DNA of 50,842 bases from a virus (lineage: Duplodnaviria; Caudoviricetes): the IMG/VR virus record IMGVR_UViG_3300043414_001004, positions 1-50,842 of that record. One strand, 5' to 3'. Position 1 is the stretch's first letter; each line of letters begins with the position of its first letter. The position numbers and the translations under genes are program-made. The notes under the pieces are model-generated. The model did not search any database. It was not told where the DNA came from and worked only from the letters and a program-made list of their open reading frames with translations. This document shows positions 1-50,842 of this stretch, one piece after another.

Positions 1-1625
1 TTGGCATCGCCTTTTCCAGCCGCTTCACGAGACATCTTAAGCAGCTCAGATCGGTAGTTCACTAGCTCGTCAATGCTTATCTCTTTAGTCTTTGGCATGA
101 AACGATCGGGGACAACTCCTGTATCAAGGAATTCTTGTGACAGTCGCCCTGCGCGAAACCTTTTTACAGACTCTTTGTCCACGCCCATTGTCTTCATGAT
201 GTCGCGAACAGACTCTGGGATAGATTTGTCGTACAGCGCTTGCCCTACGGAGGAGGCCCGCTCCACAAAACTATTGGCGGTACTAGAAGGAGCAATCGTG
301 GGGGCAACGTTCTCTGTTCGTGGAATGTACCGAACAATGTCTTTTCCCGTGTCAGGGTCTTGCCCAATCACCGTTCGTTGCTTGGTTGTCTTGGCGCTGG
401 GCTTAGTCAAACTACTTAAAGCAGTTGTCCACAGGTTACTCTCGTAATCTCGTGCATCGCGCAACGCAGTTTCGGTTTGCTCTTTGACAATGGTGCCAAT
501 AGCCTGACGAGCTTGAGGCGCGTCTGGACTGATTTTGGAAATCTTCAAAGCCGCAATCTTGTCAGCGTTATCCAGACGATTGTCAAGCATTGAATTAAAA
601 CGTGTTTCCTGCAGCTTAGCAGCCATAGCCAACGAGTCAGGAGTACCGATATTTTTTAAACGATCTGTTAACAGCTGGTAAGCTGAGGCAGCCAGTCTGC
701 CTTGCTCACGCGTGTCAGCAAGAAATTTCTTGTTAGTCTGCCCCAGCGCGGATTCCAACGCGGTCAACCCTAGGCTATCCGTTTTTTGTGCGGAACTGGG
801 CGTAAGACGTTTTGCGCCAGTCATGGACAGCGGGTCAATTGGCATTCCCTCTTCCAATCTACGAATCAACGCGGGGATGTCTTCTCCAGAAACTTCAAGG
901 ATTTCTCTCAGCCGGTTTGCGGCGCGGGCTTCACGGGAGCTTTCGCTGGCTTGTCCCACCACTCTTTTTAGGCCCTCAGTTATGGTGCCTGCCTGACTGA
1001 TCAAAGCACGGCTCAATGAGGTGGATAATCCGCCGCCAACTTCTCCCGCCAGTCGCGAAAGAGGCGCACCAGGGTCCACGTTCTCTGCTATTCCCGCCCC
1101 CGCGCTTGCACCAAGTGCCCCTAAGGTCTCGCTGGCTTTGAAGGACTTTGGGTTGCGCACAGCAGAGTCACGGATGTCTGTGAGATAGCGGCCCACGCGG
1201 CTGCCCGTCATTGTGGGCAGGTATGGCGCAACGGCCATAAAGGACAGGCCACTGCCAAAAGTCTTTCCCGCCTCTCGAAACGGCTTTATGTCGGGGTTCT
1301 CAGACTCTGGAAAAAAGTCTTTGTAGGCATCTTCTGCGCTTTTACCCGAAAAGTAACCCAGGCCCCCGCCAAGAAGCATTCCTCCCACCGCTGTAGGTCC
1401 GCCAAACGGCAGGCCAAGTCTCAGTCCAGCGACAGCGCCGCCCACCGTAGGGGAGTCGCTGATAAGCCCTTGGGCCGCACCCTGAACGTACTGCCCCGCC
1501 TTGTCCACGAGGCTTGGCTCTGCAGCAGAAGCGGGCGGATTAAGCCAACTGGGGAGCGAGTCATCTCCGGTATCAACCGGTTTTGATGGGTTTAACCACG
1601 CGGGAAGTTCATTGTTTTCAGCCAT
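1..1625 (-). CDS. large internal virion/DNA ejection protein, 5' part only (runs off the left edge)
   Basis: ATG at 1625 (MAENNELPAWLNPSKP...) after an AAGGAAA RBS. No stop seen to the window edge. Gly-rich hydrophobic segment near the N-terminus. Follows three other ejection-type genes. Confidence 0.7.
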   Translation of the reverse strand, partial: MAENNELPAWLNPSKPVDTGDDSLPSWLNPPASAAEPSLVDKAGQYVQGAAQGLISDSPTVGGAVAGLRLGLPFGGPTAVGGMLLGGGLGYFSGKSAEDAYKDFFPESENPDIKPFREAGKTFGSGLSFMAVAPYLPTMTGSRVGRYLTDIRDSAVRNPKSFKASETLGALGASAGAGIAENVDPGAPLSRLAGEVGGGLSTSLSRALISQAGTITEGLKRVVGQASESSREARAANRLREILEVSGEDIPALIRRLEEGMPIDPLSMTGAKRLTPSSAQKTDSLGLTALESALGQTNKKFLADTREQGRLAASAYQLLTDRLKNIGTPDSLAMAAKLQETRFNSMLDNRLDNADKIAALKISKISPDAPQARQAIGTIVKEQTETALRDARDYESNLWTTALSSLTKPSAKTTKQRTVIGQDPDTGKDIVRYIPRTENVAPTIAPSSTANSFVERASSVGQALYDKSIPESVRDIMKTMGVDKESVKRFRAGRLSQEFLDTGVVPDRFMPKTKEISIDELVNYRSELLKMSREAAGKGDA

Positions 1626-1634
1626 TAAATTTCC

Positions 1635-3602
1635 TTAGCGAGGGGGAACTGTGGCAAGTTTTGTACCGTTGAAAAGTACTTCTGTGCCTGGCGCATATTT
1701 TAGAAGGTCTTCTTCCTTTGTTACAACCGGAGGAAGCCCAAGGTTGTTGTACGCTTGAGAGAACTCCGCATATTTTTGACGTGCTTTGCCCTTATCCGCA
1801 GACGACAAGCCAGAATTATCTGCACCCTGCTTTTGATACTCGGACATTGCGGAGCGGAGAGTTTGGCCTATCGTAATAAGGTCGGAACCGTATGCCTCAG
1901 GGCTTATCAGGGCACTTGGCTTCATCTTGGTTATGTTCTGTAACCGCTCCTGCTCTCTAATACTGCCTGCAGTACTTTTAAGCAAAGCGTCAATCATGCG
2001 CTCGGCCTGTTGTGTAGCTGCGCCGCGCGCTATGCGAACGTCGGGGTACTGGCCTCCAGTAAATGGGATGCCTGAAACAACGTCTTTTCCGGCGTTTATT
2101 GGGCCAGCAATTTTGAACCGGTCTTTCCACAAAGAAATTACAGGACTGGCCGCTGCTTCAGCCTCAGCTGGCTGACCCGACTGACCCGGCTGGCCCATCG
2201 GCATTGGCGGCACGCTTTGGTTGGAATTAGCGCCATCGCCCATTGGCATTGGCGGCACGCTACCGCTTGGGGCAGCGCCTCCAGGAGCAGCGCCGCCCAT
2301 CATGACCCGAGGAAGTTCTTTGCGCACCTCTCGGTACCCGCTGATCAGGTTCGTCACGGGGTCCATGATTGGCACCATAGTAGGCTGTGTCCACTTGTCC
2401 GCCGCCAACGACAAAATCCGCAGTTCCTCTGGCGTAGCAGTGCCTTCTTGAGCTTTTGGACCAATGGTCGCAAACGCATTCATGAGGCGTCCGTCCAAGC
2501 TATTGCCAAACGGGTTGGTTGGTTGCCCACCAATCTTTTTGGCCTCAATTCTTGCCTGCGCACGCAGCACCTCATTGAGCAGACTTCCTTTGCGCTTTTC
2601 CAGCTCAGCGTTTTGCGCTGTGATTTTGTCAATGTCCTTCTCGCCCTGCTGCAATGCCAGGGTTTTGATCTGACGATCGATCTGGCTGATCTGGTCAAGT
2701 TGCTTGCCCATGGCAGCGGGCAGTGTTCGGGTGGCTCCAGCCAGGCGCGACATGAAGCTGCCGCGCAACGGCTTGCCCGAATCATCCACGTTTGCGGCAA
2801 AGCCAAAGGCCCGTTGTCCGAGGTCAAACAGCATTTGCGCTTCAGCAGCGCCCCGGTCTGCGCCCAGCATCTTTTGGTACACCGGCAAGCGCGCGGCCAC
2901 AGCTTCTTCAATGCCAGGGGCCTGGGCAGCCTTGCGGTTAAGCAGGTCCATGGACGACTGCTGTGCAGCGGCCACCATCGCGGGTGGAAACATCATGGAC
3001 GGTTCAGAAGGTGCTTGTGCAACAGGGGTCACGCCTTCTTCATCTGACCCCTCTTGAAAATTTTGGACATAGCCTCCACGGGCCATTGCAATTGGAGGCT
3101 GATCGGAAGGGCCGCCAGCGCTACCAGCGCCACCCATGCCTGCCATCAGCCCGGCAATTCCGCCCTGTTGAGGGGGAGGAGGCATTCCTGCGCCAGGAGG
3201 CAGCGGGGGCATGCCAGGAGGAGGCATGCCAGGTGCGCCGCCCATCATTGGAGGCTGGGGACCCTCAGCCATGGGAGCTGACTGAGGCAGCGCGCCAATA
3301 CCGCCAGCTTGCTTGGCCAACACTGGCTGCAGCATGGCCAAAACGGACTCAGGTGTTTCAGTGGCAGCCTGGTAGCCCACCAGGTCTGCCAGCTCGTCTC
3401 GGCGCGCTTCAATAGAACGCATGTCGCCGCGCAAGTTGTTCATCAAGATTTCAGGCGTATCAGGGCGACGCTCCAACTTTGTTTCGGGGTCCTCGCCATC
3501 ATCGCCCTCGTCATCGCCCTCTTCGGACATGGAGTCCATGAGCCCTTGCATGATGCCGACGTTTTCAACATCGTCATCCATTGCCTTCATTTTCTTGTTC
3601 AT
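1635..3602 (-). CDS. putative internal virion/ejection protein
   Basis: 655 aa. Acidic N-terminus, Pro/Met/Gly-rich linkers, coiled coil, MARGG motif. Position after the tail nozzle gene. Confidence 0.6.
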   Translation of the reverse strand: MNKKMKAMDDDVENVGIMQGLMDSMSEEGDDEGDDGEDPETKLERRPDTPEILMNNLRGDMRSIEARRDELADLVGYQAATETPESVLAMLQPVLAKQAGGIGALPQSAPMAEGPQPPMMGGAPGMPPPGMPPLPPGAGMPPPPQQGGIAGLMAGMGGAGSAGGPSDQPPIAMARGGYVQNFQEGSDEEGVTPVAQAPSEPSMMFPPAMVAAAQQSSMDLLNRKAAQAPGIEEAVAARLPVYQKMLGADRGAAEAQMLFDLGQRAFGFAANVDDSGKPLRGSFMSRLAGATRTLPAAMGKQLDQISQIDRQIKTLALQQGEKDIDKITAQNAELEKRKGSLLNEVLRAQARIEAKKIGGQPTNPFGNSLDGRLMNAFATIGPKAQEGTATPEELRILSLAADKWTQPTMVPIMDPVTNLISGYREVRKELPRVMMGGAAPGGAAPSGSVPPMPMGDGANSNQSVPPMPMGQPGQSGQPAEAEAAASPVISLWKDRFKIAGPINAGKDVVSGIPFTGGQYPDVRIARGAATQQAERMIDALLKSTAGSIREQERLQNITKMKPSALISPEAYGSDLITIGQTLRSAMSEYQKQGADNSGLSSADKGKARQKYAEFSQAYNNLGLPPVVTKEEDLLKYAPGTEVLFNGTKLATVPPR

Positions 3603-3611
3603 ATTGACCTC

Positions 3612-5702
3612 TTAGAAAAGACCTGCTTTTTTGGCACCGGCAGCTGTGGACAGCGCCCCCAGGCCGATACCTATGGCTTGCTGAAACGGACTTGCCGATG
3701 GCTGGCTTTGAATAGCAGTTTGCATCTGTGAAGACGGTGCACCTTTGTAGATGTCCGACAAGAACGCGGCCTGCTGGTAAGGGGAGTACACCTGCTGCAG
3801 GTTCGTGGCCCGTTGAGCGTCGATCGCTTGCTGGTTGAGAGCCTGCTGAGCCTGGCCAGTGTTGTACAAGAAGTTGATGTCGCCCTGCTGGATACTCTGA
3901 GCCGTCTGGCCCAAGGCGGCCTGCTGCACGCCAAGTTGACCCAGTTGACCTGCCATTGCGCCCAAGCCCTGGGCTTGCTGCTGGCCAATGCCAAACTGCT
4001 GTCCAGCCAACTGCCCAATGCCCTGGCCCAGCTGTTGAAACTGCTGACCCTGCTGCCCATACAAAGTGCCCGCCGTTTGAGCGGCTTGATTGCGTGCCTG
4101 AGACTGCTGCATCAGCAAGTTGGAGATGTTCTGGTTGATGGCCGCCTCTTGGCCTGCCAACGCGCCGCCTTGAGCGCCCAGGTTGCCATACTGCTGGCTT
4201 GCCTGCAAGTACTGCCCTGCAGCCCCTTGACCGAGCTGAGCCTGCTGCACACCCAACTGACCAAGACCCTGGCCTGCAGCCACTTGGTTTTGGGCCAGGT
4301 TGCCGTACAGGCCCGCAGCGGCCTGGCCAAGCTGAGCCTGCTGCGCAGCTTGCGCGCCCACCTGTTGGCCAATGTTGGCCAACTGCCCTGCACCGGACTG
4401 GCCCAGTTGTGCACGCTGGGCCTCCAACGAGCCCAACTGCGTTCCCGCTTGAATACCCAACTGCCCTTGTTGAGCAGCCAACTGAGCGGCCTGCTGGCCG
4501 AGCCCACCTGCTTGAGAAGCCACACCAGCCAACTGAGAGCCAAGGGCACCCGCTGCCTGGCCGCCTTGAAGCTGACGCTGCTGCTGTTGCTCAAACGTGG
4601 CCATGGAGTTTGCTTGAGCCTGGTTGTAGCCCTGCGACAGGAGGTTGGCAATCGTTGCAGACTTCTGGTCCATCAAGTTGCGCTGCATCTCTGCCCGCTG
4701 AACGCCCTCGCGTTCACTTCCAAACGCGCCGGACTTCACTGCTTGCGCCGACAAGTTTTGACCAGCAATTGCACCTTGCCGGTCCATCTGCTTCATTGTC
4801 TCGTCAATGACTTGCTGACGATACGGGTCCATGAACGACTGGGCAGAGTTGGGGTTGTACCCCTGCATGCCGCCGCTCAGTGAGCCAAGGCCCTGGCTGA
4901 TGGCATTTTGTGCTTGGTAGAACCCGGGCTGGCGAGCCGCTTGAGCAGCCATGCCCACAGCTTGCTGGCCTTGTCCAACTCCGTACCCAATCAGCTGGTT
5001 GGCAGAGTCAAACTGGGGCTGTGCACCTTGAAGCTGGTCAGCAGCAATTCCCATCATCTGCTGGGAAGTGCCAAAGTCCGCGTTGCGGCTGTTCATCGCC
5101 ATCTGTTGGGCTTGGTTCAGCCCGCCAATGCCCAAGCCAATGTTTGTTGTGGCAGGATTCAAATTGGCTTGACTGGAGCCTGCCGCAAGGTTCTGGGCCG
5201 TGGACAACGCGCCAAGGCCTGACTGCAGGTCTTGACGAGCGCCAGCAAACTGGCCGGTGGTGTCCGACGCTGCTGCGCGCTGCGCGGCGCTGTCCAAATA
5301 CCCCAAGCCTTCATTGATCTGGCCAATGCCAGAAGTGGTGTTGGCGGCAGCTTGCCCGGCCTGGCGCATCGCGGCCTGTGCATCGGTAAACTGATTGCGG
5401 GTATCTGCGCCGCGCAAGATGTCGGCGGCCTCGCCAGTGGTTGTATACGCAGATTCCACCGCCCTGTTGGCGTTGGTCATATACGGGTTGTACGCACCGA
5501 TGCCCTGTTGAGTAGCGGCAGCCAGCGCGGCTTGCTGCGCGGGGGAAAACCCCGCTACTTGGTAGGCAGGCAGCTGGGAGCCAAGGGTAGGACTCCCGAC
5601 ATTAAAAGCCAGGTTTTCCGCCTGTTGCATCAAGCGCAGTTTTGCCGCCTCAATCTGAGGCGACTCCTGCATTATCTGTGCCGTTGTGGTTACATCTGCC
5701 AT
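3612..5702 (-). CDS. Gln/Gly/Ala-rich DNA transfer (ejection/pilot) protein
   Basis: 696 aa Q/G/A-rich helical repeats, SFMDPYRQQV and GAFGSER motifs, C-terminal Gly-rich hydrophobic tail. Typical of podovirus ejection proteins. Confidence 0.7.
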   Translation of the reverse strand: MADVTTTAQIMQESPQIEAAKLRLMQQAENLAFNVGSPTLGSQLPAYQVAGFSPAQQAALAAATQQGIGAYNPYMTNANRAVESAYTTTGEAADILRGADTRNQFTDAQAAMRQAGQAAANTTSGIGQINEGLGYLDSAAQRAAASDTTGQFAGARQDLQSGLGALSTAQNLAAGSSQANLNPATTNIGLGIGGLNQAQQMAMNSRNADFGTSQQMMGIAADQLQGAQPQFDSANQLIGYGVGQGQQAVGMAAQAARQPGFYQAQNAISQGLGSLSGGMQGYNPNSAQSFMDPYRQQVIDETMKQMDRQGAIAGQNLSAQAVKSGAFGSEREGVQRAEMQRNLMDQKSATIANLLSQGYNQAQANSMATFEQQQQRQLQGGQAAGALGSQLAGVASQAGGLGQQAAQLAAQQGQLGIQAGTQLGSLEAQRAQLGQSGAGQLANIGQQVGAQAAQQAQLGQAAAGLYGNLAQNQVAAGQGLGQLGVQQAQLGQGAAGQYLQASQQYGNLGAQGGALAGQEAAINQNISNLLMQQSQARNQAAQTAGTLYGQQGQQFQQLGQGIGQLAGQQFGIGQQQAQGLGAMAGQLGQLGVQQAALGQTAQSIQQGDINFLYNTGQAQQALNQQAIDAQRATNLQQVYSPYQQAAFLSDIYKGAPSSQMQTAIQSQPSASPFQQAIGIGLGALSTAAGAKKAGLF

Positions 5703-7748
5703 TTATTTCCCCTTTACAGGACCGCCTTCGAGCATCTTCATGAGCTTGTACATGCGCGCCGCACCCTTGCGACGACTTCCGCTGCCCGCATTGCGAACAG
5801 CCTTGGCGGTAAACACAAACTCCCCATCTGACAACATGGCCGGGATGTCGTCCGACGTTCCAGTTCCGGGGCCGTTGATAGGGCCGTTCTTGCGGGGGAA
5901 ATCCGTGGGCTCAGGGATACCGCCTTTGGCCAGCCGCTGGGGTGTTCCCTGCCCGTAAACCTGCGGCACACCGTACATGCCTGCGAGGTTGTACGGCTGC
6001 GCAACAACGCCCGTAGAGTTTGTAATGCCGGTAGGCCTCACAACCGACGGGGCTGTTTGCATGGGAAGAGTTGCGGTGTAGTCCGTGCTCACAATTGGGT
6101 TGTAAGGGGTAAATTGGGAAGTTCCCAAACCATAGCCACCCTCTTTGATGAACTTGTCGCGTTCCTGGCCTAGTCGAACACTTTCAAGGTAGCGTTCTTG
6201 TTCAGCTTTTGAGACCGGATCAAGATCGGCCTTAGGCTGCTTAAAGCCGCCTGCCAAAGCCGATACGCCCAGCCCCAAGCCGATTTTAGTCATTAAGCCC
6301 ATGCCTGGGGCTGCTGCAGCTGCCGTAGTTGCTGCGCTCGGAGCCGCAGCCCCAAGTGACGCCGCCGCCGTGCCGGGGGCCGCAGAGGGGCCAAACAGGC
6401 TTTCAAAGAACCCGGGGGACGATGCAGCAGGTGCCGCAGCGGCAGAGGAGGTTGCAGCAGGGGTCGAAGAACCCAGCATGCTCTCAAAAAAGCCCGGGGA
6501 AGATGAGGCGGCAGAATTCGGCGTGTTGTATGACATAGGCTGCATAGACTGCGTGGGCTGCATTGAAAGCATGCTGCGAGCCGTGCCATCGTATTGAAGA
6601 CCAGAATCTGAACCCCCTCCGCCCCCACTTGCCTCTGCGCCACCGCCCCCATCTGCTTGAGGCTGGGCATTTCCCTGCGAGCCACCGTTAAGGCCTGCCA
6701 GTGCAGCAGCCGAAGCACCGGAGGTAAGACCCATTTTCAGGGCGTCTGACGTGCTCATGCCGCCCAGCTTGCCAATGCCAGTACCAATCAGGCCTGTGGC
6801 CAGGCCCGTGTTCAGTGCTCCGCCAGCTGCGCCTGGGAGGTATTGACCAAGCGCACCAGTGGGGCTGACGCCCATGATCGTGCCTCCGCCGCCGACATAG
6901 CCCAGCGCGCCAGAGATCAAGGCCTCTTTGAGGGAGCCGCCTCCCAAAAGTGTTGTACCTGCGCCTGCCACGCCTGCCGCAGTGCCCATGGACAGGCCCA
7001 CGCCTGCTGGCCCGAGGACCGTGGCCAACGCAATAGTGCTCACCACCTTACCAATAGGGCTTGCGATCACCTTCTTGACGACATTGACGACGCCTTTAAC
7101 AACCGATGAAATCGCTTTTCCGATCGCCTTAAAAGGGTTGCTTTTGAACTCAGGCAGGCCTGTGTTTGGGTTGACTGTGCCCGCACCGCCACGGCTCTTG
7201 AGCATTGAGGCTTCTTCAGGGGTAATGTGTGCCAAGATGCTGTCGCCGCCCCGACCCCTAGAGGCAAGGTATTGACCCACATCGGCCAGGCCGCCTTGGG
7301 CCATGGCAATGGGTTGCAGACCTTCGACCACGGGGGACATGGCCATTGGGTCTTGGGCACCTTCCCCCTGCATCTGCTGCATTTCGTGAAGGACAGCCAG
7401 CATCGTGCCAATAAACACGGGGTCGTACTCTTCAGGCAGGTCGCCAGGATCAATTGCGCCCTGCTCCTGCATCAGCTTGAGCATGTTGCCGTAGTCCTCA
7501 GGGCGCTGGCTGATGTACTCAAAGACTTGAATCATCATGTCCAGCTGCTCAGGCGTCAGCTGGAGGTCACCGATGTTCTGGCGAATTGCCTCTTTTATTG
7601 CAACGTCCTCACCAGGGCTGACCATTCCGAGCGCCGTTTGTGCGGCATCGTATGAGTCAGCGCTTGAGACAGTCGGCTGCTCGCTCACAGGCTCTTCGCC
7701 TTGCATGGGCATGCCCTCGGGCAACGCCATGATTCCTTCATTCGCCAT
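5703..7748 (-). CDS. ejection protein with tape-measure-like C-terminal motif
   Basis: 681 aa. GRGGDSILAHITPEE...NPNTGLPEF block, Gly-zipper hydrophobic core, C-terminal GPGTGTSDDIPAMLSDGEFV resembling siphovirus tape-measure C-termini. Confidence 0.65.
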   Translation of the reverse strand: MANEGIMALPEGMPMQGEEPVSEQPTVSSADSYDAAQTALGMVSPGEDVAIKEAIRQNIGDLQLTPEQLDMMIQVFEYISQRPEDYGNMLKLMQEQGAIDPGDLPEEYDPVFIGTMLAVLHEMQQMQGEGAQDPMAMSPVVEGLQPIAMAQGGLADVGQYLASRGRGGDSILAHITPEEASMLKSRGGAGTVNPNTGLPEFKSNPFKAIGKAISSVVKGVVNVVKKVIASPIGKVVSTIALATVLGPAGVGLSMGTAAGVAGAGTTLLGGGSLKEALISGALGYVGGGGTIMGVSPTGALGQYLPGAAGGALNTGLATGLIGTGIGKLGGMSTSDALKMGLTSGASAAALAGLNGGSQGNAQPQADGGGGAEASGGGGGSDSGLQYDGTARSMLSMQPTQSMQPMSYNTPNSAASSSPGFFESMLGSSTPAATSSAAAAPAASSPGFFESLFGPSAAPGTAAASLGAAAPSAATTAAAAAPGMGLMTKIGLGLGVSALAGGFKQPKADLDPVSKAEQERYLESVRLGQERDKFIKEGGYGLGTSQFTPYNPIVSTDYTATLPMQTAPSVVRPTGITNSTGVVAQPYNLAGMYGVPQVYGQGTPQRLAKGGIPEPTDFPRKNGPINGPGTGTSDDIPAMLSDGEFVFTAKAVRNAGSGSRRKGAARMYKLMKMLEGGPVKGK

Positions 7749-7827
7749 GATAGTCCTTTCCAGTTTTTGCCAGTAGCCTCACTTGGGGCTGCGCGCCGGG
7801 AAAGGACGCGAGAATGGCAAGATTATC
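7749..7827 (-). promoter_or_regulatory. structured 5' leader of the ejection-protein operon, with anti-SD
   Basis: TTGCCA/TGGCAA outer stem with two inner hairpins. On the mRNA, GTCCTTTCC is exactly complementary to GGAAAGGAC at the RBS. A -10-like GATAAT lies just upstream. Confidence 0.5.
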
Positions 7828-7837
7828 CCTTAAATCT

Positions 7838-8176
7838 TCAAGTTCTGTCCACCAAAAGAGCGCTCACAACAGTGTAAACATCGCTCTGGGAGGACGTCAC
7901 GCTTAAGATGTCCCCTGCTTCTAGCACCAGCGGCCCTCCGCTGCTCAAGGCCATGTAGTCTACAAAGGCCTTTGAGGCCAGCGCCGCCTGGGGCACGAGG
8001 TAATGCGTCCCAGCACCCGCCGGGGAATACGTCACAACCATATTGGACGAAGACCCTGCGTTGTTGGCCACCCAAATGGATTTGACAATTGCAGTGGTTG
8101 CTTCCGGCACCGTTAAAACCACTTTTGGCGTTGCCGCCACCAGCGTCTCGTTGTAGCGTTTGTATGCGTTTCCCAT
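7838..8176 (-). CDS. small beta-rich virion protein
   Basis: MGNAYKRY..., 112 aa. Start overlaps the stop of the upstream gene; structural module. Confidence 0.6.
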   Translation of the reverse strand: MGNAYKRYNETLVAATPKVVLTVPEATTAIVKSIWVANNAGSSSNMVVTYSPAGAGTHYLVPQAALASKAFVDYMALSSGGPLVLEAGDILSVTSSQSDVYTVVSALLVDRT

Positions 8177-8352
8177 TATTTGCCAAAGAACCAAGATTGC
8201 GCCTGGTCCTTGTTCTCCGTGGTGGTTGGGGTGTAGGTATTGTTCAACTGCAGGATGATCTGCTCAAGCGATCGAACAAGCTGGTTAAACTGGCTCGGGT
8301 CGTATCCCGACTGGTTTGAGTTGGGCAAACGAACGTTGGTAATCTTGCTCAT
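8176..8352 (-). CDS. small conserved virion protein
   Basis: MSKITNVRLP...QFNQLVRSLEQIILQLN, 58 aa. ATGA overlap with the nozzle gene. Confidence 0.6.
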   Translation of the reverse strand: MSKITNVRLPNSNQSGYDPSQFNQLVRSLEQIILQLNNTYTPTTTENKDQAQSWFFGK

Positions 8353-10202
8353 CGAATGCCATCCGGTTGAATATCGACACGCATCGTGCCAAACCGCCAA
8401 TTGGTGTCCAGCTCGCTGCTCTCAATGCGCAGTTGAATTTGTCGCCCGCGCGCGCGCGTGTCCACCTTGTCGGTGCTTGGTGTGATGATGTACGGGTCCA
8501 AGGAGCTTGGGGTGGCGGTGGTTTGCGGGTACAGGCGCAAGAGCAGCCGCACTGTCAGGTCACCTACCTGGTTCTTGAAGTCTGGAATAAATCGCTTCAT
8601 GAAGAGCACTTGATCCCCATCACCAATGTCAAAGTAGCCGGAGTAAATGTGGGCTGCAATTGGCAAGCCGTCGTCATTCACGCCCGTCTCCTGGTTGTAC
8701 AGGATCGACCTTCCAGGGGTCAAGCCGTTGATCGGGGTAAGACTTTCCTGCGGGGCCTCATTGTCGTACTTTGTGGCCAATGGCCGATCAAAAGACCCGA
8801 TGTCTTGCCACGCAGTTCTTGCCATTGTGCCAATGGACCAGACGTTTTCCAGATAGTTGTATGTCACCGATCGGTTGACAAAGTCACTGTCCAGTGTTGC
8901 GTAGAACCACGTCACTTCGTTGAACTGGGTATTGATTGCCACGTTAACAGAAGAGGTCTGTCCAAGATTGAGGTTCTTGTACACGTAGTCCTGCACGGAT
9001 GACGGAATCTTTTTCACTGTACCGTCAAACACGAAAAAAGCGTCCTTGCTCATCCAGTACGCTACGCCATTGACGTCAGCGCATGCATGCGGGCCGATGA
9101 TTCCGCAGTTAGCACCCAGCTGCTGAAAGCCAAACGTGAAGGGCGGCCCGATGTACTGCTGCCCGTGAAGGGCCGTGTCAGTCCAGATCAAAATTTGGCC
9201 GCGTGACCGCAGTGCGGCAACAATCTCATTTCCGTCCGTGAGCCGTTGTCCGCCTGCCGTGTTGGTGGCTGTAGCAACAAAGTCTCCGATGTCCTCCTGG
9301 TCTGAATAGCGTACATACATTGGGTCCTGGCTGGTGGGGTCACCCAGAACTGACTCTGTTCCAAAACACACAAGGTGTCGATCAGGCGTGGAAAGCAGTG
9401 CAAACGCACTTTTTGTGGGGGCTCCCACAAGTGGCGTAGCACGGACCGTAAGGCCTGAATCGGGGGACCATTGAAAGATTCCTCCGTTAGCCAGCTGCAT
9501 GATGAGGTCTTGGCCGTAGTTGTCAAACTGCCAGACACGGGAGCCCAGTGAAAGTCCCAGAACTGACGCAGGACGAGGGGTATTCCATGCAAAAGAGTTC
9601 CATGAGCCGGTGTTCCAGCCATAGTCAAAGAAGCTTACGTCACTGCCGACGTTAATCTGGTACACGGCATTGGCCGATCCCGCAGCAGAGGCATTGGAGC
9701 TGGCGGGCATAGGGGACAAAATGGTGTACTGGCTTCCACTTAAGATTTCCTGAATCTCAAATTCCCCCGTAAGACTGGCGTTGGTAATCCCCCCAGGATT
9801 CCCAGTGACGGTGTTGTACGTCACAAAGTCCCCTACCACTGCCCCATGGGAAGCGTCATTGACTACGACCGTAGTAGAGCCATTGGTCGTGGTAAATGTG
9901 ACTGTGTCAGTGGTTCGAATGGGGGTAATGTCAGCCCACGTTCCACCATAGTAGACATAGACCTTGCGGCTTGTACCAATGACCAGATACGGAGTGCCAT
10001 CCAACGCGTTCCAGGAAAAGACCTCGGATGCACTTCCTACAAAATAGATTTGTGGGTTGTTGAAGGATTCCCACCCGCCAATCTTCTCCGGCAGGCCGTA
10101 GCGAAACCGCACAAAATCGCAGTCCACCCAGCCGCCTTCTGCACCATATTCGGTGTTTTGCTTGTCAATGCCCGGCTTGAGAAAAAGTCGAAGAAGTGCC
10201 AT
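8349..10202 (-). CDS. tail nozzle/DNA stabilisation protein (P22 gp10 or T7 gp12-like)
   Basis: 617 aa beta-rich protein with motifs GIDKQNT...W.DCD.VRFRYGLPEKIGGW and RARGRQIQLRIES...WRFGTMRVD. Typical size and position. Confidence 0.75.
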   Translation of the reverse strand: MALLRLFLKPGIDKQNTEYGAEGGWVDCDFVRFRYGLPEKIGGWESFNNPQIYFVGSASEVFSWNALDGTPYLVIGTSRKVYVYYGGTWADITPIRTTDTVTFTTTNGSTTVVVNDASHGAVVGDFVTYNTVTGNPGGITNASLTGEFEIQEILSGSQYTILSPMPASSNASAAGSANAVYQINVGSDVSFFDYGWNTGSWNSFAWNTPRPASVLGLSLGSRVWQFDNYGQDLIMQLANGGIFQWSPDSGLTVRATPLVGAPTKSAFALLSTPDRHLVCFGTESVLGDPTSQDPMYVRYSDQEDIGDFVATATNTAGGQRLTDGNEIVAALRSRGQILIWTDTALHGQQYIGPPFTFGFQQLGANCGIIGPHACADVNGVAYWMSKDAFFVFDGTVKKIPSSVQDYVYKNLNLGQTSSVNVAINTQFNEVTWFYATLDSDFVNRSVTYNYLENVWSIGTMARTAWQDIGSFDRPLATKYDNEAPQESLTPINGLTPGRSILYNQETGVNDDGLPIAAHIYSGYFDIGDGDQVLFMKRFIPDFKNQVGDLTVRLLLRLYPQTTATPSSLDPYIITPSTDKVDTRARGRQIQLRIESSELDTNWRFGTMRVDIQPDGIR

Positions 10203-10211
10203 AAATATGCC

Positions 10212-10652
10212 TTATCTAATCGGTCCGCCAATTAGCCATGCGTCACATGTCCGGTCCCCGGCACACTTGAAGTGAAACAGTTCGCAGTAGCCAAGGTTGG
10301 CAGCATTGATGACATCTCCAGCGTAGCTTTCATGCTCGCCCATGTCCTCTTTTTCAATGCCTGCTGCGATGGCCTTAAGCATTTTTGGTGTTTGGATAAA
10401 TGCGCCGCAGTTCTCACACAGCGCCTTTTTTACCTCGGGAATGGTGGTCTCCCACATGTCAGCCTTTCTTTGCCAAAAAGCCGTGGATGCCGCGCCGGGG
10501 TTGATGGGCCCATAACCGTAATCTTTGATAGCGTGATTACGGTTTTTGAGGTTGACATGGATGTCCATGACCGCTTCCGGAGCACCTTGGTTCCCCCGTG
10601 CGTAAGCCTCTTTAATCCCTTTGACGATTGCGTCTTTTTTAACTGTAGCCAT
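10212..10652 (-). CDS. Cys-rich protein with HiPIP-like motif
   Basis: CENC...GYCELFHFKC...TCDAW cysteine pattern. Confidence 0.5.
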   Translation of the reverse strand: MATVKKDAIVKGIKEAYARGNQGAPEAVMDIHVNLKNRNHAIKDYGYGPINPGAASTAFWQRKADMWETTIPEVKKALCENCGAFIQTPKMLKAIAAGIEKEDMGEHESYAGDVINAANLGYCELFHFKCAGDRTCDAWLIGGPIR

Positions 10653-10654
10653 GG

Positions 10655-10813
10655 TTACCTCTTTGCCGCGCGCATGTTGTCCACCAGGTTGGGGTACGGC
10701 CGACCGGCCTTTTTGGCAGCCGTTTTTGCGGCAGCCTTTTTTACAGGAGATAAAGCTTTGGGTTTTCCAAGGCTTTTAGGGCGCGTCTTGTCCCAAATCG
10801 GCGTGGTTTTCAT
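10655..10813 (-). CDS. small basic protein (52 aa)
   Basis: MKTTPIWDKTRPK...GRPYPNLVDNMRAAKR. Fills the gap between two genes exactly; too short for the ORF track. Confidence 0.6.
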   Translation of the reverse strand: MKTTPIWDKTRPKSLGKPKALSPVKKAAAKTAAKKAGRPYPNLVDNMRAAKR

Positions 10814-10816
10814 GAG

Positions 10817-11260
10817 TCAATCCAGTAGTGCGCACTCGGCAGTGCGCCGTTTTAACAAGCCTGGCAAGACCCTACCTCCGCCCTTGGTCCAAAGCATTAG
10901 TTGTTCCTTGGCCCCTTCCCAGTCATTGGCGTTGATTTTCCGCTTTAACGTGCTTGTTTGCAAGCGGCCTGTGCCAAGGTTGTAGGCAAAATCTACAATG
11001 GCATTGCACTTGCGGACATCAGTAATCAGGCCGGGGCAGTTGCGCAGAACACCTGGAAGATATGTGTGCTCAAGCTCAACCATCAAAAGCGCACGGGCTG
11101 CGGTCTCATCCATAGGCTCATCTTGCAGGGTGACCTTGCGTTTGTCTGCGTAGTAGGTGGAGCCGTAGCCGATCGTTGCCACGCCAGCCGGACACAGGTA
11201 CGGTTTGGAGCGGAACCCCTCAAACTGTCGGCAGAGGGCTGCGGCAAGGTCCAGGTTCAT
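10817..11260 (-). CDS. endolysin, GH24 phage lysozyme
   Basis: FEGFRSKPYLCPAGVATIGYGST catalytic E-x8-C-x5-T motif, FAYNLG, and GLLKRRTAE. Confidence 0.93.
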   Translation of the reverse strand: MNLDLAAALCRQFEGFRSKPYLCPAGVATIGYGSTYYADKRKVTLQDEPMDETAARALLMVELEHTYLPGVLRNCPGLITDVRKCNAIVDFAYNLGTGRLQTSTLKRKINANDWEGAKEQLMLWTKGGGRVLPGLLKRRTAECALLD

Positions 11261-11757
11261 ATTCCGCGCTGCTTCAGGGTACGGTCAAGGAACCAGTAAT
11301 TGATGGTGCCGGACAGTAGAGCGGAGAAGTCAGGGGTCATCATGGTCTTGAACACCTCTGAGGCTGGGGCACCGACCAACCATGCGTTCCATGCAAACCA
11401 AACGTGGATGAATGACCAGATGAACAGCACCCAGTATGTGACCACGGGGCGCACTGAAGCCGACAAGCTTGCCACCCAACCGCCTGCGGCTTTGACCATT
11501 TCGGCCTGCTGGGTGATGGCGTTGTTGAAGGCATCCATAACGCCCACGTCGACAGCGGCCTCCCGCTGCGCACCAATCTCGGCCAACTTCTGCTGACCAC
11601 GCTGGGCTTCCAAGTCACACTGGTTCTTGAACATGGCCAATTCGTGTTGGCGCTCGTTCTTTTTGTCAAAGAACTTCAGGACCTCAGGGGCCATGCGGAA
11701 TAGCCCGCCGATCAGCGACCCAAAAATACCTCCACCAAGAATTTCCAACATAATCAA
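11257..11757 (-). CDS. holin-like membrane protein
   Basis: N-terminal hydrophobic helix, SASVRPVVTY motif, two further TM segments, YWFLDR end. Adjacent to the lysozyme. Confidence 0.65.
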   Translation of the reverse strand: MIMLEILGGGIFGSLIGGLFRMAPEVLKFFDKKNERQHELAMFKNQCDLEAQRGQQKLAEIGAQREAAVDVGVMDAFNNAITQQAEMVKAAGGWVASLSASVRPVVTYWVLFIWSFIHVWFAWNAWLVGAPASEVFKTMMTPDFSALLSGTINYWFLDRTLKQRGI

Positions 11758-12371
11758 TTTCCCCTTTTGGTCAACATGGCCGAAGCAATTTCCAGCATGA
11801 ATTTTACTTGCTCAATATTTTGCGGAGGATCTACCCAGCCTACGGTAATCTGCCCGACAAACCGGTGCGAATCTGGAGGAACGCTTACCCGGCAGGTGAA
11901 GCCCACCCCCTTCTCCAGGTACCAAATCCCGACTTCGGACTGCGCATAACGGTACTCGGAGCACGGAATCTCATTGGTCATCAGCTTGACCACATCGGCA
12001 TTATTCGCAGCGTTTTGGCTGAAGAGGCCAACATCAATGTCCTCAACGCTCTTATCCCTGCCATCCTTGGTGTACGCGCGGTACAGCACCCTGCTGCCGA
12101 ACAGGGGGTTGACCTTGAACACCGCCACCACGGTTGCGCCCGTCTTTTTGAAGAGCATGGCGCTGGCTTCGTCTGCTCGAGATGTGTTGATCTCCGGCAG
12201 CTTCTTGGACTCCTTGTAGGCGTCCCTCATGAATTCTTGGTTCTGCCACATGAAGTAGCCCGTGAAGGCCACAATGCCCATCACGAGGATGGCGAACAGT
12301 TTGAAGGGCGAGTCCACATACCCGAGCACCTTGTCGAGTGTGGAGTCCGGGGTCAGTTTCTCGTCACTCAT
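11754..12371 (-). CDS. membrane-anchored hypothetical protein
   Basis: 205 aa with one N-terminal TM helix; in the lysis region. Confidence 0.55.
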   Translation of the reverse strand: MSDEKLTPDSTLDKVLGYVDSPFKLFAILVMGIVAFTGYFMWQNQEFMRDAYKESKKLPEINTSRADEASAMLFKKTGATVVAVFKVNPLFGSRVLYRAYTKDGRDKSVEDIDVGLFSQNAANNADVVKLMTNEIPCSEYRYAQSEVGIWYLEKGVGFTCRVSVPPDSHRFVGQITVGWVDPPQNIEQVKFMLEIASAMLTKRGN

Positions 12372-12823
12372 TTCCGGTACATCATGTACAGCGCGATGCC
12401 ATAGATCATGAGCGCGGCCAAGATCACGGTGGCAATGCCGATTGCAAAATACTCGACCAACTTTTCCATGCGGGCCTTGCGCTCAACAATGGCACGGGCC
12501 ACGGCTTCCTTCTTCTCTCGTCGCCGCCGTGCAGCTTGGGCTTGGAACTTCACCCAGTCTTCCCACATGCCCGCACGCCCAGCGTAGACCATCGACTCGC
12601 GCAGGTGCTCTTCTTGCTGCTTGAGTTGCTCCAGCGCCATGAACTCTTCCATGTCGCTACGACCTTCTCCGCCGCCCTTTTGGGTGGCCTTCTCTTGGAT
12701 TTTAGCCTTGTTGTCAAAGTAGTCGAAAACCCGACCACCAAGCGCAGACAACTCCTTGCCGTTGGCCAGAGCCGCCTTTATGACGTTGAATGCCGCATTT
12801 GCAGCCGCGAGTTCAGCGAGCAT
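12368..12823 (-). CDS. coiled-coil protein with C-terminal TM helix
   Basis: Probable start MLAELAAANAAF at 12823; C-terminal hydrophobic helix. Confidence 0.55.
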   Translation of the reverse strand: MLAELAAANAAFNVIKAALANGKELSALGGRVFDYFDNKAKIQEKATQKGGGEGRSDMEEFMALEQLKQQEEHLRESMVYAGRAGMWEDWVKFQAQAARRRREKKEAVARAIVERKARMEKLVEYFAIGIATVILAALMIYGIALYMMYRK

Positions 12824-12908
12824 AAATCCACCAAAAAATATACGTGCACCAAAGCACAAGACCGACCAGACTGGCCGCTGCAACAAGGGCAACGAACCAG
12901 TCTTTCAT
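12813..12908 (-). CDS. 31-aa single-TM peptide
   Basis: MKDWFVALVAAASLVGLVLWCTYIFWWIYAR; fills the gap between genes. Confidence 0.4.
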   Translation of the reverse strand: MKDWFVALVAAASLVGLVLWCTYIFWWIYAR

Positions 12909-12910
12909 GG

Positions 12911-14290
12911 TTAAAAAGGAACCGTGGTTATGGTCATAACACCCGTCGTAACCGTATTGCCTGGCGTAACACCCGCATCAGCGCCTGCTGTAGTACCGTT
13001 GGAGTTGGTAGTGTTAGTAAGGGCATCAGTTGGCGTAGTTCGACTGGTTGTAACGTAGTTGTACGTAAAACCGTCAACCGTGGCAGAGTTGCCGCTACCG
13101 CTCCCGTCACCAGGCATCTTCATGATCAGCGCTCTTTCCCCATTGACATGAGCGGTAGACCTAAAAGACACGTAAATGTTGTCAAAAGAGTCTACTGCAA
13201 TGCGCGGATCAGATACCGATTTGGTTGGAGATGTAACGCTCCGCTGCCATACAAGCGTGCCGCTGATGGTCCACTTATTGATCAGCACTTCCGTGCGGCC
13301 CCCGACAGCGCCTGTGGTATACCCAACAACATAAACATGCGTGTTGCTGGGGTCCATGCATAGAGCAGTGCCGACGGTAGTTAAGCCACCGGTATCAGTA
13401 AGAAATCCTTGCCACACATATCCACCTGCCGTCGTAAACTTCAATAAAACCTGGGTGGATTGGCTAGTAGTGCTCCCTGTTGTGTACGTATTTACCAGGT
13501 AATAAAGAACATCTGCAGTCTCTCCTTGGATAACAGCCACTCCGTCCTGCGCAGTATTTGCAGCGTTATTTTGAAAGGTGGCCCCTACTTTTGCCCCGTC
13601 TGCCTGAGCCAAGGTCCACAAGCATCCGTCAAAGCTTGAAGGAGTTACACGAGATGCAACGCAGTAATTAGTACTGTTGAGAAGTGCCACCCCATTACCG
13701 ATGGAACTAGAGGTGGTAGGGGTAGCCGTATCCCCAAGTAATCGGAGAAACTGGCGAGTTCCGCTGCTGTCGTACTTAGAAACAACAATATCGGTTCGGG
13801 TTGAATAAATATAGTTACCAGTACCTGCAGGGTAAATAGCGTTACTTGCGTCTGTTGTAACTCCGTTAAAAGTGCCTTTTTGGTTTATGTAGCGGTGCCA
13901 TTGAAAAGTTCCGCTGCTGTTAACTTTTAACAAATACGGAAAAGTGAGAGTGTTAAAATCGATAAAAATGCTTCCAGCTACTATGACGTTTCCTGAGCTA
14001 TCAACAGTTATAGCATTTGGATAAGAATAGTCATTGGAAGTGGTGGTTGCTACCTGCGTCTGCCAAGTAATTGCAGATAAGTCAAGCGGCAATTTTGCCA
14101 CTGTGACAGCGGACCTAGTGTTAATGGGGTTGCCAGTATCAACTGCTAGATATAACAGATCGTTTTTGATAACTATTTTAGGACTGGCATCTATCCTGAC
14201 GCGGGTATCTGCAATGTACGCCAAAAGTCCAACAGGAGGCCCACCGCCTCCACCAAAAGCGGCAAGCATGATGTTAAGTGTTCCGCTCAT
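12911..14290 (-). CDS. beta-propeller receptor-binding/fibre-tip protein
   Basis: 459 aa with repeated ITVDSSGNVIVAG / K.D.SGT..WQR blades and an N-terminal MSGTLNIMLAAFGGGGG tether. Lower GC than the flanks. Confidence 0.65.
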   Translation of the reverse strand: MSGTLNIMLAAFGGGGGPPVGLLAYIADTRVRIDASPKIVIKNDLLYLAVDTGNPINTRSAVTVAKLPLDLSAITWQTQVATTTSNDYSYPNAITVDSSGNVIVAGSIFIDFNTLTFPYLLKVNSSGTFQWHRYINQKGTFNGVTTDASNAIYPAGTGNYIYSTRTDIVVSKYDSSGTRQFLRLLGDTATPTTSSSIGNGVALLNSTNYCVASRVTPSSFDGCLWTLAQADGAKVGATFQNNAANTAQDGVAVIQGETADVLYYLVNTYTTGSTTSQSTQVLLKFTTAGGYVWQGFLTDTGGLTTVGTALCMDPSNTHVYVVGYTTGAVGGRTEVLINKWTISGTLVWQRSVTSPTKSVSDPRIAVDSFDNIYVSFRSTAHVNGERALIMKMPGDGSGSGNSATVDGFTYNYVTTSRTTPTDALTNTTNSNGTTAGADAGVTPGNTVTTGVMTITTVPF

Positions 14291-16047
14291 GCCAAATTCC
14301 CCGTTACAACAGCGCGCGTGGCCGTGATGAATAAAATGTTGACCACGCCCCTTGTGGTGATGCTAAAAGCGCTGATGTCAGCATCCGTTCCGGCCTTGTA
14401 AACATCCGTCACAGCGGAACAAGTGCAGGCAATGGTGGCAGAGGTGTTGTTGAAAATGCTGATGACGTCTCCTGCGGCAAACACGGCCGCTGGAACAACA
14501 ACAGTACCGCCTGTTCCAAGCTCAATAAACTTACCAACGTCGGCCGCCACGAGGGTGTAGCTTGCAGTCTTGATGCCTGACAAAGGGACGTTTCGGTAAC
14601 CCACCTTGTTGGTGCCATCTGCCGTGCAGTTGGTCAATGCGCCGCTGGTGGGGGTTCCCAGGACTGGGGTAACCAAAGTTGGGCTTGTCGCAAACACCGC
14701 CGCGCCACTGCCCGTTTCGTCAGTCAAAGCTCCCGCCAAGGAGGAAGAAGTAAACGACCCCAGCACGGTAGCATTGCCTGTTGATGTGACCGCACCCGTC
14801 AAGTTGGCATTGGTCGTCACGTTGCCCGCTGTCAGGCCTGCCGCTGTGCCGGTAATGTTGGTTCCAACGAGGGCCGAAGGTGTTCCAAGGGCAGGCGTGA
14901 CCAGGGTAGGGCTCGTCGCAAACACCGCCGCGCCACTGCCCGTCTCGTCGGTAAGCGCAGCGGAAAGGTTGGCAGAAGTGAACGAGCCCAGTGAAGCGGT
15001 GTTGCCCACCGAAGTGACCATGCCTGTCAAGTTGGCATTGGTCGTTACGTTGCCCGCCGTCAGGCCGGAGGCTGTGCCGGTGATGTTTGTTCCAACCAAA
15101 GTTGACGGCGTGCCAAGGTTAGGCGTGACCAGGGTCGGGCTTGTCGCAAACACTGCCGCGCCGCTGCCCGTCTCATCTGTTAAGGCTCCGGCCAACGCGG
15201 CGGAAGTGAACGATCCCAACACGGTAGCATTGCCGGTTGACGTGACCGCGCCTGTAAGGTTAGCGTTGGTTGTTACAGCGCCCGCTGTCAGGCCCGCCGC
15301 TGTTCCTGTGATGTTGGTGCCCACAAGAGTAGAAGGCGTGCCGAGGTTGGGCGTAACCAAGGTCGGGCTCGTTGCAAACACTGCTGATCCACTGCCCGTC
15401 TCATCTGTCAAAGCTCCGGCTAGGTTAGAGGAGCTAAATGAACCTAAAGAAGTGGCGGGGCCTACTGAAGTCACGGCTCCCGTTAAGTTGGGGGAAGCGG
15501 CGTTAATTGTTTGATTGGGCCATGTTCCGGTGATCGTGACGTTGGTCCCCTGAACTAGGGCGGGGTTAGTAAGCCCCGTTCCACCACTTGTGACAGGCAG
15601 TGCAGCGCCAAGGGTCAGAGAGCTGAAATGGGTGACTGCATTCACCACATTTACCCCATCCACGTACAAATGCATCTTTGTGTTGTGAGGCACTGTGACG
15701 CCCGTCCCTGAAGACGTTTTTACGGTAATGCTCTGGCCACCTGACGTGTTGTTCTGGACAAGGTACTGCTTTTGAATCGTTGGAACAACCAGCTCGCGAA
15801 CACCCGTCAAAGTGACTGCAGATGTGACGTTGAGGACCAGGGCTCGCGGGACCTGCAGTGCCGGTCCCAACGCGTCGCTCAGGCTGATGGTAAGGTTGGA
15901 ATCCGTCAAAAACTCTGGATTACTGAGGCCCGTGATGGCCTGCTCAATGGCGGTACCAATGTTGGTGTTGGTCGTATTACCCCAAGTGTTCGACTGCTCT
16001 CCGCTGCCGATTATCTCGAATTTGAGGGCTGAAAAAGTGCTTGCCAT
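14287..16047 (-). CDS. tail fibre protein 2
   Basis: N-terminal anchor MASTFSALKFEIIGSGEQSNTWG paralogous to 16878..18737; four 76-aa repeats; C-terminal YTLVAADVGK adaptor domain. Confidence 0.75.
   Translation of the reverse strand: MASTFSALKFEIIGSGEQSNTWGNTTNTNIGTAIEQAITGLSNPEFLTDSNLTISLSDALGPALQVPRALVLNVTSAVTLTGVRELVVPTIQKQYLVQNNTSGGQSITVKTSSGTGVTVPHNTKMHLYVDGVNVVNAVTHFSSLTLGAALPVTSGGTGLTNPALVQGTNVTITGTWPNQTINAASPNLTGAVTSVGPATSLGSFSSSNLAGALTDETGSGSAVFATSPTLVTPNLGTPSTLVGTNITGTAAGLTAGAVTTNANLTGAVTSTGNATVLGSFTSAALAGALTDETGSGAAVFATSPTLVTPNLGTPSTLVGTNITGTASGLTAGNVTTNANLTGMVTSVGNTASLGSFTSANLSAALTDETGSGAAVFATSPTLVTPALGTPSALVGTNITGTAAGLTAGNVTTNANLTGAVTSTGNATVLGSFTSSSLAGALTDETGSGAAVFATSPTLVTPVLGTPTSGALTNCTADGTNKVGYRNVPLSGIKTASYTLVAADVGKFIELGTGGTVVVPAAVFAAGDVISIFNNTSATIACTCSAVTDVYKAGTDADISAFSITTRGVVNILFITATRAVVTGNLA
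14640..15490 (-). repeat. about 4 x 228-bp coding tandem repeat
   Basis: GT(C/T)GCAAACAC recurs at 14687, 14915, 15143 and 15371; encodes LTDETGSGAAVFATSPTLVTP units. Confidence 0.9.
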
Positions 16048-16105
16048 GGGGTTTCCTATGCGGAAGTAATATCGTTGATTTTAAAACAAATCGTGCTTAT
16101 TTGGG

Positions 16106-16564
16106 TCACGGTGCATCGGGCCAGGTGATGGACCAAGGAAACCCCTCTTGCAGCGGCAGCTCCCGCAAAAGTTGGCGGTATGCCGCCCACGCCGTCCTGT
16201 CCACCGGCACATCTGCCGCCTGTGTCCAGTCACAAGATGCCAGCAGACGGTCCCTTTCTTCACGAACCCGGTGAGCTTGATCAGCGATTTTTGCCAGGGC
16301 CTCTTCACTGTCCATTTCCGTGACAACATACTGCTGAGTCCAGACCCCATCTTCCAGGATCGCGGGCCCTTCATCGCGCTGCTGCGTAGCGGGATCGTAG
16401 TATGGTGGCGTGGCAATGCGAAGTTTGGCCACCCCAAAATACAGCGCCTGCTCAGGCGTCAGCTTTCGGGCAAAACAAAAGGTATCTTCGTCCCACTGCG
16501 TCGGTTCGACATCGTGGACATGGCGAAGAAAGACCCCATTCTGGGACTGAACATATCTAAGCAT
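16106..16564 (-). CDS. tail fibre assembly chaperone
   Basis: C-terminal VREERDRLLASCDWTQ...W.AYRQ.LR.LP.Q.GFP..I.WP motif. Confidence 0.85.
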   Translation of the reverse strand: MLRYVQSQNGVFLRHVHDVEPTQWDEDTFCFARKLTPEQALYFGVAKLRIATPPYYDPATQQRDEGPAILEDGVWTQQYVVTEMDSEEALAKIADQAHRVREERDRLLASCDWTQAADVPVDRTAWAAYRQLLRELPLQEGFPWSITWPDAP

Positions 16565-16866
16565 TATGCTGACTCCTTGGCCTTGCGCTTGGCAGTTACC
16601 CGCTCAACTGCATCTGCATAGGCCTGTTGATCGTCAATCTGTGCACGTAGTGCATCCATCACTGCCTCAACCATCCGCATTTGCTTGGTTGTTGAAGCAA
16701 GTCGCTCCGCAATATCCGTCTTAGATTCAAAATCTTCGAGCGTTCCCAGCAGGTGCTCAAAGTTGGAGCGGTCAAGCTCATAGTGAAAATACTCCACTTC
16801 ACGTGCATAAATGGCATCAGCAAGGGTGTCGTATTTGTAGGCAGGAGGAAGCTGGGTATAGATCAT
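16564..16866 (-). CDS. hypothetical protein (fibre module)
   Basis: 100 aa helical protein, translationally coupled to the chaperone gene. Confidence 0.55.
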   Translation of the reverse strand: MIYTQLPPAYKYDTLADAIYAREVEYFHYELDRSNFEHLLGTLEDFESKTDIAERLASTTKQMRMVEAVMDALRAQIDDQQAYADAVERVTAKRKAKESA

Positions 16867-16877
16867 GGCTTTTAAAA

Positions 16878-18737
16878 TTATGGGTTAACGGTGAAAGCTA
16901 CGCTGTTAACAGCGGCCGCAGGCAGCGATCCAGGGTTGGCATATTTGACACCAAAACCAGCGCCAGACCATGGGTAGGCAGAGACAAATGGAGTGACGGC
17001 ATGGCCTACTGCAATGGCCGTGCCTGCGGGGTTAAAGTCAACAGCGTTACCTATTCCCGTAGGCACTGTTGCGGGGTTGGCAAATCTAGTGCCAAAACCA
17101 GCGCCTGACCATGGATAGGTAGATACCCACGGGGTAATATCATGGGCCACTGCAATGGCCGTACCTGCCGGGTTAAAAGCAACACCTCTGCCAGTTCCCG
17201 TAGGCACTGTGGCAGGGTTGGCATATTTGGTGCCGAAGCCCGCGCCTGACCATGGGTAGGCAGAGACAAATGGGGTAGTGGCGTGAGCAACCGCAATAGC
17301 TCCGCCAGAGGGACTGAAAGCAACGCTGTTCCCTGTACCCGTAGGCAACGTTGCGGGGTTGGTAAACTTGGTACCAAAGCCAGCGCCAGACCATGGGTAA
17401 ACAGAGACAAATGGGGTAGTGGCGTGAGCAACCGCAATAGCGTCATCGGACGGACTGAAAGCAACGCTGCTGCCTATGCCCGCAGGCAACGTTGCGGGGT
17501 TGGCATACTTGCTGCCAAAGCCAGCGCCAGACCATGGGTAAACAGAGACAAATGGGGTGCCGCTACAAGCCACTGCAATATTATCCCCAAGGTTACTAAA
17601 CACAACCCCGTTACCTTGCGTTACGGGCAACGTTGCGGGGTCAGAATACTTGGCACCATAGCCCTGCACCGAAAAAGGATAGACAGTTACAAAGGGGGTA
17701 ACTGCATGGGCAATAGCCAGGTCCCTTCCTGATGGGCTAAAAGCAGCTCCCAGCACGGAAGCAGGCACCCCGGAAGCGTTGGTATATGCCGTTCCAAAAC
17801 CGGTTGAGGTCCATGGATACGTAACCATAGAAGAGCCTGCAACTACAACAGACTCAAGAACTGTACTTACACTTCCTGTCTGATACAAGAAGTTTGCCAT
17901 CCATTTAGTTGCCGTAACCTTTATACAGACCAAAGTGTTGTTTGGTACCACTTGCACTGTGCCCGTGGTACCTGCTCCAAACACCAGGGTATCTCCACAT
18001 GACACAAACACTGCTCGCCCACCGTTTTCTACGGTGAACAGTACCTGCGTGCCAATTGGAAAGGACACGGCGCTATCCGCAGGGATGGTGTAGTTACGTT
18101 GCGAGGCATCAGACGCCGGATGAAAAATCTGCTTTCCGGCGTCGCCCAAGACTAGCGTGTAATCAGCAGACTGAGAGTTCTGCACATAGCCATAAAGATT
18201 TATCGTTTGGTTTGGAAAAGTTCCAGAAAGAACAATGCTGTTGCCTGATGCCAAACCCGCTGTTGTAGAACCTGTTCCTCCGCTTGTAATAGGCAGTGGA
18301 GCAGCAAGCGTTAGGGCGCTGAAGTGCGACACCGCATTGGTCACGTCTACCCCGTCCCCGTACAAAATTATCTTTGCGCCGTTGGGAACCGTAACGCCAG
18401 TTCCAAACGCAGTTATCACAGTAATGCTTTGGCCGCCCGTGGTGTTATTCTGGACAATGTACTGCTTCTGGATAGCAGGGACTATCAGTTGACGAGTTGC
18501 AGTTAAGCTGACTGAAGACGTGACGTTTAAAACCAAGGCCCGCGCCACCTGCAAAGCAGTTGTGTCTGTCAGAGAAATTGTCAAATTAGAGTCAGCTGTA
18601 AAGACGGGGTTGCCCAGCCCTGTGATAGCTTGCTCAATGGCAGTGCCAATGTTGCTGTTGGTCGTGTCGCCCCAATTTCCAGCTTGATCGCCTGTGCCAA
18701 TCAGCTCGAATTTAAGATTTGAATACGTACTTGGCAT
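16878..18737 (-). CDS. tail fibre protein 1 with C-terminal WD40-like beta-propeller
   Basis: Anchor domain, QNSQSADYTLVLGDAGK domain, then about seven 47-aa repeats AFSP.G.AIAVAH.TTPFVS.YPWSGAGFGTKYANPA. Confidence 0.75.
   Translation of the reverse strand: MPSTYSNLKFELIGTGDQAGNWGDTTNSNIGTAIEQAITGLGNPVFTADSNLTISLTDTTALQVARALVLNVTSSVSLTATRQLIVPAIQKQYIVQNNTTGGQSITVITAFGTGVTVPNGAKIILYGDGVDVTNAVSHFSALTLAAPLPITSGGTGSTTAGLASGNSIVLSGTFPNQTINLYGYVQNSQSADYTLVLGDAGKQIFHPASDASQRNYTIPADSAVSFPIGTQVLFTVENGGRAVFVSCGDTLVFGAGTTGTVQVVPNNTLVCIKVTATKWMANFLYQTGSVSTVLESVVVAGSSMVTYPWTSTGFGTAYTNASGVPASVLGAAFSPSGRDLAIAHAVTPFVTVYPFSVQGYGAKYSDPATLPVTQGNGVVFSNLGDNIAVACSGTPFVSVYPWSGAGFGSKYANPATLPAGIGSSVAFSPSDDAIAVAHATTPFVSVYPWSGAGFGTKFTNPATLPTGTGNSVAFSPSGGAIAVAHATTPFVSAYPWSGAGFGTKYANPATVPTGTGRGVAFNPAGTAIAVAHDITPWVSTYPWSGAGFGTRFANPATVPTGIGNAVDFNPAGTAIAVGHAVTPFVSAYPWSGAGFGVKYANPGSLPAAAVNSVAFTVNP
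16890..17830 (-). repeat. 141-bp coding tandem repeats (propeller blades)
   Basis: ACCATGG recurs at 16967, 17108, 17249, 17390 and 17531. Confidence 0.9.
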
Positions 18738-18788
18738 GCCATTTCCTTGTGTAAAGCCCTTACCCCGGTATTTTGCAGTATTTTTCTT

Positions 18789-20072
18789 TTAGGTAGGAGT
18801 TAAATCCCAGTTTGCGTTGTTTTGGTCGTCTACAACCACCCATGTCGCAGTGTTTTGATCGTCTACAGTCGACCAAGTTGCAGTGTTTTGGTCATTTACA
18901 GTGGCCCATACTGCAGTGTTTTGATCATCCACAGGAGCCCAGTCCACAACGTTTTGGTCGTTGACGATGCTCCAGCCAAACAGGCCTCCGACAAGGCCTA
19001 CTGCCTGCGTTCCTACGACAAACACAGAGGTCCCGTTGACTGTTTCAACCTGGCCAACAAGCGCCGTTCCTTGAACGCCTTGGAGTGTAACAGTTGCAGA
19101 ACCGCCCGCTATCGCAACTTGGCCAACAAGCGCCGTTCCTTGAACGCCTTGGACCGTGACATTTACAGAGGGAATGAATACTGCAACCTGGCCAACACGG
19201 CCCGTTGCCTGGACACCCTGAACCGTGACATCTGCGGACGGGGCGTCCACCGTAATGTCGCCAAGAATGGCCGTTGCCTGGACACCCTGAACCGTGACAT
19301 CTACGGAAGGGGAATCTACTACAACGTCGCCAAGGACCGCCGTCGAGGCAATATTCAGAACACCTTGGCCCCACGGTTGAGCGCCCCATGCCACCCCAGA
19401 AGCATTCCAGCCAGAAAATGCAACAGTTGCATCAACGGTGTTTGTTACTGTAACCGTGCCTACATCGGCAGTTGCAGAGACTCCCGTGACAAAATAGCCG
19501 GTGTCCTGCTCTACCTGGCCAACCTCACCGGTTGCAGACACCCCTGTGGCAAAGGCATCTGCTTCGCCAACTAGCTGTACCTGCCCAATATCACCGGTTG
19601 CAGATACACCCGTGACAAAGGCATCTGCCCCAATCTCTACTACAACCGTGCCGACAGCTACAGTTGCAGACACCCCCGTGACAGGATAGGAGCTCTGTAT
19701 TACTACTTCGCCAATATCACCGGTGGCGGATACCCCCGTAAGAAGGGTCTCATCGTCGACCCGTACTACGACGGGGCCGACGGCCGCAGTTCCGGCCACC
19801 CCAACAAGCGTGGCTACGTCACTGATGTCTACTTCGGCCGCGCCAAGCTCCGCTGACGCCTGTACCCCGTCAAGAAGCACAAGGGCATCACCCTGTACCT
19901 CAACATCCCCAATAAAACCTGTTGCCTCTACCCCTCGGGGTATAACGCCGCCAGTTACATCCCCTACCTCACCAATTGCGGCAATGTCGAGGACACCTTG
20001 CCCCCATGGCTGAGCGCCCCAGGCTACACCGGAGGCGTTCCATCCCGCAAAGGCAACAACGACATCTGCCAC
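18789..20072 (-). CDS. Val/Gly/Thr-rich repetitive virion (fibre-like) protein
   Basis: GV.ATG.VG.V repeats, duplicated GWNASGVAWGAQPWGQG motif, C-terminal 11-aa W..V.DQN repeats. Confidence 0.6.
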   Translation of the reverse strand: MADVVVAFAGWNASGVAWGAQPWGQGVLDIAAIGEVGDVTGGVIPRGVEATGFIGDVEVQGDALVLLDGVQASAELGAAEVDISDVATLVGVAGTAAVGPVVVRVDDETLLTGVSATGDIGEVVIQSSYPVTGVSATVAVGTVVVEIGADAFVTGVSATGDIGQVQLVGEADAFATGVSATGEVGQVEQDTGYFVTGVSATADVGTVTVTNTVDATVAFSGWNASGVAWGAQPWGQGVLNIASTAVLGDVVVDSPSVDVTVQGVQATAILGDITVDAPSADVTVQGVQATGRVGQVAVFIPSVNVTVQGVQGTALVGQVAIAGGSATVTLQGVQGTALVGQVETVNGTSVFVVGTQAVGLVGGLFGWSIVNDQNVVDWAPVDDQNTAVWATVNDQNTATWSTVDDQNTATWVVVDDQNNANWDLTPT

Positions 20073-20081
20073 TCATGCCCC

Positions 20082-20519
20082 TTAGGCAATCCGGATAATC
20101 GCATTTGTCGCGTCGTTAGTGGGGAAAATGATGGTAAAGGTGCCGCCAGTAGAGCTTTTTGCACCACCAAAGTCCAGTACGCAGACGGTAGGTGTGCCTG
20201 CGGCCGAGCTGTTGTAAATCAGCGCACCAAACGCAGTGATGGTTGCACTTGTGAATGACAGGTCAGCAAAGTCCGTAAAGGCAGTTGTGCCGGTGGACGT
20301 GGGCGTGACGTTGGTCAAAATACCGCCACCTGCCGTGTAGGAACCTGAGTTAGGCACTTCGTTGGTGGCAGTGTACGCAGTGGTTGCGGCCGTAAAAGCC
20401 GCAGTGTTGTTGTACAACGCCAGTTTAAAAGTGTTGCCAGTGCTCGTCGTAAAGTTGTGCACTGCGCGCATCAGCTCAACTTTGAAGCTGGTGCACATAA
20501 AGTTACCTGTAAACGCCAT
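20082..20519 (-). CDS. conserved virion structural protein
   Basis: MAFTGNFMCTSFKVEL...FKLALY...VLDFGGAKSS...AIIRIA. Confidence 0.7.
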   Translation of the reverse strand: MAFTGNFMCTSFKVELMRAVHNFTTSTGNTFKLALYNNTAAFTAATTAYTATNEVPNSGSYTAGGGILTNVTPTSTGTTAFTDFADLSFTSATITAFGALIYNSSAAGTPTVCVLDFGGAKSSTGGTFTIIFPTNDATNAIIRIA

Positions 20520-20521
20520 TT

Positions 20522-20809
20522 TTAATCTCCTAGTAAATGAACCAGTTCGGGGTGACCTGCTTTGTGAAGCTTGGCCGCAATTGTCGCCCTGTCCTGCTCG
20601 ACGGCCTCCCGCAAATAAAACGCTACAACGTGTGTAACGTTTTCTTTGAATGCCCTGGCTTGCGCCTGAATTGCCGGATGGGACTGGTCTCCAACATAAA
20701 TAATCTTATCCGCAGCGCGAACGGCCAGTTCTTGGGGGGTCCAGCCGCGATCCTGCGTCGTCTCAACAAAAACACTGCCCATAGAGGCTTGAACAAGAGG
20801 GGTGATCAT
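20522..20809 (-). CDS. conserved hypothetical protein
   Basis: RGWTPQELA...HPAIQAQARAFK; coupled to neighbouring genes. Confidence 0.65.
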   Translation of the reverse strand: MITPLVQASMGSVFVETTQDRGWTPQELAVRAADKIIYVGDQSHPAIQAQARAFKENVTHVVAFYLREAVEQDRATIAAKLHKAGHPELVHLLGD

Positions 20810-21465
20810 GGTCCTGGTGACTCCGATTTAAGTGGAATACGAAGCATACCATCTCGGTATTCATCACGACGACGACGGCCCTGTTGCTCAGCACCCAGGC
20901 CTTGAATGGCTTCTTTGTAGGCCGCACGGAAATACTGCATCATTTCCGCTGGGCCCTTGGTGTAGCTGTAAGCTTGAATCAAGCATGCGTAAAGCAGCGC
21001 CTCAGGGGCATTGATACTGATCCACGTTGTCTGGTTTGTGGACGACAGCTGTGCGGGCCGGTAAATGTATCCCAGCTCTACGCTGTAGTTTTGATCTGGC
21101 GTAGGCGCAATGTAAAACGTGTTCTGGTCCCACACTGAATAGTATTTTGGAGTCCCTTGAGTGCTGCCGTTGGGCCAGTACTCCTTCATGAACGACGTAT
21201 CTCTGAAGTCCAAGAACAACTGCTCGCCGCTGGCAGGCGTCAAGATCATGTAGCGATGCGTGAGAAGGTCGGTCGGAGCAGTCAGGAACTTGTTGCCCTG
21301 GGTCATGTTTCCCGTGGCTTCCAACTTAAACACATCCAAGTCAATCTCGCGAAGAATCTGGTTCTCCGCCATGGTGATGAACACGTTAATCACTGAGTCA
21401 GTGAAGACGTTGCTCCCCACTTCAGTGTAGTTGCGGATGTTGGTGACAAGTTCGTTGTAGTTCAT
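20806..21465 (-). CDS. head-tail adaptor (tail tubular protein A-like)
   Basis: MNYNELVTNIRNYTE...GTPKYY...APTPD..Y.VEL.Y...ALLYACL. Confidence 0.75.
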   Translation of the reverse strand: MNYNELVTNIRNYTEVGSNVFTDSVINVFITMAENQILREIDLDVFKLEATGNMTQGNKFLTAPTDLLTHRYMILTPASGEQLFLDFRDTSFMKEYWPNGSTQGTPKYYSVWDQNTFYIAPTPDQNYSVELGYIYRPAQLSSTNQTTWISINAPEALLYACLIQAYSYTKGPAEMMQYFRAAYKEAIQGLGAEQQGRRRRDEYRDGMLRIPLKSESPGP

Positions 21466-21812
21466 GTGATGCTCACGGTCACTTTTCCGACAACACCTTG
21501 CGCGATGAGTGCCTGGTCTTGTATGTACGGTTGCATGTTTGTTCCACCGCGCACGCTGCCGTAGCTTTGAAAAAATGTAAAGCCTGGCGCGCCGACAAAA
21601 ACGGATACGGGCTCAATACGATCGGGGCGCGGATCGCGCAGGGCAGTGGCATCGCCGCTGTAGCGCAGGGGCTCGAGTTGGGGCTCTTTGGGCTCGTAGT
21701 CGTCCGGACATACCATGAACCCCCGCCAGTTTTTGCGCAGGGTGTTGTACGGGTAGCGCTGACCACAGTAGTCGCACAGCCCGTTGGAGTATTTTCCTGA
21801 CGCAAAGGCCAT
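21462..21812 (-). CDS. Zn-finger-like conserved protein
   Basis: CDYCG...VCPDDYEPKEPQ...LRDPRPD. Confidence 0.65.
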   Translation of the reverse strand: MAFASGKYSNGLCDYCGQRYPYNTLRKNWRGFMVCPDDYEPKEPQLEPLRYSGDATALRDPRPDRIEPVSVFVGAPGFTFFQSYGSVRGGTNMQPYIQDQALIAQGVVGKVTVSIT

Positions 21813-21813
21813 G

Positions 21814-22479
21814 TCATACCCCCATGTCCGGCACAAACTGCACGCTGGCGGTGTCTCTGTCTTCCATTGCAGCGCGCTGGAAGTCTTCCTCGTAAATGGC
21901 CTTCAGCGCTGCAGCTCGGTCAGGCGCAAATTTGAGGGCCAAATAGTAAGCCAGGCCCGAAGCCAGGCAGGGTAAGAACCTGAAGTTTACGTCAGCCGTG
22001 TTGGTGTAACCGCCTGCATCTTGGATGCGTCGGATACGGTAATACACAAACGTGTATCCTGCCGCTGGGGCAGGGTAAAAATAGACCTTGGGGATGTTGG
22101 TACGCTCAACATAAAACTGCGCAGGGCGGGCCTGCGTCGTCTTGTCGGGCACGTTGAGCCAGTCTTCACGACTAATGCGCTCAATGTACACATCCGTGTT
22201 GGTGCCCTGGTCATTTTGGCGAATGACCGCCTCAAGCACGTTGACAACAGAGGCATCCAAAGCGATCTCGTTGACGCCAGCGGTCAACGGGAAAGTGGCC
22301 TGCTCAATTGTCCACAGGTTCAGCCCGCGATTGGCCCAGTCAAGGAAAAGCAAGTTGAGCGAGCGGCGTGCCGAGGTGAGCTGGTACCCACTGGTCGGCC
22401 GCATGCCGCAGCGCTCAAACGATTCCTCAACCAGGTCGTCAATCGACAGGTTGAACGTGGTTGTGCCTGATGTGGCCAT
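21814..22479 (-). CDS. head-tail connector/adaptor (P22 gp4-like)
   Basis: MATSGTTTFNL...ARRSLNLLF.DWANRGLNLWT...RFLPCLASGLAYYLA...YEEDFQRA..ED. Confidence 0.75.
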   Translation of the reverse strand: MATSGTTTFNLSIDDLVEESFERCGMRPTSGYQLTSARRSLNLLFLDWANRGLNLWTIEQATFPLTAGVNEIALDASVVNVLEAVIRQNDQGTNTDVYIERISREDWLNVPDKTTQARPAQFYVERTNIPKVYFYPAPAAGYTFVYYRIRRIQDAGGYTNTADVNFRFLPCLASGLAYYLALKFAPDRAAALKAIYEEDFQRAAMEDRDTASVQFVPDMGV

Positions 22480-22686
22480 TTAGCAGGCTGCCCCACCCTT
22501 TTTATAGGGCTTAGCCATCATCATGCCGCCACCCATCTTGCCCATAGGCTTTTTCTTGGCCATACCGCCAGTTTTCATCTTGGGGACGCCTGTGCTTTGA
22601 CTCGGCGCAGACATTACCTTGTTTTTTGCGCCGCTTTCAATAGCACCGCCGCCACGAGTGGCGCAACCCATACCTTTTCCAGCCAT
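22480..22686 (-). CDS. small Lys/Met/Gly-rich basic protein
   Basis: 68 aa with MKTGG and YKKGG motifs; GGAG RBS. Confidence 0.6.
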   Translation of the reverse strand: MAGKGMGCATRGGGAIESGAKNKVMSAPSQSTGVPKMKTGGMAKKKPMGKMGGGMMMAKPYKKGGAAC

Positions 22687-22687
22687 A

Positions 22688-22870
22688 TCAAGCTCCTTTT
22701 TTCATTGCACGGCCCTTGACGTCGGCCGTTTTACGAGAAACAGCCCGACCCATCTTGTCCGAAGAGGACTTCATGGCCATGCCACCTTTTTTCATTTTGC
22801 CCATGCCATCGGCCGCAAAAGCAGGCACTGATTTGCCGTCTTTTTTGACCATTTTCATTGCTGCTTTCAT
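22688..22870 (-). CDS. small Lys/Met-rich basic protein
   Basis: 60 aa with VPAFAADG.GKMKKGG. Confidence 0.6.
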   Translation of the reverse strand: MKAAMKMVKKDGKSVPAFAADGMGKMKKGGMAMKSSSDKMGRAVSRKTADVKGRAMKKGA

Positions 22871-23118
22871 GCTGTCCGTCCTTTTTGCATGTCATCGAGC
22901 TTCTGCTCAATGCGGTTGAATCTCTGGTCCATGTGAGTGACGAGTTTCTCGACTCGGTCATCCACTTCCTTGCGCGTAATGTGGTCCCTGGCAACTTCTT
23001 CGCGAGTACGGTTCAACAAAATGCTGATGCGATCAAGCTCGTCAAACCTACTTTTGAGTAAAAACCCCATGACCCCCACGACGGCCGTTAAAACAACGTT
23101 CCATACCATCATCTCCAC
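22867..23118 (-). CDS. TM plus coiled-coil protein (holin-like)
   Basis: GTG start after AGGAG; N-terminal TM helix, then ILLNRTREE...RFNRIEQKLD. Confidence 0.55.
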   Translation of the reverse strand: MEMMVWNVVLTAVVGVMGFLLKSRFDELDRISILLNRTREEVARDHITRKEVDDRVEKLVTHMDQRFNRIEQKLDDMQKGRTA

Positions 23119-23131
23119 GTTAATGCTCCTA

Positions 23132-23437
23132 TTAGACGGGTGAGCCGCCTTCAAATATCAACGTGACACTCAGTACGTTAGCACTGAATTCCAGGTAGAC
23201 GCATTGAGTGAATAACAGGCCTAAATCAGGGATTATGATGTCGTACGCACCGGCCGCAGCCGGTGTGTAAATGGTGGTTTGGGCAACGCCCGCCCCTGTT
23301 GTATTATTGTGCAAATGAATCACAGAAGCGGTGTTATTACATGTGTAATAAATACCGATCACGCGCGTTCTTCCGGAGATGGCAAGGGCAGTCGTTGCCC
23401 CGGCCTTGGTTACCGTCCGTAAATTGCTGGCGCTCAT
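23132..23437 (-). CDS. small beta-rich virion protein
   Basis: 101 aa, GRTRVIGIYY...IIIPD.G.LF motif. Confidence 0.6.
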   Translation of the reverse strand: MSASNLRTVTKAGATTALAISGRTRVIGIYYTCNNTASVIHLHNNTTGAGVAQTTIYTPAAAGAYDIIIPDLGLLFTQCVYLEFSANVLSVTLIFEGGSPV

Positions 23438-23449
23438 GGCAAGCTCCTG

Positions 23450-23782
23450 TTAAGCCGCCATGACGATCACGCCATAGGTGGCCGCAGCAGGGTCAATGGC
23501 ACCTGCGGTGATGTTGGATGCGCGAATGGTGACAGTGTTGGCCGCCGAAACAAACGCGTTAAAGACGATGCCAGCTGTGGGTGCGGCAGGCAACGCCAAA
23601 ACCACCTGATTACCTACGGCAGCGCCGGTGACGGTGATAGTCAGGTCAGCCTGGCTTACAGCGGCAATCGAGGGAAAATTCAGGGAAGCGGAGCCGGAAA
23701 GCAGCTTGGTGATGGTGCTGCCGTCGCCAGTAATAAAGCCGTTAAGGGATCGTACTGGGCCGGAGAAGGTGGTCAAAGACAT
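23450..23782 (-). CDS. capsid-associated/decoration protein
   Basis: MSLTTFSGPVRS.NGF N-terminus; GAGG RBS; downstream of the capsid gene. Confidence 0.6.
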   Translation of the reverse strand: MSLTTFSGPVRSLNGFITGDGSTITKLLSGSASLNFPSIAAVSQADLTITVTGAAVGNQVVLALPAAPTAGIVFNAFVSAANTVTIRASNITAGAIDPAAATYGVIVMAA

Positions 23783-23866
23783 GGTATTTTCCTCATGCGG
23801 TTGAGGCGTATCTGTCTGCATGACGTCGGCCCGGAGCCGTCAGATACACCGGATAAGTCCGGGAGT
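23783..23866 (-). promoter_or_regulatory. structured 5' leader RNA (possible pseudoknot or switch)
   Basis: Stems CCGGA/TCCGG, GTATCTG/CAGATAC and CGGC/GCCG, plus CCTCA/TGAGG over the RBS. TCATGC can pair alternatively with GCATGA. Confidence 0.5.
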
Positions 23867-23872
23867 AAGGGC

Positions 23873-23901
23873 AATATATCACTGTTTTTATGAGGGTGCA
23901 A
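23873..23901 (-). promoter_or_regulatory. sigma70-type promoter
   Basis: TTGCAC-17 bp-TATATT with a TG extended -10. Confidence 0.65.
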
Positions 23902-23906
23902 TAAAT

Positions 23907-23938
23907 AAAAAGCCCCGTCGCCTTGTGAGCAACGGGGC
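23907..23938 (-). terminator. rho-independent terminator
   Basis: GCCCCGT stem followed by a T run on the minus strand. Confidence 0.75.
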
Positions 23939-23953
23939 CCAGTATGCTACCGA

Positions 23954-24589
23954 TTAGGCAGCAATGCGACCACGAGTGGCGGCGGCAAGCCCAACAGGAG
24001 TCAGGCCACCAGTAACCATCATGAACTGCGTTTGCAGCATCGCGTATTGGTCACGAACGTTTTGCGCGTCGATGGCAAGCACGAGCGCTTTTTGTTCGCA
24101 GCAGCACTCAGCAAGCTGCTTGGCCAGCGCCGCCTGGTTCTGAGCAGCAAACAAAATCGCCGCAGAGGCGTTTGAGTTTGCGTACATCATTGCAGCCTGC
24201 TGGTTGTTGGCGGCAAGGGCAAACGATGCTGCGGCATTGCGATCGGCTTGTGCTTCGGAGGCCGCAGCAGCCAAGGCAATTTGCAGATGCAGTGCAGCAG
24301 CGTTCTTGGCGGACTCCAAGATGTTGGCAGCGCCGATCTTTTCGGTTGCCAAGCTGTTTGCAGCACTGGCCACGTAAGTGGCCAACACGCCCGCAGCGCC
24401 CGTCTTTTCAACAGCTACGCTAGTTGCAGCAATCGCTTCAAGCAAGTCACGAGTCTGCTCGTTGCCGTCAATGTTTGCAGCAAACATCTGGTCTTTGTCG
24501 CTGATCCCAGGGTTCATGTAATAGCCGTGGTTGTCGTGCCCATTGGTAAAGCCGACGACGGCGGGGGTTCCAGTAACGATTTCGGACAT
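23954..24589 (-). CDS. Ala-rich coiled-coil protein with ECCCE motif
   Basis: Start MSEIVTG after a GAAAGGG RBS; 211 aa; QLAECCCEQK. Flanked by terminators. Confidence 0.7.
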   Translation of the reverse strand: MSEIVTGTPAVVGFTNGHDNHGYYMNPGISDKDQMFAANIDGNEQTRDLLEAIAATSVAVEKTGAAGVLATYVASAANSLATEKIGAANILESAKNAAALHLQIALAAAASEAQADRNAAASFALAANNQQAAMMYANSNASAAILFAAQNQAALAKQLAECCCEQKALVLAIDAQNVRDQYAMLQTQFMMVTGGLTPVGLAAATRGRIAA

Positions 24590-24699
24590 TGCATGCCCTT
24601 TCAATGCCGTGAGAGCCACGGCGAGATGCCACCAAAGCAGTGGCTCACTCAGTTTATGCAGTGGGCCAAGTAGTTCTGCGCGCTACCGCACATACAAAC

Positions 24700-24726
24700 A
24701 AAAAGGGCTCCCAAAGGAGCCCTTTT
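24700..24726 (-). terminator. rho-independent terminator after the capsid gene
   Basis: AAAAGGGCTCC/GGAGCCCTTTT hairpin. Confidence 0.85.
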
Positions 24727-24741
24727 ATTTGCCCTAATTGC

Positions 24742-25647
24742 TTAGGAGCCTGGCGAGCCGAAGATGCCGCGTGGGTCACTGAAGCCGAAGCTGTAACGTT
24801 CACGGGCCTTGTAGCGCACGTTGCCGGTGTCGAAGTCACCTTCAAAACCGGTCTTCAGGGACACGCGCTCGAACATTTTCATGCCGTTAGGAGCGTCTGT
24901 CTTGATGAAGAACGCATCTGGGTCGGTCAAGAAGTTGTTGACGGTGTAGCCTTGAGAGACCATGCCCATGTTCTTGATCGCGTTGATGTCGTTGTCCGCA
25001 GTGCCCACACGCAGTGTGGACTTGAGGATACGGTCAGCCGTGAACTGCAACTCTTTGGGGATGATCAGCTTCAAGCCCTGCACAGCGATCTTCAAACCGC
25101 GTTCATCGGTGAACGCTTGGATGTCGATCAGAGCTTGTTCCAAGGAGGTCTCGGACAAGTCAGCAGGTGTTGCCAATGTGTTGGACAGGTTAGGACCCGA
25201 CAGTGTGGGGTGCGCAGTAGAGCACAGAACCACGCCGTCGCCACCAATGGAGGTGGTGAAAGCGCCGTTCAGAACTGCTGCGGCCTTGATCTGCTTGGTC
25301 TGAGCCATCGAACGGGCCAGGGCCTTGGTGTAGCGGGCCGACAGACGGTCGTAGAGGTTGTCCTCAACGGCTTCTTCAGTCAGCGAGAACGCCAAAGCGA
25401 TGGTTTCGTGGGTGTAACGAGCTGTGTAGACTTCTTGTGCTTGGTCGTACGAAACGCCAGCGCCTTCGGTCTTCACAGGGGCTTCACCAAAACCAGATTC
25501 CATCACTTCCTCTTCGAACGCGCGGTCCGAAGATTCAACGGTGTAAATCTGAGTGTGTTGGTTCTCGTAGTTCTTGTACTCAAGGCCGAACAGGGCGTTG
25601 AGACCTGGCTCAAGTTCCTTGACCAGTTGTGCGCGTGAAATTGCCAT
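24742..25647 (-). CDS. major capsid protein
   Basis: MAISRAQLVKELEPGLNALFGLEY...DFDTGNVRYKARERYSFG.SDPRGIFGSPG. Strong codon bias; followed by a terminator. Confidence 0.92.
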   Translation of the reverse strand: MAISRAQLVKELEPGLNALFGLEYKNYENQHTQIYTVESSDRAFEEEVMESGFGEAPVKTEGAGVSYDQAQEVYTARYTHETIALAFSLTEEAVEDNLYDRLSARYTKALARSMAQTKQIKAAAVLNGAFTTSIGGDGVVLCSTAHPTLSGPNLSNTLATPADLSETSLEQALIDIQAFTDERGLKIAVQGLKLIIPKELQFTADRILKSTLRVGTADNDINAIKNMGMVSQGYTVNNFLTDPDAFFIKTDAPNGMKMFERVSLKTGFEGDFDTGNVRYKARERYSFGFSDPRGIFGSPGS

Positions 25648-25649
25648 GA

Positions 25650-26231
25650 TTAAGCTCCTTGACCAGCAACACCGGCGCTGCCGTACAGGTGTTCGTTAAT
25701 TTTTACCACCAGCACAGCAAACTCACCGAACGAATTGCCCGGTACGTTGTACAAGCCGATGACTTTCAGGTTCAGCGCAGCTGTTTTTGCCAGGGTACCC
25801 GCGTTCAGCTCCATGGTGGACACACCAGTAGTGGTGCTGCCGCCAGTGCCGATAACGTCGGCGTTGAAGCCGATCTGGGTTTGTGCCACAGCTGCATCAG
25901 CCTGGATCAGGAACATCTGAGCTGGATCGTCGATCACGTCAGCAATGATCTTGCCGGATGTGATGTTGACAGAACCAGGGTAGTAGTTCTTCCAGGTGGG
26001 CTTACCTGTAGTGGGGTCGATGTACTGGCAACCGTTGAAGACGCCGACGGCGGCTGTGTGGGTTGCAGGTGCAAACTTGACCAAGTAGCCATCATAGATG
26101 GTGACGAGGTCGCCTTGGAAAATTGCTCCGGACTGGTTATCCGCAATTTCGTAGCCGTACTGAGCTTGAGCACCAGTGGCCGAGAGATTGCCGATAGGAC
26201 GCAGACCAAAGGCTTTATCAACGTTAGCCAT
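25650..26231 (-). CDS. capsid cement/decoration protein
   Basis: MANVDKAFGLRP...IFQGDLV...GVFNGCQY.DPTTGKP; immediately upstream of the capsid gene. Confidence 0.7.
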   Translation of the reverse strand: MANVDKAFGLRPIGNLSATGAQAQYGYEIADNQSGAIFQGDLVTIYDGYLVKFAPATHTAAVGVFNGCQYIDPTTGKPTWKNYYPGSVNITSGKIIADVIDDPAQMFLIQADAAVAQTQIGFNADVIGTGGSTTTGVSTMELNAGTLAKTAALNLKVIGLYNVPGNSFGEFAVLVVKINEHLYGSAGVAGQGA

Positions 26232-26260
26232 TTGTCATTCCTTAAAAAAGTTGGATTCCG

Positions 26261-26740
26261 TCAGCCCTTGTTAAGGCCGCCGAAAGAGACGCGGGACTGG
26301 CGAGTCGGACGCTGAATAGTCATGCTGTTGTGAGCATTGGCCTTCATCAGTTCGTTATCAGCCGCCTGCAATTGGTCGTTCGCTCTGTCGCGGTAATACG
26401 CATTGCGCTCTGCAACTGTTTCTTCTGGAATACGGGCTAGAAGAAGACCTCCCACGCTGATCACGCCAGCATGTCGGCCATCGTCTACTGTTGGGACGTG
26501 GTAATCGGGGTACTCGTCCCCACGAACCAGTTCATACCCCTCGCGGAGCTTCCCTGAAATGTTCGTGCGGTCATCATAACCACCGGCTTCCGCTCGAATC
26601 CAACGGTGCTTGTATCCAGGAGGCGCAGGAGGCGCATCCAGTCGTGAAGGAGGTGCCCAAGGCTTGCGTCGCGCATCTTTCTCCCGGGATTCGGCCCCGC
26701 GAGAACTGCGATTGAGAGTGGGTAATTTGACGTCTGACAT
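26261..26740 (-). CDS. conserved head-assembly protein
   Basis: WAPPSRLDAPPAPPGYKHRWIR...LREGYELVR...GGLLLARIP. Confidence 0.7.
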   Translation of the reverse strand: MSDVKLPTLNRSSRGAESREKDARRKPWAPPSRLDAPPAPPGYKHRWIRAEAGGYDDRTNISGKLREGYELVRGDEYPDYHVPTVDDGRHAGVISVGGLLLARIPEETVAERNAYYRDRANDQLQAADNELMKANAHNSMTIQRPTRQSRVSFGGLNKG

Positions 26741-26744
26741 GGTT

Positions 26745-27671
26745 TTAATCCTTTACGTACTTGGCATATTCCTCAAGAGGAACACCCAGCTTTTTGGCAA
26801 TTGCAACTTGACTTGGTGTCAATTTGACAGTGCGGCGTGCGTTGTTAATACCCGAAGACCGGGATGCAGGTGCCACCGTTTGCACGGATCGGGCGGCTCT
26901 GTTAGTTTGCGCCTGAGACTGACCTCCCAACCGCTGCGGGAAGGTCTGTTTCAAACGTTTGTCAAGCTCATCATAATACTCATCTCCATTCGGGTCAAAT
27001 CCCTCACTTTGAATGAGTTGGCGATGGATGCCCCAAGCGGCATGAGTCATGGCAGTGTCGCGGCCATACCAGGGGTTGCGCTCTGCCCATTCCTCTACGC
27101 GAGGATCGACTTCCTGCGGTGCCGGAGCCTGGGGTTGTTGCACAGGCTGCTGCGCGGCAACCTGCTGCTGGTAGTTCCACTCGTTCTGCTGCTGCTCGCG
27201 CTGCTGCGTAGCCGCAGTGATCTGGCTTTGCTCCAGAGTCAGCGAAGTCAGGCGCTGCTGGGCTTCCGTTTCGGTGTCAATGTCACCTTCTTCACGGGCC
27301 TTGCGGATGATCTGCTTGAGAGCAACCACTTGCGTCTGCACGCGGCCATTGGCCTCGCCCAAGCGCTCGCTGTCTGCGGTCATGTACTGCTGCTCCAGCT
27401 GTGTGGCGCGGGCCTGGACGCTCTTGGCGTAATCCAAGGCTGCCTGCTCACGGCGCTGGGTCTCGCGCAGACGCGCGGTCAGCTTATCAATGCGTTTCTT
27501 GACGCTGTCACTGTACTGCTCCAGCTCGCCTGTAGCGGGCTGCGCAGTAGATTGAGTTTCTACGATCGGCGCTTCTGGCTTGTCCAGCACTTCAGCAGCG
27601 CCGTCCTCCCCAATTGCCACGGTGGCCGAACTCTCGTCCTCACCAACCCTAAATTCCAGTTCATCATTCAT
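26745..27671 (-). CDS. scaffolding protein
   Basis: Acidic N-terminus, long coiled coil, C-terminal VKLTPSQVAIAKKLGVPLEEYAKY. Confidence 0.75.
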   Translation of the reverse strand: MNDELEFRVGEDESSATVAIGEDGAAEVLDKPEAPIVETQSTAQPATGELEQYSDSVKKRIDKLTARLRETQRREQAALDYAKSVQARATQLEQQYMTADSERLGEANGRVQTQVVALKQIIRKAREEGDIDTETEAQQRLTSLTLEQSQITAATQQREQQQNEWNYQQQVAAQQPVQQPQAPAPQEVDPRVEEWAERNPWYGRDTAMTHAAWGIHRQLIQSEGFDPNGDEYYDELDKRLKQTFPQRLGGQSQAQTNRAARSVQTVAPASRSSGINNARRTVKLTPSQVAIAKKLGVPLEEYAKYVKD

Positions 27672-27683
27672 GCGTTTGCTCCT

Positions 27684-28154
27684 TTACATGTGCAGAATAT
27701 CTTCAGGACTGTTCACCACAGCCAACACCTCATCGTCGTTCAACAGACGAATCTCGCCACCGTCGATTGGGATGCGAGCACCGGCGTAGCGGCCAAAAAT
27801 GACCCAGTCGCCTTCCTTGCACCACGCGCCAGTGGGAAATTTTGATGGGTCGCCATAGGCCAGTTCGCCCACTCGCAGGACATAGCCGCACACGGTGCCA
27901 AGCTGCGTCTTGCGTTGGGTTTCTTCAGCCAGCACAATGCCGCCCTTGGACTTTTCAGCGCCACGGTAAGGCAAGATGGCGATACGCCAACCAGATGGTT
28001 TTGGAATGGTGTCAATGACCGCTTGGCTGAGCTTCTCGGGGTCAAACCCCAGCTCGGTGTAGGCGTCTTCAAGGGCGGGCGGCTTGTTGGCTGCCTCCTC
28101 GGCCCACTTGCGCTCTAGGGCGGTCATGTTTACTTCAGGGATTGCGGTTTCCAT
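27684..28154 (-). CDS. groES: co-chaperonin GroES (Cpn10)-like
   Basis: KPSGWRIAILP...KSKGGIVL...G.VL.VGE...WCKEGDWVIFGRYAG..I.IDG.E.RLLNDDEVLA. Confidence 0.85.
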   Translation of the reverse strand: METAIPEVNMTALERKWAEEAANKPPALEDAYTELGFDPEKLSQAVIDTIPKPSGWRIAILPYRGAEKSKGGIVLAEETQRKTQLGTVCGYVLRVGELAYGDPSKFPTGAWCKEGDWVIFGRYAGARIPIDGGEIRLLNDDEVLAVVNSPEDILHM

Positions 28155-28163
28155 AGGCTCCTC

Positions 28164-28370
28164 TCAGGTTGATAAATCGTCAAAGTCATCGTCCGTGATT
28201 TTCTTGAGTAACTCTTTCACGGAATCTTCGACCATTCTCAAACCCTCCAGGCGGCCCATCATGTAGCGGTAACGCTCCATGTCTGTGATGGTTCCATTCA
28301 GGACAATCTGTTTAGACTGTTCCTGAAGTTTCCTGATTTCCTTCAGAACTGCTTCTGCAAATTCAAGCAT
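28164..28370 (-). CDS. conserved small protein
   Basis: MLEFAE...DMERYRYMMGRLEGL. Confidence 0.65.
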   Translation of the reverse strand: MLEFAEAVLKEIRKLQEQSKQIVLNGTITDMERYRYMMGRLEGLRMVEDSVKELLKKITDDDFDDLST

Positions 28371-28429
28371 GGTGATTTCCATGAAAAGCAGGCGGCTCAA
28401 TGCCCCGCCCGATAGCATTCACTGACATT

Positions 28430-28702
28430 TCAGTATATCTTAACTGGACGGTTGCCGTCGCGCTTCTTGACAACCATTGCAGGGCCCTGCACGCCAGCCG
28501 GAGACTTGATCACGTCCCCGCCTTTGGCCATTTTCTTGGTCTTGCCTGCCTTGCTGTAGGCAATGGCAGCGGCCTGCTTGACGGCAGCCGCCTTGCTCTT
28601 GGGCTTGCTGGTGCCAATTGAGCCGCTGTCTTTGAAGTCGCCCACAAGCTCTCCAATGTTGCGGCTGATTGTCTTCTGACTGGAACCCTTTTTAAGCGGC
28701 AT
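28430..28702 (-). CDS. small basic protein
   Basis: MPLKKGSSQKTISRNIGEL...QAAAIAYSKAG...MAKGG; GGAGG RBS. Confidence 0.65.
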   Translation of the reverse strand: MPLKKGSSQKTISRNIGELVGDFKDSGSIGTSKPKSKAAAVKQAAAIAYSKAGKTKKMAKGGDVIKSPAGVQGPAMVVKKRDGNRPVKIY

Positions 28703-31028
28703 ATTGGCCTCCTGGTTGGTTAAGCTTGGTCTGCTGCAGTTGCAGCTTCTGGCGGTTGATCTGCATGGTCTCTTGCTGCTTCTGCTCGTCCAGCGCCAGA
28801 CGTTTCTGGTCAATGCCAATTTTGGCCTGGTCGTTTTGAGCGCGTTGCTGGATTTCAGTTTCCTTGAGCTTGATCAACGGATCGGGACCTTCGTCTCCGC
28901 CCGCCATCTCGTCCTGCAGCTTGCGCACTTCCTGCATGTAGACGGCAATCTTGATGGCAACCATGCCTTCTTTCTGGATAGCAGACACCATGCGATCGGG
29001 GTCCTTGCCGTAAGCCTTGAACAACTCCACTTCGACATCCTCTTCGGCCTTCAGGCGAACGTGGTCTAAGACGTGCTTTTGCAACTCGGTCGCGGCAAGC
29101 GGATTGGCCTGCAGGATTGGCGACAAGCCCATCATCAGGTGGACTGCAATGTGCGCGTCATGCTGTTGGCCAGCAAAGGCCTTGAGCTTCATGCCGTTCA
29201 ACACGTCGCTGTTCTCCGACGCAGGGTCGCGAGGCGAGTTGGTGTTTTGCGGGAGCAGCACGCCGTCAATGTCGCGGATATTGAGCGCCGCATACATGCG
29301 GTAGTAGGCCTCGTACATGTTGTGCATGTTCGGGGCGCTCTGGGCCAGCTGCAATTGCATCTGAGCGATCTGGATACGCTGGGCAGAGCTGAAGATGTTG
29401 GGGTCAGCAACAGGCTGCACGCTGACCATGGTGTCAAAGTCTGCCTTCTTGATCTTGCGGCTCGCTCCGGGTACCTCGTAGGGGTACTCGTCGGGCATGT
29501 ACTCGCCAAAGCCCTCGAAGAGCAGGCGAAACTCCAGCGTCTGTGCATAGTGCAGGCGCTTGTGGATGCTGGACATGACCATGGAGCCGCGCTCCAGCAG
29601 TGCCAGGGTGGTGCCCACCTGCGCGTACTGGTTGCCATCGCCAACCTGCATGTCGGCGGTGCTGGACAAGCGCTTTCCTGAGTCCACCAAGAATCCCATC
29701 AGCGCAAACAGCACCTGACTGGGTTCTTTGTACGGCAAAGGCATAAGCGAGCCTGCCAACTCTGCGCCACCGGCGTCAATGTCGCGCCATTCGCCTGGTT
29801 GGATGGGATTGGAGTCATCCGCGATCCGCGCGCCTTTGGCCTTGAAGCCTGCAGGCAGGTTGGACAGCGTACCGGCGTCGTTCAACTGGCGCAAAGCGCT
29901 TGTGGCCCCCTTGGCCAGGCCACCAATCAGGTGCACAAAGCCCAGGCCGTAAGCTCCAGGCCCTTCGACCAACACGTAGTGCACGTAATAGTTGCGACGC
30001 AGGCGTTTTTCGTCGTCTTCTTTCCAATTTCGGCGGATTCCGACCACTTTCAGGCTGTCTTCAATCAAAGTGACGACGTACGGGAGCTTGATGCCCGTTG
30101 GTTCGCCCTTTTCATCCTTGTCTTCAAAGCCTGGGATGTCCAAATCGACCAGTTGCTCAAGCAAAAACACCTCGCCAACGTCCGTGGTGGGCTGAATGCC
30201 GGTAACTTTGTCCACTGCGGCCTGAATTTGGCTTGGATCGCTGGGCGTGGCATACGTGTCGGCCACCACATCCAAGTATTCGCCTGCCAAAGCGCGCTTT
30301 TTGTACTCGTTGGAGTCCATTGCAATGCGGTGCGTGAGCCGTGGGCACTGGGACACGACGCTTGAGCCGTTGTACGGGATGTATACGTCGTCCGCAAGGC
30401 ACAACTTTGACACCATGCGGTTCAACTGATAGTCAAAATAGACCTTCTTAAAGGTCGAACCACCATAACCCGTGTAGAAAAGCTGCTGGTCAAACTCCGG
30501 CGTGTACTCTTCCATCACCGTGGTGAGCTGGTAGTTCATAAAGTCCTGCACGCGGCCTGCTTGCTGGAACTTTTCAACCGTTTCCTTGCCCATGATCTGG
30601 CTGCGCACTGGGCCGCCAGCAGGCATGAGCTCTTTGAATGCCTGCGCTTGGAACTGAATGATGGCCTCGGTCAGCATTGGGTGGGTCGCGCCCGACGCGC
30701 CACGGAAAGGCTTGGTGCGCTCTTCCATGCGAAAGCCCAAAAGGTCCAGGCCCTTGGCGTACATGGACTCCCACTCGGAGCGCGAGCCCTTGTCAGCCTC
30801 AAACAAGGCCGACACTTCAAGGCCCACGCTGACCAACTCGTCCGGATCAATGACATCGGCCAGGTTGGCGTAGAAGTCCACCTCTTCAGCATCGGCCTCG
30901 CCCATCTCAATGGTCGCGCCGCCGTCCTCTTCAATGATGATTTCAATGTCCGACTCAGGCTTTGGTATCCCGCCGCCAATCACCACATCAAGTGTGGGCA
31001 TCCGGTTCATTGCTTTTTCGATTGCCAT
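28692..31028 (-). CDS. portal protein
   Basis: 778 aa with HPMLTEAIIQFQAQA.KEL.PAGGPV, GLGFVHLIGGL and DAGTLSNLPAGFK. Between TerL and the scaffold. Confidence 0.9.
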   Translation of the reverse strand: MAIEKAMNRMPTLDVVIGGGIPKPESDIEIIIEEDGGATIEMGEADAEEVDFYANLADVIDPDELVSVGLEVSALFEADKGSRSEWESMYAKGLDLLGFRMEERTKPFRGASGATHPMLTEAIIQFQAQAFKELMPAGGPVRSQIMGKETVEKFQQAGRVQDFMNYQLTTVMEEYTPEFDQQLFYTGYGGSTFKKVYFDYQLNRMVSKLCLADDVYIPYNGSSVVSQCPRLTHRIAMDSNEYKKRALAGEYLDVVADTYATPSDPSQIQAAVDKVTGIQPTTDVGEVFLLEQLVDLDIPGFEDKDEKGEPTGIKLPYVVTLIEDSLKVVGIRRNWKEDDEKRLRRNYYVHYVLVEGPGAYGLGFVHLIGGLAKGATSALRQLNDAGTLSNLPAGFKAKGARIADDSNPIQPGEWRDIDAGGAELAGSLMPLPYKEPSQVLFALMGFLVDSGKRLSSTADMQVGDGNQYAQVGTTLALLERGSMVMSSIHKRLHYAQTLEFRLLFEGFGEYMPDEYPYEVPGASRKIKKADFDTMVSVQPVADPNIFSSAQRIQIAQMQLQLAQSAPNMHNMYEAYYRMYAALNIRDIDGVLLPQNTNSPRDPASENSDVLNGMKLKAFAGQQHDAHIAVHLMMGLSPILQANPLAATELQKHVLDHVRLKAEEDVEVELFKAYGKDPDRMVSAIQKEGMVAIKIAVYMQEVRKLQDEMAGGDEGPDPLIKLKETEIQQRAQNDQAKIGIDQKRLALDEQKQQETMQINRQKLQLQQTKLNQPGGQYAA

Positions 31029-31085
31029 GTGTGTTCCTTACGCTTGCAGCTGTGTATTATTCAACAAATCAACTATAGACGCAGC

Positions 31086-34000
31086 TTATTTTTTGGATTT
31101 CTTCGCCGCGCCGCCTTTGGCGTACTCGGGAGGCGGGGCCATACCCTTGTCAGCCTTGGCCTTGCGCGCGTCCATCTGCTCGCGGCTCATGATGTACGGC
31201 TTATCCTTGGTCTGCTTAGTCTGAGACTGCAGCGCCATGGCCTTGACCAGTTTTTCCAGCTCTGCCTGGCTCGTGGTCCGTGCTGCCAGTTCCGCGCCAA
31301 TGCGGTTATTGTGCACGTCATAGGGCAGATCATCACGGGGCTTGCCAATGCCAAAAGCCGAAAAGAAGGTCTGCGGGTTGCTGGTGTACTCATGGGCCTT
31401 GCCCAACAGCTCGGCGGCCTTGGGGCCGAACTTGCGCGCCACAATGCCAGCGGCCAACATGTGGCGCGCCGCGTCCCGCTGGTCATCCTGGCCAAGCTGG
31501 TCCGGGAACATACCGGCCGAGGCCTTGGTAGCGTAGCTGCTCACATCAAAAATGCTGGGCTCGGCAACCTCTTCCTTTGTCGCTTCTCCGCCCTCAGCAA
31601 AAGTCTTTTTGGCCAGGCTGTTTCGAGTCAGTGTTGGAGCCCCCAAGGTGGGAGCGCCCAGGGTGTTAGCCCGTAGGCCGAGGGCCTTGTTCTTGGCGGC
31701 TTCAATCTTGCGCTGGTACTGCGCAATAAACGCCTCCATCTGCGCGCGGGCTGAGTCTGTGTTCTTGGCCTCAGGGGGCGACGACGTCGTGTCCAAAGTC
31801 ATTTCTTTGGATGCGGCTATGGGAGCCAGCTTGAGGTTCATCTCCTTGGACGACTCTGCACCACCTGCGGGCTGCGAACTGCGCTTCATGTTCTGGCGAA
31901 CGGGCGACGGCTTGTTGCTTACCTTGGTCACATCGGTCAAATACTTCTGAGCCGTGCCCAGCGGGTCGACGTTGATCGGGTCGGTGTTTTCCTGCTGCAG
32001 ATACTCATTGACCAAAGCGCTGTTACTCAAAGCTTCCCCGCCTTCTTTAAAGAACTTGGGCATGGCGGGCGCTGCACTTAAGTTGCCAAAGCGATCCACT
32101 TGAGAGCCCAAGACATCCGACAGCTGGGAATTTGTTCCAGCAATCTGGGCCGTCAACTGGCCCTCTCGTATCTCGTCGATCGAGGGCATTGCTGCTGAAG
32201 CAACGGCGTTGCCCATGCGATCACGCGCAGTGCCAAAAGTGTCCGACAGCTTTTTGTAGCTCCCCAGCGTGTGGGGGTCCAAGCTGCCGCTGCCCATTTG
32301 AACCCTTGGAATATTTGGGGTAATGACGGGAGGCGTGACTGGTCGGTCATAAGTGGGCGGGTTGGTACCCATGGTCCCACGGCGCAGGGCTTCTGCTTCA
32401 AATGCATTTGTTCCAGGGCGCACGGCAACTCCTGGCCCCAGTGGGGCCGTAGCGGGTGGAATTGGTATCCCCGTGTAAGGGGGTGGAGGCTGGACGCGGC
32501 CAGTGCCGATTCTTGGGGAAGTGCCAAACAGGTTTGGGACCTCCGCAGTCCGTATAGGAATAAGCGATCCCCCACCTGGCGATTCTGCCACTGGAGGTAC
32601 AACGGGAGGTGTGACCACCGGGGGCTTGGGCGGCTCTACTACCGGAGGTTTGGGCGGCTCTACTACCGGAGGTACGACGGGAGGCGTGACCACCGGGGGC
32701 ACGACGGGAGGCTTTGGCGGCTCTACTACCGGAGGTACAACCGGGGGCACGACGGGAGGCGTGACCACCGGGGGCTTGGGCGGCTCTACTACCGGAGGTT
32801 TGACCACCGGGGGCACGACAGGCGTCACGCCAGGGGGCTTTGGCAAGGGCGCAATGGTTGTTGGAAAACCACCGGTATTGGTATCCCACTGAGGGGAGTC
32901 GACCATGTCGTTCCAGTCCTCTCCAACCTTTTCCCACTCTTTGCCGATGTTGTTCCAGTCGACGGTAAGGACATTTGGGCTTAAGGACTTTTCTCCCGTG
33001 TCGACGTTGCCAACGTTGCTCTGGTCGTAGGTAAGGACACTTGGGCCTTCAGACTTGTCCTGCGTGTCGACGTTGCCAATGTTATTCCAGTCGACCTCAA
33101 GGACGGGGGGACGAGCAAGAGTGAACGTGGGAACGGTATAGCTCGGAGTAAACGTGGGAACGGTGTAGCTTGGGGTAAACGTGGGAGCGCGATAAGTGGG
33201 CGCTGCGTCAACGTTGTCGTCCTCATTGTTGTAGGAATTGCCGATGTTGTCCCAGTCCACTTCAAGCACGGGAGCAGGTGGAGGGGGCGTGTACGCCCGT
33301 GGCGCAGGATTCTGCCTTTCGTATTGCAGCATCAGCCGGTCAAAGTTTGAAACGGGCGCTGTTTTTGATGGTGGACGATAAGGCTGCGCCGCTTTGGCCG
33401 CTGCGGCAGCTTTAGCCACTGCAGGTGCTGCTGCGGCCTTTTTGTTGGCCTCGAGCAGGTTGTAGTAGTCATCCCTTGCTTTTTGAGCGCCGGGAGACCA
33501 GTCAATGGCCGCAGGGCCCTTAGAGGCCGCAAGCGCTTTTTTGTCCTCTTCCGTCTGGTCAGCCCTGGCCTGTGCTTCATCCCCTATGGCCCTGTAGTAC
33601 GCGTCCCTCTCCTCTTGAGCGTTAGACGACCAGTCAACAGCCGCAGGACCCTTAGACGCAGCAAGCGCTTTTTTGTTTGCCGCTACCCGATCAGCTGCCT
33701 CTTTCTCGATGGCGTCGACCGCCGCGTAGTAGGCAGCTCGTTCTTCTGGGGCGTTAGAGGACCAGTTTACAGAGCCGGGGCCCTTAGACGCAGCAAGCGC
33801 TTTTTTGTTTGCCGCCGCTTCGTCCGCCTTTTGATCTTCGATGTCCTGCAAGGCCTGGAGGTACTTAGCACGTTCCTCCGGTGCGTTAGACGACCAGTCG
33901 ATGGCCGCAGGCCCCTTAGAGGCTGCAAGCGCTTTTTTGTTTGCCGCCGCCTGATCCGCCGCTTCCTTTTCAATGGCGTCGACCGCCGCGTAATAGGCGG

Positions 34001-35375
34001 CCCGTTCTGCTGGAGCGTTAGACGACCAGTTCACAGAGCCAGGGCCTTTGGAATCGGCAAGCGCTTTTTTGTTTGCCGCAGCCGCGTCTGCCGCTTCCTT
34101 TTCAATGGCGTCGACCGCCGCGTAATAGGCAGCACGCTCTTCTGGGGCATTAGACGACCAATCTACAGCGCCGGGGCCATTGGACGCAGCAAGCGCTTTT
34201 TTGTTTGCCGCAGCCGCGTCTGCCGCGTCTTGGTCCACAGGTGCAACGTATCGTGGAAGAGACTGCACGCTCCTTTGTTCAGGCGCAGCATAGACGTTGT
34301 CCCAGTCCACGTTGAGCGTGGGGGAGGTGTAGCGAGGCAGGGACTGCACGCTCTGCACTGGAGGGAGTACGTACCGCCCCGTGAATCTTCCGTTTTCGTC
34401 AAAGTCCAACAGAGGGAGATTTGAGTACGCGTCGCCTGGGTAGGTTCTGTCCGGTAAACCTGGATAAGCGTTGCCTGGGATAGCCCTGTCCGGCAGTCCA
34501 GGATACGAGTTGGCAGGGATAAATCTGTCCGGTAGACCTGAATAGGAGTTAGCTGGGATGTACCTGTCAGGAGAGGACGGATACGAATTCCCTGCGTAGG
34601 ACCTGCCGGGGATGTACCTGTCCGGGCTGCCTGAATCAACTTTGTCCGATGAGGCCGTGCTTGATGAGGCCTTGTTCGGAGAGGTTTTAATGGGGGAAGT
34701 CTTGAGCTTGGAAGGGCTGGAGGTCTTCTTGCTGTTGTTTGAGTTGTATGTACTCGCGCCGGAGGTTTTCTTGCCGTTAGTTAAACTGTAGCTGTCGGTG
34801 CCGTAGGAGGCATTGCCGCCACCTGAGCTGTAACTGTTCGCGCCGTAAGAGGTGTTGCCACCGTTTGCACCGTAGTTGGTCGTGCCGTAATTGGTATTGC
34901 CACCGTTTGCACCGTAGTTGGTCGTGCCGTACCGGGTTGTGCTGTTGTTTGACCCGTAGTTGTTTGCACCAAAGTTGGTGTCGCCAAACACGGTTGAGCC
35001 GCTCTTTTTAACGGGGGTTGCCTTGGCAGAGTTGCTCTGCTTGTTCATCGCGTCAAAACGATCGTTGGCCGCCTTGTTCATTGCGTTGAACCGGTCCACA
35101 GCTGCCTTGTTCTCCGCAGCTACCCTGGCATTTTCCGCTCTAGCCAACGCCTGGGCCGCAGCCAGGCTGGCATTTTGCTGGGCAGCACTGGCCTGCGGCA
35201 CGCTGGGGGCCTTTGCATACGCACGATTGGCTGCCGCCATGGCGTTTGCCGCTGCAGTGTTGCTGGCGTACCCCGCATTCCTGACGTTTGTCGCAGCCAT
35301 CTTTTGCGCGGCTGCGCGGTTGGCCGCCGCCATGGCGGCGTACGCTTTTGCGTTGCTGTTGTACGAGGTGGCCAT
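31086..35375 (-). CDS. 1429-aa low-complexity repeat protein with C-terminal DUF6973-like domain
   Basis: Several tandem repeat types; C-terminal DAARH...AHE...DVHNNRIG; three [FY]-[AK]-x-GG motifs. Confidence 0.65.
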   Translation of the reverse strand: MATSYNSNAKAYAAMAAANRAAAQKMAATNVRNAGYASNTAAANAMAAANRAYAKAPSVPQASAAQQNASLAAAQALARAENARVAAENKAAVDRFNAMNKAANDRFDAMNKQSNSAKATPVKKSGSTVFGDTNFGANNYGSNNSTTRYGTTNYGANGGNTNYGTTNYGANGGNTSYGANSYSSGGGNASYGTDSYSLTNGKKTSGASTYNSNNSKKTSSPSKLKTSPIKTSPNKASSSTASSDKVDSGSPDRYIPGRSYAGNSYPSSPDRYIPANSYSGLPDRFIPANSYPGLPDRAIPGNAYPGLPDRTYPGDAYSNLPLLDFDENGRFTGRYVLPPVQSVQSLPRYTSPTLNVDWDNVYAAPEQRSVQSLPRYVAPVDQDAADAAAANKKALAASNGPGAVDWSSNAPEERAAYYAAVDAIEKEAADAAAANKKALADSKGPGSVNWSSNAPAERAAYYAAVDAIEKEAADQAAANKKALAASKGPAAIDWSSNAPEERAKYLQALQDIEDQKADEAAANKKALAASKGPGSVNWSSNAPEERAAYYAAVDAIEKEAADRVAANKKALAASKGPAAVDWSSNAQEERDAYYRAIGDEAQARADQTEEDKKALAASKGPAAIDWSPGAQKARDDYYNLLEANKKAAAAPAVAKAAAAAKAAQPYRPPSKTAPVSNFDRLMLQYERQNPAPRAYTPPPPAPVLEVDWDNIGNSYNNEDDNVDAAPTYRAPTFTPSYTVPTFTPSYTVPTFTLARPPVLEVDWNNIGNVDTQDKSEGPSVLTYDQSNVGNVDTGEKSLSPNVLTVDWNNIGKEWEKVGEDWNDMVDSPQWDTNTGGFPTTIAPLPKPPGVTPVVPPVVKPPVVEPPKPPVVTPPVVPPVVPPVVEPPKPPVVPPVVTPPVVPPVVEPPKPPVVEPPKPPVVTPPVVPPVAESPGGGSLIPIRTAEVPNLFGTSPRIGTGRVQPPPPYTGIPIPPATAPLGPGVAVRPGTNAFEAEALRRGTMGTNPPTYDRPVTPPVITPNIPRVQMGSGSLDPHTLGSYKKLSDTFGTARDRMGNAVASAAMPSIDEIREGQLTAQIAGTNSQLSDVLGSQVDRFGNLSAAPAMPKFFKEGGEALSNSALVNEYLQQENTDPINVDPLGTAQKYLTDVTKVSNKPSPVRQNMKRSSQPAGGAESSKEMNLKLAPIAASKEMTLDTTSSPPEAKNTDSARAQMEAFIAQYQRKIEAAKNKALGLRANTLGAPTLGAPTLTRNSLAKKTFAEGGEATKEEVAEPSIFDVSSYATKASAGMFPDQLGQDDQRDAARHMLAAGIVARKFGPKAAELLGKAHEYTSNPQTFFSAFGIGKPRDDLPYDVHNNRIGAELAARTTSQAELEKLVKAMALQSQTKQTKDKPYIMSREQMDARKAKADKGMAPPPEYAKGGAAKKSKK
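33480..34230 (-). repeat. about 6 x 129-bp coding repeats
   Basis: CAAGCGCTTTTTTGT recurs every 129 bp; encodes NKKALAASKGP..VDWSSNAPEERAAYY. Confidence 0.9.
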
Positions 35376-35416
35376 GGCCTGCTCCTAGGCAGAAGAAATT
35401 GCCACCATTTTACCCG

Positions 35417-36877
35417 TCAATAGTACTCCGGCACAAGCGCGCCGTCCGTGCTCCCATCCTCCTGGTCATCGGTGTGCAGGCTGATAAAACTGCCCCGCCG
35501 GAACCGGTCCATGGCCATGACGGTGCTGTCCACCATGTCGTCGTTATCACCGTTCGGGAACGCCGCGCATTCTTCCACCAACAGCTCCGCCCAGTCCGTG
35601 TCCGGGGCCCAAACCATACCTGCCTCGAACACCGGTGCAATGGCGTTGGCCCTGGACACCTTGTCTTGGCCCGCGCGCCGCCCGCCAGGGGAATACATCG
35701 TCACCGGGATGCTCATCTTCCGCAGCTCCTGCTGCAAGGTCGTGCCCGTGGCCTTCGCCTCAATGAGCACGTTGTCCGGCTGCCAAAGGTCGTACTGCTC
35801 CTTCGCAATACGCTTGAGCTCTGGGAAGTCCCAGCGCCCGCGCTTGACGTCCAACAAGATGATGGACGCCCCCGAGTCCTCGTTCAGGTAGAACACGCCC
35901 CAGGTCGTGATGACAGAGAAGTCAGCCGTCTCCTTCTTGGAGTAGGCTGTGTCCATGGACTGGATGATGTAGTTCACGATCGGTGGGTCGTCCTTTGGCC
36001 AGACCTTCCACCACTCCCGCTTCAGGATCGCACCCTCGTCGTTCGTGGGCTGCTGCTGGTACATCGCGTTCCACTTCTGGACTGACAAGGAAGCCTTGAC
36101 ACTTTCCAGCTCCTCCAGCTTCCAGAACCCCGGCCAAAGCGGATTGCCAGATGGCAAGATGGCCGGGAACTCGATCACCTCCCACTGGTCCGCGTTCCGC
36201 GACTTCTGGGCCTTGATCAAGCGCGCCGTCAAATCCTTCGTGCCCCAACGCGTCATCACAATCACCACCGCACCGCCTGGCTGCAAACGCGTACGCGGGC
36301 CAGAGCTGTACCACTCCCAGCAATTGTCCAAAGCAAGCTCGCTCATCGCGTCCTGCTCTGAGTGCGGGTCGTCAATGATCAAGACATCCGCACCACGGCC
36401 CGTCATCGCGCCGCCCACACCGACGGCAAAGTATTCCCCGCCAAGGTTCGTGTCCCACCGACCAGCAGCCTTTGAATCCTGCTTCAGCGTCACCTCGGGG
36501 AACACCTCCTTGTAGGTCTCCATGTCCATCAGGTCACGCACCTTCCTGCCAAAGCGCACGGCGAGCTCGCTGTTGTGCGTCGCTTCAATGGCCTTGGTGC
36601 GCGGATCACGGCCCATGAGATAGGCAGGCAGGAGGTAGGACGCGAATTCAGACTTCGTGTGCCGAGGAGGCATGTTGATGATCAAGCGCTTCAGAGTGCC
36701 GTTGGCGATCCGGTCAAAAGCTTTGGCCATCACGGTGTGATGCTCACCGAGCAAGGCCTGCGGCCAAACGTATCGAACGAAGTCGATAAAGCTGCTCTTG
36801 GCCTTTTCTTGCGTCTCAAGCTGCGCGAGCCGGTACTCAAGGCGCAGGCGATCCGCTTCAATGTCGTCAGGAATCAT
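35417..36877 (-). CDS. terL: terminase large subunit
   Basis: Walker A MPPRHTKS, TGRGAD, Walker B LIIDDP, VMTRW, nuclease DTA...DDMVD. Confidence 0.95.
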   Translation of the reverse strand: MIPDDIEADRLRLEYRLAQLETQEKAKSSFIDFVRYVWPQALLGEHHTVMAKAFDRIANGTLKRLIINMPPRHTKSEFASYLLPAYLMGRDPRTKAIEATHNSELAVRFGRKVRDLMDMETYKEVFPEVTLKQDSKAAGRWDTNLGGEYFAVGVGGAMTGRGADVLIIDDPHSEQDAMSELALDNCWEWYSSGPRTRLQPGGAVVIVMTRWGTKDLTARLIKAQKSRNADQWEVIEFPAILPSGNPLWPGFWKLEELESVKASLSVQKWNAMYQQQPTNDEGAILKREWWKVWPKDDPPIVNYIIQSMDTAYSKKETADFSVITTWGVFYLNEDSGASIILLDVKRGRWDFPELKRIAKEQYDLWQPDNVLIEAKATGTTLQQELRKMSIPVTMYSPGGRRAGQDKVSRANAIAPVFEAGMVWAPDTDWAELLVEECAAFPNGDNDDMVDSTVMAMDRFRRGSFISLHTDDQEDGSTDGALVPEYY

Positions 36878-36966
36878 GGGGTCCGTTTCGTTTCAAAATT
36901 TTAAATATTTTGACACGAGTTGACTTTGTTGACAAAGGGGGCCCTTTTTTCTTTTAGGTCGAAAAG

Positions 36967-36982
36967 TGTTTCACGTGAAACC
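36967..36982. promoter_or_regulatory. parS-like palindrome
   Basis: TGTTTCACGTGAAACC, a 15/16 match to the bacterial chromosomal parS consensus TGTTTCACGTGAAACA; intergenic. Confidence 0.7.
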
Positions 36983-37073
36983 TAGCGTGTGAAATCGGGC
37001 TAAAGCCCGCGTCAGCCGGACCGGGGGCCCTTTTTTCGGGGCCCGGGGTGGGTGGGGGTCGCATCTGGTGACC

Positions 37074-37400
37074 GGCCTCGCGGCCCATGGCCACCGGCGC
37101 GCAGCGCTCGGACCACGCACCAGGCAGCACGGACCCCGCACCAGGCGACGCGCACCTGGTAGCGCGTCGGATTATCTAATAATCGCTAAGTGAGAAAATG
37201 ATAATCGTCGAATCATTATCAGATTATCTTTAATCGATTATCTCGATTATCTCGAAAACGCGCTAAGCGCGCACCAGGTAGCGCGGCCCAGGGCGCGCGG
37301 ACCACGTGCCAGGGCGCGCAGATCGCGGCCACCTGGCCACGGTCCAGGGCGAGCGGACCAGGCGGACCGGCACGCGATACCCGGCGCACGGCCTAGGCGT
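37074..37400. repeat. putative packaging/terminus site: two 7-bp-period arrays around a GATTATC core
   Basis: Units CGGACCA, CGCACCA, GGCAGCA, CGGCCCA etc. at 37074-37166 and 37270-37400; AT-rich GATTATC/GATAATC repeats at 37170-37255. Confidence 0.65.
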
Positions 37401-37498
37401 CGGTCGGCCAGCGACGCGGTCCTGGTACGGCCACCAGGGCGGCCGGGCGGGTTGACCAGGGCGCGCACCAGTTAGGCGCGGCCGGTGCGGTACCGACG

Positions 37499-37524
37499 AA
37501 AAAAAACCCGGCACGTCGGCCGGG
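37499..37524 (-). terminator. rho-independent terminator ending the early block
   Basis: CCCGGC stem plus T8 on the minus strand. Confidence 0.8.
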
Positions 37525-37548
37525 TCCAGGGTGAGCAAAACCGGTGCG

Positions 37549-37767
37549 CTAAGCGGGCAGGCCTGCAGCGTCGGCCAGGGCGGCCAGCAGGTGGTCGGCC
37601 GTGCCCAGGGCGTCGGCCTTATCGTCGGTGAAATACTCGGCCACCAGGCGGCCGTCGGCATCGGTGGCGCGGACCTGGTACTCGGACCAGGCAGCAGACC
37701 AGGCGACGCGGACCAGGCCAGCGTCGGCCAGGCGGACCAGCTGCACCAGGCGCAGGCGGGCGCTCAT
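37549..37767 (-). CDS. hypothetical early protein
   Basis: 72 aa, W..WSEYQVR...YFTDDKADALGTA. Confidence 0.6.
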   Translation of the reverse strand: MSARLRLVQLVRLADAGLVRVAWSAAWSEYQVRATDADGRLVAEYFTDDKADALGTADHLLAALADAAGLPA

Positions 37768-38225
37768 GCTGCCACCCTGGAAGCCAGGACCGGGTCGGGG
37801 GCCCAGGTGTCGGGCTCGTCCAGGGTCCAGGGCGCGGACTCGTACCCTAACAGCTGGCGACGGGTATCGAAGGCCGCGCTATAAGGGTCGGCCACGTCAA
37901 CAGCCGCGCGACGGATATCGAGCAGGTAGCGCGACGCGTCGGAGTCATCCCAGCCGGTCCAGTCGCTGGCCTGGTAGTCCAGGCAGTCGCAAGCCTTAAC
38001 GATGGCCACCGGTGCCAGGTCGACACCGGCCGAACGGTCCAGGCCGCCAAAGGGGGCCGCGTCGGAATCGTAGCGGCCCGCGTAGCGCTGCGAGTATGCG
38101 CGACGGTTTGCGCTGGCCAGCATGTGGGCGACGGTGTCGGCCGGTGCGTCCAGGTCCAGGCCATGGCGGATAGCCCAGGCCACAAGGGCGGACACGTGGT
38201 AATCGGGAACAATGAAACATGACAT
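37764..38225 (-). CDS. hypothetical early protein
   Basis: MSCFIVPDYH...N..AY..RY...KACDCLDYQA; own promoter and RBS. Confidence 0.7.
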   Translation of the reverse strand: MSCFIVPDYHVSALVAWAIRHGLDLDAPADTVAHMLASANRRAYSQRYAGRYDSDAAPFGGLDRSAGVDLAPVAIVKACDCLDYQASDWTGWDDSDASRYLLDIRRAAVDVADPYSAAFDTRRQLLGYESAPWTLDEPDTWAPDPVLASRVAA

Positions 38226-38276
38226 AAAAATTCTCGCTTTCTAGGTTGACGCCGGGCAGGCTTGCCCAACGGTTTT

Positions 38277-38306
38277 ATTTTAGTCTAAAAAATCAACTCA
38301 GGTCAA
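38277..38306 (-). promoter_or_regulatory. early sigma70 promoter
   Basis: TTGACC-18 bp-TAAAAT. Confidence 0.65.
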
Positions 38307-38312
38307 CAGACG

Positions 38313-38338
38313 AAAAAAAGCCCGCCAGGTGGCGGGCT
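38313..38338 (-). terminator. rho-independent terminator
   Basis: AGCCCGCCA/TGGCGGGCT plus T run. Confidence 0.8.
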
Positions 38339-38358
38339 CGGTGACCAGGTCGGCCAGG

Positions 38359-38574
38359 TCAACGCATGCGGAATTCGTTCGCCAGGTCCTGGCCGCCATT
38401 ACGGCCAATCCACCCGTGACCGGTCAAACCGTACGGCCCGCGCTCAATCGTGATTTGATTCTCTCCCCAGGTTAGCTGCACCCAGGTTTCCCCGTCGTTT
38501 AAGGCCTTGCGAATAGCGGCGCGCAGAGTAACGACGCTCGGCTTGTTTGTGTATTCAATCGCGCGCATGATCAA
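38359..38574 (-). CDS. hypothetical early protein
   Basis: 71 aa, coupled to the DUF932 gene. Confidence 0.6.
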   Translation of the reverse strand: MIMRAIEYTNKPSVVTLRAAIRKALNDGETWVQLTWGENQITIERGPYGLTGHGWIGRNGGQDLANEFRMR

Positions 38575-39584
38575 GCCCCCACGGCCAGCAGCTCGGCCGC
38601 GCGCGCTTTAAGCGCTGCACCTGCACCAAACCACGCGGACTCCATGCGGGTATTATTCGAGCGGCCGCGCTCATGATCGACCAGCTCGGTCACCGCGTTA
38701 AGCATGGCCCAGCGAGTACCGGCCACGCCCGCCAGGTCGGACCCGATGGCCTGGCCGTTGAATAATTGCATGATGCGGACATAAGCTTTTGACTCGACCA
38801 CCGGGCGCGCGCTTGTGTGATAAGGGCGCAGCAGCTCGGCCACAAAATCGTCGGCCTGAGCCTGGCCCATGGGCGACGCGGCCAGCTGGCGCGATTGCAC
38901 TAGAAAACCCTCCCAGGCGTTCGCCACGATGCCCAGCTGCAAGCGGACCGACTCAGGGTTGAAGCGCTCAGAGTGCAGCACGCGGACCGCGCTTTTCAAA
39001 TATCCCAGGCTTTGCTCGCCCTCACCACGGACCACGCGGCCGCCACTATATCCGCCGACAGCGGCCGTTATGGTGTTATTGCAGACCACGCGAATAGCCG
39101 TAAATTTTGCGACGGTTGCCATGGTGCCATCGTACGATGTGCCCAGCAGTAAATAAGGCTTGACCAGGTCACGCTCGACCACGGGCGCAGCGTCGCCGAC
39201 GCTGGCCAGGGCCCAAACCCGGCGGCCGTCGCTCAGGGCCCCGGCGGTTTCAAGCTCAAACCCGCCCAGCTCGACCAGCTCGCGGAAAAAATCCATCACC
39301 TGGCCAGGCTGAACAACGTTATAAGAGTCAGACACCACTGCCAGGGGCGCGCCAGTGTCAGACCGGTGCAGCACCTTGCGTGCTGGCCAGGTTTGCGCCT
39401 CGGTAGCGGCCGGGCTTGTGTACTGCACGGGGCTTTCAAGCACGTCATAAGCCAGACCGGCCTCGAGTGTCCAGCGGTCGATACTCGCGCCAGGTGTCAG
39501 GGCCTGGCCCAGGCCGTGCCAGGGAGTTTGCCCGGTGTATGCCATGGCGGCGCGGCCGGTGGTGGTGTCGATCATATGAGCCAT
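38571..39584 (-). CDS. DUF932 / TIGR03299 phage-plasmid protein
   Basis: MAH...MAY.G.TPWHGLG, FELETAG.L..GR.VW.LA, YDGT.AT...T.IRVVC.NT, GTRWAMLNAVTE..DH. Confidence 0.88.
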   Translation of the reverse strand: MAHMIDTTTGRAAMAYTGQTPWHGLGQALTPGASIDRWTLEAGLAYDVLESPVQYTSPAATEAQTWPARKVLHRSDTGAPLAVVSDSYNVVQPGQVMDFFRELVELGGFELETAGALSDGRRVWALASVGDAAPVVERDLVKPYLLLGTSYDGTMATVAKFTAIRVVCNNTITAAVGGYSGGRVVRGEGEQSLGYLKSAVRVLHSERFNPESVRLQLGIVANAWEGFLVQSRQLAASPMGQAQADDFVAELLRPYHTSARPVVESKAYVRIMQLFNGQAIGSDLAGVAGTRWAMLNAVTELVDHERGRSNNTRMESAWFGAGAALKARAAELLAVGA

Positions 39585-39637
39585 GTTCTTTCTCGCTTTC
39601 TTTGGTTAAGTGCCGGGCGATGGTGCCCGGCGGTTGA

Positions 39638-39667
39638 ATTTTAAACTAATATTTTTCGGCTTGTCAA
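39638..39667 (-). promoter_or_regulatory. early sigma70 promoter
   Basis: TTGACA-18 bp-TAAAAT. Confidence 0.75.
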
Positions 39668-39682
39668 CAAGTCAACAAATAT

Positions 39683-40372
39683 TTATGCGGCCAGGCCCAG
39701 GTCGCCGACCACGTGGTGGCGCAGCAGCGAGCCAGGCGGCAGCGAGCGGGCGAAGCGCGCCAGGGCGGCCCCGTCGCTGGCGTCGCCGGTTTTGCGGGTT
39801 GACTCCCAGGCCAGGCGGACCGGGCCCCCGTTACCGTAGCACCCGCCCGGCTTGTCGTCACCGACCAGGGCAGCGCCAGTACCATGGGCAACAAAGACGA
39901 TTACATAATCACGGTCACCGCGTGCGCACAACGGGCGGCCGTTGCCACACTGGTCGCAGCTGAAATTGTCGGCCAGCTCGGCCGGGCATTGTACAAAGCG
40001 CACGCCGTCCAGGGTATAGGGCCAGGCTGTGCCGGTCGGGGCGGCCACGACGGCCGGGCGGCCGATAGCCACGGCGGCCAGGGCGTCGGCCATGGTGTCG
40101 CAGCTGGCATTGATAACAGTCTCGCCAGGCGCAGGCACTGGCAGCAGGTCGGCCGAAAAATGAGAGTAAGTCCAGGCCTGGCCATTGCGTGGCACGGCCT
40201 GGCGAACGGCCTGCAAATAATCCGCGTCGACCAGGTCGGCCGCGTGGTCGCCCTGAGGGTTAAGGGCGCACGATTTTGGGCAGGTGCCGAAAACGTTATG
40301 ACCACCGGCGCGATATGTCACCGCGATGGGGCCGGTTTTTTTGTTGCCTGAGTGCTTGACGGTTTTAAGCAT
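39683..40372 (-). CDS. Cys-rich gp88/DUF7227-like protein
   Basis: SGNKKTGPI.VT...TCP.SC, YSH, INASC, CPA...C..C....LCA...H. Confidence 0.6.
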   Translation of the reverse strand: MLKTVKHSGNKKTGPIAVTYRAGGHNVFGTCPKSCALNPQGDHAADLVDADYLQAVRQAVPRNGQAWTYSHFSADLLPVPAPGETVINASCDTMADALAAVAIGRPAVVAAPTGTAWPYTLDGVRFVQCPAELADNFSCDQCGNGRPLCARGDRDYVIVFVAHGTGAALVGDDKPGGCYGNGGPVRLAWESTRKTGDASDGAALARFARSLPPGSLLRHHVVGDLGLAA

Positions 40373-40424
40373 GTTCTTTCTCGCTTTCTAGGTTTGGGCC
40401 TGGCGGGTTGCTGGCCTGGGTTGA

Positions 40425-40452
40425 ATTCTAGTCTAATAAATCCACTTGTCAA
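40425..40452 (-). promoter_or_regulatory. early sigma70 promoter
   Basis: TTGACA-16 bp-TAGAAT. Confidence 0.7.
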
Positions 40453-40464
40453 CTGTCCACAAAT

Positions 40465-40489
40465 AAAAAACCCGGCGCAGGGCCGGGTT
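40465..40489 (-). terminator. rho-independent terminator
   Basis: ACCCGGC/GCCGGGT plus T6. Confidence 0.8.
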
Positions 40490-40509
40490 AACCAAGAAAG
40501 CGCGCCAGG

Positions 40510-40731
40510 TCAGGGTCGCCGGTCGGCCAGTGCCTGGTCGGCCTCGGCCGCGCATGCGTGCCAGGCAGTCCAGGTAATAACCCCCGCGTCGGCGTCGGCC
40601 GGTGTATCGGTGGCCAGGATTTTGGCGGAATAGTCGCGCAGGGCTTCAAGCAAAAAAGCCTGCATCAGGGGGCCAGTGCTGGCCTGGTCCATCAGGCGGA
40701 CCATAAAACGGGTGTTTGTTTCGCGTGTCAT
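40510..40731 (-). CDS. hypothetical early protein
   Basis: TNTRF...LM...GPLMQAFLLEALRDY. Confidence 0.6.
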   Translation of the reverse strand: MTRETNTRFMVRLMDQASTGPLMQAFLLEALRDYSAKILATDTPADADAGVITWTAWHACAAEADQALADRRP

Positions 40732-40741
40732 AGTGGTCACC

Positions 40742-41077
40742 TTAAAAGCTCAGGGTCGCGGGGTTATCCTCAAAAAATGTCCGGATCGCGCTGTCAATGT
40801 CCAGGTTTTGCGCCAGCTTGTCGGCGTCAAACTCGCCCGCCAGGTCGGCCAGGTCAACGTCGCCCGCAATGATGGTCAGCTGGCTGTCGGTCAGCTCGCC
40901 CGCCAGGTCGGCGAGGTTCAAGTGTTGGGCCAGGTCGGCCAGGTCAATGGCGGCGGTGATAACGGCCGCATCTTTTTCGGTGTACGCGCTGGCCATCTCT
41001 GAGCGAACCATCTCGGCCACCATGGGGCGCAGCTGCTGGGCGATGTCTTTAATCAGGGCTTCAATAATGTGTTGCAT
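40742..41077 (-). CDS. acidic repeat protein
   Basis: DLADLA repeats; 21 D/E versus 6 K/R by hand count. Confidence 0.65.
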   Translation of the reverse strand: MQHIIEALIKDIAQQLRPMVAEMVRSEMASAYTEKDAAVITAAIDLADLAQHLNLADLAGELTDSQLTIIAGDVDLADLAGEFDADKLAQNLDIDSAIRTFFEDNPATLSF

Positions 41078-41129
41078 GGCTTTCTCTCTTTCTAGGGTTG
41101 CGGCGTCGCGGTTTGCTTGGCCTGGTGTG

Positions 41130-41159
41130 ATTGTAAATCTACTTTTATCAACTTGTCAA
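41130..41159 (-). promoter_or_regulatory. early sigma70 promoter
   Basis: TTGACA-18 bp-TACAAT. Confidence 0.7.
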
Positions 41160-41299
41160 CTGTCCCCGCCAAATATTTTATGGAACACCCAAAAGCCCAG
41201 CAAGCGGGCGATCAAGCTCCGGCTTCGTGAGGTGTCGGGGGGCTTAGGTGGCGGTCGTCTTCGGGCACGTTCAAGCGCTCGACGGTCGGAGGGTCGCAT
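41156..41299 (-). CDS. small basic protein (47 aa)
   Basis: MRPSDRRALERARRR...; preceded by the same AGAAAGAGAGAA RBS as the other early genes. Confidence 0.5.
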   Translation of the reverse strand: MRPSDRRALERARRRPPPKPPDTSRSRSLIARLLGFWVFHKIFGGDS

Positions 41300-41368
41300 A
41301 ATTCTCTCTTTCTGTTTGTACCTGGTCGCCCAGGTGCTTGTAATCCTAGCACAACTATCACAAACAAC

Positions 41369-41788
41369 TCAACTATCCACCAAGTGTTTTCTAAGCTCGG
41401 CCCAGGATATGCCCGTCCATGGCCACCTGGCCAGCGCTGGGGTGGCGACGCCAGTATTTACCAGGTCAATCGCCTGTTCCCCACAGTACAGCAGCAACTC
41501 GGACTTACTGGCATGCCCCGCGCCTGGCGGGTAATACTGCACCAGGATGTAGGTCGGGCAGCGCAGGTCGGCGTGTTTGATGTGAAAGGCAACCTGGTGG
41601 GGCGACAGGTTGACCTTGCGTCCCCGTTTTACCACCTTGAGCTCTACCATCACGAACACCCCATGTGGAAATGCCATCAGCACGTCCGGGATGCCCAGGT
41701 TCACCCTGGACTCAATCCGGGTGAAATGGCAGTTTGGGATATTCTCGCGGACCCTGCTGTACAGGTTCGCTTCCGGTTTCAGGGCCAT
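41369..41788 (-). CDS. PD-(D/E)xK nuclease (VRR-NUC/Holliday junction resolvase-like)
   Basis: E...RIE...GIPDV...VELK...LSPHQ..FH. Confidence 0.8.
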   Translation of the reverse strand: MALKPEANLYSRVRENIPNCHFTRIESRVNLGIPDVLMAFPHGVFVMVELKVVKRGRKVNLSPHQVAFHIKHADLRCPTYILVQYYPPGAGHASKSELLLYCGEQAIDLVNTGVATPALARWPWTGISWAELRKHLVDS

Positions 41789-42386
41789 CGGGTTCTTCCT
41801 CGTCGGGTTCTTCGTCAATCTGCTTAGGGGTCACGTCCACAATGGGTCCGGCCTGGCCGCCGTACAGGCGTTTGATCTCGTCCAGCTTGCGCTGCACCTC
41901 TTCCTTGCTCATGGAATCAATGGTGCCGTGCCGAATTTCCTTGCGGTCAATGTAAATCGTGCCCAGGGCCTGGCCCCGTCGATACTCGGCCTGGACGGCC
42001 GCGCCATATGCGCCAGCGGTCAAAGCCTGGTCGCGGATGATCTGCAAATCTCGCATGTGCCGCTCGAACGTGGTGGCGTACTTTTCGCCAAGCTCCCGAC
42101 GTCGCTCCTGAATCGCTGCAACGATGTGCGGGCAAACTTCCGGGTCGGTCAGCTCACGTGCACGGTTTTTTGCCCAGGTCTCGCTGTAGCCTGCACGAAT
42201 CGCGGCCTCTTTCAAAGTCACATGGCCATCACCGGCCACAAACTCTTCGACGAATTTCCACTCTTGGGGCGACAACACCCTGGGCTTGTGGGGCTTGACC
42301 GGCCGAGTGATGCGCTCCTCCACAACAGCAGGACGGCCGCCCAACTTTTTACCGGCCAAGAACTTCTCGTCCTTGCCGCCGCTCAT
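41712..42386 (-). CDS. terS: terminase small subunit
   Basis: LSPQEWKFVEEF...EAAIRAGYS HTH; L..IRD.AL..GAY.AAV.AE..RG.A.G. Confidence 0.85.
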   Translation of the reverse strand: MSGGKDEKFLAGKKLGGRPAVVEERITRPVKPHKPRVLSPQEWKFVEEFVAGDGHVTLKEAAIRAGYSETWAKNRARELTDPEVCPHIVAAIQERRRELGEKYATTFERHMRDLQIIRDQALTAGAYGAAVQAEYRRGQALGTIYIDRKEIRHGTIDSMSKEEVQRKLDEIKRLYGGQAGPIVDVTPKQIDEEPDEEEPDGPETGSEPVQQGPREYPKLPFHPD

Positions 42387-42604
42387 CAGGCAACCCTCCA
42401 CAGCCGCCAGCCTTCGCCGTGCCGTCTACAGGTGAATCGGGTGCCAGGGTGGCGTCTCGAGTACATGTAGGCCGCACTGCGCAGATTTTTGATCCAGGTC
42501 TCGTCCAGCACCAAAAAGCTGTCGCCGATCTGCATGTCAGGGAATGGGTAGCGCTCGCGGGGGTCGACGCCACCGGGCAAAGGGATGTTCTTTTCGAGTT
42601 TCAT
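42386..42604 (-). CDS. small DNA-binding protein (DUF7303-like)
   Basis: EKNIPLP...YPF.DM.IGDSF...RF..R...G.R.WRV. Confidence 0.7.
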   Translation of the reverse strand: MKLEKNIPLPGGVDPRERYPFPDMQIGDSFLVLDETWIKNLRSAAYMYSRRHPGTRFTCRRHGEGWRLWRVA

Positions 42605-42669
42605 GGCTACATTGTGCAACAAGTCCACAGATAACGCAACCACAGGGCCAAAAAGCCAAATTCAGGGTT

Positions 42670-42890
42670 CTAGTAGACTTTTTTTGATAGATGTATGTTT
42701 TTATTTTTCAAAAAAACGACCGCGCGCGCATTTTATGTGAATTACATCTCTTGACTATGTGTAATGTACCGTGTTCTCATAACCCATTGATTTCATTGAA
42801 CTATTACACCATTACGTCTATTACGTCTAATTTCAAAAAAAAAATAAAAAAAACACTCTTACCCTAAAAAAGTCTATGTAAAAGCGCAAA
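42670..42890. other. candidate replication origin (AT-rich imperfect inverted repeat with ATTAC repeats)
   Basis: TAGACTTTTTT...TGTTTTTATTTTT versus AAAATAAAAAAAACA...AAAAAAGTCTA; ATTACACC ATTACGTCT ATTACGTCT inside. Confidence 0.5.
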
Positions 42891-43007
42891 TTGGCGTAAG
42901 ACCCGTGGTCCGCGCACCTTTTCCCTAGGGTAAACCCCCATAAACCATGCAAAAGGGCCCGTGATCCATGAACCACGAGCCCTCGCTCTATCCGCATGCT
43001 CCGCGTA

Positions 43008-43253
43008 CTACTGCACGCCCATGCTGCTGCTAAATCCCCCATCCAGCAACTTGGCCGCTAGGTGGGCGGGAATGAGCTCTCCGAACTCAATTTCCTGAAT
43101 TGTGCCAACGTGGATGCCTGCCCCGGGCACGTGAAGCACGGGCCCTATGCAGATGACCTTATGGCCGTCGATGGTGAGGCAGACGGCTTGAACCATGTGC
43201 ACTGTGTTGGCCAACTCTTTCAGCAGGCCAGTTTCAAGCTTTTCGATGCTCAT
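43008..43253 (-). CDS. hypothetical protein
   Basis: 81 aa, ATGA-coupled chain. Confidence 0.55.
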   Translation of the reverse strand: MSIEKLETGLLKELANTVHMVQAVCLTIDGHKVICIGPVLHVPGAGIHVGTIQEIEFGELIPAHLAAKLLDGGFSSSMGVQ

Positions 43254-43477
43254 GGGGTGCGAGGAACCCAGCCCACGCCAAGTCCCCCGTCCTTGATGCC
43301 CAAGTCCAGGGAGAGTTTCTCGACCTCGTCCTTGTGTTTCTTGACATCTGCGGCCAAGGCCTCGAGAAGGTCGTTTTGTACTTCGATTCTTCTGCGCAAG
43401 CTCTGGACATACTCGATGGTTTCCACGCAGGTGATCGGCTGTGGGGGATTTTCTGTGGAGAAGATCGCGGGTCTCAT
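43250..43477 (-). CDS. hypothetical coiled-coil protein
   Basis: 75 aa, GAAAGG RBS. Confidence 0.55.
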   Translation of the reverse strand: MRPAIFSTENPPQPITCVETIEYVQSLRRRIEVQNDLLEALAADVKKHKDEVEKLSLDLGIKDGGLGVGWVPRTP

Positions 43478-43701
43478 AATTTTCCTTTCGGGAGTTCGTG
43501 TTTATTCTTGGTGGGCTTGACTGTCGGCTGAGCCCGGCTGTGGACGCTGAACTGCTTGTAGGCCACCAGATTTTCCTCTGGGCTCAGGTGAGCATAGGTC
43601 TGTGGGGCTTTTGGCCGAAAGGCGACGTCCGTGGCAAAGATACTGGGCCGTGGGTCGCGGGCCCAGTGAAATGGTGAGTAGGGGTGGCAATTGCACTTCA
43701 T
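43474..43701 (-). CDS. hypothetical protein
   Basis: MKCNCHP.SPF.W, coupled to neighbours. Confidence 0.55.
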   Translation of the reverse strand: MKCNCHPYSPFHWARDPRPSIFATDVAFRPKAPQTYAHLSPEENLVAYKQFSVHSRAQPTVKPTKNKHELPKGKL

Positions 43702-43796
43702 AAAAAACTCCAGACAAATTTAATGAGCAGCATCAAAAGACCCAGGCTGATGATGGCCGAGGTGACAAACATTGCAATGAGGGCGATGAGTTTCAT
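43698..43796 (-). CDS. small TM peptide
   Basis: MKLIALIAMFV..., GGAGAGG RBS. Confidence 0.45.
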   Translation of the reverse strand: MKLIALIAMFVTSAIISLGLLMLLIKFVWSFL

Positions 43797-44017
43797 GTCC
43801 TCTCCTTCGTAAAGGCGTCCAGCAGCGGCGTGCCGTAGGTGTACTTCTCCTCCGACGTCTTCTCCTGCGGGGCGTCCAACAAGATGCGCTCCAGAACTTC
43901 CATTGACCGGGTGAGGTCTTCGTGGACGTAATCGGGCAGTCGTGCTTGCTGGCTCATGGCCCACGACTCCAGTGCGGACAGCAGCTTGATTGCGGCGAGT
44001 GCTTCTTCTTTGGTCAT
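43793..44017 (-). CDS. hypothetical protein
   Basis: MTKEEALAAIKLLSALESW. Confidence 0.6.
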   Translation of the reverse strand: MTKEEALAAIKLLSALESWAMSQQARLPDYVHEDLTRSMEVLERILLDAPQEKTSEEKYTYGTPLLDAFTKERT

Positions 44018-44217
44018 GCTTGCTTCTCCTTTTGTTTGGCTTCGTACCTGTCGGCCCAGTCGTTTATCTCAGTTACCATGAACCAAGCTCTTGGCTCTTT
44101 CAGTATTTCTTTGACCCTCTCCTCGTAGGGTTTCGGCCCAGTCTCTATGCCACAGCGCTGGCATTTCAGGGTATCTGTGTCGGCGCTGATGAAGTGCCAG
44201 TTGTGTTTGCAGGTCAT
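44014..44217 (-). CDS. small Zn-ribbon protein
   Basis: CKHNW...CQRCG. Confidence 0.55.
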   Translation of the reverse strand: MTCKHNWHFISADTDTLKCQRCGIETGPKPYEERVKEILKEPRAWFMVTEINDWADRYEAKQKEKQA

Positions 44218-44447
44218 AGCCCCATCCCCGTCAATGCTGCTTGCAGACCAGCCAAACCACCAACACGCTGGCCTTCAATGAATATCTGTGGCATCTGACG
44301 AACTTCGGGATACCGTTTCGTTAGCTCCAAGAAAACCGTAACGTCCTCAGCGTTTCGTTCCTCGAACCCAATTCCTTTGCTGTTCAGGATGTCTTTGGCG
44401 ACTTTGCAGTTGGGGCATTTTGATTGTGTATATACAACGATGTTCAT
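44214..44447 (-). CDS. glutaredoxin
   Basis: VYT...CPNC..AK...RQMPQIFIEG..VGG. Confidence 0.9.
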   Translation of the reverse strand: MNIVVYTQSKCPNCKVAKDILNSKGIGFEERNAEDVTVFLELTKRYPEVRQMPQIFIEGQRVGGLAGLQAALTGMGL

Positions 44448-44449
44448 TG

Positions 44450-44644
44450 TTACTTTCCTTTGGCAATAGCGGTATTGCCTTTTGTAATTGCTTGACCAAT
44501 ACACGAATCAACTGGTGCATCTGGAAAGCAAGCAACAAGCAAATCAACGCAGTTTTCTAACTCCTCAAGCATCGCTTGGTTTGCTTCGTGCAGGCGTTTG
44601 ATCTCAGCTTCCAAATATTGCGTCTTGCTTGTGTAAATATTCAT
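44450..44644 (-). CDS. hypothetical protein
   Basis: 64 aa, coupled to the upstream gene. Confidence 0.5.
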   Translation of the reverse strand: MNIYTSKTQYLEAEIKRLHEANQAMLEELENCVDLLVACFPDAPVDSCIGQAITKGNTAIAKGK

Positions 44645-45036
44645 TTGTTCTCCTTAATGCCGTGAGCACGTTCTGTTTCGCGTACCAGTGCAAGATAATC
44701 AACATAGTGAATTCGTGTGCCAATAATGCTTTTCCTCCAGCAGTGGGCAATCCACTCTTCGCCAAGAGGCTCCTGCTGTGCTGGTGGGGATGTGTAGACG
44801 GCATTCCAACCGTAAAGTTTTGCTTCTGCTTCTGTGAATTCACTTACATCTACAAAGCATCGCGCTTGAGTCATCCACGCCACAGGCTCCTGCACAGGTG
44901 CTGCAAGGGCTTGCTTGATGGCGGTGATGGCTTTGTTGCACTCTTCAGTCATGGATGGCGACCAGCTTGGGCTGCTTGTGTATGTCGTAGCTTCTTCTAA
45001 CGCCTCCAGCGCCAGCTTCAATGCGTCGTCTTTCAT
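44641..45036 (-). CDS. hypothetical protein (ALKLALEALE / QEPVAW family)
   Basis: Modular motifs common in proteobacterial phage early regions. Confidence 0.6.
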   Translation of the reverse strand: MKDDALKLALEALEEATTYTSSPSWSPSMTEECNKAITAIKQALAAPVQEPVAWMTQARCFVDVSEFTEAEAKLYGWNAVYTSPPAQQEPLGEEWIAHCWRKSIIGTRIHYVDYLALVRETERAHGIKENK

Positions 45037-45263
45037 GTGTTCCCCCTTGCTCGGATGGCGGCGGCAATCTTCCACGCAGTCAAAGGATCGTCATGCTCCT
45101 CTTGTGGTTCACACACCTTTGCACACGCCTCACGCTCATCAGCACGGACAAGGGCTTCAAAGGCTTTGAGGGCTTTGTTGCTAACTTCCCAGATGTCCCA
45201 TAGTTCGGGGTTGTGCGATGGGTGAGCACCAGCTTCAAGGGCCATGTCTATCGTGTCTCTCAT
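45033..45263 (-). CDS. hypothetical protein (EREACAKVC...AIRARG family)
   Basis: Recognisable phage motif. Confidence 0.6.
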   Translation of the reverse strand: MRDTIDMALEAGAHPSHNPELWDIWEVSNKALKAFEALVRADEREACAKVCEPQEEHDDPLTAWKIAAAIRARGNT

Positions 45264-45399
45264 TTCTTCTCCCTCAAACAAGTGCAAGTGAACCCACTGC
45301 TGTCATAGCCAAGGCCGTGGCAGAACGGGCAATGCTCGTCGACCGTGACCGGTGGCGCAGGAGCAAACAAAGCTTTGAAAAATTCAAGAAGAGCGCTGA

Positions 45400-45735
45400 T
45401 CAAAATCGTTCTCCGCAAAACTTGTCGATGACCGTGGCCAGCTCTTCGAGGGAGTAGTCCCCGCCTTCGCCGTTGGCCGACTCGATCCAGATCATTCCAG
45501 GCTGCAGGCTTGGCTGCATACGCCACCCACCCACCAGCACCTCGTAGTGCTTGCGGGCCTGGGCGTATCCGGTTGTGTGGCCCTGGTCATAAGCCACCTG
45601 GGCCTTGCACGCCTCTTCGATGGTCATGAGCGTGTGCTTCTGGCATTCTTCCCAGATGTACTGGGCGTTGTTTCTGCCAATCGTGCTTTGCTCTCGCGTG
45701 GTCAATTGGTCCCACCATTCAGGGAAGGTCATCAT
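45400..45735 (-). CDS. hypothetical protein
   Basis: 111 aa, GGAGG RBS. Confidence 0.55.
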   Translation of the reverse strand: MMTFPEWWDQLTTREQSTIGRNNAQYIWEECQKHTLMTIEEACKAQVAYDQGHTTGYAQARKHYEVLVGGWRMQPSLQPGMIWIESANGEGGDYSLEELATVIDKFCGERF

Positions 45736-45949
45736 CCACCTCCACGATGGCCATCAGCCGGTCCAGCTCCAGGACCACAAAGGCCTTGAACTGCTCTGGC
45801 TCCATGTCCGTCTGCTTACCCATCAGGGCCAACAGGATCATCATGACGTTCATGACAACGGGCGTCGCTGCACCTTCAATCAGCGGCCGCATGCTGTCGT
45901 ATAGCGCCTGCACGGCCAGGTTGTGCGCGTCGAGGATTTCGTCACTCAT
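45719..45949 (-). CDS. hypothetical protein
   Basis: MSDEILDAH, GGAGG RBS. Confidence 0.5.
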   Translation of the reverse strand: MSDEILDAHNLAVQALYDSMRPLIEGAATPVVMNVMMILLALMGKQTDMEPEQFKAFVVLELDRLMAIVEVDDDLP

Positions 45950-46208
45950 GGCGGCCTCCATTGAACAGGCCCGTGATCCGTGACCAGGCCAGCTTGCGCA
46001 GTGACACGTTGGCCAGCTTGGTTTCAAGCGCCATCACGCTGCGGGCGAGCCCTGCATTGGCCATTGACAAGTTATCCAGCTCCTCTGCTGCGTTCTTGCT
46101 GGCGCGCTCCACGCCCTCAGCAAAGCCGCGTTCGTAAGCGTCTTTGGCCACTTCTTTGAAAGTGCGGCGGGGGCGCGATTGCCTAGTAGTCGTCGTTGTC
46201 ATACTCAT
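45942..46208 (-). CDS. hypothetical coiled-coil protein
   Basis: 88 aa, AYERGFAEG. Confidence 0.5.
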   Translation of the reverse strand: MSMTTTTTRQSRPRRTFKEVAKDAYERGFAEGVERASKNAAEELDNLSMANAGLARSVMALETKLANVSLRKLAWSRITGLFNGGRHE

Positions 46209-46446
46209 TCTCCATGTGGTTAAAAATTTCCCGGCTCAGCCGGTCGTGATCGTTTGGGGTCATTTTGCGCTCAAGCCACGGTGCGGGTCGGCCCCTGCGG
46301 TCGAGGATTTCCCAGTCCCCTTCACCACCCTCTTCAGGGTAGCAGCGCTCCGGCGGACCAGAGCGCTGCGCGGGGACGTAGACCTCCCAGTACTGCACTC
46401 GGATGATGCAGGGAATCCCGCAAACGCGGGACTCAAACTCAGTCAC
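46183..46446 (-). CDS. hypothetical protein
   Basis: GIPCII.V...W.ILDRRGRPAPWLERKMT. Confidence 0.65.
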   Translation of the reverse strand: MTEFESRVCGIPCIIRVQYWEVYVPAQRSGPPERCYPEEGGEGDWEILDRRGRPAPWLERKMTPNDHDRLSREIFNHMENEYDNDDY

Positions 46447-46670
46447 AGCACCACCCCTTTGGCGTCTTGCACAAGCTTGCGGACCTTCTCCAGAATCTGG
46501 TCGTGCTGCTTGAGTTTGAAGTGCACCGCAAGCTCTTCCATAAGCGTGTGGCCAAAGACAATGCCCCGCTCTTGGCAGATTTCGAGGAGGTCTTGGTTGG
46601 AGAGATCGCTCTCTGTGACGTCAATGTCCACGTCCATGCTCACCGTGGTGGAATAAAGGTAGCGGCTCAT
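46443..46670 (-). CDS. hypothetical protein
   Basis: Start MSRYLY after AGGAG. Confidence 0.55.
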   Translation of the reverse strand: MSRYLYSTTVSMDVDIDVTESDLSNQDLLEICQERGIVFGHTLMEELAVHFKLKQHDQILEKVRKLVQDAKGVVL

Positions 46671-46846
46671 GACTGCTCCTTTGTTCCCCACACCTTTTTG
46701 GCGTAGCGCAGCAGGGCGTCCATGACATTGGGCTCGATGGCGACCTGTTTGTTGGTGTGGTGGTTCACAGCCAGCCAAATCTGAAAGCCGTCATAACTGG
46801 CGTAAACACCGTCTCCTAGGTACTCGTCCTGGTGATGCTCGCTCAT
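46667..46846 (-). CDS. hypothetical protein (59 aa)
   Basis: MSEHHQDEYLGDGVYASYDGFQIWL; ATGA-coupled at both ends; not in the ORF track. Confidence 0.6.
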   Translation of the reverse strand: MSEHHQDEYLGDGVYASYDGFQIWLAVNHHTNKQVAIEPNVMDALLRYAKKVWGTKEQS

Positions 46847-47163
46847 GACGCCTCCGACACGTAGGTGATGGCCAGGAGGTTTTGGATCATGGCTTCCAGC
46901 TGGTTGACACGATCGTAGGCTTCGGCGCGCACCTTGGTCTGCTGTGCCTTCAATGTTTCAATCTTGCTGGCGATCAGCTGGTCAGGAGTAAGGATAAGGT
47001 CCACCGCAATGGTGGCTTCGCCTACGTAGGTCCAGCCGCTGTTACGCATGTCACACAGTGAGAACACCATCGAGTCAATGGCTTTCTCTGTGTGCAGGTC
47101 TTCGGGCTTCAAGCAGCTGTGCTCAGGGAGCCAGGCCTTTAAGGTTGCAGTGACGTTGTTCAT
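46843..47163 (-). CDS. hypothetical protein
   Basis: 106 aa, AGAAAGATAGAA RBS, own promoter. Confidence 0.6.
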   Translation of the reverse strand: MNNVTATLKAWLPEHSCLKPEDLHTEKAIDSMVFSLCDMRNSGWTYVGEATIAVDLILTPDQLIASKIETLKAQQTKVRAEAYDRVNQLEAMIQNLLAITYVSEAS

Positions 47164-47198
47164 TTCTATCTTTCTATGTTGTCATGGTTGACAAGTTG

Positions 47199-47229
47199 AT
47201 TTTAACAGGAACCCGGAGGAACCTGTCAA
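47199..47229 (-). promoter_or_regulatory. sigma70 promoter
   Basis: TTGACA-19 bp-TAAAAT with a TG extended -10. Confidence 0.55.
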
Positions 47230-47241
47230 GCACTTTTAAAA

Positions 47242-47589
47242 TTATTTAAAGCCGACCATGATGGAATCAGGGCGCAGCACGTTGACACCCTTTGGCCGCC
47301 ACAGGTGAAGGCAGTAGGGGTGGTTGTTGACGTGGTCTTTTGAAGGGACGTGGAACTGCATGGCCACATCCTCGTCATCCCAGAACATGTCTTTGACCTG
47401 GCACATTTCTTCCCAGGTCGGGCAGCGGTCCTTGCGACTGACACTCACGTGCTCCCAGCCTTCGCCGTCACTTGCGATGACAAAGACCTTCTGAGCATGC
47501 TTGAGCTTCACGATGAAGGCCCCGTTGGTGGCATCGCCCTCTGGATAGCCAGAGAGTTTGACGCGTGCTTTTTCAGGAACGTGGAACAT
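47242..47589 (-). CDS. conserved phage protein (DUF7694-like)
   Basis: GWEHVSVS...RCPTWEEMC.VKD.FW...HP.CLHLWR. Confidence 0.75.
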   Translation of the reverse strand: MFHVPEKARVKLSGYPEGDATNGAFIVKLKHAQKVFVIASDGEGWEHVSVSRKDRCPTWEEMCQVKDMFWDDEDVAMQFHVPSKDHVNNHPYCLHLWRPKGVNVLRPDSIMVGFK

Positions 47590-47600
47590 CAGGCTGTTCC

Positions 47601-48404
47601 TTACTTGACGTGGATGAATGGAGTGGTTTGGCCCGGCATGGTGGTGGGCAGCACGCCATTCCACTTTTTGATGGCTTCCAGTTCAACGTACTCTTTGCCG
47701 CCAGAGGTCGTGATGGCCTGTGCGCGCAGGCGAATTGCATCAGCGTCACCCTGGGCTTCCACGCGCTTGCGGTCAGCCTCTGCCCTGGCCAGCTCCACCT
47801 CTTTTTGCTTGGCCGAAATCTGGAAGTTCCGGTTGGCGCTCTCCTTGATAGAGGCCTCCAGCGCGGGGTCGGTCACCAAGTTACGGACGTTAGCGCTGCG
47901 CACAAAGAACATGCCCTTGCCTGCGCTGTCATCCAGGTCCTTCTGCAGCGACTCGACCACCCTGGCTGCAATGCTCACACGCTCGGTGTGCACGGTCTCG
48001 CTGCCGTACTGGCTGATGGCGTTGTAAATGGCTTCACGTGCTTGGCGAGTGACGTAGCCGTTGCCCAAGCGGACGCCGTCTTCGCCCTTGAGCTCCACAG
48101 CATCGCCAGGCCACTTGGTCATGATCTCAGCAGCCTTGCTGGGGTCGATCTGATAGAAGATGTCCACGTCCAGGTCGGCCAGCGTGATTTTGTCCTTGGT
48201 CTGCGGCTTCATGTCGTTGAGCTCGAGACGCAGCTCCTTGGCCGAGACCTCGGTGACACGCTTGAACATGGTGAAGTACACGCCTGGGGGCATGGTCTCT
48301 TTTTTGACCTGGCCCAGTGTGGACTCCACGCCAATGTTGCCGGTGTCAATCTGGGTGCAAGCGCCAAGGGTTGCAATGAAAGGGAGGAGAAGGAATTTTT
48401 TCAT
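47601..48404 (-). CDS. SPFH/Band-7 (prohibitin-like) lipoprotein
   Basis: Lipobox LGAC; IDTGN.GV...PG.YF; Band-7 core; AEA..K.VEA.G.A.A coiled coil; KWNG.LP end. Confidence 0.85.
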   Translation of the reverse strand: MKKFLLLPFIATLGACTQIDTGNIGVESTLGQVKKETMPPGVYFTMFKRVTEVSAKELRLELNDMKPQTKDKITLADLDVDIFYQIDPSKAAEIMTKWPGDAVELKGEDGVRLGNGYVTRQAREAIYNAISQYGSETVHTERVSIAARVVESLQKDLDDSAGKGMFFVRSANVRNLVTDPALEASIKESANRNFQISAKQKEVELARAEADRKRVEAQGDADAIRLRAQAITTSGGKEYVELEAIKKWNGVLPTTMPGQTTPFIHVK

Positions 48405-48413
48405 GATGGTTTT

Positions 48414-48605
48414 TTAAATGATGGAAGTGGAAGTGAATTGGGTAGCCAGCAGCAATAGGGCCACCAGCACAAGCAGGATTGCAAAAAGGCGGATGCCGTG
48501 GCGCGTGACCTGCTTGAGCACAATGCTGCGCTCGCTGCGGTCAGCGACATGCCACAACCCGTATCCCGCGATGATCAGGATCAGGACCAGGAAGAAGTGT
48601 TTCAC
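48414..48605 (-). CDS. small two-TM membrane protein
   Basis: GTG start; two hydrophobic helices; directly upstream of the SPFH gene. Confidence 0.6.
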   Translation of the reverse strand: MKHFFLVLILIIAGYGLWHVADRSERSIVLKQVTRHGIRLFAILLVLVALLLLATQFTSTSII

Positions 48606-49174
48606 CGCGCATTCCCCTGCAAGCGGTCCGCGACCAGTGTGGCGTAGCCCGCGATGTCTACCCAGCTGTCCACCTTGTCGGGGTTGCCGTTGACGATGCG
48701 TGCGATCTTGTGGACGATCATCTCCAGGGCTTCCCACTGGTCATCCGCAAAGGTCTTGTCGTGCGCACGCGCGTGGTCCGCGAGCAGTCGTTTGATGCCC
48801 TGCATCAGTGCAGCGCCGTCCTTGAACTTGCCGTAGTCCTGGGCCCGATCGTCAAGGGTCTCGTCAACATCGGTCGCTTCACGTGCCAGCTCATCGTCGT
48901 ATCGCAAGAAGCCTCCTTCAATGCCTCCCTTGATAAAGTCTTTGGGGCTCAAGCCCAGCTTGGCTGCAATGGCCAGCTGGTCGGCAGAAACGGTAATCTT
49001 GCGCCCAAGCCCAGGCATTGGCACCATCTCAGGGGGCTGAAACGCCTCATCCAAGGACCGCTTGCGCATCTTGTACGTCAAAGGCATTGAGGCCTCAAAC
49101 TTGGCAGCCACCTTGGCCACCTCGGCGTTGGGGTGCTTGCTAAAATATTCTCTGATCTTGTCTGACTTGGTCAT
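48602..49174 (-). CDS. DUF6378-like protein with N-terminal HTH-like region
   Basis: L..R...YG.F...EALEMI.HKIARI.NG.PD..DSW.DIAGYATLV. Confidence 0.75.
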   Translation of the reverse strand: MTKSDKIREYFSKHPNAEVAKVAAKFEASMPLTYKMRKRSLDEAFQPPEMVPMPGLGRKITVSADQLAIAAKLGLSPKDFIKGGIEGGFLRYDDELAREATDVDETLDDRAQDYGKFKDGAALMQGIKRLLADHARAHDKTFADDQWEALEMIVHKIARIVNGNPDKVDSWVDIAGYATLVADRLQGNAR

Positions 49175-49656
49175 GCTTCTTCCTTCATGGTTTGAACAAT
49201 GGCGCGTGCCTTGCCCTGGGCCAGGACCCGGTGGACAAAGGTGTGCGCTTTCTCGATGTCGTGAACAGTGGCCTGCGCCAGCTGCTCCTCATGCAGGTCC
49301 ATCACCACCTTGAGCAGTTCCCACTCTTTGGCGGTCATGATGAACCTCATGCCCCGTGCGACGCCTCTGCGGGAAAGCTCCAGCAGTGCGTCTTGTCCTT
49401 GTCTGATCTCTTCCATCCAGTCGCGGCCCATGCCGCTCATGGCCAAGGCTTCAGTGATGTTGAAAGCTCCGATCAGCATATCGATGTCTTCTTTGGCGGC
49501 CAGGCCCTTGCGAACCTGCTCCAGTGCGGTGCGGTTCTTCAGCTGCGCGTCAAGATAGATGCCCGGCAGTTCTCGCACAGGCTTGAATCCGGAGAGAACG
49601 TAATCCATTGGGCTTTGGAGAATGGGCTTGGGCCGGTACTTGCTGCGCTTTCTCAT
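49171..49656 (-). CDS. conserved hypothetical protein
   Basis: MRKRSKYRPK...LHEEQL. Confidence 0.65.
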   Translation of the reverse strand: MRKRSKYRPKPILQSPMDYVLSGFKPVRELPGIYLDAQLKNRTALEQVRKGLAAKEDIDMLIGAFNITEALAMSGMGRDWMEEIRQGQDALLELSRRGVARGMRFIMTAKEWELLKVVMDLHEEQLAQATVHDIEKAHTFVHRVLAQGKARAIVQTMKEEA

Positions 49657-49907
49657 GTGTTGAGCCCCACGATGACGCCAACAACCGCAACTGCCACGAG
49701 AGCCGCGTAGCCCCACGTTCCAGCCGTGATCCGTGGTTTTCCGTCCGCGAGAAGAGCGCTTTGAACAAGCTCTTCGCTGTGGGTGAGGGGCCTGGGCCGT
49801 GGCTCGCAAGACACGCCCATGAGAACTTTGCCCGTGTTGAAATACTTCCCTGTGTAGGCAAGTTCTTTGTAGACCTCATCGGCCCGGGTGGTTTGCAATT
49901 CAATCAT
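49653..49907 (-). CDS. hypothetical protein with C-terminal TM helix
   Basis: YFNTGKVLMG; hydrophobic C-terminus. Confidence 0.55.
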   Translation of the reverse strand: MIELQTTRADEVYKELAYTGKYFNTGKVLMGVSCEPRPRPLTHSEELVQSALLADGKPRITAGTWGYAALVAVAVVGVIVGLNT

Positions 49908-50118
49908 TTTGCTCTTTCTTCTTTCTGTTGAGACGCTCCGATCTTAGCATACTCAATTCACTTGTCAACAACTCTACTTTTCTTTCTGCTTTTAACCACG
50001 CATCGCGCCACTGTCGCTGGTCTTCAATGCGCACTGCTGCTTCTTCTAACAGTGCCATCACATGTCTTGAGCAGTCAGCTTTCTCGGCTAGATAACGCAG
50101 CCTCTCCGTTAGTTTCAT
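49900..50118 (-). CDS. hypothetical protein
   Basis: LTERLR...LLEEAA.RIE. Confidence 0.55.
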   Translation of the reverse strand: MKLTERLRYLAEKADCSRHVMALLEEAAVRIEDQRQWRDAWLKAERKVELLTSELSMLRSERLNRKKKEQND

Positions 50119-50545
50119 GTTTACTCCATGGGTGTTTTAAATAGTCTTCACGAAGCAGCCCATACAGCGTCAAGTCTCCACCGTCGGGGAAGGCCTTGCG
50201 CATGCGCCCTTCGTACTGAAAGCCCAGGCGCGTTACAAAGCGCTGGGCCCTGAGGTTTTCGGCACGGATAAGTCCCGTGACGCGTGGCACTTCAAGCACC
50301 ATAAATGGCAGCTCGAACGATGCGCGAAAGTAACTGCGAGAGACCCAGTTACTCTTTGGCCGTGCCGCTATGTGCATGTCGATATTGGTTCCCGTGTAGG
50401 CGGAGAATACTGTGACTGCCACAAATTTCCCTGCGTCATCCACCAGGCTTACCGTCGTGACATCGCCTGTCACGCCATCAAGGCCAATGACTTTCTTCGC
50501 CCAGGCAACAGCCTCATTGTTGCGTTCAAACCTCAGGATTTTCAT
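50075..50545 (-). CDS. GNAT (RimJ/RimL-like) acetyltransferase-fold protein
   Basis: RVTGLI...N..A.RF..RLGF.YEG.MR...D...YGLLR. Confidence 0.75.
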   Translation of the reverse strand: MKILRFERNNEAVAWAKKVIGLDGVTGDVTTVSLVDDAGKFVAVTVFSAYTGTNIDMHIAARPKSNWVSRSYFRASFELPFMVLEVPRVTGLIRAENLRAQRFVTRLGFQYEGRMRKAFPDGGDLTLYGLLREDYLKHPWSKHETNGEAALSSRES

Positions 50546-50768
50546 CGTAGTAAGCCTCAATGATCTGGTCTTCCCACAGCATGACCTGGTCTTCGCTGAA
50601 GGTCTTGAGGATATCTACCTGGCGAGGCTTACCCCCAGGTCCGACGATAGTAAGAAGCGCTTTGGTGATGTCGATCTGAGCAGGCAATTCCACACCTTCC
50701 ACCTCCATAATAGGCAGCACCTCAAAAGTGAGTTCGACGGGGAACGTCATCTGTGTTTGGTGTTTCAT
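50526..50768 (-). CDS. hypothetical protein
   Basis: 80 aa from MKHQTQ. Confidence 0.5.
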   Translation of the reverse strand: MKHQTQMTFPVELTFEVLPIMEVEGVELPAQIDITKALLTIVGPGGKPRQVDILKTFSEDQVMLWEDQIIEAYYDENPEV

Positions 50769-50842
50769 TTTTTGCTTTCTTCCTGTTTGCATCAATGCGT
50801 TGCAGTGTCATGGATTCTTCGTAAGCGTGATCAAACGCTGGA

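Follow-up and report, generated by a model that had tools for sequence, protein, structure and literature searches.

A short motif, [MFYL]-[AK]-x-G-G-x-[VA] (a bulky residue, Ala or Lys, any residue and two Gly), is shared by six proteins encoded on the minus strand of the window, that is, the whole 50,842-nt stretch of phage DNA analyzed here. The motif is genuine, is concentrated in the six protein classes, favors protein termini and module junctions, and is tied to a module (module B) shared with siphophage tape measures. We lean towards the reading that it is a recognition tag which first serves to dock cargo in the assembling virion and is afterwards cut at X|[AK]-x-G-G. Gene position and the domains of relatives make it probable that the six are packaged virion cargo. 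The window is of HTVC023P podophage type and encodes an HTVC023P-type capsid; it also has SU10-type adaptors and a nozzle, and no tail-tube or tail-chaperone match was found in it, so its module-B protein does not qualify as a siphophage tail ruler.

Two of the carriers are probable ejection proteins (all coordinates given here refer to the minus strand). The first (1635..3602; 655 aa), assigned this role from its place after the nozzle gene, has an acidic leader (residues 1-173, net charge −16) ending at MARGG (residues 173-177; 3072..3086), and a degenerate second site, FQEGS (residues 182-186; 3045..3059), whose F-x-x-G-S is kept in relatives. The second (5703..7748; 681 aa) runs from an acidic leader (net −22) through MAQGG (residues 149-153; 7290..7304), the conserved module A (~154-201; 7146..7289; no Pfam or PHROG match), a Gly-rich hydrophobic middle and LAKGG (606-610; 5919..5933) to module B (~617-675; 5724..5900), a candidate reader of the motif, and the degenerate trailing MLEGG (672-676; 5721..5735). 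Where a leader stops at the first motif it is strongly acidic, and the sequence beyond is near neutral. Three further carriers are small and basic: a 68-aa protein of pI 10.4 (22480..22686) with MKTGG (22564..22578) and YKKGG (22492..22506), whose relatives hold one to four copies; a 60-aa protein of pI 10.7 (22688..22870) with the single motif MKKGG (22781..22795); and a 90-aa protein with a phrog_2423 front (28430..28702), which overlaps the end of the portal gene (28692..31028) and carries MAKGG (28517..28531). The sixth is a mosaic protein of 1429 aa (31086..35375) in the variable slot between terminase and portal, with FKEGG (32037..32051), FAEGG (31587..31601) and YAKGG (31110..31124); DUF6973, the sole domain seen in it, lies between the latter two. 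Slot proteins of relatives bear LPD23 (2/30), ART-PolyVal (1/30), zeta-toxin-like and GNAT domains, recalling the polyvalent proteins, a class for which processing into domains has been proposed (Iyer et al. 2017, PMC5512222); that proposal invokes fused HEXXH metallopeptidases, and no comparable linker motif appears in the text available from it.

The ten strict sites listed in an earlier note on this DNA were all recovered in the ORFs it named. It had overlooked an eleventh strict match, LANGG (9480..9494) in the nozzle (8349..10202), which we regard as a chance match outside the system because none of 69 nozzle homologues carries the motif. MLEGG, which it also listed, falls outside its stated pattern, but the form xLEGG recurs at 22 of 24 distinct module ends. 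Its statement that the motif always sits in low-complexity linkers was too strong, as both sites in 5703..7748 run straight into conserved modules. An internal start codon at the Met of the motif was rejected, since F, Y and L substitute for it in homologues.

The 11 strict sites among 41 ORFs compare with means of 3.2 in whole-protein shuffles (at least 11 in 3/5000) and 3.8 in local shuffles (at least 11 in 7/5000), tests for which the pattern had been picked after the data were seen, so that relatives provide the fair one; a third control, a GG-preserving shuffle (295/5000), was dropped as faulty because it raised GG counts from 134 to 215. With a weight matrix derived from relatives, all 11 sites of the earlier note (the ten strict ones and MLEGG) were recovered in the window among 12 matches versus 2.5 in shuffled sequence, the extra one being a terminase site, LQPGG. 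In related contigs, homologues of the six proteins retained the motif in 57/59, 19/23, 34/35, 7/7, 17/18 and 22/34 cases, and it was found in none of 32 capsid, 58 scaffold and 69 nozzle homologues; these contigs are best matches and kin, and each count therefore cannot be taken as an independent event. Within the six classes the prefix preceded 268 of 1364 GG sites; for virion classes outside them the figure was 9 of 1887. The loose pattern also occurs in two small non-cargo classes (homologues of 20082..20519, 9/23, and of 23132..23437, 8/22), neither of which the matrix scored in the window.

The 36 slot proteins of relatives hold 94 sites against 10.8 expected, with a site within the first 45 residues in 24 (4.4 expected) and within the last 25 in 12 (2.1 expected), and motifs lie near 51 of 197 homology-block ends (20.8 expected) and 35 of 215 starts (23.2 expected). 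The claim of a phage-wide signal limited to probable cargo is supported by class distribution, by placement near termini and module junctions, and by the occurrence of the motif in lambda gpH. A logo of 278 sites places the bulky residue three positions ahead of GG and contains no conserved Glu ahead of the site. No motif excess and no module were found in the virion stretches of T7, P22 and HTVC010P. A genome-wide excess was likewise absent from the same-capsid relatives CRP-902, QDWS535, RW, MinM2 and HTVC023P, which counts against docking and cutting. The literature search, whose coverage left out most subscription journals, returned no paper describing the motif.

Module B links the window to siphophages. 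Counted over representatives at 50% identity, its relatives number 9,863 at E≤0.001, and it has no Pfam family, which makes it part of a widespread, unnamed system. Its homology to the C-terminal module of siphophage tape measures is clear, as with JBD30 gp46 (the 'hook', residues 1022-1066; E 1e-13), Douge gp16 (E 1e-29) and, through phrog_24, lambda gpH (733-782), and the flanking motifs are shared. Here, however, module B ends the ejection protein of a short-tailed phage, and several unrelated proteins carry free motifs. The lambda gpH motifs mentioned in the earlier note do exist, at 733 and 778. Where and by what gpH is cleaved is stated to be unknown in a 2025 paper (PMC12617516). The proposed register would predict a cut at F733|A734, which computes to 79.8 + 12.5 kDa versus ~78 + 14 on gels; a Gly-rich stretch at 709-721 fits the 14-kDa product better (13.8-14.6), against that prediction.

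The sole mapped cut falls at the same tag in the T5 tail ruler, which makes a shared dock-and-cut signal likely. Proteomics and LC-ESI-TOF MS placed the cleavage of pb2 (maturation to pb2*/pb2C) after R1127, and the model of pb2* starts at T1085 and covers 42-43 residues at the C-terminus (Linares et al. 2023, PMC10038345). Of the two AxGG in the 1219-residue pb2, one starts at A1128, so that the reported R1127|A-E-G-G lies at the motif, in the proposed register and in an ejected channel protein, and R-A-x-G-G recurs in 14 of 15 distinct T5-like segments, those of distant Vibrio phages among them. The T5 site is disputed, as R1127 is a trypsin site and an earlier study gave V1148 (PMC11937520); residues 1-1148 compute to 124.0 kDa, matching the older figure of 123.9 kDa. 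The relatives-trained matrix gives T5 a score of 0 on account of the Arg ahead of Ala; Arg is 8% of the residues at that position in 125 tape-measure module sites, in which Ala itself is 86%. T5 thus offers a single contested site in one siphophage protein, for which the available text names no motif (PMC10038345), against ten sites in six podophage proteins in the window, and the likeness lies in motif and layout. The motif gives exact, cheaply checked cut predictions for lambda gpH and for the disputed T5 site.

A podovirus cargo protein, C1 (gp45) of crAss001 (PF25725; PDB 7QOG and related), carries nine [AK]xGG sites. Its portal-bound density begins with A425, in N-A-F-G-G; on the far side of the portal, a helix bound to the tail (214-245) is flanked by two further sites (PMC10172136). 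The C1 domain is, like module B, compact, bracketed by motifs and built on a G-E-x-V core, begins A-F-G-G, and is trailed by [FY]-[ASD]-x-GG in 23 of 24 crass sequences; it spans ~130 aa versus 60, and gp45 is described as an uncut chain threaded through the portal (PMC10172136). Cleavage goes unmentioned in the text available from those authors (PMC10172136), and the model start at A425 fits a plain order-disorder edge too. Cutting would give a simple account of gp45 on both sides of the portal, and T5 and crAss001 both point to the bond just ahead of Ala. The T5 and crAss segments have only the motif and the downstream G..E-x-V layout in common with module B: HHalign did not join them to it (probability 0.1-4.5%), and the PF25725 crAss_CARG1 profile hit none of 86 module-B sequences at E≤5 (control gp45, 228 bits).

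In the mechanism that we favor, the motif would first hold cargo while the virion assembles and would then be cut directly before Ala or Lys, leaving pieces that begin A/K-x-G-G. Such a cut would strip acidic leaders of 16 and 18 kDa off the two ejection proteins and split the mosaic slot protein into separate effectors, which suggests a way for HTVC023P-type phages to swap new effectors into the virion. The earlier note posed an address tag or a cleavage site as alternatives; an exclusive choice is probably not called for, as docking and cutting may combine. Its analogy with adenovirus, ASFV and C39 double-Gly sites was not supported. Those sites, read by the adenovirus protease, ASFV pS273R and C39 peptidases, have the bulky residue two places ahead of GG and are cut behind it, whereas here it lies three places ahead, one too distant, and T5 and crAss001 put the bond before Ala. 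T4 capsid-targeting sequences with gp21 and the head proteolysis of phiKZ and SPN3US resemble the proposed tag in using short signals that package internal proteins and are then removed, but they are cut after Glu by a recognizable prohead protease. Here specificity follows the bond, sites are internal and C-terminal as well as within the first 45 residues (as in 24 slot proteins), and no prohead protease was found. Among the 50 ORFs scanned in this incomplete contig, from whose end ORF 3..1625 runs off, no protease was recognized, nor any cysteine protease of the adenovirus, ASFV or C39 kind. The motif would be read by module B or A, probably assembled into an oligomer close to the portal, or else by a protease yet to be recognized; 26261..26740, with thousands of relatives and no named family, was considered as reader or protease. 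Self-cutting is disfavored by the fresh N-terminal Ala, which is no nucleophile for the usual self-cleavage chemistry. By analogy with crAss001 (PMC10172136), the portal is a candidate docking surface; it has no solved relative by sequence, and a complex predicted for two portal copies (70-520) with module B scored 0.00 with uncertain partner fold, which has no bearing either way.

An uncut address tag, whose hairpin would plug into module A/B or the portal and recruit cargo into the procapsid, is possible but doubtful. Both termini are strongly preferred, one slot protein having the motif at residue 1 (1/1499), and sites 3-20 residues from the C-terminus, like the tandem arrays of tiny proteins, profit little from cutting alone; one to four tandem copies in tiny basic proteins suit avidity. 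In low-confidence AlphaFold2 models the trailing motif forms a hairpin (strand-turn-strand), the monomers of module B and of a tape-measure-type module being weak (pTM 0.41 and 0.33). Among named families, the ESM Atlas ranked the crAss C1 domain first for module B (score 0.80, a lead only), and this domain is proven to bind the portal (PMC10172136). Foldseek found no match in the PDB, VIA-align reached a best Z of 2.6, and BFVD gave only unnamed phage proteins, outcomes that are all compatible with a shared fold. Such a tag leaves unexplained the T5 cut at A-E-G-G and the acidic leaders that stop exactly at the site, and tape measures have the motif far from any portal. Should the tag suffice for loading, it would serve as a portable handle in work on how phages deliver proteins.

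Unlikely, too, is the broadest form of the dock-and-cut reading, in which X|A-x-G-G would be one ancient processing code in use across the tape measures of siphophages (lambda, T5, mycobacteriophages), the cargo of crassviruses, and both ejection proteins and polyvalent cargo in abundant aquatic podophages, read by a 60-residue G-E-x-V module acting as anchor and protease, so that any protein gaining the tag would be packaged, trimmed and injected. Quite improbably, motif and module could instead form a self-pairing repeat that oligomerizes ejected proteins as an anchor or hook, free motifs being eroded copies that join in through strand exchange; neither a reader nor a protease would then be dedicated to the motif. 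Giant tape measures with three to six motif-module-motif units, the middle motif sometimes shared, Caulobacter phage RW with a module-linked copy only, and the hook that the JBD30 authors predict for the same residues (PMC11445458) agree with this, but the sharp conservation of free motifs, both between unrelated flanks and where modules meet, implies that recognition in trans is under selection. Reading by a host protease, or by GroEL, to which the motif would look like the mobile-loop hairpin of GroES, is very improbable: a GroES gene adjoins the portal in HTVC023P-type phages and a 1973 reference title cited in PMC10038345 names host involvement in T5 tail protein cleavage, but hosts span several phyla, lambda gpH is cleaved after tail assembly, and the window's GroES loop, K-S-K-G-G-I-V-L, lacks the bulky residue and Ala; loop mimicry was rejected as a poor fit. 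Profile-profile comparisons of module A, module B, the crAss domain and the T5 segment, local and global and with reversed controls, were not significant; by eye only, module A resembles module B. Module A also lies behind a motif in a terminase-portal slot protein of L013.

Since its capsid (24742..25647) is 91% identical to that of phage DSL-LC04 and 72% to that of Pelagibacter phage HTVC023P, the window is, judged by sequence, an HTVC023P-type podophage. The virion genes of this 50,842-base contig lie on the minus strand, with the terminase (35417..36877), a variable slot gene (31086..35375) and the portal (28692..31028) ahead of the capsid, and two SU10-type adaptors, fibres and lysis genes between the capsid and the nozzle (8349..10202); the four large genes that follow the nozzle are, from their position, probable ejection genes. 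GroES (27684..28154), between the portal and the scaffold-position gene, occurs in all examined relatives of the same capsid type (DSL-LC04, HTVC023P, HTVC027P, CRP-902, MinM2, RW and QDWS535). The 159-aa head-module protein of 26261..26740, a candidate head factor or protease, is highly conserved; its relatives number at least 8000, and neither a named family nor a structure is attached to it. Two fibre-type proteins (14287..16047 and 16878..18737) share similar N-terminal regions and differ in their repeat arrays.

All ten strict [MFYL]-[AK]-x-G-G sites that the earlier note had located in six proteins were recovered, as was the degenerate MLEGG. One further strict match, overlooked there, lies in the nozzle gene and was rejected as chance, with the motif in 0/69 nozzle homologues. 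Shuffled windows contained 3.2-3.8 sites against 11 observed, a pattern chosen post hoc, and we therefore turned to relatives, namely 160 mutually related IMG/VR loci fetched as best hits by portal and nozzle. A weight matrix built on 183 sites from relatives, seeded with a similar pattern, scored 12 hits in the window (the eleven of the earlier note plus one terminase site) versus 2.5 in shuffles; the consensus reads [MFYL]-[AK]-x-G-G-x-[VA]. Matrix hits were likewise enriched in DSL-LC04 (16 versus 2.6 shuffled) and HTVC027P (9 versus 1.6). Genome-wide enrichment was not detected in HTVC023P, HTVC103P, MinM2, RW, CRP-902 and QDWS535, whose slot, small and ejection genes do show motif copies. 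The motif is a real, lineage-wide signal and an undescribed variant; the literature searched yielded no description of it.

Among distinct homologues in the 160 loci, all six reported proteins keep the strict motif, from 22/34 for 28430..28702 to 7/7 for 22480..22686, with 57/59 for 5703..7748, 34/35 for 31086..35375, 17/18 for 22688..22870 and 19/23 for 1635..3602. It is absent from homologues of the capsid (0/32), scaffold (0/58), nozzle (0/69) and adaptors (0/22 each), and rare in those of the portal (4/75) and terminase (1/33). The 696-aa probable ejection protein of 3612..5702, rich in Gln, Gly and Ala, carries F-N-x-G-G close to the N terminus in 7 of its 43 homologues and the strict motif in none.

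The 36 distinct proteins of at least 150 residues in the terminase-portal interval, from five coverage groups, hold 94 sites versus 10.8 expected, crowding the N terminus in 24/36 (4.4 expected) and the C terminus in 12/36 (2.1 expected). Sites also cluster at homology-block ends, partly an artefact, as the motif itself lengthens matches. These slot proteins resemble polyvalent proteins (PMC5512222), because among 30 scanned DUF6973 occurs in 10, LPD23 in 2, and ART-PolyVal, zeta-toxin-like, GNAT or PcfJ domains in single proteins. The front 1000 residues of 31086..35375 comprise several repeat families (Asn/Gly/Tyr, P-D-R, about six repeats of 37 residues and a Pro/Val run) with few matches in other slot proteins. 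In both motif-bearing ejection proteins the first motif ends a strongly acidic leader, and the tiny basic proteins consist of 1-4 motifs arrayed in Lys/Met/Gly linkers. Most relatives of 22480..22686 end in a Cys 1-3 residues past the last motif (GGAAC, GGMACD), and many have another Cys close to their N terminus.

Within 5703..7748, LAKGG is followed by module B, a stretch that is near-invariant among relatives. It has 9,863 relatives among 1.84 billion representatives, matched no Pfam family, and in tape measures forms motif-module B-motif units, as many as six per protein. It matches JBD30 gp46 and Douge gp16, as well as lambda gpH by way of phrog_24, and by sequence it is the tape-measure 'hook' (PMC11445458). 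We found it in DSL-LC04, HTVC023P, HTVC027P, HTVC103P, MinM2 and RW, and not in the scanned stretches of CRP-902, QDWS535, T7, P22 and HTVC010P. In a podophage of another type, the gene immediately following the portal (HTVC103P gp79, L170:42570-43865) encodes module B along with several motifs. Module A, behind MAQGG, looks similar by eye, yet the two profiles do not join. Motif and module travel as one unit, since module A also sits behind the motif in a terminase-portal slot protein of another phage (L013:1736-1966).

The earlier note offered an address tag or a cleavage site as alternatives; we lean modestly towards both in sequence. The motif would be recognised while the virion assembles, its probable reader being module A/B or an as yet unrecognised protease, and then cut ahead of its Ala/Lys, which would strip leaders and release modules for ejection. 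Against reading the motif as a signal of cargo proteins, the probable ejection classes 3612..5702 (0/43) and 3..1625 (3/16) mostly lack the strict motif, and two small genes match it loosely (9/23 and 8/22 homologues). Adenovirus and C39 sites are cleaved after GG, a rule from which the motif departs, and the likeness to double-Gly cleavage sites drawn earlier is not supported. T4 combines capsid targeting with maturation cleavage; docking followed by cutting would work alike, except that the motif departs from the Glu rule of that family. Copies at termini or in tandem point to a role of recognition besides cutting, and an address tag that is never cut is a possible, clearly less probable alternative. 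That the motif is a self-pairing repeat seems unlikely, and a host-factor site very improbable.

Confidence in the cut is restrained because it rests on two outside phages, one indirect (crAss001) and one contested (T5); the motif yields sharp predictions for both and for lambda. In crAss001, gp45 residues 425-552 lie on the portal wing and 214-245 inside the tail (PMC10172136); the A-F-G-G motif has its Ala at residue 425, and motif sites at 207 and 261 flank the tail-bound stretch 214-245. The gp45-type domain has a trailing motif in 23/24 crass sequences, and the leading-motif place is Ala in 15 and Ser in 5 of the 23 complete at the front. Among named families, ESM Atlas ranked PF25725, the crAss gp45 domain family, first for likeness to module B (0.80, a lead only); HMMER and HHalign did not confirm this kinship and, unlike the crAss gp45 domain, module B is by profile no PF25725 member.

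For lambda gpH, PMC12617516 states cleavage site and catalyst to be unknown. A cut at F733|A734 would give a computed 79.8 + 12.5 kDa versus about 78 + 14 estimated on gels, sizes that a Gly-rich stretch just upstream of F733 fits at least equally well. T5 pb2 (1219 residues) contains AxGG twice, once beginning at A1128, and R-A-x-G-G is kept in 14/15 distinct T5-like segments. Using proteomics and LC-ESI-TOF MS, Linares et al. located the cut that matures pb2 behind R1127; their model of pb2* starts at T1085 and covers 42-43 C-terminal residues (PMC10038345). Ayala et al. point out that R1127 is a trypsin site and that an earlier study put the cut at V1148 (PMC11937520). These rival sites bracket a pb2 segment running from the motif to a conserved Glu (L416:14227-14439).
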